DNA of 64,000 bases, from contig CM121342.1 of the NCBI GenBank assembly GCA_051530055.1, positions 8,695,480 through 8,759,479 of the forward strand, written 5' to 3'. Origin of the DNA: Neoechinorhynchus agilis. Lineage: Eukaryota > Animalia > Acanthocephala. Below, in pieces: positions 1-64,000 of this stretch. Each line of letters begins with the position of its first letter. The stretch's first letter is position 1. The notes under the pieces are model-generated. The model was not told the origin of the DNA and did no database searches. It saw only the letters and a program-made list of their open reading frames with translations. The position numbers and the translations under genes are program-made.

Positions 1-3
1 AAG

Positions 4-70
4 AGGCGAGGATACCTCGCGAAATATTTCGAATAAATAAAATATTTGATGACCGGGATTATTCTCACCG
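4..70. repeat. Terminal motif of a dispersed repeat (also at ~48909-48965) with a CGAGG-N3-CCTCG palindrome
   Basis: GAGGCGAGGATACCTCGCGAAATATTTC...ATGACCGGGA at the window start matches GAGGCGAGGTTACCTCGTGAAATATTTC...ATGACCGGGA at ~48909. Confidence 0.55.
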
Positions 71-2552
71 AAAGTGTAATTTCATTATCCCGAAGGACTT
101 TCTATCGATGGTTAAAACGTTTATTTTTTTGCTAAAATCATGCTTTTACGGACCTTTCAAATCTTGGGATGCAGCGTTTTGAAATGAAATCGAATTTTCT
201 GAACTTATTATAAATTGAAATTTAGCCTAACACCCTCGCATTCTGTCAGAAAAATACTTTAATTTGAGAACGTTAATCAAACTCAAAATTTAGGTTCAGC
301 CATCTCGATAACACGAAAATAAAGGTACAGTAAAACGTCGTTTATCCGAATCAGATATGAGATTTTTCGGCTGACCGAAAATCCATTTTAATATGTTTTT
401 AAAATGCAGGCGAGAGTGGTTTAAAAAGGCAAAGTTGGCTTACAATTACATAATTTTAGCTTTATTGTTGAAAATAACACCTTCGCTTCTTTTCGCTGCA
501 AGATCTCTGATTCTCTTGAGCTACAATAGTTTAGTAGGACAGCATTCTGATTGGGAGAATTGACGTTTCAGATAATCTACGTTCCATTGTGTACTTAATT
601 CGGTCCCGCTTGTAGCTAAGTAAATTATCATCAGAAATTTTATTACATTTCGAGTATGCTTTGATTCTTAATAATTTTGTTCCAAATTATGTCGATTATA
701 CGATAAAACTCGTTTCTTGTAGTTTGTGCATTATCTTCTCCCCTAAAACACTAAATTGTTCACCAGAAAAACCTACAAATTTTGTTATTTTTAGCACGCT
801 TGGTGATGTTGATAGCGTAAGTAAACATAGAATAAAATTCTACCCATTTACTTTGTCCGTGTGTACCGGATTTAAAAATTGCCATTGAAATCTGCTTTCA
901 AGAATAACTCCAAAGGATTTTAACGCTTTTGAAATGGCGCAACGGAATTTTGTTAGATTACGATTCTTTTTTGGAATAAAATGTTTGTTTGAAAACTACA
1001 TTTCAAAATACCTATTTCTCTTATGGGTAGAGCAGTCAATTCCCATAGAATCAAGACTAATTGATTTTCCAAATTTAATTTTTTTAAGGAAATGCCACCG
1101 TTCTCTTTCCCCAAAAAGTCATTAGAACTGTTTAAATTTTGGCATGACTTGATTTCTTGTTAAACTTTCTTATCGCAATCAGTGATGGAATTTATGATCG
1201 ACTTCGCCTCTCTCTATTAATCCTCCATCCGACAAGATTTTTCCAGCCATTAGATTGTTTCACAAGCCCTTATGAGCGGCCTACACGGATGTAATTGACT
1301 CAGTCACATACACTCCGTTCCTTATGTTTGTAGACATGAGAAGTGCAATATTGGATCTACTTAGACTATAAATATCATGTGCTCCATGTACTTTATAATC
1401 TCTTTCGAAACAACTTCTGGTTTATAGAATCAAATGAGTCGATTAGAAAAACTGGTGTTGTCTCACAAGTGGGTAACTCACAAAATTGTTATTTTTATGA
1501 GAAGAAACATTAGACTGCATTTGACGGAACTATTCTGAATGTTTATTTTGCTATGTACCTCCTTATTCTTCTTGTGTATGCGAGTCTACACAATCATTAT
1601 GCACTGCAACAGAGCGCTTCGTAAATGTAGTATCGTTTCAGTAGCTTTGAATTTAATAATAGTCTCGTTCGTTTTATTGAACTGAAACTAGGACAAAAGA
1701 CACCATCTGAATAAAAACTGGCGTTGCTCTCTTATTTGAAGGTTTCATTAAATACAAAAGTTTCAACTGGTGTTTGCGAAGATTAATAGGGGAAATTTGT
1801 TGTTCTGTCAATTGGGATATTCTTAGGCTAAATGGCGAGGGAAAGTACGACCTTATCGTTTTCGTCTGCGCCGTTTTGCAGATATGGCTCATGCACCTTT
1901 CACCTCTCCCCCCAACATGAGTCAGTTTTTAAATAAAAAAGGTGAATATATTCATTTTGCAGAAGGAAAAACGAGGCTGATGATCACCTACAGACTATTG
2001 TACAGACGGTTAAAATCTTGAGGATTTCCAACTACTTAAACGTATTTAATTATAACTGAGCTGTTTGTTCGTTTACTCCATTTTTCATTTACATTTACTT
2101 AGTTGTCAAAAACGGTTAAAGCTTAGCTTCATGCATGTTTTTCCGCATAAAGTCCTCCCTTCTTCCCAAAATCGATTTTCGCTCCGTACACAACTAGACA
2201 CAATGCAACCCAGTTGATTTTAACGCATTTGTTCTCATTTTGAAAAGCAACTGTTACATTTTTCGCGATTGCTTAAACTTTACAATACTTCACTTACCTG
2301 AACACTATCTATTGAGAAAGGTCAGTTGAACGTCCATACTTATCAAGTTGATAGCTATCGGGAGTTTTTAAATAAATTATTAGCAATCGGTGTCCCATTT
2401 GATATCCTTGTCACCAAATATATTTCGTATCCCTTCCCTAAGCGCACATAAACACACACGGTACATTTAGGAACACTCTTTATCACCCATCCACATAATG
2501 TTTTGCCCCACCCATCACCCATTCTTCGGCTTTTTCTTATCTTTAATTATAG

Positions 2553-4454
2553 ATGAACGCGAGATTGTTCTATGCAAGTCAAACTGGTACCAGTCAGCTC
2601 TTTGCCGCCTACATATCTGCATGGATGCGCTCCCATAAATTCCTAGTTTATCCTGTAAGTCCTCTTAGACAATGTGAGCTCGATGATCTACTAGCGGTTA
2701 ACTGTGGCTCAAAAACACTTTGGATTTTTCTTATTTCATCCGCTACTGATGGTGAAATTCCGTTCCGCGATGGCCACACGTTCTGGAAAAAGATAATGAG
2801 GAAAGATGTTCCCCTGTATCCACAAAAACCACCAGATCTACTTTGTGAGGTTTGTGTTATTGCAATCGGTGATAGTTCTTATTCCGATTCTTATAATTTC
2901 GCCGGTAAAAAATTATTTATATAACAGGAACAAATACTGCTTAGGTAGATATGACTAATTTGTGGTATTTGATCTTATAGAAGATTTAAACAACTTCGTT
3001 TTCCAAGTCAGCTTGGTCTTGTTTTAATTGATGAGCAACATCCTGCAGGATCCGACGGCCAAATTATCGAGTTTGTCTCAACCAAATTGTCTGAATTTTG
3101 CGAAAAGAACTTGCATTCTAACCAAGGCCAAATCAGTAAATTTCCCAGTCGTAAACCACCTCCTAAGTATTTAACGACATTTACAGTTCTAGAGAACAAA
3201 AGAATAACCCCTGAGTCCCATTTTCAGGACGTTCGCTTAATCAGTCTTAAAAGCGACGGTCAAACCTACAATTTGGGTTCATTATTGTACATTGCGGCTC
3301 TGAATCCACAGGACTGCATTGATGACTTAAGTGAATTTTTGCGGTACTACGATAACCAAGAATTTAGATCGCTTTTTCTATCTAAATTCGACCTTAATGG
3401 AGTTCCAAGTCCGTGTTTTATAGCAGTTTTATCCACGTTCCAACACTGAGGGGAGAATAAAATGTGTTTTACGATGTTGGATGACTGCATTATAAAATGG
3501 ATCCTTGAAATCTGCGCTTTAAACACAAGTCATGAGTTGGAGGAAGAAATGGAACGTCTCAGTGAACTTTGTAATACGTCTTCCTACGATGAATATATCT
3601 ACTATATGAGAAGACCTCGGCGTACCTTGAGTGAATTTCTCAGAGAATTTCCTGGCGCTGCATCAAATGCAATTGGATTTGTTCACCAAAAATACAACGA
3701 TGGAGATATTGATTTTGTTTGCTGGCCTAAGATTATTCCTCGACCCTACTCAGTGGCATCTAATTTTGAACAACATAAAGGTCAGATAGATTTGCTTTAT
3801 CTAGTTGTTCAATATCAAACGAGCATTCGAAAACCACGGAGAGGATTATGTTCGAATTATCTGGCTGGTTTAAAGCCGGGGAAAATCGTTAAAGGAGAAC
3901 TGTTTCCAATGGGTTTAATTCATGGATGAATTGTGGCGGGTGGAGGGCTTTTATCTGTCATCCACGAGGTACCTCATATTGACACTATTCAACGTTTAAA
4001 GCCAAGTCAACCGTTAGTCATGATAGCTACTGGAACTGGTATTTCTCTTTTCAGAAATCTAATGTATTGTAACCGGGAGAGAATTTTGTTTTTTGGATGC
4101 AGGTATCGAAATGCCGACTTTTACTTTAGGGATGAAATCGAGCATCTAGCAATTACCGACGATCGATTCAAGTATTTTGTTTGTTTTTCACGTGAGGGTC
4201 AGGGTTTCGGTGAGCCTAAGTATGTTCAAGATTTGTTGGAACTCGAAGCCATTACTGTTTGCAGTGCAATCGTCGATCGTGAAGGTATAGTGATTGTGTG
4301 TGGTAGTGGATGTTCTAAATCTCCTCAAGGTGTTGAGCACGCCCTTTCAAAGTCGCTTGTAAATGGTGGACGCTATTTTACCGAAACGGAAGCGTCAAAT
4401 TTCATACTAAGAATGAAGAAGAGCAAAATGCTAATTTTTGAGACGTGGGATTAA
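2553..4454 (+). CDS. NDOR1: NADPH-dependent diflavin oxidoreductase 1-like (flavodoxin + FAD + NADPH domains), interrupted by three TA-flanked non-GT-AG segments
   Basis: Motifs in order: YASQTGT, IGDSSY..NFAGKKL, DEQHPAG, RRPRRTLSEFL, PRPYSVAS, RRGLCSNYL, ATGTGIS, FFGCR, FSRE..KYVQD, terminal ETWD. Four same-frame ORFs are separated by three in-frame stops. Confidence 0.85.
2920..2979 (+). other. TA-flanked foldback intervening sequence (60 nt) in NDOR1
   Basis: TA at 2918-2919 and 2978-2979. Stem AGGA-a-CAAATAC / GTATTTG-a-TCTT. Removal gives KKLFRRFKQL. No local GT-AG combination I tried keeps the frame open. Confidence 0.75.
3421..3471 (+). other. TA-flanked intervening sequence (51 nt) in NDOR1, 8-nt direct repeat GTGTTTTA
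   Basis: GTGTTTTA at 3413-3420 and 3464-3471. Internal TTTTAT/ATAAAA stem. Contains the in-frame TGA at 3447. The joined peptide is somewhat shorter than the NDOR1 homologues I recall. Confidence 0.5.
3918..3971 (+). other. TA-flanked foldback intervening sequence (~54 nt) in NDOR1
   Basis: Stem CATGGATGA / TCATCCACG, TA at 3916-3917 and 3970-3971, contains the in-frame TGA at 3927. Boundaries were inferred by analogy with the other elements. Confidence 0.45.
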
Positions 4455-5178
4455 AACCGATCAAAGTGAATGTTTTTTCTAATAATTTGGGAAGCGAGGG
4501 TTAAATAATTTCTATATGTAGACATTGACTTGGGACTAAATAGTTTTTGTTTGATAAAAGCAATAGGAAATTCTGAGGAAAAGTTCTTTATGATTACAAG
4601 AATGTTTCCCAACCACAAAATGTATCATTTCTGTTAATCAGTAAAAAATTATTCTTGGAACGTAATAATTATTCGAGAAGATGTTTAGTGTGCATTTTCT
4701 AGATTGTTAGATTTTTCGTAACCTTTTGCATTATTAGGATGTGATTTGATATACATATATTTTGTATTTATGAGAGCTTTGAAAAATTATTCTCATGATT
4801 TTTAATTGTTGATAACGACAGATTTTTTGCTCACTGATGTGCTTGCATCCAAACACAATTGTTTTCCTGTTTTGTGATATTAGTGCGCTCCTTTGATAGC
4901 AACATTGACGGCATTTTCGGCCTAGAACGATTTTTTGGTCTCACATTGATCGTTATCATGAATCACGCAACTGTACAAATGGTTATTGAGGACTTGTTCT
5001 TTAACAGTGCAAAATTTTTCGCTTTTGGCTACTAAGTGACCGAGGATCTATGACTACCTAAAACAATTATATCTTTTGGGCGAAAACCTTCTCGGTTTAA
5101 GTTAGGACACGGGATTTCGGTTATCAATGAATGTAATCTTTTGTCTCAAGGTAAGTCTTTCCACGCCTTTCTAAGCTA

Positions 5179-5229
5179 ATGTTGTGGTATATCTTCTTTT
5201 CAATTATTCTCATAACCACCTCTTGGCTT

Positions 5230-5261
<32 letters not shown>

Positions 5262-5508
5262 CACCACACCCATCCGCACATTTGATCCTTCTCTTCCTCC
5301 AGCACATCTGCCTATCACCAGCCATCATGGAAGCAACGCGCTTGGCGTTTGTTTTTCCGCTTCCATCCTGTTGCTGGCATTCGCATCGTTCCTCGACGTT
5401 TATGTTTCAGCAGTTTCCTTTTCTCCCTTAGACGCAGTGTGCGTGTACGATCTAAGCCATGGCATCCGGGGAACTCCGCCGGTTACACACAAAACCGTGT
5501 TGTCGTGA
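5179..5508 (+). CDS. Small ORF (109 aa): signal-peptide-like N-terminus, Pro/Ser-rich stalk, second hydrophobic segment
   Basis: ATG at 5179, MLWYIFFSIILITTSW, PPPPPSSSSSS, ALGVCFSASILLLAFASFL. Could also be PMCA 5' UTR. Confidence 0.35.
5229..5290. repeat. (CCA)n/(TCA)n trinucleotide microsatellite
   Basis: ccaccaccaccaccatcatcatcatcatcatccaccac seen directly. Confidence 0.9.
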
Positions 5509-5618
5509 TTTCCTCTTCCATCACGACCGCCGTTGTAGATCAAATCCATCAACACCAAACTCTCCCACACTCATAGAGCACGATCTTCTTCGCCCGCAAC
5601 TCCTTGCGCACTTCTACG

Positions 5619-9883
<4,265 letters not shown>

Positions 9884-12172
9884 TTCGAAAATACACCAAA
9901 TTATAAAGAGTGGTAGTTATCCGCATGGAAATTCTTAGCATGAACTTATTTGCATGATACCTTCTTTAGTGCAGCACAAAGAAATGCATGCTAGTGGATT
10001 TGAATTTTCAAAGTGAATCATTTAATGCTTACGCCGCATTTCTAAGGCGTTATATAATTAAAGTTTAAAAATTTGAAAAGTTCCGTATTTTTTTATTTAT
10101 AATGTTGTACGCATTCTTTGGAATAAGAAGTGTGTTATATAAAGTTTTAACCCGGTAAATGATTTTTTTATTGTTTGCATCTTGCGGAAAATTTTAAATA
10201 ATTTATTTATTCCGATATTTCTGCACAATCTTGTACGCGTTTATCAAGGTTTTCTAAGCAAGGATTGTGTCGAAATATTGGAATCAATAAATTCTTTTAA
10301 TTTTTACACCATAAACAAGCATGAATAATTCAATCTTTAAGCATTTTTTATTAAATACGTTCTGCTAACCTCGTCGGGTTCACCATCAGTTTTTTAGTTA
10401 TTAAAAGACGCTTAATACCAACCTGACGATGTTCGCAGAACGTTTTTAATAAATGATTTACCGGGTGAAGACTTCTAAATAACACACCTTTTTTGCCCCC
10501 CCGCGCCGGTACCTCCTACTCCTCACACATATCGACAATTCTTTGGAATAATACTTGCAAACAGACAAAAATTGAAAAACGATGAAGAAACTTGCAAAAT
10601 TTTTTAATTAAAACCACTAAAAAGTGTGATTGTGTTTCTTTTTTAAAAAAGTAATTTCATACTCAGTATAGATATACTTGATTTAATTTTTTTACACCCA
10701 CACATGTATAAAAATCAATGAATTTGTTCTTGTTTTTATATGGCAAAAAACTAAAATAATTTATTGATCAAGGTTGTTTCGCACGTTCGTTGATACAATT
10801 TCGTTCTAATTTAAATAAAACCTTTTATACAAACCCTTGTTAGATAATAATTTTTAAAATTTTAATGAATGACATTTGTGTGTTTGCCTGAATAGAAAAT
10901 AGTATCGAATTTCATTACATTAATTGAACTTTCCATGTTATTTTAGCTATGTGTAATCGAAACATTTCAAGAATCATTAACACGAGAAATGCAATCGACA
11001 GGCGGCACTAAACATCGACTTCCAAAATGGCACTAGACTCATATTTGTCGGATGCTGGTGTGACACAAGGCGCAGACTCTTGTTTTATTTATTGTCTGAG
11101 ACAACGTGTTCAATTTTGTTCCTCCCTGTAGAAATATCACCGACACTTGCCATCCACAGAATGGCTATATCTCGCTCCTCAACAAACCTATCACCGACTT
11201 TATCTAATAACGCTATTATGAAGCAAAGCTGATGATCGTTTACGGTGCCATCGAACAAATACAATACACTGAGACCGAATTCGAGAGAGTGTGTTTGCTT
11301 GTCGATATCAAATAGATTTTTACTCAAATATAGCGTGTTTACTCGAGGGCGAAATTCTTTAAGAACTTTCTTGGGCGGATACGGGGAAAGATAATGGAGA
11401 GCTGGAATTAAGGAAAGGAACAACATCTTTACTCGACTCAACATAACGATATAATTTTGAAACAATCGAGATTAATTGTAAAACTTGCATCTGTAAATAC
11501 AAAAATCAGCTAAACGGGATGAGGTTATATTTTTTAAAATTCAAAAGATTCGGCATAACTCGATTCCCTTACAGAAAAATTGGATTTATCCTAAATGTTT
11601 AAATAAAAATGTAAACAATTCGCTCTTGATAGCATTTTAAAAATTCAGAATTTTGAAATTTGAAGTTAAAAGGCGATTACGATTAAGATATTACTTTACT
11701 ATCAACTATTTTGGAGGAGGCTATATGTTGACAGTTTAAAAATGGTTGATTTAATTTTATAAGAAACAAAACATAAAAACTGGCCTTAAAGTCGAAAATT
11801 TTACTTTTAATAAACAAAGTGAATTTTCGGTATAAATAGCTTTGAAATATACTTACACTAAAATGCGCTGAATAAATTTCTATAAGACTAGAGATGAACT
11901 CACTTAAGTATTTCACAAATCGCAATAAAAACGGTCGCAAGAACTCATTATAAAAAACAGATTTTTTAATTGTACAAACCTGTACGAGTACAGCATTAAC
12001 TTGGCTGCCTTTTCGATAAAATGCTCAGCATTCTGTGAAGCAGTTAGCAGAATATATTTCTCGCTTATGATCGTCATTAACTCCTGTTTTCTCTCTCAAT
12101 CACAGCATTTATTTGTAAAAATAAATTGCGGTTTGGAGTAAATTGGCGGCTTTCTATTGGATTAATTGCGAA

Positions 12173-13375
12173 TTCATCGATACCTTGCGGAAGTTTCAAG
12201 GATCTTATAATAGCAGAATATCACAATAGGCTTCTCCGAAGTATATAAAACGCAGCAAACTCGACATTAGTCACAGGCGGTTGGAGACAACGAACACTTC
12301 GATTCATCGATACCTTGCGGAAGTTTAAGGATCTTATAATAGCAGAATATCACAAAGGCTTCCAACAAACTCGACATTAGTCACAGGCTTGGTTGGAGAC
12401 AATGCGGAAACACTTCGATTCATCGATACCTTGCGGAAGTTCAAGATCTTATAATAGCAGAATATCACAATAGGCTTCTCGAAGTATATAAAACGCAGCA
12501 AACTCGACATTAGTCACAGGCTTGGTTGGAGACAATGCGGAAAACACTTCGATTCATCGATACCTTGCGGAAGTTTCAAGGATCTTATAATAGCAGAATA
12601 TCACAATAGGCTTCTCCGAAGTATATAAAACGCAGCAAACTCGACATTAGTCACAGGCTTGGTTGGAGACAATGCGGAAAACACTTCGATTCATCGATAC
12701 CTTGCGGAAGTTTCAAGGATCTTATAATAGCAGAATATCACAATAGGCTTCTCCGAAGTATATAAAACGCAGCAAACTCGACATTAGTCACAGGCTTGGT
12801 TGGAGACAATGCGGAAAACACTTCGATTCATCGATACCTTGCGGAAGTTTCAAGGATCTTATAATAGCAGAATATCACAACAGGCTTCTCCGAAGTATAT
12901 AAAACGCAGCAAACTCGACATTAGTCACAGGCTTGGTTGGAGACAATGCGGAAAACACTTCGATTCATCGATACCTTGCGGAAGTTTCAAGGATCTTATA
13001 ATAGCAGAATATCACAATAGGCTTCTCCGAAGTATATAAAACGCAGCAAACTCGACATTAGTCACAGGCTTGGTTGGAGACAATGCGGAAAACACTTCGA
13101 TTCATCGATACCTTGCGGAAGTTTCAAGGATCTTATAATAGCAGAATATCACAATAGGCTTCTCCGAAGTATATAAAACGCAGCAAACTCGACATTAGTC
13201 ACAGGCTTGGTTGGAGACAATGCGGAAAACACTTCGATTCATCGATACCTTGCGGAAGTTTCAAGGATCTTATAATAGCAGAATATCACAATAGGCTTCT
13301 CCGAAGTATATAAAACGCAGCAAACTCGACATTAGTCACAGGCTTGGTTGGAGACAATGCGGAAAACACTTCGAT
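12173..13375. repeat. Tandem array of a 137-bp unit, about 9 copies (first three degenerate)
   Basis: TTCGATTCATCG recurs at 12548, 12685, 12822, 12959, 13096, 13233 (period 137), with near-identical units. Confidence 0.97.
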
Positions 13376-15061
13376 GACATTAAATGAGTAAACGGTCTCT
13401 TGAATAGCACTGTCTGCAAATATATAAACGGAATTCTTCGTACATAAAAATTCTAGTCTAAGAGAAAGTCTTACATTCACAACTCGTCACTTTAATGCAC
13501 AGTTTAAAAACATTTAAGTTTGAAACGAAATATATCGATGTGTTCATCGCTGATTTTTTTATGCCAGAACCTAAATTTAAGCATGTGATTTTACTCGATT
13601 TCCATAAAATTTTAAACAATAAAAATTGAGATTATTGGCCTTTTATTACATAAAAATAGAAATAGCACAAATGTTTGGAATTAGAAGCTAAGACATTGTT
13701 ACTAATATTCAATATACATTTGTTAGTTTTAAGCCAATGTAATAATTTACTGTCCATTAGATGCGGTATTTAAATTGTTTGATGATTGTCAAAATGGAGA
13801 CACGAAGCAAGAAAACAAAAATTTATTTTTACATTCAAGTTAACAGAGACGAATTGCAAGCGTTATAAATGAACCAAATATACGCTTGTAACCATCGAGC
13901 ATAAAAAAATTTACTTCATGTCAAACGAATTTCGCATATCGCTAAAAATCTTGAAGGAGCTTCCTATAAGTAAACAGAAAAGCAGACTGAATTTACTAAG
14001 TAAATTCATTCTACTCACAGTAGCTTAATATAAGTAGAATTAAACCTAACCATCTTTATCACAGATCCACTGGATGGCCTCGCACAATGCTCCTTGATAA
14101 GCCTGGGTAGTAGAGTTTGAAATATTTTAGCAACTAATTATTATTATTCGACGGAATGCCGCATTTTTGTTTGCAAAAATACTCAGCAAAGTGGCATGGA
14201 GATTGCGATTCCTGAACCTTTCACCGGATGCGAATAATGATGGTATTCTCGACGGAGAAAACTTTTTTATAGGTAATGAGCGTGTTTGTGAGACGCTGAG
14301 GAAGTTAGCGATACCGCCGTTGTCTTCTACCTTCATTTCCACGAATCCTGCTCAAGAGTTGGCTACGATCTTTTACCGAATCTTCGAAATGTCTATTCTT
14401 GGTTCACGCGTAAAGATTTTGTCAGAATTTTGTCAGATGCAATCATTGCGCTTATTTTTAGTTGTTCTCTTGCGCGAATGATTAATTGCATTTGAATAAA
14501 GGCATTTCGGTTTAAGGAACTTTGTCAAAGTTGTATAGATATTAAAAATCCTTTTTAAAAATTACCCGATTACAGCAACATTTTCTAATTCCATCGATGA
14601 GCTTCGTTTTTCACGTTGGTTTTGGAGGTTTGTAATATAATTCTTAACTTTCAATATGAATTCTGATGGTGGTCGAGTCAAAAACGTATCGATGCTTAAT
14701 TTTTAGAATCATTCATATTATTGATTCCAAGTTAAGTCTCCGCTGGATTTAATGAAAGTTCTGGACTTTTTATAAAAGCTAAAATGAATTTATGTGATTA
14801 TCCCGAAACAACAGGAAAATTTAGCACCCGAACAAAAATCGATGTTTTATTGAAACAAATCAATAACAGCGAATATGTGTGTGAAAGCGTCAATCGCTCA
14901 CAATAAACTCTATTTCAAGCTAACATCTCGCTTTATCTGTGATTCCAAGCTAAGGAACCCAAAAGGATGTCTCCATCCCATTGTTGGAACCACAGAATAC
15001 GCGAGGATTCGTTAATCCCCGCTTTTCACTTGCCCCATTAAGCAATCCGATTCAGTTGAAC

Positions 15062-17185
15062 TCAATTTTCTCCTTGAAAATTGCCTGCATTCTCATCCAA
15101 GCGTTTCGCAGCTTCCTCGTCGACCCGATTATAGTCTTCCAAACTATGTATATAAAACAACTTAGGATCGATTGTTGTTATTGTCCTGAAAAGCAAATCC
15201 TCTGTAACGGGCCTTTCAATACTTTCTTTGATCGCCATTGCAGTTTGGAAAGTATTGGCGATGTCCTTATCGTTTCTGACCCGAATCATCTTCCATTCAC
15301 CTCCCTCGACAACGCATTCGATTATCTTTTCATTGCATTGAAACAATTGAGCCGTGAGTCGAATCCGGGCGAACGGTTCATTGTACTTTCTAACATACAG
15401 AAATCCACCAGAACCGATTTTTCGCTTTTCCATCACGTGGCCAGGAATTACCAATTTGAAGTCGACCGAATTCAGTCGTGGAGGTTTATACTTTAGCAGC
15501 TCGTAAAATGTTCCAAAAATATAAGGCATATAAACGGGCTGAAATATAAGACCGTCTGTCTCATGAGGGAGTTCTCTTTTAAACTTCTCATTCAAAAGAT
15601 GTTTACTGTGTTTGAGGCCGTAAAAATCCTTTCTTCGAATCCCAAACGGTTCTCGACTTCGGTCTATCGCTCCGCATTCCATTGCACGATGACGAGGCAA
15701 AATAATCTCTCTCAAAATGAGTTCCAAGCGTTTATCAAAGTCGAGTTCTTTACCGGCAGGATGCCCGTTGAATGCCAAGACGTCGAATATAAGAAATCGA
15801 GGAATCCGTTTGCCTTCAACTACATCTTCCACCATCTCTCCATCAAGTAAAGTCTGACGAAGATGATCTTTGGTGCCACGTTTCGTCACAAACGTCAGGT
15901 TTCTCACTTTAAAGATTGAATTGCGCCGGTCAATCATATAAATTTCGTTTTTCGCTCGAATTAAACACAAATACCGGGTTCCGTCATCCTTCCAGCTTAC
16001 GCGATAATCCAATTGCCGCAATTTTTGGATATTATTGAGTGTCATTGATACCGGCTGGCTACCGATGAATCCTCTTCCATGACTTTCTGGACAAAGGTCC
16101 TTTATGTTTTGTCGAATTTCGTTGATTTTTCTTCGATCTCTGTCGTATTTTAGTCGATAGATGAACGGAACATCTACCGAGAAGCCCTCTGATAAACCTG
16201 TTGGTTGGTTTACTTCCTCATTCGAACTATCCAGAATGGAAGGATTTGGTTTTTCCGCTAGCGCGTCGATTTTCCTTTTTGATTTAAAATCTGCCGACTT
16301 TGGGTCAACTGCAACCCTTTTTCTACGTGGACTTTGTTCCCGGGTTTTCGAGTCCGTTATTTGCGCCATTCGAATGTGTTCATCCTCCTCTTTAATTATT
16401 TGAGTCTTGAGCGAAGAATTTAACTCAGTTTGATGATCAGCGGACGATTGCGAAACTCTTCGCTTCGACCGAATGCTGTGCTCGTCCGAATCACTTATGG
16501 ATCGTTTTCGTCCACCAGCGATCTTCTTTCTCTTAATATCGGCGATATCGATTACGTCGTTTGCTTCTTGCTTTGATCCATAATTTGTACTGGTTTCGAT
16601 ACTCACGGCTTCTGTCGAATTCTTGGTGGATGCCGGATCCTTGGTATCAATTTTGCGCTTTAATAGCACGCCGGTTCGCCAACTCGAGTACCGTGATCTC
16701 AATCCGTGAATAACTCGAGGAGCTTGAATTCCTGGGGCACGACATCTCCGAAATTCCGCTATGGCACTTCTCAATTTCATTTTCTTCTTTTCAATCAGAT
16801 AAGAAGAAATAAGAAAACCGGATTGATTGTATCCGCGTGTACAATGAACCGCGATGACTGAATTCGGTTTCGATTCCAGAAGGCTATCACAAATCTCCAT
16901 AAATCTGTTTTTGATTTCCTTTCTCGGATAATCCTTGTGTTCGTCGCAAGGCAGACAATAGTGCAATACATTGAAATGATCTGTGAATTCTTTGCTTTGA
17001 TAATATTCTTCGTTATTGATAAGGCTAATGATCCCGGCAATAGATCGATTTTCGGCAATTTGGTGCATCCGGTTAATAGCAATCGCAGGAGTGAATCGTT
17101 TTGCCTCTGGAATGAGCGAATCGTATTGTGACGATAAAGGAGTCTTGCAAACGATAAAGCGGTCATTAATGAGACACGAACTCAT
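15062..17185 (-). CDS. RNGTT: mRNA capping enzyme (RNA triphosphatase + guanylyltransferase), single exon, 707 aa
   Basis: N-terminal DSP-like domain (VHCTRGYNQSGFLI); GTase motifs GSQPVSM, SWKDDGTRY (KxDG), LLDGEMV, FDVL, DGLIFQP, LKYKPP..NSVDF, RVRNDK..AN. Confidence 0.95.
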   Translation of the reverse strand: MSSCLINDRFIVCKTPLSSQYDSLIPEAKRFTPAIAINRMHQIAENRSIAGIISLINNEEYYQSKEFTDHFNVLHYCLPCDEHKDYPRKEIKNRFMEICDSLLESKPNSVIAVHCTRGYNQSGFLISSYLIEKKKMKLRSAIAEFRRCRAPGIQAPRVIHGLRSRYSSWRTGVLLKRKIDTKDPASTKNSTEAVSIETSTNYGSKQEANDVIDIADIKRKKIAGGRKRSISDSDEHSIRSKRRVSQSSADHQTELNSSLKTQIIKEEDEHIRMAQITDSKTREQSPRRKRVAVDPKSADFKSKRKIDALAEKPNPSILDSSNEEVNQPTGLSEGFSVDVPFIYRLKYDRDRRKINEIRQNIKDLCPESHGRGFIGSQPVSMTLNNIQKLRQLDYRVSWKDDGTRYLCLIRAKNEIYMIDRRNSIFKVRNLTFVTKRGTKDHLRQTLLDGEMVEDVVEGKRIPRFLIFDVLAFNGHPAGKELDFDKRLELILREIILPRHRAMECGAIDRSREPFGIRRKDFYGLKHSKHLLNEKFKRELPHETDGLIFQPVYMPYIFGTFYELLKYKPPRLNSVDFKLVIPGHVMEKRKIGSGGFLYVRKYNEPFARIRLTAQLFQCNEKIIECVVEGGEWKMIRVRNDKDIANTFQTAMAIKESIERPVTEDLLFRTITTIDPKLFYIHSLEDYNRVDEEAAKRLDENAGNFQGEN

Positions 17186-19507
17186 CGGTGCTGTATTTAA
17201 CCACTGATGAGGAATTCGTAGAATTGATTTTGGTTGATTAATCGTGATTTTTTTCCGAAGTCATTCTTGATGATTGATAGATATCGTAGACTATTTTTGA
17301 GGATTATAAGATCGTTTTGCTTTACTTGGTCGTTTTTGAAAAGGTTATCTCGGATTGCAAATAAGCAAACATGACGTAAATATTGATTTTGGACTCACAA
17401 ATATTGAAAGAGTATTGTTATTTGGATATTAAGCGTTGAACCACATGAAAGACTTTCTATTATCATTGCTTTGACTCAGTTTAACAAAACAGCAAATTTT
17501 TGGATTTAAGACTTTAACAGAAATTAAGCCCGCATTTTCCAATGAGTACGATGTCTCTGGCCGAATTCGATGATAACGAGCAATTCTTTAGATTTTATTC
17601 GAATAACAAATCAGTTAAAAACGCGTATTATTTGAATAACACGAATTCAGGTTTTGAAAGGCCTTAAAGATCTCATTTGTTAGACCCAGCGAATGTATAG
17701 CGCCCAGCAGATTTGCTGAACAAAGAATCAGACGAATCTTAGGACTTATCATCCCAGGTAATCGTGATAACCACAATCAACTCACAAAAAGGAGGATGAT
17801 CGCCTACTGGCAAGGATTTATGGACTTGTTGCGGAATCTAGGCAGCTAAAATTTATTTAACAGGAAAACCAACTTATTTTAGACTCTTTTAAACCTTTTG
17901 TAATGCCAACAAATGTAAAAGTGGCCAGCGAACGATTAGTGATTGTAATGCCAACACTAAGTTCATCGATAAGCGACGTATTGAAATTAAAAAAAGAAGC
18001 TCCTTCGAAGGGAAGATCAATTAAAAGGATTTAAATAGACTTGTCGAATACATTTAAGAGTGGTCGAAAATCCATCACAGAAGGTAATCGTAAGCCGTCT
18101 TTGAAAGGAAAGAGATCCCCGGCGCATTTGGTTGGGCGTTAATTCCTGTGCTTTTCGATAAAGTTGGATATTCTAACATCAAGACTCTATTTGTCCTCTA
18201 AATCTATAGAATGCTTTAATCGATGTCTTATTAATGATTTTGATTTAATCGCATCCTTATCTTTGCAGCAGTTCGATCTTTTAGTGAAGAATTCAACCTC
18301 GAACACATGACGGTCTCCAAGTCTGCTCATTTTTTGTTTCTAATTCCTATAAACGATTCAATAAGGATAAAATCCAACGGCAAATTGGAATCTTCGTAAG
18401 GGCGACCACTTCTCCGATGGGTTCTGGAGGGTGATTACGAACAAGAAACCGTATCTTCTTCTAATGTGGCAGCCGGCTAACGAAGCCGTGGAATAAATTT
18501 CTTATCAAGTTCTGTGAATTTCTATTAAAACCTTTCCCTTTTATTAGAATGTCGCATGTTCATTACAATAAAATTCGGTAGCACGTTCATTTAAAGGCAA
18601 CGCTTGAGGACGATTTCAGCATCTCCTGATTCTCAATGTATTTGATCATTTCGAAGAAAATCGGCTTGCTCAATTGAATTTTGATCAGTCGGTGGATTGT
18701 CCACTGATTTCTCAACCGCATGTTATCCTTTTCGAATTTATCCAAATTAAGCAACTGAAAAGAAATGCGGCTACAAAATACTAATTAAATAGCCCGTGAG
18801 ATTTTCAGGTTTAAAGGAAATTTCAGTTCAATTCTTCCTTTGGGAGCATCGAGTCCAGTTAGACAAAATGCGAACATCGAATAAATAAAATGACTTTATA
18901 TTTGAATTCCCGACAGTTAAACGCAATGGGTTTTTAGCGTTTCAATTTTTAGGCCATTAATCGATATTTCTGATTGAAAAATAACGATTTTTTTATATAT
19001 TGCCACCTTAAAGTATCGATTTTAAATTTTTATTCGAAGAAGCTTAAAACTGTCCGTCGGTACAATAATAAACATTTTCTATTCAGTACTTTAGAAAACC
19101 CAAGAAAATCGCTTTAAACCTAAGACTTTGAGCAATAAAACAAAGTGACTACTTTTCCCGCATTGATTTATCGATAAAAATACGACGACTAAAAATTTTA
19201 AATGTGCGCCGAATAATAAAACGGACCCGAATTCTGTCGTTTTTTCGTAACTTCCAAAACGCCGTCCGCTTTCTAACGCGCTGCACCCGCATTCCTCGCG
19301 TCGTTCTGTTTTGTTCTCCGGTGAATCGAGCGACTTTGGCGATGGTGGAAAATTGTTTACGTTCGTACCGAGGACGAATGGAAGCGTCTCAATGCAAGTG
19401 AGTAATATTTTGAAATTGTGGGAAATCTCTGTTTTTCCGATTAATTTTCTTGTGGCAGTTTTTTCAAGCTATAATGAGAAATTTCTTTGTTTGAATGGAC
19501 AAAGTTG

Positions 19508-22500
19508 GAGTTCGGCGTGAAGAGCGTCGCAGTTGACGTCGCACTTTTCTTGCTCCTCGTTGCCCAGACTTTTTTGAAATAATTCTCTCACCATCCGCAC
19601 ACTCCGCGACTTACTCCGCAGAGACCGTGGACTTCTCATATGTCGGAGATGTGTAATCCGTACAACAAATACACATTTCTTACGTCATAACTCATCATTT
19701 TTCAATTTTGGATCGTTTTACGACAAAAATTGGTCGAAAACACACATTTTATCCGACTTCAGTTAAATCACCGGAATCGTGCATTTGAAATTGGAATTTT
19801 ATCTACAGAGTTAAGCTGCGTTCATCGTTAGCTTGAGGTCGCGTTCGGCGTGAAGAGCGTCGCAGTTGACGTCGCACTTTTCTTGCTCCTCGTTGCCCAG
19901 ACGTTTTTGAAATAATTCTCTCACCATCCGTAAACTCCGCGACTTACTCCGCGGAGACCGTGGACTTCTCATATGTCGTGGATGTGTAATCCGCACAACA
20001 AATAAACATTTCTTACGTCATAAGACTCATCATTTTTTCAATTTTGGATCGTTTTACGACAAAAATTAGTCGAAAACACACATTTTATTCGACTTCAGTT
20101 TTAAATCACCGGAATCGTCCATTTTAAATTGGAATTTTATCTACGGAGTTAAGCTGCGTTCATCGTTAGTTTGAGGTCGCGTTCGGCGTGAAGAGCGTCG
20201 CAGTTGACGTCGCACTTTTCTTGCTCCTCGTTCCCCAGACCTTTTTGAAATAATTCTCTCACCATCCGCACACTCCGCGACTTACTCCGCAGAGACCGTG
20301 GACTTCTCATATGTCGGGGATGTGTAATCCGTACAACAAATAAACTTTTCTCTTACGTCATAAGACTCATCATTTTTTCAATTTTGAATCGTTTCACGAC
20401 AAAAATTGGTCGAAAACACACACTTTATCCGACTTCAGTTAAATCACCGGAATCGTCCATTTGAAATTGGAATTTTATCTACAGAGTTAAGCTGCGTTCA
20501 TCGTTAGTTTGAGGTCGCGTTCGGCGTGAAGAGCGTCGCAGTTGACGTCGCACTTTTCTGCTCCTCGTTCCCCAGACCTTTTGGAAATAATTCTCTCACC
20601 ATCCGCACACTCCGCGACTTACTCCGCAGAGACCGTGGACTTCTCATATGTCGGGGATGTGTAATCCGCACAACAAATAAACTTTTTCTTACGTCATAAG
20701 ACTCATCATTTTTTCAATTTTGAATCGTTTCACGACGAAAATTAGTCGAAAACACACACTTTATCCGACTTCAGTTAAATCACCGGAATCGTCCATTTGA
20801 AATTGGAATTTTATCTACAGAGTTAAGCTGCGTTCATCGTTAGTTTGAGGTCGCGTTCGGCGTGAAGAGCGTCGCAGTTGACGTCGCACTTTTCTTGCTC
20901 CTCGTTGCCCAGACCTTTTTGAAATAATTCTCTCACCATCCGTACACTCCGCGACTTACTCCGCAGAGACCGTGGACTTCTCATATGTCGGAGATGTGTA
21001 ATCCGTACAACAAATAAACATTTCTTACGTCATAAGACTCATCATTTTTTCAATTTTAGATCGTTTTACGACGAAAATTAGTCGAAAACACACACTTTAT
21101 CCGACTTCAGTTAAATCACCGGAATCGTCCATTTGAAATTGGAATTTTATCTACAGAGTTAAGCTGCGTTCATCGTTAGTTTGAGGTCGCGTTCGGCGTG
21201 AAGAGCGTCGCAGTTGACGTCGCACTTTTCTTGCTCCTCGTTGCCCAGACCTTTTTGAAATAATTCTCTCACCATCCGTAAACTCCGCGACTTACTCCGC
21301 GGAGACCGTGGACTTCTCATATGTCGGGGATGTGTAATCCGTACAACAAATAAACATTTCTTACGTCATAAGACTCATCATTTTTTCAATTTTATATCGT
21401 TTTACGACAAAAATTGGTCGAAAACACACACTTTATCCGACTTCAGTTAAATCACCGGAATCGTCCATTTGAAATTGAATTTTTACCTACAGAGTTAAGC
21501 TGCGTTCATCGTTAGTTTGAGGTCGCGTTCGGCGTGAAGAGCGAAGCAGTGGACGTCGCACTTTTCTTGCTCCTCGTTGCCCAGACCTTTTTGAAATAAT
21601 TCTCTCACCATCCGTAAACTCCGCGACTTACTCCGCGGAGACCGTGGACTTCTCATATGTCGGGGATGTGTAATCCGCACAACAAATAAACTTTTCTTAC
21701 GTCATAAGACTCATCATTTTTTCAATTTTGAATCGTTTCACGACAAAAATTGGTCGAAAACACACACTTTATCCGACTTCAGTTAAATCACCGGAATCGT
21801 CCATTTGAAATTGGAATTTTATCTACAGAGTTAAGCTGCGTTCATCGTTAGTTTGAGGTCGCGTTCGGCGTGAAGAGCGTCGCAGTTGACGTCGCACTTT
21901 TCTTGCTCCTCGTTCCCCAGACCTTTTTGAAATAATTCTCTCACCATCCGCACACTCCGCGACTTACTCCGCAGAGACCGTGGACTTCTCATATGTCGGG
22001 GATGTGTAATCCGCACAACAAATAAACTTTTCTTACGTCATAAGACTCATCATTTTTCTTCAATTTTGAATCGTTTCACGACGAAAATTAGTCGAAACAC
22101 ACACTTTATCCGACTTCAGTTAAATCACCGGAATCGTCCACTTGAAATTGGAATTTTATCTACAGAGTTAAGCTGCGTTCATCGTTAGTTTGAGGTCGCG
22201 TTCGGCGCGGAAGAGCGTCGCAGTTGACGTCGCACTTTTCTTGCTCCTCGTTCCCCAGACCTTTTTGAAATAATTCTCTCACCATCCGCACACTCCGCGA
22301 CTTACTCCGCAGAGACCGTGGACTTCTCATATGTCGGAGATGTGTAATCCGTACAACAAATAAACATTTCTTACGTCATAAGACTCATCATTTTTTCAAT
22401 TTTAGATCGTTTTACGATAAAAATTAGTCGAAAACACACATTTTATTCGACTTTAGTTAAATCACCGGAATCGTCCATTTGAAATTGGAATTTTATCTAC

Positions 22501-25500
22501 AGAGTTAAGCTGCGTTCATCGGTATTTTGAGGTCGCGTTCGGCGTGAAGAGCGTCGCAGTTGACGTCGCACTTTTCTTGCTCCTCGTTGCCCAGACGTTT
22601 TTTAAATAATTCTCTCACCATCCGTAAACTCCGCGACTTACTCCGCGGAGACCGTGGACTTCTCATATGTCGGCGATGCGTAATCCGTACAACAAATAAA
22701 CATTTCTTACGTCATAAGACTCATCATTTTTTCAATTTTGGATCGTTTTACGACAAAAATTGGTCGAAAACACACACTTTATCCGACTTCAGTTAAATCA
22801 CCGGAATCGTCCATTTGAAATTGAATTTTTACCTACAGAGTTAAGCTGCATTCATCGTTAGTTTGAGGTCGCGTCCGGCGTGAAGAGCGTCGCAGTTGAC
22901 GTCGCACTTTTATTGCTCCTCGTTGCCCAGACCTCTTTGAAATAATTCTCTCACCATCTGCACACTCCGCGACTTACTCCGCAGAGACCGTGACTTCTCA
23001 TATGTCGGCGATGCGTAATCCGTACAACAAATAAACATTTCTTACGTCATAAGACTCATCATTTTTTCAATTTTGGATCGTTTTACGACAAAAATTGGTC
23101 GAAAACACACATTTTATCCGACTTCAGTTAAATCACCGGAATCGTGCATTTGAAATTGGAATTTTATCTACAGAGTTAAGCTGCGTTCATCGGTATTTTG
23201 AGGTCGCGTTCGGCGTGAAGAGTGTCGCAGTTGACGTCGCACTTTTCTTGCTCCTCGTTGCCCAGACCTTTTTGAAATAATTCTCTCACCATCCGCACAC
23301 TCCGCGACTTACTCCGCAGAGACCGTGGACTTCTCATATGTCGGGGATGTGTAATCCGTACAACAAATAAACATTTCTTACGTCATAAGACTCATCATTT
23401 TTCAATTTTGGATCGTTTTACGACAAAAATTGGTCGAAAACACACACTTTATCCGACTTCAGTTAAATCACCGGAATCGTCCATTTGAAATTGAATTTTT
23501 ACCTACAGAGTTAAGCTGCGTTCATCGTTAGTTTGAGGTCGCGTTCGGCGTGAAGAACGTCGCAGTTGACGTCGCACTTTTCTTGCTCCTCGTTGCCCAG
23601 ACCTTTTTGAAATAATTCTCTCACCATCCGCACACTCCGCGACTTACTCCGCAGAGACCGTGGACTTCTCATATGTCAGGGATGTGTAATCCGTACAACA
23701 AATAAACATTTCTTACGTCATAAGACTCATCATTTTTTCAATTTTGGATCGTTTTACGACAAAAATTGGTCGAAAACACACATTTTATCCGACTTCAGTT
23801 AAATCACCGGAATCGTGCATTTGAAATTGGAATTTTATCTACAGAGTTAAGCTGCGTTCATCGGTAGTTTGAGGTCGCGTTCGGCGTGAAGAGCGAAGCA
23901 GTGGACGCCGCACTCTTCTTGCTCCTCGTTGCCCAGACCTTTTTGAAATAATTCTCTCACCATCCGTAAACTCCGCGACTTACTCCGCGGAGACCGTGGA
24001 CTTCTCATATGTCGGGGATGTGTAATCCGTACAACAAATAAACATTTCTTACGTCATAAGACTCATCATTTTTTCAATTTTGGATCGTTTTACGACAAAA
24101 ATTGGTCGAAAACACACATTTTATCCGACTTCGGTTAAATCACCGGAATCGTGCATTTGAAATTGGAATTTTATCTACAGAGTTAAGCTGCGTTCATCGT
24201 TAGTTTGAGGTCGCGTTCGGCGTGAAGAGCGTCGCAGTTGACGTCGCACTTTTCTTGCTCCTCGTTCCCCAGACCTTTTTGAAATAATTTTCACCATCCG
24301 CACACTCCGCGACTTACTCCGCAGAGACCGTGGACTTTCATATGTCGGAGATGTGTAATCCGTACAACAAATAAACATTTCTTATGTCATAAGACTCATC
24401 ATTTTTTTTTCAATTTTAGATCGTTTTTTACGACGAAAATTAGTCGAAAACACACATTTTATCCCACTTCAGTTAAATCACCGGAATCGTCCATTTTAAA
24501 TTGGAATTTTATCTACGGAGTTAAGCTGCGTTCATCGGTATTTTGAGGTCGCGTTCGGCGTGAAGAGCGTCGCAATTGACGTCGCACTTTTATTGCTCCT
24601 CGTTGCCCAGACCTTTTTGAAATAATTCTCTCACCATCCGTTCACTCCGCGACTTACTCCGCAGAGACCGTGGACTTCTCATATGTCGGGGATGTGTAAT
24701 CCGTACAACAAATAAACATTTCTTACGTCATAAGACTCATCATTTTTTCAATTTTGGATCGTTTTACGACGAAAATTAGTCGAAAACACACATTTTATCC
24801 CACTTCAGTTAAATCACCGGAATCGTCCATTTTAAATTGGAATTTTATCTACGGAGTTAAGCTGCGTTCATCGGTAGTTTGAGGTCGCGTTCGGCGTGAA
24901 GAGCGAAGCAGTGGACGCCGCACTCTTCTTGCTCCTCGTTGCCCAGACCTTTTTGAAATAATTCTCTCACCATCCGCACACTCCGCGACTTACTCCGCAG
25001 AGACCGTGGACTTCTCATATGTCGGAGATGTGTAATCCGTACAACAAATAAACATTTCTTACGTCATAAGACTCATCATTTTTTCAATTTTAGATCGTTT
25101 TACGACGAAAATTAGTCGAAAACACACATTTTATCCCACTTCAGTTAAATCACCGGAATCGTCCATTTTAAATTGGAATTTTATCTACGGAGTTAAGCTG
25201 CGTTCATCGGTAGTTTGAGGTCGCGTTCGGCGTGAAGAGCGAAGCAGTGGACGCCGCACTCTTCTTGCTCCTCGTTGCCCAGACCTTTTTGAAATAATTC
25301 TCTCACCATCCGTAAACTCCGCGACTTACTCCGCGGAGACCGTGGACTTCTCATATGTCGGGGATGTGTAATCCGTACAACAAATAAACTTTTCTTACGT
25401 TATAAGACTCATCATTTTTTCAATTTTGGATCGTTTTACCACAAAAATTGGTCGAAAACACACATTTTATTCGACTTCAGTTAAATCACCGGAATCGTCC

Positions 25501-25830
25501 ATTTGAAATTGGAATTTTATCTACAGAGTTAAGCTGCGTTCATCGTTAGTTTGAGGTCGCGTTCGGCGTGAAGAGCGTCGCAGTTGACGTCGCACTTTTC
25601 TTGCTCCTCGTTCCCCAGACCTTTTTGAAATAATTCTCTCCCTATCCGCACACCGCGACGTACACCTCAGACACCGTTGAATTCTCGTACGTCGGAGATG
25701 TGTAATCCGTACAACAAATAAACATTTCTTACGTCATAAGACTCATCATTTTTTCAATTTTGGATCATTTTACGACAGAAACGGATCGAAAACACACATT
25801 TTATCCAAATTTGCTTACATCACAACCAAT
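19508..25830. repeat. Satellite array, ~336-bp unit, about 19 copies
   Basis: GAGTTAAGCTGCGTTCATCG recurs every ~336 nt (for example, repeated antisense ORFs at 21495 and 21831). Units are highly similar and the terminal unit is diverged. Confidence 0.98.
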
Positions 25831-25857
25831 GACGTTAGCTTCTCCGCCAGCTCAGAG

Positions 25858-26660
25858 TCAAATCCAAGACAGAGGATCCGCCGAAAGAGTAGATGGGAGC
25901 TTATAAAATTCTAACTTGCCGTTTAACACACTTTCATACGGGCTATGTTGTTGAGAGTTCATTGTTATGGCCGAGCGTAATTCAAGTTGCTGTAGTTGGA
26001 GTTTCACCATTGTATTAGGCTCATGTTTAATGAAAATCCGAACCACAGTTTATGGGAAATCGTTCATCGCATCAACTAATTCCGCCAGAGTCAATAAGTC
26101 GAATGCTATTTGTTCATTTCTATCTGAGAGACCTCCGCCCACCAGCCATGAAGAGTTTGCGACCTGACCGCTTCTCGGAGATACCAACCCAGCCATTCTG
26201 CGATCATCCACACATTAATCGCTTTTATTATTTTATTCTGGTGTCTTTTATTAATTTCAATAGATAAACTGAAGACATAGATGAGCATAGCAACAAAGTA
26301 CAGTATATGCAGGTAAAATCAATGTTGAAAGTTGTCCAGGAAAAAGTTATTTAATTATAAATTAATTTATGATTGTTCTTGTGACGTCTCTCACCCAAAC
26401 ATTTATTTGATCGAATTTTCGAGACTCGCCGGTCTCCTCTTCAGGTCCACCAAAAGCAACAACTTGACCTTATTAATTAATTTATGTTTGATATCCATAA
26501 TCACGGTTGTTTTTCCAAAAATTGAAAAACGAATAACTCAAGAACTATTGCAGCTATTCAAAATCCGAAAACATATTTGGAATCAGCGCGCCAGTTGGCA
26601 CATCTTTCCAGCGATACAATTGGATAAATCATTATTGCTCTCGTTTATGAATTTTGTGTA
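25858..26660 (-). mobile_element. Possible degenerate hAT-type transposase remnant
   Basis: Minus-strand LEFYKLPSTLSADPLSWI loosely resembles the hAT dimerisation-domain DPLxWW motif. Multiple stops are present. Confidence 0.25.
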
Positions 26661-27508
26661 GAGCTGAATAGTCAGATAATTCAGAGTTCCTGTAATTGAA
26701 TTCTATTTATTTATTTATTATCAAGCCCGGCGGGGGCCGAATGTGTCCCAATGCGTTGGAATTGCTGAGGCATGGGCTGCACCCTGAGGCGTTGAAACCC
26801 ATTTCTCTGCGCGTCCGAAACATTTGAAAAGATGCAGCTGCTGGAGAGTTTCATGGAAGCTCGCGACGCGGGTCAACAGCACGTCGATGTGACCATGGCC
26901 CACATATGTTGATGGCAAATACGGAACAAACCGGAGCCAGAAATCATCCCTGTTGGGCCTTCTTTGGACAATGTGTTCACTTCTCCCCGAATCCGACCAG
27001 GTCCTCCTGTACTCAATGGCCGTCCCAAGGGCCTGTAAAGCCAAGTTCGCAAGCCTGGGGTCATACCCATGCACTGCTCTCACCGTCACCCATTTGCCAG
27101 CGACCGTATCTGCATTTTGTACCTCGAAGCCACCCAGAACGATCTTCGCTGATGAGATTTCTGGTGTTGAAAATCCCATTATTGAAGCTACATGCCAAGG
27201 GAGGTAACTCGCCCAGTCTGTAGTGTCATCCACTTGAGTATTCAGGTGCACCAACTCTCTTTGCAGATGCCAGCCCGGAATTGCCTGCTGCCAGCCAGCT
27301 CTCTTGGCCAGTGAATCCGCTACCCGCCCAGTTATGCATCCTTCTTGATTATTGAAATCGCGCAACAGCAACGAATTGGCCACCCTGCCGCCCAATCCCA
27401 TTGACACATGTTGCCATCCTGTACACTGGGTCGCTTCCGCGTAACAGCTCGATAGTATCTATTGATGATTGTTTGATTACCAATCCGACTAAAAGAGAGT
27501 TTATTGAA

Positions 27509-27547
27509 ACACCTAGCTTTCGCCGTCCAACGGCTTCTTCAGGGTGT
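27509..27547 (-). ncRNA. Minimal type I hammerhead ribozyme (Penelope pLTR)
   Basis: Reverse complement reads ACACC CTGAAGA A GCCG-TTGGA-CGGC GAAA GCTA GGTGT: stem I ACACC/GGTGT, palindromic AGCT stem III. Confidence 0.85.
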
Positions 27548-28568
27548 AATCTACAATGCGAGTGAAGTGGAGTGGAAGTTCACATTAGATTCATGACGGC
27601 AGACAACTCATCCTTCTGGTTAATGAGTGTCCTACCGTCCGACCGATGCCCGCTAGAGTCCTCACGATCCCGGGTCTCTCGGGATATGATCAGCGCTTCC
27701 GCTATCGACAGTTCGACGGGATCCTGCGCTTTGTACATTATGCGCGTGGACAGCTGAACTGTTCCATCCGGGTGGACTCGCGAATAATGTTTCGCCCACG
27801 GTGTCGTCACATACGATTGCGCACTTGGGTTCAACGAGTTTCGTACATGCTCGGCCACTCTTTGGCGAAGCGGCCTTTCTGTTTTTCCCACGTACGTGAC
27901 CAAGTGGCCACGGTCAATCCGACACCGTTCACACCGGATCTCGTAGACCACACTGCTCTGATCGCACATCTTCCAGTCACGATCAATGGCTTGCTGACGC
28001 TCCTCGTCCATCCTCGCACCTGCTGCGTATCTGCACATTAGGCACGACCGAGGGCATTCCTGATGATCCTCATGATGCCTCGTTCTCGTCAGCATCCTCC
28101 GCAGCGTTCTACACCCTTTGTGCACAATACGCACATTGAATCCCTCTTGCCTGAGCAGTACTTTGACTCTCTTCGTGAACATTTCACTCACGTACGGAAT
28201 TCGTAGGATCGGCCTATCGTCCTTTCGTTCACTCATGGGTCCACTTCTCGCTGGAATCCTTCGATCTCCTCTGTCGAATATCCGTTGTCCGCGAAGATCT
28301 TATTTACTGCTTCCACCGCTCCACGCTTCGCGTCCCACGACGATGAGCAGGTGGTTGCCGATTTATGCATACCAGCGTATATCGCCGCTTTCATCGCCCA
28401 AGGATGGTGAGAATCTCGGTGCATCACAATCGACTTCCTGCATGGCTTTCGATACCAATTGAAGTTGGACACATCGTCGGATTTGAAGCGGAGATTGAGG
28501 AATGGCAGGTAGTCTGCCGTAATGAATCTCATGTGAAACTCCGCTCCACTTCACTCGCATTGTAGATT

Positions 28569-28607
28569 ACACCCTGAAGAAGCCGTTGGACGGCGAAAGC
28601 TAGGTGT
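28569..28607 (+). ncRNA. Minimal type I hammerhead ribozyme (Penelope pLTR)
   Basis: ACACC CTGAAGA A GCCG TTGGA CGGC GAAA GCTA^GGTGT; predicted cleavage after 28602. Confidence 0.85.
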
Positions 28608-29383
28608 TTCAATAAACTCTCTTTCAGTCGGATTGTCAATCAAACAATCATCAATAGATAAAACATGCGACTGAACAACCAGGTTGGGCTTAGTAATCTT
28701 CTTGGCCAATACGATAGGCCGATCCTACGAATTCCGTACGTGAGTGAAATGTTCACGAAGAGAGTTAAAGTACTGCTCAGGCAAGCAGGGTTGAATGTGC
28801 GTATTGTGCACAGAGGGTGTAGAACGCTGCGGAGGATGCTGACGAGAACGAGGCATCATGAGGATCATCAGGAATGCCCTCGGTCGTGCCTATTGTGCAG
28901 ATACGCAGCAGGTGCGAGGATGGACGAGGAGCGTCAGCAAGCCATTGATCGTGACTGGAAGATGTGCGATCAGAGCAGTGTGGTCTACGAGATCCGGTGT
29001 GAACGGTGTCGGATTGACCGTGGCCACTTGGTCACGTACGTGGGAAAAACAGAAAGGCCACTTCGCCAAAGAGTGGCCGAGCATTTACGAAACTCGTTGA
29101 ACCCAAGTGCGCAATCGTATGTGACGACACCGTGGGCGAAACATTATTCGCGAGTCCACCCGGATGGAACAGTTCAGCTGTCCACGCGCATAATGTACAA
29201 AGCGCAGGATCCCGTCGAACTGTCGATAGCGGAAGCGCTGATCATATCCCGAGAGACCCGGGATCGTGAGGACTCTAGCGGGCATCGGTCGGACGGTAGG
29301 ACACTCATTAACCAGAAGGATGAGTTGTCTGCCGTCATGAATCTAATGTGAACTTCCACTCCACTTCACTCGCATTGTAGATT

Positions 29384-29422
29384 ACACCCTGAAGAAGCCG
29401 TTGGACGGCGAAAGCTAGGTGT
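29384..29422 (+). ncRNA. Minimal type I hammerhead ribozyme (Penelope pLTR)
   Basis: Identical motif; predicted cleavage after 29417. Confidence 0.85.
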
Positions 29423-32104
29423 TTCAATAAACTCTCTTTCAGTCGGATTGTCAATTAAACAATCATCAATAGATAAAACATGCGACTGAACAACCAAGCA
29501 GCGCTTAGTAATCTTCTCGATAGTAATATGTGACGCATCATCGCCTCCCGTATCAACTGGTCTCCTCGCGGGCCAGCCGTCGAATCCATTGGTTTGTATT
29601 GCTCCAGCAACTGGCCTAAGCCGAGGGGAGATAAGTCCGAGTCAGGCAGCCTCTGAACATAATCATTTACTCCGCGATGGAAACCCATGTTTTCTAACCG
29701 CATCCCATCAAACATGACTCCACAAACCATGTTCCACCACAATTGTGTCCATCCGTAATGATGACACATTCTATAGTATATATCCCAAAGCGTACGTGAT
29801 GGGAGCGCGATGTCCTCTAGATCGTAATCACAGTCCAATGTCCTGCAGTAAGCAACAACCGGGTTGTTTATGTTGGGCCAAGCTGTTCTGCCAAGTAACA
29901 TTCCCCGGAAAGGGAAAGCATCACTCGCTGCCAGGCCAACTGCCGCAAGCGCTGTTCTAGGATCTCCCACCTCCGCCGGTACATAAATCACATCTGATCT
30001 TCTCGACACTGCTTGCAAAAGCAGGTCCCCATGCGCCATGCTGTTGTTCATATTCGTCCATCTAATATTCCTAACCCAACCCAACCTTCGCTCGAATTGC
30101 GTTCCTGATTCTCTTAGTGCCTGCGCGCAAAAGATGGCTGCCATCCTCATTACTAGGCGTTCTGGCTGGACCTGTCGACCTACAAGAGCTTGGGCTGCCT
30201 TCGCATGCCCCGGCGAGTAATCTTGCGCCCTCACTCCTCCAATGAACTGGCTCGTGTTCTTGGGCCTGCAGCCATGCCCCGTCCCTGACTATATCCGCCA
30301 ATCCACAACACAGCTCCAACAGCACCAGGGGTGCGTATTCTGCCGTCGTTTCGCCGCTGCTCACATATCGACATCTCACATCTGTATCCACCATTGCAAA
30401 TCTAATCTCTATATCCCGATTCCACACTTTTCCACCCTGCTCGAAGTTGTAAATCAAAGAAAGCGACAGTTTTAATCCACCGTCATTATCTTTCAGATTC
30501 CAAAGGGCTGGTAAATTGCGCTTGAGTGCCTCTGGCAACTCACCGCACAGCCAATCTGGTGTCCTCAAATCTACTTCTGCCAAACTTGAGAAAGTTGTTG
30601 GTTCCTCAATCTCGGATAAGTCAGCCTCTGGCGCAACTATATCCTTGGTTGAGAAAAATTTCGGGTCAAACACAGCTGCAATCTAATAATAAAGTACAAA
30701 ACGTGCAATCACCAACGTCTACAAAATTTGAGCTTCTCTCCTTCCTCGGCTGTCGCTATCACGCTAGCAGCATTGCCTCTTTGTAACGCAAGCGAGGTAT
30801 TTTGTCTTTAATACTAGGAGCTCACACTTTCCAGCACTGAGCTCAATGCTAATTTTCGAGATCTCCTTAATCAGCGTCTTCGAATCGCGCAGTACAACGG
30901 AGGAATCACCTCTTTACTGTTATGGAGAATGCGATTGGACCGAAAGGATCTCCTTGCTGCACTCCTCTTTCGGACCAAATGAGGTGGTCTTCGAAAAGCA
31001 AAGGAGTCGTGGGCACCCCATTTGCGGATACAGAACCGGTCTAACGCTTTCCGTCCTACTCTGGTCGATAATGATGAGAGGATCCACTGATAGAAACACT
31101 GTTCCCCGTTTCGTTGCCTACGTTCAACAATTTCCATCTGGCACACTCGCCGCAAAGGTCCCGAACAAATCTTGATACTTCTTTTGGTAAGTTCGAAGAT
31201 CCACCACAGTGTCTCTCACTCGCCAAGCAACTGCGTCAGGATGTACCTTCAAATATTGTAAGCAACCCTCACACGGTAGCCTACTGTTTTCACAGAGGGC
31301 ACACCGAACCAGGGCATGCCGATAGTGGAGGATCAAGAATTTGGCATCTCCGCCCATCTCTTCCTTATCTTCCTTAAAACATTTGACATGAGAGCTGACT
31401 GAGAAGTTTTCCGAAGAAGGCACGCCACGTATGCCAAAAAAATTCGTCGTATGTATACATATTTGATTCCAGTCGAAAGCTTAGGGAGTCCTTTGAGTAA
31501 CCATTGACTTTCTTTGCTCTCACTCGGGTCAGTTGTGCTTCCACATCTATACTTCTCTTAAGCGCATGTGCATTAAGCAAAACTTCGTTTACTACTCCCT
31601 CCGTATTCTCACTCGCTAATTTATATTCTCTCTTGAGAGGTTGCGATTCCCTCGACAACCAATTTATCTTGTTTGATGCAATCTAACCCTCGTTTCCTCG
31701 GCCTTCCTCGTCAGTCTATCCGTGCTGCGCAGTATGTGATCTGCTTCGCACTTCGAAACTTTATTGTGCCAGCGCAACCTTTTTTTTGACGATCAACTCT
31801 GAACAGCAGCAGGAGCTGAACAGCTCCCTTTAGCCGAGACCGTCCGTGTCTCGGCAGCCCTTGGTGATTTAACACAAGCTCCGAGCGAAGAACTCGCGCA
31901 TCGCATACAAGGGCGCTTTAATAAATTTTGGTCAACATTTTGCAAGAATTTTACAGTCGGATGCCCTTCCTAACGCCAACCCTCCTCCTTTTTCAGCCGG
32001 GGTGCGAAATGAAAAACGGTCAGTCGTATGTTTACTGGATTGCAAATTTACGAGAAATAGTTCAAATATACAAATGTGCGGAAGTTAGGAACAAAATTCA
32101 CTAA

Positions 32105-32790
32105 ATGAAAGCACCTTCCTTAAACGATGTGATCAAAATATGTGAGACTTTCGAAATGTTGAAAGATACGTCGTGGAAGGAAAGGAGTGTGGGTCGAGAA
32201 CCCCTGACCGACTTAATCGAAGTGCAGCAAGTTATACTTAAGGATGAGCACATCGAACTCGATGAGATTCCACAGCGACGGAATAGACTTTATCAGGAAG
32301 TAAAATATGGGAAAGGACGGTGTGAAAGATGCTGACTCGAACACAACCTACAAAATTGTCCAGCTAGAGACATAAAGTGTTTCAAGTTTCAGCGCCTGGG
32401 CCATTTGCGGTCATGCTGTCGATCTTGGAATCCTATAGGTCAATTGGAAGAGCTGAATTCGATATCGGATGTGCACGACCCAGCGGAAGGACAGGATCAT
32501 ATTCCCAAAATAGATGTCCAAATAAATGGAATCACAATGGAATATTATACCGGCGCCAGTGTATCCGTATTGACCATGATCGATTTGCGTAGAATAGGGC
32601 AGCCGACCTTGACTCTTGTTAAATCCCTGAGGGTCTACGCAAGAAAACGTTTGCATACGCTGGGATAATGCGATATCAATATGATTTTGGGAGCCATACT
32701 GGAGGGATTAGAAGTTATGGCCGTACGAATTGCCAGGTACAGTTTATTCGGACTTCTTTGGATCAACGTTTTCGAAATTCCTTGGTCGAA
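32105..32790 (+). mobile_element. Degenerate Ty3/gypsy gag (zinc knuckle) and protease fragment
   Basis: RCERC*..H..NCPARDIKCFK..GH knuckles; IDVQINGITMEYYTGASVS (DTGAS-like). Stops and frameshifts are present. Confidence 0.75.
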
Positions 32791-34519
32791 TTATGTATGA
32801 CATAGCTTGCGCTGCCAGCAGGCTGAAACAGGCAGAGATTCCGCCGTTTCCTCAATCGAACAAATCGATTTTTGACTATTAGACCGCTCCGGTTAACAAC
32901 ACAGAAACATCCTTAGCGATCGCCTCCAATGCAATCCCGAGAAGATGGAATAGTAGGCGAATTCAACTAACATTGAAGAATGAAGTAGAAAACGGGTTGA
33001 TGCGACAAACGGCACCGATGCATCGATTATTTCCAATCTAAAAATCTTTATTGCAAGAAGATTGTGCAATTCCTCAAGGTGTCTATCAATCTTTCCTAGT
33101 AGCATTTTGTGTCAAAGAAAGACGTCGGTAACTTTTAAACAAATGGATTTTGCTGTGTCCATTTTCCATCTATTGAGAAAAATAGGCCGATATTTACTAC
33201 TCCGGAGCGTCACTTTATTCAACAATTCCAAGGTATCCGGACAATGTTAACAATGGACGACTTCAAGAAACGTTGTAGCTCCGGGATATTTGAGATTATC
33301 CTGCTCTCGATCAGTCGGACCGAGAAGCTTACAACTTTGGGCATTTTGTTGAGTTTAAATTATTTTCATGTAATAAATTATCAGTAGTCATTTATGGAGG
33401 AAGTCTAATAATGACGAGGGTACGGATGATGAAGGTGTCAATGGCTTTAAAAAGTTGATACTTTGGTAACAGTATCATTAATCAACGTCATTTCGTTTCC
33501 CAAACACTGATTTTTCATTGACCGCTTTCAATGATTATATGGATTTCCATCACGAATCGACCGCCTTTAATAATCGCGACCGCTGAAAAATTGATTCATC
33601 GAAAAACTTCACCAAGAATTAAGTTGAACTTTTTAAAAATCAATGCGCTGTAGTTCGTTAATCAATAAACTCTCATAAATGAGAATTGTGCGAAATTTAA
33701 AAGGTCTTTTTGGCAGACATTCATAACGATTTCATCGTTACGCCATGGAATACTCGCTGTTCCTTTAAGGAATTAAATAATCCGAATCGAACCATCTGAT
33801 GATTTCGGTTCTTTTTTTCGTCAATAATACAAGTAAAAGAACGTTCGTAAGATGTTATCGATGACAACATTCACCAATCTGTTCGCCGTGAATATCGCGC
33901 TGATTATCGATATTATCCACGAAATCCCAAAAACCTAAGCGCTGATTTCGTATATTGATAAGTTACGTTGAATCTACGAGCAGATTTAAATGCTAAAATA
34001 GATCCTTAATTTTTGTTAAAGGCTTCCATTGTGTTCATGATGAACATTTGAACGAAAGGTGCCAATTTGTTTTTTGAAATGGGAATTTTTTCAACAAAGA
34101 CCGAAGAAGGAAAAACCTAAGCACTTAATAATTTAAAAATTTACGTGCTTAAAACAAGTTTTAATTCTTAAAAAGGGGACTAACAAACTCTTTATCGCCA
34201 TTCCAAGCCACTGGTCGAGAGGAAAAACCTCAGTACTTCATCATTTTAAGTTTGGATGAAATGAAAAAATATCACAGTGTTTGGTACGCGTGGGTATCGA
34301 AACTTTTAAATTTTTCGTAAAAACCATGATTACAGAAAGCTCAAAAGATTAACGCGATGGATATTTTCGCCTTTATGCAATCATTAACACAATCACCGAG
34401 GCCACATTCGTCCTTTGTTTTTTGTTTTGAGCAACAAAACCGATACGTATTAATTCGCAATATCGTTCCTTGCTCGATTGTCTTTCCCAAGGAGACGGAT
34501 AACATTTTCAAATAAAGAC

Positions 34520-35677
34520 ATGAATCCAGAAATAAGCAAAATCCTTTTACGTTTAATTCAACGATTGAGCGATAATATTCCGACAAGTGACAGTCAACGG
34601 TTTGAAAACCACATTTTAATTATGGAGGCTACAATGGAATCCATGCGGATTCTAGCGAGCCAAAATGCGACGAGCAAACCAACGCCAGGTGAGTTCCACA
34701 AAAACCTCATATCGATTCCATTATTTCAAATGAGTTTAGGAGTGTCATTTCCTTCAATGAATTCAACTCGAAGTAACGAGCCAGTAAATCTTGATAGAAT
34801 ATTTGCCGGTTTGTTGAGAATGGCACCCTCGAACACTACGGCGTCCGCATTGTCAGTGGCCGCAAACTTAGCAAACGCCCAGCAACAGTGTTTCCGAATA
34901 ACTTCCGAGCAGTCCAAGGAGCAAAAATCGGCCGAAACAAATCGAATGATTGGCGATACCAACCAAGAACTTGAAGATTTAATGCAATTCATAATTCAAA
35001 ATGCCGATGCCATCGCTGAGAGTCGTCCGCCGCAAATCTTTCCGAGAATAAATGATAATAATCGAGTCGGCGTCATCAGTCTCGAGATGGTAAATGAACG
35101 CCAAGATTCAGTCGCCAATCCTCAAGCTTTTCTTCCAAAAACATCGCAGCCAACAATGCCTTGGATTTGTGCAAAATGCGGAACTTTTTTAACTCCATCG
35201 TGGCATCAATATAAAGGTTCGGTCTACTGCTTTTCATGCGCTGACTCGGTCGCATTTTCCGAATGGGAACCGGCCATTCGCGAACTATTTGAAAAATTTC
35301 TGGCTTCAGAATGGATCCCTCCTGTTCTTGATCCGGACCACGGCACAAACATTGACCAAAGAACTCAAATCTTAACACCACGAAGATCGGCAAGGTCACA
35401 GGAGAAACTCGAGATTGAAGACACAACAAAAATAAGTGAACCAACTCGGGAAAACATTCCATCGGTTCACAATTCGCCGGTTGAAAAATCATCTGACGTT
35501 TTTATCCATCAAACTGACCATCAAACGGAAACTAATTTGTTTCAGGCAAATGAAGGAGCCGCCAATTCTCTTCCACCAATAGAAATTGATAGCAGTACAA
35601 ACAGAATAAAAGATAAAGAAGGAGAATCTCAATGTAGAGATAGTTCGTCTGAGAGCAATTTTGTAAGACGAGAGTAA
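34520..35677 (+). CDS. Intronless 385-aa protein with a divergent GATA-like C4 zinc finger
   Basis: Long open frame in AT-rich DNA; CAKCGTFLTPSWHQYKGSVYCFSC (C-x2-C-x16-C-x2-C with TPxW). Confidence 0.6.
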   Translation: MNPEISKILLRLIQRLSDNIPTSDSQRFENHILIMEATMESMRILASQNATSKPTPGEFHKNLISIPLFQMSLGVSFPSMNSTRSNEPVNLDRIFAGLLRMAPSNTTASALSVAANLANAQQQCFRITSEQSKEQKSAETNRMIGDTNQELEDLMQFIIQNADAIAESRPPQIFPRINDNNRVGVISLEMVNERQDSVANPQAFLPKTSQPTMPWICAKCGTFLTPSWHQYKGSVYCFSCADSVAFSEWEPAIRELFEKFLASEWIPPVLDPDHGTNIDQRTQILTPRRSARSQEKLEIEDTTKISEPTRENIPSVHNSPVEKSSDVFIHQTDHQTETNLFQANEGAANSLPPIEIDSSTNRIKDKEGESQCRDSSSESNFVRRE

Positions 35678-37815
35678 TATTGATAAATAAGTTTTTATTT
35701 GTACGTCTGCATTAAATTATTTCCAAAATACGATATCGAACGGTTGTTAGAGTGAAATCAGAATTGTAAACTTTTAGCGATCCGGGCTTTATAGATGTGT
35801 TCTTCACAATCCCGGATATAAAATATTTTATCGAGATTTTTCGAAAGATAAAGCCTCGCCAAGCGATGCAGAGCTCCATGAGGTTTGTCGCCTAACAACT
35901 TTCAACAACAACAATAATAACGACGACAACAATTACGAACAAATTAAATTCCTTTTTTATAGGAATTTTTGTGACCACAAATAGCAAAGACGATTTTCGG
36001 CGTATTTTTTCAAACCAATCTCAGGTTTTGTTTTTCAATTGACACTTAGGCGGGCTGTGGTAATGATAAAGAAAATCTTTATTTTTGAGCTTTCATCGTC
36101 TTGCTCGAAAATCTACAAAGGCTCATGGAGATGTAAAGTTTGCCAGCGACATCGAAGCCGGGACTTTAGCAGTTCTTGGGCTTTTTTGAGATGATTTCCT
36201 TTCCCTACGGCCCGGAATGCAGGTTCCTTGGCGATTCCATTGCTGACAAAATTCGATTTGCACTTTATCGAAACTTTGTTTACGAAATTAACTGAGAACG
36301 ATATTTGGTCAATTGCAATCGCGATTTCGCTTGGATGGGCCGTTGATATGATAAAGAAAATCTTTATTTTCGAGCTTTCGCAGTCTTACGGCTGACAGGA
36401 AACGTTCGTAAACTCCTGAATCCGGACGCAAAATCTATGCTATCTCCCGTACTTGAACCTTTAGAAAATAGCCGAAGAATCGAAGGATTCAATTTATTTT
36501 AAGATGAGCTTTCTAAAGACCATTTTCAAGTGCTGGATTTGTCCAAAAAATATCCAAAAAAGTGAATTATTGTGTTAAACGAAGAAGCAAACTGCGACTG
36601 TAGAGGTTTTTTTTATAGATACCCATTTTCATTAAACAGAATTGTTGAAAATTAATGATTTTTTCTTTGAAGGTTACTCATTTTTCAAAAACTCTTCGGT
36701 TGGTTTTAGAAATCATCTCTAACGAGGTTTTAAGACGATTAATTCTTTTTAGTGTGTCTTTAAAAGAAAAATGTCGGGAAATCAAACGAACAACTAAACA
36801 AGAAGGTGGATGTTCGGAAATGTACCAATAATCCCCAATAACAAATCAATTAGTCCGTAACAATAACGACTGTCAATTGGTTTCAACTGAGTTACACTTT
36901 ATCCCGAGAACAGAAGAGTAAGATTTTTACTTCGAGATGTACAAAAACGATCGCTTACCACGATTTCGACGCTAAAAATAGGAAACAAATTCTCTTTTCT
37001 CATAGCTTCCTGATTTCATTGTTCCGCTCGCGCATTTTGTTGTCATCTTTTTTAAACATTCTTCTTTAAATTGATTCAAGAAGTCGGCTAAAGGTTTGTT
37101 GGAATTCTACGAAAACAAATCGTTTAGTTCGTGTTCCCTTAGCCACTTTACGGTCTCTCTTTATCTTATTAATTAGTTAAAATTAAAATATTTTAATTGG
37201 CGTTGATGAATTGCGATCTTATGGGAGTTACCTTTTTTCCCTACCTGGCTTATTAATGGTCGCCATCATTATATTATTATTATTATTATTATTTCACGCC
37301 TCATACAACATACACACAATCAATCTCTTAATTCCTCTTTCTTGCTTGATCTAATATGTCTCGGGCCCAAGATGGCTGTGAGTTGTGGGACGAACAACTA
37401 ATAGTGGCCATGTACTGATGGTTCAAATCAGTATCCGAAATCGGACAATTCGGATGTTGTGAACGTTTGGGCGTTCTAGCGATTGGCTAAGTCACTGATT
37501 TGGATTATTCGTCGGTGTCATTCGAATTGCTCGTGATCTGTTGTCCGAGGAGCGTACTTTAAGTTTTGGTCGTTTATTTCCGTCGCTCATTTCGATTGCA
37601 ATAGTGCAATAACTTTGCTGTTTACAATAGAATTTGAAAAACAAAAAGCGATATAGTCATTTCGATGAGCTGAATTGCGTGAATAGAATTAGTTACAAAT
37701 ATTTTAGATTAATTTATAGATTTAAGTGGGCACCAGTAGAAAAATCTAGGACACCATTTAATTTTTTGTATTTGGTAAAGTAAAAGAGATTTAGATTACA
37801 TTCTTAATAAGGATT

Positions 37816-40800
37816 CTATAAATTTATTTCCATCTCTGAAGCCTCAGCACATTTGCCTCCTTTGTTCGCCATCTGATAGAAGATTGAGTTTCCGTTCGCT
37901 AACAACTCTGATGGCTTTCCACTCTCGACCACTTCCCCGGCTTTCACAAGCATAACCACATCATTGTAGATTGCATCTTCGACCTTGTGCATTATACTGA
38001 TAACAGTACTTTCCCTTAGCTCGGTATTTATAATCCCTTGAATCTGGATCTGCATTTCCTGGTCGACTTTTGAGCTGGCTTTGTCAGTCAGAACAATTGA
38101 TTTCTTTTCTAGAAGTATCTTGGCCAACCACAATAACTGCCTCTCGCTTATTCCGAATTCCGATTCGCTTTCGCACACGTAATCGAGTTTTTTAGTAGAA
38201 CCGGGAACGCTCAATTGCCGAATTCGATCATCCAGTCCAACCTATAACTTTACACTTTGATTTAAACTAGCAAACAATCACCCAAATCTCAGTGTCCGTC
38301 TTTTCTTGAAAGGGGTCCAAATTGAGTCGAATACTAGTCTTCATCAATACAGCTTCCTAAAAATAGCTCAATTTGTTTTGTCTTATGAAAAGTCTATTAT
38401 ACCTGCCGAAGGAATGAAATGCTGCGTCTTAATTGATGGAGATTTTTTTAGGCAGTATTGTTTTCGATTCATTGATTCAGTGTCAATACCGCCAACAATA
38501 ATCTTTCCTTCTACAATTCCCAATCTAAATATGGCACCGAATATAGTGCTCTTTCCTGCTCCAGATGATCCAACGATAGCAACCTATTTGTTTGCCGTGT
38601 TTAAAAGCTCAAGAAGGTACTTTAGCGCATAATAACCTTGGATCCAGGCTTAATCCTTAGATCTTGGATATTTAAAACAACGGGAAGATCTGTAAAATAC
38701 TTGAAACGGAATCAACATAGGGAGGTTTTTCGATTTCATCCGGTGATCCAGCGTTCGGTTCTTGAACAGTATCATAAAGATCGAAAACTCTAGCCGCTGA
38801 CAGCAACTAGTAAACAATGTAGATAATTATTTCTTGTCAAAGCAGTGCTTTTACCAACGTGATTAATGTTTAGTTGGGCCGTTTCAATAAAAGGCCGGGA
38901 ATTTTCAGCTATCATGAGTGTATATGTCACTGCCAGTTGTCCGACCTCGATTGTTCCTTTTGCGATTTCTCAGTACTCAAATTTTTTAATTGATTGAAAT
39001 TAGCTAACCATTGTCGAAGAACAAGAAAACACTCGCTGTCACCAGGATGACTAAGAGCATAACGAATTCAATGGTTAGTTGAGCTATTCGATCGAGTAAA
39101 ATTAACGTATATCGCAATTGGTTGTTGGAATCTAAAACGATTAAATCAAAAAGATTCTCATTTATCGAAGCATGCTCAAACCAATTGTATACTCGAATTC
39201 CGATAACATTTCATCTTCAGCTTTGGATGCTCGAACGGATACGAGACCTTGGTGAGTTGCCACCAAGTGGTTTAGTATGTTTGTTCGAGCTATAATATGA
39301 ATTTTCGAAGAATTAACGTAGCATTTTTTAAAGGAAAGTCTTACTGTTGTATTCCATTTGATATCCTGCGGCAGTTAGATTTATTTGGTGATATATTAAG
39401 AAAAACATAACGAAAATCACCGGTATTACTAAAGCGACTACTATCGGACAGATGCAACAAATGTAGATCATGAGTGCCACGATTAGTGAACCATCCTAAA
39501 ATGAAACATTGTCTTTTCACACAAAGATTTTTGAATGTGATGTAAAAAATGTCAATGTTTCCATTTCAATTTAACAAAAAACAAATGCAAAACGATCTCA
39601 GTTTGGTGAAATCTCACTCTTATCCCCGAAGGAAGAATAATAAAATTGCCTCCTTTATTCCATAAAATTATTGTGCCTTACAAACAAAATGTGTTTTATC
39701 GTTTGTTTCCATAATTTAAAATAATAAAAGGCCGCAACTTGGTTTACTTAAATTTGTACTTAACCTGTACTATCCGATAAGTTGAAATGGGCACGAAATT
39801 TTGCATAACGCCGATATCGAACGACAATCGATTGAACGTAACACCTTTTTAAAGAACATAATCTTATCTCTCAGAATACTTCAAAACAAACCTCGCAGTA
39901 CTTTCTCGAATATAAACGAATACGATCCCATCACTCTTGCCAAGCTCCTTGAATGAGTATAGAATGTATCGTAGCCAATCAGACTGATAATGATAAGTAG
40001 AACCGAGCCAGCACAGATTACAAATCCGAGGAGATAACCTATAAAAACCAATAAGCAATTAATCAGTTCCTAATTAGCGAACCCAGATAGAAAGTCTTAT
40101 GAGCGTTGTCACTCAAATGCTTTGTGCCATTTTCGTTTTCAGCTGAGAGCCAGCGAGAAAGCCAGTATTCCGATAGAATGCGAAAAGAATGTGATCCGCA
40201 CCAAAATATAATCAAAAAGGGAACAATAGCGGCTCCAATTTTGTTCGGCATAAGTAGTTTTCCCAAAAGTTTAATCCAACCCAAGGCATCCACCGTTCTT
40301 GACTTTAGGATAAATCCGCCTATTTCGGATTCTTCATTCTGTGAACACATCGAATATCTCCGAGCCACTTTGTCCAAAGTTATTAGTTCAAAGTCTGAAT
40401 CTTGCTCAGTATGCGATGAATCGGAATCGTCGGTGGCTTTGAAAGCTGCTTGTTCGTTCATAATTCAATCGAACCCTAAGAAATCGATTTAACTGCTTTC
40501 GAGAAATCATGGGCTAACTTACGTCCTTTAGTGTTACGACCGTGGCGGGACTACTTGCGTCCAGGACCTTGGAGGCGCAGTATAATACGGTTTTGTTTTT
40601 TAGGAATATTCGAATGCAACTACAAATTAGTTCGATTGAGCTCTTTTTTTTATTTATTTAAGGCAAATACTAACTGCTTTAAAATATGTGTCCTCGTTTC
40701 ATAATCAATTGCAGTCAAAGGATCATCAAGAAGATACACGTCTGCGTCTTGGTAAATCGCCCTGGCCAATGAAACTCTCGCTTTTTGTCCACCACTTAAA

Positions 40801-43000
40801 CCACTTCCTCCATCACCGATAATCGTAAGATCTTTTTTGGGTAAAGCATTTAAATCCTGAACAGGAAGGCGATTCATTATAGTATTTGCAATAAAATAAT
40901 AATAAACCTCAACTAAGCAACAAGCATAAATAACAGCCTTATACCGCCCAACATTCGGACTCGCAGTGAATATAATATTTTGACGAATTGTGCCGGGAAA
41001 CAGCCACGGAGTTTGTGTGCTGATGGCGACGCTTCCATGGATCTTTACACTACCGCTTACAGTTCGCAACTCGTTCAATATTCAGTAAAGCAGAGACGTT
41101 TTGCCTGATTTGGACGGTCCGATAATGTAAGTCAAAGTTCCCTTTTCAATTTTTAAAGAAATGTTACTTAGATTGATGAAAGAAGCCTACATAGAATAAA
41201 TTAAATGTTTAAAGGAATAAAGAATACAAAGCTAAATACCTCATTGCCCCACGATGAAGTTAAAGACGATAATTCTATGGCATAATGAGAATCATTATTA
41301 ACGCTTTCCGGTTGATGAATTATATGATCGCAATTAAGATCAACATCTTCGGCCAGTTTCTGAATAAAAATGTAAATCTTTTTTGATATGAATAAACAAA
41401 CCGTACCTGCAATCTCTCAATGGCGAGTTTCACTTCGGAAAAGCGAGTAAAGAATCGAATTACATCAGTTCCAAAATTAAGTCGCAAGATGGGAGATACT
41501 GCCATTAATTGAAACACCTTTACTCCGCTTGGCAGGAAACCGTGAGCTTTTAAACCTGTAACAATATACGTCAGTATCATAAATGAGTGAAGTACAATGG
41601 GAAGCATACAAGAATTTGCTTCCACAAGATTTTTCAGTGCACATAGATACGTCTCCTTCTTATTCAATCGGCACATAACTTTATAGATAACTGTATCCAA
41701 GCAGCACATTTTGAAGGTTTGAGCGAACCGGCAGTATATCGCGAGAGTGCAAAGTCTCGCATCTACTTGTTTGTTGATGTTTTTCCTGCAAAAGAATTTT
41801 AAATTTGTCTTATACGTCCATTGGCTAACCTAATTAGTCGCAGGCCAATCAAAAAGGCAGGTAAAAGTGCATAGGAAATTAGATAGATACACATTGTGAT
41901 CGCAGCGAACGTATCGATGTAAAAGTAGCAAAACGTAAATACCATAATAACTCTCAAAATGCCTCCAAGAAATCGCACACTGTATTGTGCGAAAGTATCA
42001 AACGAGTAACTATCCGTACTTATAAGACTGCTAAGATATCCCGATTAGATTCGATTGCATTGATGAAGAGAAAGCTTTAAGCACTAGAATGTGTAGCCAA
42101 GGAATTGCGCAATTTTATCATTCTGAAAATTTCTTACCTTTGCATAAACCAATCTCATGAAAGCCGCTCTTGCTTCGAAGCCAAGGCATAGTGATTCATG
42201 CAGCGACCAACAACTCGTAAGTGAACTTGCGTGAAATAATGAAATTTGAGATAGCAAGAAGATCCATGCACGATTGTCTGTGATTTCTCCTTTTAGATAT
42301 TGGAGGATTCGACCGAATATAGGGATCATCGCGAGAAGTGCGGCCTGTTTGAGGAGAAGTGAAACAAATAAATAGGGAAAACAAATATCCCAGTTTAAAA
42401 TAGTTGGTTCATCCTTACTCAACACTCCAGACTTTAATTTCGATTACGACACAAAAATTAAAGTTGAATTAAAGATAAACTCTACTTTTTGCTTATATTT
42501 TGCAACGGGTATGAGACATTTGTTCTTAAATGGAACGCGGAAGCTTCCATTGTATCGGATTGACAAATAACTATAAAAAAGGACTTTTTTGACATAAACC
42601 TAGTACACAACTGCGGTTCTATGCTACCAATAAAAGGGCTTATAAAACTATGAAAACCGAGTGATCAGAAATGATGATTTTACCAGTGGTCGAAAATGCT
42701 GAGCTTTTTTGACGATAGTTGATTTTTCCATCTCCTGTTGAAAATAAAAATTATTTGCACATAATATTTTTTTGATACCGTTCAATTTCCCTTCCAGCTC
42801 GAGATGCTTTTCTTTGCTCGGGTAATCCAGAGATGTCCGTTTCGTGAAGAGGTCTATGAATGCGAAAAAAGGTTGGTGCAACATACCTAAGAAATGTTTC
42901 AGTTTAAAGGTTATTTAAAAAATAGTAACAAACGAAAAATATAGTTTTGCAAAAAGATTTGTTCCAGATGCAATATTTGCTGAAGCTGATCATTGCGTTG
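37816..43000 (-). pseudogene. ABCC/MRP4-like ABC transporter, multi-exon, likely pseudogenised; 5' end uncertain
   Basis: NLFAKLYFS; NBD1 GPSKSGKT, LSGGQKARVSLARA, YLLDDP; NBD2 GSSGAGKS with degenerate signature and Walker B. Many GT-AG introns. In-frame TGA at 41082-41084 and an apparent frameshifting deletion near 38705-38722. Confidence 0.8.
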
Positions 43001-44211
43001 AAGCGCCGATATCGCTGTGAGCTTTGTCGACGAATGTCGCATAGCAATATATCCATCCTGAACTCAACATTGTTTGTCGGCAGGTTTAAGCAAAAGCAAA
43101 CTAATTTTGTTAAAAACATCTAACAAGTTCTTGATGCGATATGTTTACGATGAAGATGCAACACAGTTTAGAATGCGATATATATAGGTTTCCAAAAACC
43201 ATCAGAGTGTGCAACAGTTTTCTGCCAAAACTTTGAATGAAGATTTCAGGCCTCATAATCCCCAGGATGGGCCAAAAATTACTGTGGTTAGTTTGATCCC
43301 TCGAACCGATTTGATAGTGAAAGAAGTTTGGGTGTAAGTGGTGCTCTTTAGTTCTCGATGTTTAGTTTAATTTTAAAATGTCTGTGCGTAAGGAAAACTA
43401 TATAAAAATCTTCAAGGAAGCTCTGGGCCCTGCTGATGTAAGTTTTGTTGATGCTAAGTAAAAACACTATTTTCTCAAAATGTTTTGAGATTTAAAGATC
43501 TCCTTCCTTGGCTTTATCATAAAGGTAGCGTTCTCAGATGTTTCCATGTCAGTTTGTGGGTCAGGACAGGAATATTTCCACATTGGGTAACATTCCGTGA
43601 GTACCGCGAATCCATCTACGACTAAAACCTGATAATTTGTCAATAATATGCTTGATGGAGACCATCCAAATCGGACTGGAAGATGCCTCCAATGCTAAAG
43701 GACTTTTTATTGGAGCAATTAAGATTTAAGATCAACTGCCATTCCTAACATTATCAAATGTTCTTTGGGGTCTATTTCTTTTATTTTGAAAATCTGACCA
43801 CGTTTTATATATTGGAGTTCCTATATAAGAGATAAAGAGCACTTTATTGGTTTATGATGTGATTATTGCTCGACAAAGAGATCAATAAAATGCCAAAATT
43901 TTCAGCACGAGATATTCAAGATTGCTTTTGCATTCTTTTAAGTTATAAAAATCGATGTAGTTCGAATTACGGAAATAACAACAGAAACATGCTCAAGAAA
44001 TCTGCGACATATCTTTCCGATGTCTGGGCAGTCTGAAATCGAAAATCTACGCAACAATAATATATAAACTAATTAAGTATCAATGTGTGGCCTTTTATCA
44101 TGGCTGATAATTTTTCGGGCAAAAATTTAATATATAAACGTTCATTGAGAAAAAAAGGCGCAACGAATATTCAAAAAACTGTCTATCATAGCAATTAGTG
44201 TCGCGTTTTTT

Positions 44212-46314
44212 TTACTGTTTTCGATATATTGTTGTTTTACATGTTGGTTTCAATCGATCCAACATTGTTGGCAGCCTCCTTCCATACAGCATAACCGCCG
44301 GGGATTTGCCTGTTGTGCTGTGCGGCGTGTTTCTGTATGATAAGAGAAATTGTTGTACCCTCAACGATCGATCCTGCGGATGCGTTACTTTGATCGCTCT
44401 ATCTTTAAGTGTTCGTACAAATTTTTCAGCCAATCCATTTGACCGAGAGTGATAGGGTGTGATGCGGTTGTGCCGTATTCCGTTGGTTCTTAAAAACGAC
44501 TGGAATTGATTTGACGTGAATGGCGAACCATTATCAGAAACCAGCTCCTCTGGTATGTGCAATCGTGCAAAAACCTCCCTCATGCTCCTTATCACACATT
44601 CGGCCGTAGTGCGTTGCAGCATGATTACCTCTGCCCACTTTGTCAACGCACAGATCATGACTAAATATGATACTTCATCGCATGGACCAGCGAAATCCAC
44701 GTGAACTCGCGTCCACGGCTCACTCGGGATGTTGTAAGTGAACATTGGATGTTCGGGTTCTTTGGGCCCATTTTCTTGGCAATCAACACACCGACCAACG
44801 AACGTCTCTATATCCTGATTGATGTTCGGCCACCACACAAAATAACGGGCTAATGCCTTCATCGACGTAATACCTGGATGTCCGGCGTGTATGCACCCAA
44901 AGCATCTTGCTGGAGTGTTTTCGGGATTATGATTTTAGTATTCCACATCACGATTCCGTCTTCGGTTGCGAGCTCCGTGTATCGACTACTGTAAGCTTGT
45001 AGTGAGGCATGTGTCGTCGACAGCCAATTTTTTCTACAAATGACTTTACTTGATGTAGGACCGTGTCTTGAGCTGTTTCCACCTTTATCCTTTCTACGGT
45101 TAATTCCAAGAAATCTGCTCTTTCATCTTGTATGAGTTTGATTGAGCTATCGTTTACCTCATCAAGCACAGATTCATCCTCGGTTTCTTCACACGAGAGC
45201 CGCGAGAGTACATCCGCCATGTTATTCTCCTGTCCTTTTATATGTTCCAAGACGTATTTGTACTGTGAAAGTATCAATCCCCAACGCACTAATCGGTGGT
45301 TTACTACTTTTCGCAGATCTCTCTTATCGCCGAATACATAATTCAGTGGCTTATTGTCAGTTTTCAGCACAAATTCACGGCCGGCCAGAAACATGTTGAA
45401 TTGGGTGACTCCGAGCACCAGAGCGAGTGCTTCTCTATCGATTTGAGCATATTTTTGCTCCGCGGCTTTCAATGTTCTGGACGCATACGCTACTGGTCGA
45501 TACATTCCTTTGTGTGCTTCTTGTAGTAGAACAGCGCCGACTCCTCGCTCACAGCCATCACAAATAACCTGCAATTTACTCGTTGGCGTCAGCCAAAGCA
45601 TCGTTGATCTTTTTGATTTGGTTTGTCATCTCATCTGACCATGCCCATACACATTTCGAACTCGTCAGTTTATACAAACCTGCACACTTGGCTTGTATAT
45701 TTGGTAGGAACTTCTACAAAAAGTTTACCGATCCGAGAAATGCTCGGAGTTCTGCATTCGTTGGTGTTTTCATGTTTTGAATCGCTTTGATCCTCTCGTT
45801 ACTTGGTCGAATTGAAGTGTTATCCAAAATATAGCCCATAAACGACACTTCTTGTTGAAGAAAAATGCATTTATTTCCTCTTCTTCGCATTCCAGCTTTC
45901 TGCAACCTTTTTAAGACTTCTTCCAATCTGTTTAAATGACTCGTATCATTCTTGCCAGTGATTATTATATCATCTAGGTAAACAGCGACGCCATCAATAT
46001 CTGCAATCAGCTGTTCCATGTAGCGCTGGAACATTAACGGCGCTGCTGAAACCCCGGAATGGAAGCCGACAATATCGAAAATATCCGAGTGGTGTGGCGA
46101 TTGTCAACAGAGAACGTGGATTCGGTTCCACTATCATCTGTAAGTATGCCTCTTTTAAATCTAGTACTGAATATTTCTTTCCATCCGCTATTTTAAACAT
46201 TATTTCGTCGAAAGTTGGCATGCTATATACATCCAGTGGTAGATGCAGATTGATCGTCAAACGAAAATCACCGCATAATCGTAGACTTCCATCCCGTTTT
46301 CTTATTGTTACCAA
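44212..46314 (-). mobile_element. Degenerate Ty3/gypsy pol (RT-RNaseH-integrase)
   Basis: KRDGSLRLCGDFR, YLDDII, CDGCERGVGAVL, YAQIDREAL, WWPNINQDIE..C..C, WTRVHVDFAGP, SDNGSPF, SNGLAE. Frameshifted. Confidence 0.93.
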
Positions 46315-46319
46315 AGGTG

Positions 46320-48860
46320 TCGGATTCCAGGATCACTGTCAACAAATGCTTGAAGCAAGACAGTTATCACATGCCCACTTTCGATGACATAGTGCACAGA
46401 TTAGGAGGTGGCACGAAATACTCCACCATCGATTTGTCAGATGCCTACCTACAGTTAGAGGTTTGCATAAGACCACCGAAAGTTCTTAAACATAACGACA
46501 CCATGGGGATTGTGCAGTTACCGAAGGATGCCATTTGGCCTGAGCTGCACACCTCAGATATTCCGAAAATTTATTTACAATTTATTGGCAAACATCCCGA
46601 GTACCGGTGCATACCTGGACGATATAATTGTCACCGGAAAAGACGATGTCGAACATTTGGAGAATTTGAAGACAGTCTTCGAGCGATTGGAAAAAGCAGG
46701 TATAGGCGTCCGAAGGGGCAAATACAAATTCATGCAATCCCAGGTCCGATATTTGGGACACACGCTTCAAGATAACAAGATAAGACCACAAAAAGAGAAG
46801 GTGGAAACGATCACCGAAGCGCGTGTCCCGCGCAATAAAAAAGAATTAAAATCGTTCTTGGGCGTGGTTAACTACCTGGAAAGATTCATTCCCCGGTTAC
46901 AGAATCAATGCAGAGCCCTGTATGAGTTGCTGAGACAAGGAATTCCCTGGAAATGGAGCAGGCAGAAGAAAGACAGTTTCGAGCAAGTAAAGGATGCGGT
47001 GCGAAACCACAAGGTTTTGGTACCTTTGGAAATGAAAAGAAATATTGTGCTGACATGCGACGTGAGTGAAGACGGAATTTGAGCGGTATTCTTTCACTAA
47101 AGGGAAGACGGCGCCAAAGAACCGATCATGTTCGAGTCCCGAACATTGATTCCAGCGGAAAAGAAATATGCGACCATCGAGAAGGAAGCGTGCGGTGAAG
47201 AGGTGCCACCAGTTCCTATATGGCCATCGATTTATCTTGCAGACGGATCACAAGCCTCTGCAACACATCTTCGAAACAAACGAGACCTGTAAAGATGACG
47301 AAGAACCGACTTGTGCGCTGGGGATTTCTTGAACCAATACGATTTCGAAATCGAGTACGTTCAATTGGCCGAGAACAAATATGCCGATTTCCTGTCCAGA
47401 TTTCCAATGAATCCACCAAAGCATAGATACTCAGAAGAAGAGGAGATAATGCTGCGATTAGTACAGAAGGAGAAAGCTGAAGCTTGCGGAATGACCAAGC
47501 CAAGATTAAAATCGGAGTCGATGAAAGATCTTCAGCTGACATCGGGCGGCCTAAGACGGTACTTGAGATGGACAAGCCGTTCGCGGCAAGGGCAGACGAA
47601 CTGTCAATGGAAAATGATATTGAAAATGATCATTCCATTGAAACTGCGAAAAAGTGTAATGAATATTCTACACAATGGACACCCAGGGATCGAAGCGACG
47701 AAATCAACATGCCGGTTTTACGTATGGTGGCCAGGCATAGAGTAGGACATCCGACGCAAGGTAGCGAGTTGCGATCGTTTCTACCACCCATCAGAAGTCT
47801 GGGAACGCGTACATATCGACCAGGCGGGGCCAATAAACTCAAAGATGTTCTTAGTTTTGGCGGACGCCAGGAGCAAGTGGCCCAAGGTCTGGCATTACAA
47901 CACGTGCCAAATATCTGCTGAAATGGTAATTGACCGGATGAGAGAGGTGTTTGCCCGATTCGGAATGCCAAAGAAAATCGTTAGTGATAATGGACCACAA
48001 TTTATGGCACGCCAATTTACCGAGTTTTACGAAGAAAACGGCATCGAGGCGATTAAAGCGAGTCCTTATCACCCACAAACGAATGGGCTGGTGGAACGTT
48101 TTATTGGCACATTAAAAAGACGAGGAATGACGAGTGCATCAACGGATACCCGGAAAGTACTGAACGAATTCTTGCAAACATATAGAAACATCCCTCATGC
48201 AATCACAGGAAAGGCCCCCGCGGAAATACTGTTAGGAAGAACATTGAACACTGTGTCCGATAACCTCAGACTGGAGATCGAGGAAACTGTAAAGGACCAA
48301 TCAACTCGAAGGCAGATTCACAGACCTGTGGGGAATTATCGCGAATTCGAGAAAGGCAATCAGGTTTGATGGAAACAAGGAAGAGAAGGAGAATGGAGAT
48401 AGGGAATCGTAGAACGAAGATCAGGACCGGTATCGTACAAAATCGCAGACCAAAATGGAACTCAAAATAGGACTCATGGGAATTTTGTTAGACGAAGAGA
48501 CCATCACGAAGAAAATGAGCGAGCTTCAGAAAGGATCGAAATAAGACCGAAGAAGGGGATCAACGAAGGGCGGAAATCAAAGCAGAGGAAGGAAGGGAAT
48601 GGAATGATCCGAGGCAGGCTGATAGGGAAACAGCGGATGGACAGGATATGATTCAGGGACAAGCAATTCCGACCCTGAGAAGAAGTCAACGGCGTCGAAG
48701 ACCGCCCATTCTGCCCTACGATGAGTACCGGAAAACAAACTAAGAATGAATGGGGGAGGAAATGTGGCAAATCGATATGCGTGATTTGTGTTCGTTTTAA
48801 AAACATCAACGATCATGTCCACAGGGTGTAGACCTAAACAATAATTCCAATCACATTCCA
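46320..48860 (+). mobile_element. Second degenerate Ty3/gypsy pol (RT-RNaseH-integrase) with putative PPT (GGGGGAGGA ~48752) and 3' LTR start (TGTGG ~48763)
   Basis: IDLSDAYLQL, YLDDIIVTG, TCDVSEDG, LHNGHPGIEATK..VWWPGI, SDNGPQF, PYHPQTNGLVERF. Confidence 0.9.
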
Positions 48861-49287
48861 CGGTAGCTCACACAATGACATTTTGATTTATTTGAAACAA
48901 TGATTGATGAGGCGAGGTTACCTCGTGAAATATTTCAAACATGTCATGACCGGGAGTATTTTCATAAAAATTCTAGCTTTTGAATTTGTTTAATGCACCA
49001 GTTTTGTAGATCAAGATTCCTGTTTATGGCGGAAAATTTAAGGAATTTATTAAATCCGATATAGTCAAATAAGGCGGATTATAGGCTAAAAAACTCAAAA
49101 TTATGCCAACCTGACCTACCTTTAAACAACCTGAAAAAGTCCGACGATGCCTAAAAATTAACAGCCGTGTTACAATAGGCCACACATCGGTATAAGTTAC
49201 CGACTGACCAATCTTCATTAAAAAATGTGTTCATTGACTACTTCACAGAACCAATAAATTCGAAACAAATGATCCAACTTTTTTAGA

Positions 49288-49649
49288 CCCCTTTGATGTG
49301 CGTCATTGGCGGTAACGGATTCGAACCCGTTGGCTCTAAAACTGGAACCTGGGGCATTAGTCCACTTGACTGCCTCAGCGCACTTCGGAATGTACAAACT
49401 AAGCCACTTTATCCTGGATAAGCTTACTGTGTGTCCATTCGGCCGTGTATGGAGGAAAAATACCTATCAAAAGAGTACCGGCTGAGCCACATATAAAAAT
49501 TGTAAATTTTTTAAAGCTTATCCAGGATAAACTGGCGAAGTTTGCACATTCTGTAGTGTGCTGAGGTGGTCAAGTGGACTAATGCTCCGAGTCCCAGTTA
49601 AGGGTCAAGGGGTCGAATCCGTTACCACCGACGACGCACATCAAAAGGG
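49288..49649. mobile_element. Foldback element: two ~137-bp imperfect inverted arms (49288-49425, 49514-49649), each with a tRNA-derived head
   Basis: Arms are reverse complements. The plus arm has A-box-like GGTGGTCAAGTGG and B-box-like GGGTCGAATCC; each inner end has AAGCTTATCCAGGATAA. Confidence 0.8.
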
Positions 49650-51152
49650 ACGAAATACCTTGCTGGAGGGAGGAAACTCACTGATGAGTCCCTCCTCCTC
49701 GGGAGATATCGGAGAATCCGGAGAGATGTTTGCAAAGGAACAGAATTTTGATTTTTGTAACGTCTCATCACAAAGTTTTAGAGGTTTATGCCAAATTGTT
49801 ATGAGAAAGTCATCTCAAGAGCCTCTGAAATTAATGCCGTCTTCAAAATTTTGATTGCAGAGTTTTAATTGGTTCAATTCAGACATTTCATACATCAAGT
49901 ACTACCTATGAGCGTAGGTTGAGCTTCTGATGAGCATAAGATTTTGCTTATCGAAATGTAGTTTACAGGTTGACGTGAAAAATTGGCCAATAATAGGCAA
50001 AATTGAAGTTTCAAGTTAATTGTTCAAAGCGAAGATTAAATCGATTGACAGAATTTACCACTTCTTATTCTATGATTTCAATTGCTTACTTTAATGTTAC
50101 AGATTAGCAGTTATCATTAGGATTTTTCGTTCACGTATAAATATTTTGCCACGCTGCCTGCCAAAAATTAGAGGCAACATTTGTTGGCACCACGTGGATT
50201 AGTCTTTAGATCATTCCTAGAGAATGTCGGATCGTCTTCCTCGAACACCGATCAACATATGGCTGTTACGACTCGGATTTAGGCTTGGAAGCGCAATTTT
50301 TGTTTCGGATGAGCTTCATTTTGAACAATAGCGCCGTCTGTTATAAAAGTTTCCGCGTTTACTTTGCATTTATGGTCCTTTAAAAAGGATTTAAAAACCA
50401 CCCAAGTCCCAAGTCCTTGGAGAATTATTCTCAAATATCCTTTGGCTACCAAGTCATGAGTTGTTTTGCCATTAGTAAAACTATAAACGATTTGGATAGA
50501 GTCAAATTGCACGTTATTACTCTAAAAAGAAAGTTTTTATTACTGGTGGCTTCATTATATACTGTAAATTATTGAATAAAAAAAGAAGTTGTAATCACAG
50601 TAACACCGACAAAGCAATGGTGACAAATTGTTTACATTCAACAACGAATGAGATTTAAATTAGTTTTGAGTTAATCTCTTGGAATATCGTTTAAATTTTT
50701 TAATACAAATTGTTTATAGATTGATGTCAAATAAACCGAAAAGTCGTTCACACTCTATTATAAACGGGCTTTTTCTTAAGCGTACGAAAATGACTAACGA
50801 GTCGGTTGTGAGTAGAACATGCGTCTTCAATTTGAGCTAAAATCAAATAGCGGCTGTCATCGGGGTGGGTAATGCGGAAAAGCGAAAACCTGGAATCGCG
50901 CCTAGTATTCCGCAGGGTATTGCATCGTGACTATCCTTTCCCTGACACCTTTGTGACAGATTCGACGAGACAAACGCAGAATCAAAATATCGCAGGCACC
51001 GCTCCATGATTTGCGGTTCCGTATCCAAGAAGCAGGTATGCTCGTTTGTTCTCCTTATTTTTGTCATTGATCGACAAAACGAGTTGTCCGGAGCGTTCAT
51101 ATACAATTTCTCATTTCGTTATTCACTTGCAAATAGTGTTCCCCCTTAAGCA

Positions 51153-52266
51153 ATGATTAGACTCTCAACAATATTCATACAACTTATGCAATTCCTAATG
51201 TTGGCCGATTTGATCGAAAGCGAACAGATCGTTGATCGATGCTTGTACGCCAAGCATTCTAATGAGTTCCCCGAAGTAGATGAAGCGATGAAAGGAGCCG
51301 TACGTATAGGCCGTTTTTCTAGAAAAAAACTCCCATTTTCTCTTATTTAGTGCTCAGTTTACGGGCAAAGAACATGCTGTTCTAGATCGTATTCCGAAAG
51401 TTTGCAAAACGTAGAAAAAGCCTACTTTGAACTACATCAATTTAATTTAAGTCATTGTGGATCAATTAGAAATCCAAGGTGCCTCGAATGGTTCAGAAGA
51501 GACGCGTGCGCCTTCGGTTGTAATCCTTACTTCAATCTTTGGAGAGAAAAAGTGAGTGAGCAAAGTTTAGATATAAAAATCATGAGAAACTTAGAAGCAA
51601 AACGATTGGCGATCGGACAAAAAAGAGTCTTTCCTCAATGTACCTCTCTGCAAGTCAGATTGCGACCAATGGTACAATGAGTGTAAAAACGAATTAACTT
51701 GTGTGATGGAATGGATTAAAGGATTTAAGTGGATACGACCTTCAGGTGAGTAAAGAGGGCGAATTCGTTCCTGACGATCTTAAGCAATTTCAATGCATAG
51801 CGACTGTAAAGTCTTTTCTCGAGAGTGTCATCCGAAATTTAAAGCATTAGACGTAATTGGAAATTCGCTAAAAATACGACGTTTCCGCTAATCTTTCTAA
51901 ATTTTAACACGCGACCAGTAAGAAAATAAAGTATGCTCCATAATGATTTCGAAGCTCGATGCGGTCCTATCATTGCTTAGAAGCATTGAAAATTTAGATA
52001 TTTAAAAGCTTTTAATGTTCGAAAATGTCAATCCTAACTATAGACCGCCCATTGTAGATTCAGCTGATCGCACAAACAAGTGTCCTAGACTGGGCAAATG
52101 CGACACGTTTGGAAACGTTTATGGTTCATCTAAGATATTTTGTGAGCGACTTTGGAATGGAATGTATAAAGTTGAAAGCGACGAATATCTTCGTTGTTTT
52201 CACCTTCGCTACGAAGACAACGATTATCCTGCTCATGCATACGCAGTGTTTGTTAATTATTCTTAA
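51153..52266 (+). CDS. Folate-receptor family protein (FOLR/Juno/RFBP-like), 4 exons
   Basis: Signal peptide, RCLYAKH, TCCS, FNLSHCG, DACAFGCNP, NVPLCKSDCDQWYNEC, NKCP..C, FCERLW. GT-AG introns restore the frame. Confidence 0.85.
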
Positions 52267-53012
52267 ACCGCATCATTGAGTGATCCGAGCGAGAGGATGT
52301 AAAAGTCGGTGTGCGTGATTGTGGAAATCACACAATAAATAAAGGAGTGTGTTGATCCGTTTACTGGTCATTTAGGCGGCTCTATCCCGCCTTCTAACCT
52401 AGTCAAATTAAATGAGGCTAAGCAATCGTCCACCTTGAGAACTTAAATTCTCAATCACCCGAATCTTCTTGCCATGGAACGGACATGAATGGTATACACA
52501 TGTGGAAAGTTGATTAGTAGTCCGTGTTATCTTATAAATTACTTTATAGACGGACTATTACCTGAGAACTCAATGACCTCGGTTTTTCTGAATGACTGTC
52601 CACTTGCTTATCAAATCCGTTTGACGGACGTTAACTTGATTAATCACGTTCGGAGTACGATTTTGAGCGTCATTATTTAATACACATTGAGGAAATAGGA
52701 TTCTTAAAAAAAAGTTCACTACATATGCTCAAAAGCTAAATTTAGCTTTATTTGTTCACTTCCAAAAGCTTTATTTTCTCTTACAAGAAATCTTTCTCGC
52801 GCATTATGCTTAGTCTTTAGCCAATCAGAGTGATATGCACAGGCGCCTTCTCATGCACAATTTATCTCACTTCCGACGCCTTTCGTCGCTGTTATATGTC
52901 TGTGTGTGCTCGCAAGTTGACGAGAAGTTCTTACCCAAATCATTTAGTTTTGATATAGTTGCAACTCAATCTGGAACGAAGAAATATTCATAAGAACCTG
53001 CACTCTGTCTGT

Positions 53013-54919
53013 ATGTCGTCTTCATTTCGTTCCTTTAATACGACTGGCGATACGTCTCATGTTGCTTCTAACTGTGAAGAAAACAACAAGGTATCCTTTT
53101 CTTGCTTCTAGCAAATTGATTGATGGATTTATCTCAATATGCATGTAAGCGACGAGACATTTTTAAGCTCAGCAATATGCGAGTTTTCATCATTATCCAC
53201 AAAAACTTTAATAAAATGTAACCTATTTTGAAAAAAAAACATATATATATTTCAATTAATTATTTTAAGCGTACAAACTGATTATGACTCACTTTAACAC
53301 TTCTGAACACACACACATTTTATAGTGAGAATAATATCAAGGATTTTTTAAAAATGAAAAATACTCAAAAAAATTAGATGTTATGAATTATTAGATTAGA
53401 TTCCAATAAGAAAATATAAAAGACTTTATCACACCAAAATTTCATCTTTTTTTCATAAGCGTTTCGATTGCGAATTCAAGTTTTAATACGAATGCGTTTC
53501 TATTTCAGTGCAAATAAGTGTCTATTGCCATAAAAATATCGGAAGAAGTTGAAAATATAAGTTATAGTGAACTATTAGCTTTTCTTCAAGTACATAAAGC
53601 ACTTCAATATTTCAAAATATTGATTTTTTTGATTAAAAATCCCTTAGTTATTTGGCAACCAACACTTTTTTTCGGGATTTTTACGCACAAAATCATTTCA
53701 GCTGCTAGTACTCGACTATCGGAACAAGCAGCTTGCCGGTTTCCAAGTGAATGGGCACCTAATGATTTGTCTGCCTCAAGCCTACCAGTTATTCTTATCG
53801 GACGTTATCGGGGGCATGCACACCGTTTACACAAAGTTGAAGCGATTGGGTATACAGCCAATAATCTGCAATGTCGAACAAGTTAGTATCTAAGTGGATA
53901 TTCTGCTCTTAAACTGAAATCTGATTTTCTTCAGGTTCGTTTACTTCGTGGTGTAGGCGCCATACAAAGTGGAGTTAATCGGTGCAAGTTAATAAAGCCT
54001 GGGGAGTTTGATAAACTCTACGAGGATTGCACAGATTTAAAGTGAGATTCTGATTTAGTGAATTACATAAATAGGAAAATTAGCTCTAGGCCAGGTAGAC
54101 CTGCAAAAAGAGTATCGCCTATTAGTAAAGATGAATGCAAACCTCAAAAGCGGCAGCATGTGGATACTTATAACTCTTTCGGTCTATGGCCTGGGGGAGG
54201 TTTGACTTTAGATTTGAACTAAAATGCTCCAACCTGACGAAAAGGTTCGAGTAATGTTGAAGCGACGTTCACCGGCGACAGAAGGTTCATTCACCCGTCA
54301 TTATATGGCAGTAACATTCATCATCCAACGTTGCTCGCTCCAATGGTCAATCCAAATAGAGTTCATACAGAATCCTTCAGCCATTCGCTTCTGCCGTCCA
54401 ATTTAGTTTATGGTGGCGAATATCAAAGAACGAGGAATTTTACGTGAGTTCCTTTTTGCTAATAAAACTTTAATTCGCTAATTTAGTGTTCCTCGTGAAT
54501 ACCAACCAAGAAGATCTAACAGATATCGGGGTGAGCTTTCTATCCCTAAGAGTATGCCATTATTATTACTTCGTCTAAAAAGAATCATTCATGATCGACA
54601 ATTTGATTGACAAATCACCGAAGCAAGAGCAGCCAATGGAAATTAATAATAAACTCCAGACTATTATAAACGAGATTTCTTCTCTTAATCAATCATTGAG
54701 TTCAATCGATACTCATCTTAAGGGAGCTGTCCATGATGATCTTCGTAAGTGAGAGACATCATTTTTCTTGGAATTATTGCGTTTCAAATTAAAGAAATAA
54801 TTAAAAATGAGTACAGCCAATCAAAACTCGTTACAAGAAGGCTCCAAAAGCAACTCTCCATTTATACAAGAAATGGTCGATACCAATACGGATTTTCACC
54901 GCGACTGTTTAGGATGTAG
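53013..54919 (+). CDS. dac: Dachshund-family (Ski/Sno/Dac) transcription regulator, about 8 exons
   Basis: Spliced translation ICLPQAYQLFLSDVIGGMHTVYTKLKRLGIQPIICNVEQ|VRLLRGVGAIQSGVNRCKLI..LYEDC..SRPGRPAKR. Introns 53091-53701, 53882-53934 and 54042-54083 are GT-AG. Confidence 0.9.
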
Positions 54920-56474
54920 ATGGTAACGAACACTTGTATTTTGAATTTGTTGAAATAAAGATTATGAAACCAAACATTTATACAGTTTTACGCAGGATAT
55001 GTTTGCGGCAAAGGCTTGTAATAATAGTGAGAATTTAAAGCGAAATATTTTTTCTTAAATATTTTCTGAAACAGGCAAAATTTATTAATATTAGATAAAA
55101 GTGTTTGGGCATTAAAAATAATATTGTTTGCGAATATTTTCATTGTCGTTTTGATATTCAAATCGAGACTTCCTAATTTTATTAAAATTCATGAAGTTTA
55201 TTTTAGCATTTAAAATTCTACGTGATTAAATACTTGCATTTTTGCATTTACTGTTTGCGAAGCATTCAAGCCAAGTTCATTGAATACCTAAAAAAATCAT
55301 GAGGACATTATTCAGCTTCATAATGACTTGCGAGATGGAAAAAATTGATGTAGTTATCGGCAACATCAATAGATCGTTTATTCGTCTTTTAGATTTAGTT
55401 TACAATAAGCCACGGCAAATAAATTAAATTTTAGCCACATGTTATAGAATTAATATTAATCAAAAGCCAATCAGAGTTCTTTTGTCCTTTAAAACATGGT
55501 GTTTTATTTTAACCAAAACATGATTGGTCGAGAATTTTTAATGAATTTAAGCTTAAATCTCTAACCGTGAAATACATAAATTCGATTTGCATTTCAGCAT
55601 AGGAATTTGTTACTGTTTGAACATGCAAGCCACTCACAATCATTGTATTTAAAAACTTACGCTCTTGTTAACGGACCATTAAATACGATATTCGCCAGTT
55701 TACCGTAATTTGAAAGAATGATAAACTTATACATTTTGATGCAAAGAAAAATTAGAGAATATAATAAGAAAATCTTCTGAATGACGGCCTGTATTTATGT
55801 CAAGATTAAAAGATGAGCAAAGCTTTAACTGCAACATCCCAGAAAATATGAATGTCGCATATAATTTCTTATGATAAACAACTATAAAAGTTACTTTCAT
55901 GTATAATAAATTTAAATAATATCGATTATGCCGCAGTTGCCCACTCACATTATGAAGTATTCAAAAACGATCAAATGGTTAAAAGTGTACTCGCTGATTT
56001 GCTAAAGTATCAATCAGAGAAAGAGCTTTCAAAGGAAAAAATAGAAATCTAATTTTCAAGTTTTTAAAATTGCAGATAAGAGGTGTTCAGGTCTATCTTA
56101 ACTTTAACGGGCTTCGATTTATTGATTAACCTCAATCGCTGATTTTTTTATAATAATCCTTTTTGAAGTTTTCCAGTTTACTTTAAAAGTGCATCTTTTG
56201 GATGGTGATTTGGTCAATTTCTGGAATAGCAGGAAGAAATCCATAAGGTGCCAGTTATTGTAGAAACGTTAAAAATTTAACATCGTCATTTTTTAAGACT
56301 AAAATGGTCGCGTTTTTTAGGTGTTCGTTTTTGTAAAACGACGATACCGATATCTTGCGAAAAATTCCATTCTTCTGAACCTTTTTTTCATAAAAATCGA
56401 GCTTCAAAATTCATTTGAGAATTTAAATTTTTAAGAAGATTTGGCCACACACAGTGAGAGCTACAGTTTTCGAT

Positions 56475-57212
56475 ATGGTATTCACAAATGGAATTGGTAG
56501 TTTTAATGTGAAAGCAAAATCGATTTCGATCGCCGTCGAAGGCAACATTGGCAGTGGGAAGACGACATTGCTCCATCACATGTCAAAAAAGCTCAAATGT
56601 TCAGTTATATGCGAACCCGTGAATGAATGGCGTGACCTTGACAATCAGAATCTTTTAAAGAAGCTTTATTCAAACCCTAAGCGCTGGTGCACGACGTTCC
56701 AAACAAAAGTTATGCTGGATATGGCTCGTATCCATCGATCAGCATGCGAACCTGGAATCAATTTCCTTGAACGGACCATTTATAGCGCAAAGCATTGCTT
56801 TGTGGACGTTATGTACGACCTTAGCTGACCGAGTGATATAGATTTGGGGGTCTTAAGATAAAATCTATATTTTAAGCTGATGGACAAAGCGGAGCATAGT
56901 ATTCTTTGTCAACTGTATAAAGAACTCTTGGAACATAATTTACCACGAACTGATATTGTGCTTTATATTCAGAGTTGTCCTAAAGTTTGCTATGAACGAA
57001 TCAGGCTTAGGAATATCCCCGAAGAAGTGGCACACATTGATCTTGCTTACTTGCAAAGAATTCATAACGCTCATCATGAATGGATCGAGTCTCTAAGAAA
57101 GGAAGATGGACCCGATTCTCCTATTGTAATTACTGCTAATGGAGATTTGGATGCTAATGAAGTGCTCGATGATGTCATTGACAAACTTAATTCACTTATT
57201 ATGATGATGTGA
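56475..57212 (+). CDS. Deoxynucleoside kinase (TK2/dNK family) with one TA-flanked segment
   Basis: IAVEGNIGSGKTT P-loop, EPVNEWR, Y..PKRW..FQ, ERTIYSA, YERIRLR..EE, YLQRIH. Confidence 0.93.
56824..56874 (+). other. TA-flanked foldback intervening sequence (51 nt) in dNK
   Basis: TTA repeats at 56821-56823 and 56872-56874; perfect 10-bp stem ATATAGATTT/AAATCTATAT. Removal gives FVDVMYDLKLMDKAEH. Confidence 0.65.
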
Positions 57213-59226
57213 CAAACGTAAAGTGTCTTTGGATTATTTCTTGTGGTCAGAGGTCGAGACGATCTTAAACACGAGGAAAAGCAAGTCTAATATTTTTTAT
57301 ATATCTAAAATTACGGCTTCCTTGAACATTCAGCATTTCTGTTATCCGCGAAATAGCTGATTTGTTGTTACGACATTTTCAATTCTACGGTCTCCCTTTT
57401 ACGGCAGGCAGGTGAAGAGGAAACGGCCTCTTTCCTGTGAGGGATCTCTTCGTCGAACGTGGCAGGAGGAAAGTCGAAGGATTCGCTAATTTTAGCAACT
57501 GCGAGAGCTGAACCGATCAGATTTTAACGAAATCAAATCGCATATTTTCGATTCTTGGATTACATCGAGGGCAGGATGTATCTTTGAAGCGTCTTTTGTG
57601 ATTATCTCCAATTTTTTCGGATCTTAGAAGCAATCAATGTAAGGCACGGCAGTGATAGGTCCTTCTATGCCGCTATCGTCTAAATACCAAATAGCCATGG
57701 AAGACGAAAGGCAGTTATTCTAAATATTCCATCAACTGTCACGTTTTGATTATGTAATGAGCTTTTAAGAAACCCTGATAATGTTAATATTTGGAAAAAA
57801 CGCTCAATCTACCGAATATCTTGCAAGCTTAGAAAGATTATCCGGTGACTATGAGCGAAATAAGACGAATTTCCATTAGACAGAAAATTTATGTGGGGTT
57901 CATCTGCGTAAACGCAATGTGCGAAATTTAATTACTGTTTAACGTTTTAGCCAACTGAAAACAAATTATGAAGAATCTGACATTTTACGTTGATTGCAGC
58001 TATTTAAATTATCCCAGATTTGGTTCCACTTTAAATTATAGTTGCGGTTTTCCGCTGATGCCAGAAACTAAGTTAAATTTGACGTCTTTTTTTGGTATGA
58101 TTGTTCAATTCGATTGCGCTCACATTAGCGAACTTGAAAAAATTATCCGATGGCATTTCGGATGGTAGCGTACTTATCTTAGACAGCGAATCCGTAGGTC
58201 ACAAATGAAGCCAAATTGAACGATTGTGGCCATATTGGCCATTATTGGGATCGATATATGAAAAACTAAAGTCGAATTGTGTCTCTGGTGTTGAGTCCGA
58301 CGGTTATCCTTCTTCCTTGCCTATAAAAAAATCCAATGTTAAACCGAGTACATTTTCCGGATAACAAAACAATTTTAATTAATGGATAGTTTCCTTTTGG
58401 CAATGCACGGATTCTTGCGATCTATTGTGAGCCTAGTTAAATTTATATCACTGTTTTTCTCATTATTCTGAAAACTAGAATTTCTGCGAAGCTATCAAAA
58501 AATGGAGCGATGATTTTCCGATTTTAGCGATATTGCATGAAATGAATAGAGAAATGAACGTCTCATGTTGAAATGATTGTTTGTCTGCATCAGTGTTTGC
58601 ATCCTTCGATTTACCCAACAAAGCATATTAAGCTTTTTTCTTCTTAGATAACACTTTTGAGTGTGCACGATGTGTACATAAATAACAAAAACCAACTTAT
58701 TTTGGTAGCATTTAGTGTCCGCCCTTTTAATCCTTAAATACAAAAACGTATACCAGCCTTCCAAGTTACAAACGAAAAACAATACCATTTTGACTTTATC
58801 CATTTACCTTTTAAAAGTGTCAGATGACCCATTTTGGAAGCGGTCGATTGTCCATTTCAGAAATTATTTTCGATCACGAAAAGGATTCGAATCTCTACAT
58901 CGAAATGACGAATAGTAAAGAAGTCATTGAACTATCACGAGTTTGTCGCTGTAAAATTGTGAATCATCAAAAGGGTTGTTCTCAAATACTTCTAAGTTCT
59001 CAACACCTCCATATTTACTAAAATTTTAAAGTCTACACATTATTTTAATTTGATCAAAACGCCGATGAACATTATGGCAGTTTTTCTTTTGGGAACCAGG
59101 GTGGTTAGAGCAAAGCTTGTAAAATTCAAACAACCCTGCGCCTTGACCATCGCCACTAGTTTTTCAATCAAAAATACATAATCTACGGTATTCAAAGTTA
59201 ATTTTCACTCTAATTCACACGCAATC

Positions 59227-62043
59227 TCATTGCCCATACTCACTACCGACAGCACTATTCACCTCTCGTTTCCTTCTCCAAACCACGCAGGTTCTATCAG
59301 CGCTTGTACTTACAAACGCATCCGTCTCGTATGGATGCCATCGAGCTTGGACGACTTTATCTGAATGCCGACCAACGATTGTCATTCCATTGTTGGGACC
59401 ATTCACAAAGGATCCAATTCTTAAAGTCATATCATACGACGCAGTCAATACTGTCGGCGCTGCTCCGTTCGATTCCGAACAGAATCTAATCGATCGAACT
59501 TGACCGTCGTGGATCTCGTTTAGGTTAGCCCGTGGTTGTACCGATCGCTGATGAGGTTGACCCATCATGCGTAAATCCCAAAGAAAGATCTTGGCGTCTT
59601 CGTGACTACTTGCAAGAAGGTATGAGGAATCGGCGTGAATTGCTGCTACAGGACTTAAAGTGGACGTAGTTGATATTTCCGCAGATGGATTCCTTAGATC
59701 CCAAAGTCGAATAGACCGGTCAAATGATCCACTGATAAGTGTAGATACAATTGAGGGACATTGGGCGAGGCAGTATACGTGGCCTCTGTGCGATGTGAGG
59801 GAGCGAATGGTTTGTCGAGAAATCACGTCAGTTATTGCTGCTGAGATTGTCGATTTTTAACATTTTTAAAAAATGTTAAGTTTGTGAAAAAAGTCGAAAT
59901 CGCCACACTCGCTCTCTTTTTTTTATAGAAAACTCATGGGAATCGTGAGTTATTTTTATAAGGCGGACTACAGATTAAAACTCAATAAAAGCCACCGTGG
60001 CATACCGTTTAGACCTGACTAACAACAAATCAATATCTATTCTTCTCATCACCAAAAAAGAACACATATTAAATAGGCGTAAATTGGGACACTTGGTGGT
60101 TAAATAGGCCGACTTTTAATCCAGACATAGTTTGAGTTAAAATACAAAGTGTGTAAAGTATTCCCTGCTCGGTAAGGGAAGTCTTTTACGAAAATTAGCA
60201 CTTAAGGGTGTTCTAAACGTCGCGCGGGATGTACGAATCCTTTATTCGAAATGTCCATGGATTCTATTGTATTCCGTTAACTTAAATCACCAGAAACCTA
60301 TGATGGAAAGGTTTTTTTCGATTTGGTTTAAACAGACAAAACCTATGTTGGGTGATCGATTTTTTCCACCTTAAAAAATGCCAAAGCCTTTTAACAAAAA
60401 ATACATTTTCGTCACCTTTGGTTGTTTTGTTTAAATTTAGACTGAAAAGCTCCATGCTACTAAGAATTGTGTTCAATCCCAACAGATCTACATGGATTCT
60501 ACAGTCTCCCGCTCCTCCGCTAACAATAACATCCCCATCAGAACCGAAGAATAGTACGTCCCTGACAGTTCCGTTATGCAAGGTTAGCTGAGTGATCGAT
60601 CCGAGATGGCCGTTAGTAAAGTTGACTAGTTTAATGCTTTTGTCATTGGATCCAGAAGCAAGTAAACGTCCACTTGGGTGCCAGTCTAGGCAATAAATCG
60701 ATCCACCATGATAGTTTTCATAATGAGAGAGTACGTGAGTCGGTACAGGCGAACTCGTATTTTTTGCAGTCGTCAACGCTGGCCATAGACAAATCCGGAG
60801 CATTTTAGAATTTGATCCAACTGCGTAGTAATTTCCTTGTGTTGGGTGTATTTATTACAATTCTTTTTGAAACGGAGAAAAAGATTCGTAATTATATGGC
60901 AACAGCCCTAATGGCTTGAGCGTCCTGCATGTGATTTGCCCTATAGTATTCTATTCTTTTTTCTTGAGAAGGGCAAGTCCGATCAGATAATGAGAGAGCC
61001 TGGAGGTTTTCGACGGAATCGAACGTATGAGAAGGCGTGGGAGTTAGTGCTGCTGTTCCGGTGGTTACCGTTGATGTTGGAACGGAGGCTGCAGGTGGAG
61101 GCGGCGGAGGCGGTAAAGATTTCCGAGGATGTTCTTGCTTGAGTGTAGATTTGATTGGAACTGTGCAGAGACTGAGATTCCGTTGAGCGAATGAGCAAGA
61201 GAATGTCTCAATTGGAAGGAATTGAAGCCACGAGAGGAGTGATGCATCCATGTCCGTCATTGTTGTTTCAGCCAGCACAGACACGGTTCGACTACATAAA
61301 GACATGTTAGGTGGATTCTCAATGGATTGTGGATTCACGTTATCGTCGTCATTGAATACAGTAGCCGCTATTTGACAATATTCCATACATGTTTCGTAAA
61401 GAAGACCTTTTACAATCAATTGAATCAATCGATCATTCGTAGATTCACCGATGTCATTGTTCTTTGCGTGTTCAAGCGCCATACAACGCTCAATGCACTC
61501 ACTTTTGTTTCGACATAAATTCCATTTAGGATCGTTCACTATTGCAAAGAACCGCGATGTTAAACTCACACTCCTCTCACGTCGTATAAGACCCAAAAGC
61601 TGATTGACTTTTTCGCATTCACCTGGATATTCGGATAAATCTTTGCTAGTGAGGAGCATCGACAATAATTGGACTAATTTATCGTGAACGTCGATTTGAT
61701 CATTTATAAAATAGAGGTAAGAGAGCTCCAATGCTTGGTGAAGTCGAATAACCGTTATTTGTGCGTCGTTACCCGATACTTGAGAAGCAGCTCGTTCGTA
61801 ATCAGCGTTCTGAATGCTCTGTCGAAGAGAAGACGATCTTCTAAGACCATTAAGTATTCCAGTCTCTTGTTCAAGGTTCGTCGCTGAACTCGAAAATTGC
61901 TTTTTATACAGATATTCGAGAATGAGCTTGGTTACATCACTATCCTTGACGGTAACCCGAACATTTCCATATTCCTCGGGTGCTGGTATATTAACGGCGC
62001 TTTCCGACGGGATAAACGAATTGTGACTCGAATCGTCGTTCAT
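59227..62043 (-). CDS. WDR47: WD repeat-containing protein 47 (LisH/CTLH + C-terminal WD40), two TA-flanked segments; start codon uncertain
   Basis: VTVKDSDVTKLILEYL, DRLIQLIVKGLLYE.C.EYCQ, DAQAIRAVA|IHP..YYAVGSNSK.LRIC, HGGSIYCLDWHPSGRLLASGSNDK, GAGDCRI, HSDKVVQARWHP. Confidence 0.92.
59833..60488 (-). other. TA-flanked 656-nt intervening sequence in WDR47 with paired ends
   Basis: Minus strand GTA|GAT CTGTTGGGATTG ... CAATCTCAGCAG CAATA|ACT: a 12-bp stem with two G-U pairs. Removal gives GAGDCRIHVTDV. Confidence 0.7.
60849..60894 (-). other. TA-flanked foldback intervening sequence (46 nt) in WDR47
   Basis: Minus strand ATA|TAA TTACGAATCTTTTT..AAAAAGAATTGTAA TAAATA|CAC. Removal gives AVAIHPTQG. 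No local GT-AG solution found. Confidence 0.8.
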
Positions 62044-63289
62044 TGAGTCGTAATTCTCGTAGAGAATATCTGCAAGTTTTTTGAAAGGCCCTAAAAACAG
62101 GGGTATAGTCGCAAAATCAAATGCACAATTGAGGCTGATAGTCTCTTTTTCAGTCCGTAAAACAACTTTCATTCTCCATGGATTGAGTTTTTCTTTCAAA
62201 AAAAGGATCTTGTTAGCAAATTATTTCATTGAGGTCGACGTCTGTATACCATAAGTACATTTTATTTAATTAAAGGGAAAATTAAAATGAAAAACCTAAT
62301 CTTTTTTCATTATTTTCAACTTAGATAAATAAATTCGTGCTAGGCTGCCTTTGTGAATGCACACACAAAAAAGCGACATACATCCGTCCGAAAAACGAGG
62401 TCAAATAGTAAAAGTTAAGTAAATTTTACAAGATTAAGTGCGTTTGGGGGAAACCGATCGGTGATTTTTCAATGTAAAAAATGAATGTGAAGTTTCCTTC
62501 TTCTTTTTTAACCTCAATACCTAACGAAAGTTGGTGGAGTTAAAATATACATTTTTTCATAAATTGCCAGAACATCTAATCGTTAAATTTCCAAACTCGC
62601 AAATCTACAGCCAATCGACTAGAATTACCAAAACAAAAAATACGATTTGACACTGCGTAACGCGGTTTTTTTCCTCAAGTTTTATTCAGTTACAAATAAC
62701 AGCAGTTTTGTTGTCATAAAATTGATTAGGATTCCAAATCTACGTTTGGAAAGTTCGCAAAAACGAGGTGAGAACGTAAACGAAATATATACTGTTAATA
62801 GTGAACAAAAAAGCCAAAGTACCCAAGGGAAAATCATAATTTTGATTTTTAGAACTTCAGTAATAGGATTCCGGAATTTTAGTACGTCGCAAGAAGCATT
62901 TTGCTACATGAGAGAAGATTGGCAGTGCTGCGAAACAGTCAATACATTCGTTGCCAATGTTTATCTTGTTGCAAGGCGGGGAATGGCAACAGGTCAGGTG
63001 CTTCAGGGTGGTTGGAGGAGTGCTGCTGAAGCAGACAATTCGTCTCTTCCTCACACAACCGGGACATCAGATTTATTGCACGGACTGATTCGTTTGCGAA
63101 GCTTGTGCACGGGGATGTCTTGTAATTGCTTTTACTGAAATACCCATATGGAAAAGGAGATTAATTTTAGATTCTTAGAAGATGAGGAACCAAAATGAAG
63201 GTTTTTCGAAAAAAATGCAAACAGTCACGACTTTAGAGGTTTTCTAATCTACGCAAAAAGACTGTTCGCGGAAGTTTTTTTATAAGAAC

Positions 63290-64000
63290 CACTAATATAT
63301 GATAGGGTTTTAAATTTAATAACGCTCCTTTTTGACGCTAACTCGGCCAAAGAAAACCAGGGCTCTAAAAAAGGAACGGCTAATAAAAGAAAGGGTTTTT
63401 AGATTCAATAGGGCTCCTAGTTTGCGTAAAATTTGATTCAGACAATCAGAGCACTTAAAATTCATCGTTGATATAAGAAAGGAGCTTTTTTTGTTAAGGC
63501 TAATTTTTGGGTATATTTTGCCAATGAAAATAAGGGCTCTCCAAATTCATTGCTAATACAACAAAGGATTTTAAATGTAATAAAGCAACTTTTGGGATTA
63601 ATTCTACCACAGAAAATCAGAGCTCTTTAAATTCTTCGAAGATAAAAAAAGGTTTTTAAATGTAATAAAGCTTCTAGAAAATCAGTGCTCTTTAAATTCT
63701 TGGAAGATAAAAAGGGTTTTTATATGTATTAAAGCCTCTTTTTTAGGTTTGATTCTACCATAATAATCAGGGCTCTTTAAATTATTCGAAGATAAAAAAG
63801 GTTTTTAAATGTAATAAAGCTTCTTTTTTAGGTTAATTCTACCATAGAAAATCAGGGCTCTTTAAATTCTTCGAAGATAAAAAAAGGTTTTTAAATGTAA
63901 TAAAGCTTCGTTTTTGGGTTAATTCCACCATAGAAAATAAGCACTCGCTAAATTCATCGCGGACACAAGAAAATTTTTAAATGTAATAACGACACTTTTT
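63290..64000. repeat. Degenerate tandem repeat, ~85-bp unit (about 8 copies, one shortened), running off the window end
   Basis: The TCAGGGCTCTTTAAATT motif recurs at ~63617, 63682, 63767, 63852 and 63937. Confidence 0.85.

Follow-up and report, generated by a model that had tools for sequence, protein, structure and literature searches.

The 64,000-nucleotide stretch of DNA analysed here (the window) raises the question of what kind of intervening sequence splits several of its conserved genes and how this sequence might be removed. Seven segments had been proposed in the original prediction to interrupt conserved frames, five of which are confirmed: NDOR1-a (60 nt), PMCA (61 nt), dNK (51 nt), WDR47-a (46 nt), and WDR47-b (656 nt). 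They lie in four otherwise intact animal genes and split the reading frame exactly where homologues are uninterrupted. Outside the segments, PMCA, WDR47, dNK, and RNGTT contain no stops and no frameshifts, and database gene models are truncated or broken at the segments. Sequence comparison supports the view that the five form a distinct class of TA-bounded, non-GT-AG intervening segments with inverted repeats, which exists alongside ordinary GT-AG introns.

Borders and positions of the segments

All five confirmed segments are bordered by a TA-containing direct repeat of 2-4 nt, a feature present at only 1.55% of random junctions (a chance of 0.0155 per junction), and deletion of each segment, leaving one repeat copy, restores homology. 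NDOR1-a (2918..2979, plus strand) comprises the 60-nt segment plus a second TA and can be placed in three equivalent registers from 2918-2977 to 2920-2979, with the ends TA..TA, AT..AT, and TA..TA. It has TA as direct repeat and carries the inverted repeat TATAAC..CAAATAC / GTATTTG..TTATA. The segment corresponds to a 20-residue insert with four stops between GKKL and RRFKQL that is missing in 35 aligned homologues, and its deletion adds 21.8 bits to the score of an HMM of 106 homologues. The PMCA segment (6452..6516, plus strand; TAAA repeat) has five registers from 6452-6512 to 6456-6516, none of which is GT-AG. The tblastn alignment places query residue 56 at 6455 and a second time at 6514, and deletion restores the conserved PMCA sequence. 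The dNK segment (56821..56874, plus strand; TTA repeat; registers 56821-56871 to 56824-56874) accounts for 17 residues that Drosophila dNK lacks, and its deletion leads to the product ..MYDLKLMDKAE...; an alternative register at 56826-56876 has TG..AG ends.

Both WDR47 segments are located on the minus strand. WDR47-a (60849..60897; registers 60897-60852 to 60894-60849) is flanked by an ATA repeat, and its deletion restores AIRAVAIHPTQGNYY. WDR47-b (59833..60490; registers 60490-59835 to 60488-59833) is flanked by a TA repeat; the frame stays open for about 70 codons, and deletion restores GAGDCRIHVTDVISRQ. A search for empty sites in relatives had been suggested, and for WDR47 such sites are found. 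The WDR47 genes of Adineta vaga and Brachionus calyciflorus contain 11 GT-AG introns and 1 intron, respectively, none of which lies at either segment site, and the WDR47 gene of the window shares none of these intron positions. Both WDR47 segments thus occupy lineage-specific positions.

The two remaining proposals, both in NDOR1 on the plus strand, did not hold as members of the class. NDOR1-b had been proposed at 3413..3471 as a 51-nt unit (3421-3471) between two GTGTTTTA repeats, with an in-frame TGA at 3447. It is not supported as an intervening segment: the region is colinear with homologues, and its removal costs 8 bits; no hairpin was found in the unit (fold z = +0.6). NDOR1-c (3920..3977; in-frame TGA at 3927) consists of about 18-24 excess residues (about 54-72 nt) without definable borders. 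Taking out 54-72 nt anywhere in this region adds 10-15 bits to the HMM score. A deletion of 54 nt between TCAT repeats is one candidate; the best register is not TA-bounded, and the fold shows no significant hairpin (z = -0.7). The TGAs of these two regions are paralleled by an in-frame TGA of an ABCC4-like gene. It falls on a conserved, colinear site that leaves no room for an intron, which means that not every stop in the region requires one.

The same ABCC4-like gene contains a candidate eighth case that was absent from the original list. This TA-bounded segment of 57 nt (42039..42095, minus strand) has two stops, and its colinearity with ABCC4 was judged by eye; its deletion gives KIAQFLG|YLSSLISTD. 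No hairpin was found in it (MFE -2.9, p = 0.93). The membrane domain of the gene matches no solved ABCC structure, and the region is too divergent to validate the candidate.

Splice sites, hairpins, and strand bias

At least ten ordinary GT-AG introns with a strong consensus and U1-like 5' splice sites (AG|GTAAGT) are present in the window, in agreement with what had been claimed. The accompanying claim that GT-AG ends are absent from the homology-restoring register also stands for the five confirmed segments: at none of them is homology recovered with a GT-AG, GC-AG, or true AT-AC pair. Assignment to the U2-type GT-AG/GC-AG introns was rejected for all five, as was assignment to the U12-type AT-AC introns, for which the AT..AC pairs encountered are incidental, would remove or introduce residues, and in no case begin with ATATCC. 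In WDR47-a there is no in-frame GT-AG or GC-AG option, and in NDOR1-a there is no workable one. In-frame GT-AG alternatives are located nearby in dNK (56808-56876), WDR47-b (60502-59841 or 60502-59838), and PMCA, where the sole option (6451-6532, with the signals CAG|GTAAAT and TTGCAG|) would delete the conserved GKMLVVA.

The predicted folds do not fit endonucleolytic introns of the tRNA type or the IRE1 type either. In the bulge-helix-bulge motif of the former, the splice sites lie in two bulges of 3 nt with a 4-bp helix between them, and in IRE1-type substrates they lie in twin 7-nt loops with CNGNNG. The predicted folds of the segments place the junctions in tails or in ordinary helices at the base of a single long stem. 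On direct reading, the ends of the five segments have nothing in common beyond TA, which bears out the absence of a shared primary sequence and makes it difficult to see how U1, U6, and U2AF would recognize them.

The ends of every segment had been said to pair. Three of the four short segments fold far more stably than shuffled sequences or the genomic background, which was represented by 15,896 TA..TA windows. These are NDOR1-a (z = -2.8 to -2.9 against shuffles; p = 0.010 against genomic windows), PMCA (-21.3 kcal/mol; z = -3.0; p = 0.002), and WDR47-a (z = -3.3 to -3.4; p = 0.022), and the Fisher combination over all four short segments is about 5e-5. Terminal inverted repeats are clear in the same three segments and weaker in the other two. 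In dNK the fold energy is not significant (z = -0.4 against shuffles; p = 0.13 against genomic windows); this segment has an inner, offset A/U-rich stem of 11 bp, and once the flanks are included a further, outer helix is predicted to span the junctions. In WDR47-b the terminal 17 nt match as inverted repeat at 12 of 17 positions, corresponding to a 12-bp RNA helix with two G·U pairs (-17.0 kcal/mol; p = 0.03 against random), which a repeat finder did not report. End pairing is not discriminating by itself, being frequent in random 50-60-mers and present in 1,058 merged TA..TA windows; only the stability is unusual. None of four GT-AG introns that were folded forms a hairpin.

In all five segments, the sense RNA folds better than the antisense RNA; sense z scores for NDOR1-a, PMCA, and WDR47-a are -2.9, -3.0, and -3.4, compared to -1.2 to -1.7 for antisense. 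The stems include 10 G·U pairs, and A·C mismatches are absent from them. Together with the stronger sense folds, this favours a role at the RNA level over the DNA level. The hairpin arms have diverged (18 of 87 positions are non-Watson-Crick), which suggests that the inserts are old, while the frames have stayed open. Within the 64-kb window, no second copy of any segment was found, and in a crude scan perfect hairpins flanked by TA were not in excess across the window, so that membership in a repeated family is only putative.

Origin and removal of the segments

In appearance, the segments resemble old insertions of transposons that target TA, with a putative target-site duplication at the borders of all five and with no counterpart at the WDR47 sites of Adineta and Brachionus. 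Transposon-derived non-GT-AG introns with target-site duplications and terminal inverted repeats have precedents (PMC11282704; bioRxiv 10.1101/2025.08.15.670264). We give an about even chance to the explanation that the five are old MITE-like insertions which are taken from the pre-mRNA as non-canonical, hairpin-assisted introns. Small non-autonomous MITE or Tc1/mariner-type elements with inverted-repeat ends would have inserted with duplication of a TA into coding exons of a syndermatan lineage that had lost most of its ancestral introns. The host genes would stay functional since the inserts leave the pre-mRNA as non-GT-AG introns: the sense-strand hairpin would draw the two TA repeats together, and cutting and joining would leave one repeat copy. 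As a working guess by analogy with Fritillaria, this might be carried out by a spliceosome tolerating structured non-consensus ends; an endonuclease-plus-ligase route would be an alternative.

It is possible, if rather doubtful, that the segments instead inactivate the genes they lie in, which would then be pseudogenes, null alleles, or redundant copies, or that they are spliced around via nearby cryptic GT-AG sites, resulting in slightly shortened proteins. The truncated database models would fit disabled genes, and in-frame GT-AG alternatives exist for PMCA, with good signals, as well as for dNK and WDR47-b, but they are lacking for WDR47-a and, in workable form, for NDOR1-a. Moreover, cryptic sites would drop conserved residues for which the coding sequence is intact, namely KMLVVA in PMCA, CRIHV in WDR47, and VMYDL in dNK. 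Unexplained in-frame TGAs at colinear sites, two in NDOR1 and one in the ABCC4-like gene, indicate possible damage to some of the genes. The identity of NDOR1 to its homologues is only about 29%, and the ABCC4-like membrane domain has diverged too far to match any solved ABCC structure. Parasitic syndermatans, if the host is one, have reportedly lost many core genes (PMC12690905). However, the pseudogene explanation needs four genes within 64 kb to be damaged by TA-flanked inserts alone, while about 3,000 conserved codons are otherwise clean, and it has to account for reading frames that stayed open despite the apparent age of the inserts.

The original prediction had weighed structure-guided splicing against IES-like programmed DNA excision, in which segments of the germline DNA would be cut out precisely, TA to TA, by a domesticated transposase in the somatic nuclei, as in Paramecium. 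The evidence leans to RNA, and DNA excision appears very unlikely. The TA boundaries, the single TA left after deletion, and the shortness and uniqueness of the segments in the 64-kb window would agree with it, and 46-61 nt falls within the size range of ciliate IESs, but the strand-asymmetric pairing fits RNA rather than DNA, and such a system is not known from animals. The consensus TAYAGYNR is poorly matched among the four ends compared, reaching seven of eight positions at the 5' end of NDOR1-a and lower values at its 3' end and at both ends of WDR47-b. A weaker point against excision is that all segments are still present in a chromosome-level assembly, which was presumably made from whole animals. 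Translational bypassing of the segments is extremely improbable. PMCA (AAA|TGA ... AAA|ATG) and WDR47-a (ATA|TAA ... ATA|CAC) have matched in-frame take-off and landing codons, a stop directly after take-off, and a hairpin in the gap (58 and 43 nt, respectively), but these codon matches largely follow from the TA-rich repeats of 3-4 nt, and matching in-frame codons are absent from NDOR1-a, dNK, and WDR47-b. In addition, a hop of 656 nt is implausible, the frame in WDR47-b stays open over a long stretch, and bypassing is not known for cytosolic eukaryotic ribosomes. An assembly or amplification artefact, i.e. spurious palindromic insertions in the consensus, is hardly more credible. The inserts are five independent, differing sequences with a clean TA-containing duplication at each; none resembles a known sequencing adapter. 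Whole-genome amplification, which is frequent for tiny animals, does yield inverted chimeras (bioRxiv 10.64898/2026.06.08.730799), but nothing in the flanks or elsewhere in the window matches the inserts, either directly or as a reverse complement.

Comparison with known systems

Known bypass elements, such as gene 60 of T4 as well as mitochondrial inserts in Magnusiomyces capitatus, come from phage and mitochondria (PMC5009743), whereas nuclear genes and cytosolic ribosomes are concerned here; PMCA and WDR47-a fit their pattern, and the other three segments do not. Paramecium IESs are likewise TA-bounded, short, and unique, interrupt coding regions, and leave one TA. They are, however, excised from DNA and missing from the somatic genome, and they have an end consensus instead of long stems. 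With Stowaway-like MITEs of the Tc1/mariner kind, the segments share the TA target-site duplication, terminal inverted repeats, small size, and lack of coding capacity. Four of them are at or under the usual MITE size, though, and there are neither further copies in 64 kb nor a recognizable Tc1/mariner terminal motif.

The introners of the dinoflagellate Amoebophrya, as summarized in PMC11282704 from PMC7789003, are also non-canonical, with target-site duplications of 3-5 nt and terminal inverted repeats of transposon origin. According to that summary, they form multi-copy families with strain-specific conserved terminal inverted repeats, and U1 snRNA is apparently absent from this organism, in contrast to the strongly U1-like canonical 5' splice sites found here.

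Euglenid nonconventional introns (PMC11282704; PMC12501133) have variable non-GT-AG borders, inverted repeats near their ends that pair in RNA and thereby draw the ends together, and direct repeats resembling target-site duplications that blur the exact junction. They range from tens to thousands of nucleotides and occur alongside conventional introns. Their excision yields full-length RNA circles and follows conventional splicing. The segments described here show the same non-GT-AG borders, border direct repeats, and, in predicted RNA folds, end pairing. They differ in that no motif of CAG at +4..+6 pairing with CTG at -8..-6, as in euglenids, was found in the ends of the five segments, that the repeat always contains TA, and that the host is an animal rather than a protist. 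The introners of the larvacean Fritillaria borealis (Henriet et al. 2019, as presented in PMC11282704; bioRxiv 10.1101/2025.08.15.670264) reside in an animal nuclear genome and are described there as introns derived from non-autonomous DNA transposons, an origin that is putative here, with terminal inverted repeats, target-site duplications, non-GT/AG ends, and species-specific positions, alongside conserved GT-AG introns. In these accounts, the preferred ends are family-wide AG-AC or AG-AT after an exonic TAC, whereas only TA is common here and each segment is unique. Non-canonical introns make up about 90-95% of introns in Fritillaria, compared to five segments beside at least ten canonical introns in the window. 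Spliceosomal removal is reported as proven in this tunicate, whereas for the present syndermatan segments removal is predicted from genomic sequence. Fritillaria introners and euglenid nonconventional introns are the closest precedents for the five segments.

Segments Interrupting Conserved Coding Frames

The original prediction named seven TA-bounded segments in the window that interrupt conserved coding frames and lack GT-AG ends. Five of them are upheld by the continuity of homologues and by their TA repeats, whereas two of the three in the NDOR1-like gene are not. In the PMCA gene (5619 to about 9750, +), a 61-nt segment (6452..6516) separates two conserved stretches: the alignment of five homologues reaches residue 56 at 6455 and picks up again with that residue at 6514, and the product after removal of the segment matches the corresponding stretch in relatives. 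Its junction repeat, the TA-containing direct repeat found at both ends of a segment, is TAAA, and none of the five registers, i.e. equivalent choices of the boundary within this repeat, has GT-AG ends. The WDR47 gene (62175-59227, -) carries a segment of 46 nt (WDR47-a, 60849..60897; junction repeat ATA) and one of 656 nt (WDR47-b, 59833..60490; junction repeat TA), both at sites that are uninterrupted in rotifer, annelid, mollusc, and frog proteins. Removal of WDR47-b results in GAGDCRIHVTDVISRQ, which compares with GAGDCKIYVTDVKRQ in Adineta and GAGDCKIHVLDCQTQQ in Brachionus. In the NDOR1-like gene (2553-4454, +), the 60-nt segment NDOR1-a (2918..2979; junction repeat TA) corresponds to a block of 20 residues, broken by four stops, that separates GKKL from RRFKQL; it is missing in 35 aligned homologues, and its removal gains 21.8 bits against a 106-sequence HMM. 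The dNK gene (56475-57212, +) contains a 51-nt segment (56821..56874) amounting to 17 residues beyond Drosophila dNK at this site; its junction repeat is TTA, and a TG..AG register is also possible. A TA-containing junction repeat is present at all five segments and at 1.55% of random same-length junctions in the window, which is far beyond chance even with a few alternative products per site.

All in-frame, stop-free GT-AG, GC-AG, and AT-AC pairs were listed exhaustively for the segments. There is none for WDR47-a and no workable one for NDOR1-a, while the only pairs available for PMCA, dNK, and WDR47-b remove conserved, still-encoded residues (GKMLVVA, VMYDL, and CRIHV, respectively). The predicted lack of GT-AG ends in the homology-restoring register thus holds for the five segments. 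The ordinary introns said to accompany them are also found: at least ten are located in the window, with strong AG/GTRAGT...YAG signals, so a normal spliceosome is evidently in use.

NDOR1-b (3413..3471, +), which lies between two GTGTTTTA repeats, was rejected as an intron: the stretch is colinear with homologues, its removal costs 8 bits in the HMM, and it has no fold. NDOR1-c (3920..3977, +) has a real surplus of some 18-24 residues in the neighbourhood of a TGA, but deletions of 54-72 nt bring the same improvement wherever they are placed in it; TCAT, not TA, makes the best repeat, and no significant hairpin was found. An in-frame hairpin at 3353-3396 of the same gene was also discarded as a hidden segment, its removal costing 7.7 bits. 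NDOR1-b and NDOR1-c contain one in-frame TGA each (3447-3449 and 3927-3929, +) within otherwise colinear, motif-bearing coding sequence. A third TGA, at 41083-41085 (-) in an ABCC4-like gene (about 40.0-43.7 kb, -), adjoins the Walker A motif in the perfectly colinear GKTSLLY*ILNEL; judged from this colinearity, an intron cannot explain that stop. Reassignment of TGA was rejected for the NDOR1 stops because TGA terminates dNK, the capping enzyme RNGTT, and WDR47 and does not occur among about 3,000 conserved codons. In view of the three in-frame TGAs, damage or recoding may have affected NDOR1 and the ABCC4-like gene, with pseudogenes, read-through, or UGA-to-UGG editing as possible explanations.

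A 17-aa insert in the nucleotide-binding domain of the ABCC4-like protein proved to be a GT-AG intron of the ordinary type, 51 nt long (40857-40907, -). Because this intron keeps the frame and contains no stop, translation continues across it with 17 additional residues, and introns of this kind would stay hidden if open reading frames alone were used. The gene also has a further TA-bounded segment of 57 nt at 42039-42095 (-), with two stops and no hairpin. Its removal gives KIAQFLG/YLSSLISTD, which is colinear with ABCC4 in a protein region too divergent for validation; Pfam and solved-structure searches gave no validation for the membrane domain.

Hairpins and Strand Asymmetry

The pairing of segment ends, which had been part of the original prediction, proved uninformative by itself, since 1,058 TA..TA stretches of the window pair likewise; end-pairing in the minimum-energy fold was therefore dropped as a scan criterion. 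What is unusual is the stability of the folds. Compared with dinucleotide shuffles, z is about -2.8 for NDOR1-a, -3.0 for PMCA, and about -3.3 for WDR47-a, while it is only -0.4 for dNK despite an 11-bp A/U stem. Compared with all 15,896 TA..TA stretches of the window, at similar length and G+C, the p values are 0.010 (NDOR1-a), 0.002 (PMCA), 0.022 (WDR47-a), and 0.13 (dNK), which combine to about 5e-5 by Fisher's method. In the 656-nt segment WDR47-b, the two ends pair over 12 bp, with a helix energy of -17 kcal/mol (p = 0.03). Canonical introns (n = 4) have fold z values of -1.1 to +1.8. When flanks are included in the fold, the helices of NDOR1-a and dNK run across the junctions. An excess of TA-flanked hairpins over shuffled sequence was not apparent window-wide, as a scan for perfect stems returned 15 against 13.6 ± 3.5 in shuffles.

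In all five segments the sense RNA is more stable than the antisense RNA, with composition-corrected fold z values of -2.9, -3.0, and -3.4 for sense versus -1.3, -1.7, and -1.2 for antisense. Across the hairpin arms, 69 positions are Watson-Crick pairs, 10 are G·U, and 8 are mismatched; A·C does not occur among the non-Watson-Crick positions of the stems. Decay of a repeat at the DNA level is expected to yield G·U and A·C equally. The sense-strand bias and the excess of G·U are thus suggestive of an RNA level, and the G·U evidence falls short of proof because the fold algorithm favours G·U.

Two near-perfect TA-flanked hairpins (52515-52560 and 53634-53683) are located in non-coding DNA, one downstream of a folate-receptor-like gene (51.35-52.27 kb, +) and the other within a canonical intron of a Ski/Dach-like gene (about 53.7-54 kb, +), just upstream of the AG acceptor. 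Both may be related to the exon inserts, as free-standing elements.

Host Genes and Origin of the Segments

The segment-bearing genes appear to be alive, as far as their reading frames tell. Outside the segments there are no stops or frameshifts in PMCA (about 1,150 codons), WDR47, or dNK, nor in the mRNA capping enzyme (15065-17260, -), which is a single 732-aa ORF, and the translation of NDOR1 retains flavin- and NADPH-binding motifs. PMCA is 70-74% identical to the PMCAs of the acanthocephalan Pomphorhynchus laevis and of a bdelloid rotifer, and for WDR47 the identity is 44% with Adineta and 39% with Brachionus; the host is therefore a syndermatan-like animal, far from the syndermatans in databases. 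The Hi-C-scaffolded genome of Neoechinorhynchus agilis (46.2 Mb) has been in GenBank since 2025 (PMC12690905). The window also contains satellites, with arrays at 19510-25806 and 12256-13375 (336-nt unit, 18.7 copies, 95% matches, and 137-nt unit, 7.4 copies, 99% matches, respectively) and smaller ones with 65- and 86-nt units at 63611-63989. The region 44215-48366 contains two oppositely oriented pol remnants of LTR retroelements, with reverse transcriptase, RNase H, and integrase split among several ORFs. ORFs without a Pfam match occupy 26724-30682, including an inverted duplicate pair (27583-28299, -, and 28662-29348, +). The ORF at 41323-41829 (-) was not conserved in a representative-library search, and no conserved gene was found in the 8 kb past the right end of the window.

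TA duplication together with inverted-repeat ends is the anatomy of TA-targeting cut-and-paste elements, and the segments, being small and non-coding, are MITE-like. Within the window no segment has a second copy, the repeat tool did not report terminal inverted repeats in WDR47-b, and Rfam and tRNA scans gave no matches. In relatives, both WDR47 sites are free of introns: Adineta vaga has 11 short GT-AG introns in this gene and Brachionus calyciflorus one, none of them at either segment site, which indicates that the segments are insertions and not ancestral introns. The WDR47 gene of the window (59227-62175, -) has none of these introns, and their absence points to a heavy loss of ancestral introns in the host lineage. 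If the hairpin arms began as good inverted repeats, their present imperfection would mean that the inserts are old and that the frames have been kept open since.

Putative Removal and Known Systems

The segments would be non-canonical introns that leave the pre-mRNA while the hairpin brings the TA repeats side by side. Such removal is favoured on account of the sense-strand folding and of G·U without A·C. The executor could be a tolerant spliceosome, which has been shown to act on such introns in Fritillaria (bioRxiv 10.1101/2025.08.15.670264), or an endonuclease-ligase route; the predicted folds contain no bulge-helix-bulge or IRE1-type motif. Of the original interpretation, the distinct class of segments is real, and its RNA-level alternative is preferred, as a proposal, to excision from DNA because of the strand asymmetry. 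Excision like that of ciliate IESs agrees with the TA rule and is disfavoured by this asymmetry, by the retention of the segments in the assembly, and by the poor fit to the ciliate consensus TAYAGYNR of the four ends compared (those of NDOR1-a and WDR47-b), of which the NDOR1-a 5' end agrees at 7 of 8 positions and the other three at fewer. It is rather unlikely that the animal has, beside normal splicing, a second, structure-guided pathway that acts on TA-flanked hairpin inserts of nuclear genes independently of splice-site sequence. Such a pathway could be a non-spliceosomal cut-and-ligate RNA route of the kind known for euglenid nonconventional introns, IES-like DNA excision being less likely.

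That the genes are broken, or use cryptic GT-AG sites around the segments, is kept alive by the in-frame TGAs and by a good CAG/GTAAAT...TTGCAG/ pair flanking the PMCA segment, but cryptic sites do not rescue WDR47-a or NDOR1-a and conserved codons would be lost. Translational bypass fits two of the five segments. In PMCA (AAA/TGA...AAA/ATG; 6453-6458 and 6514-6516, +) and WDR47-a (ATA/TAA...ATA/CAC; 60891-60896 and 60849-60851, -), identical in-frame codons border the segment and a stop directly follows the first, a layout strikingly like that of phage T4 gene 60 (PMC5009743), which NDOR1-a, dNK, and the 656-nt WDR47-b do not match. An assembly artefact is unlikely, as none of the inserts derives from its flanks and all of them show a clean duplication.

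The database gene models break at the segments, leaving models of 426 aa and 113 aa with an uncalled middle for WDR47 and of 117 aa for dNK (60895-62175, 59230-59571, and 56862-57212, respectively). Standard gene predictors and splice-aware aligners deliver genes with such segments broken, which would lower BUSCO-type completeness and make gene loss look greater than it is, both in these parasites and in related animals. If transcripts confirm removal from TA to TA, the host would join the larvacean Fritillaria as the second animal lineage, and the first one among protostomes, to neutralise exonic transposon insertions as non-GT-AG introns. With ends that lack a sequence consensus and the hairpin as the sole shared signal, structure- versus sequence-defined introns become testable in an animal. 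The segments also bear on how mobile elements give rise to new introns after massive intron loss, and a structure-guided pathway, if true, could allow mobile elements to colonise exons genome-wide.

No report of such introns was found in the literature on rotifers, Seison, and acanthocephalans. The nearest systems are the introners of Fritillaria and the nonconventional introns of euglenids, followed by the introners of Amoebophrya (PMC11282704). The segments share with this group the transposon anatomy, non-GT-AG ends, pairing of the ends, direct repeats that make the junctions ambiguous, and conventional introns alongside. They differ from it in that no family-wide end motif extends past the TA, each segment is unique, and the host is a protostome animal.
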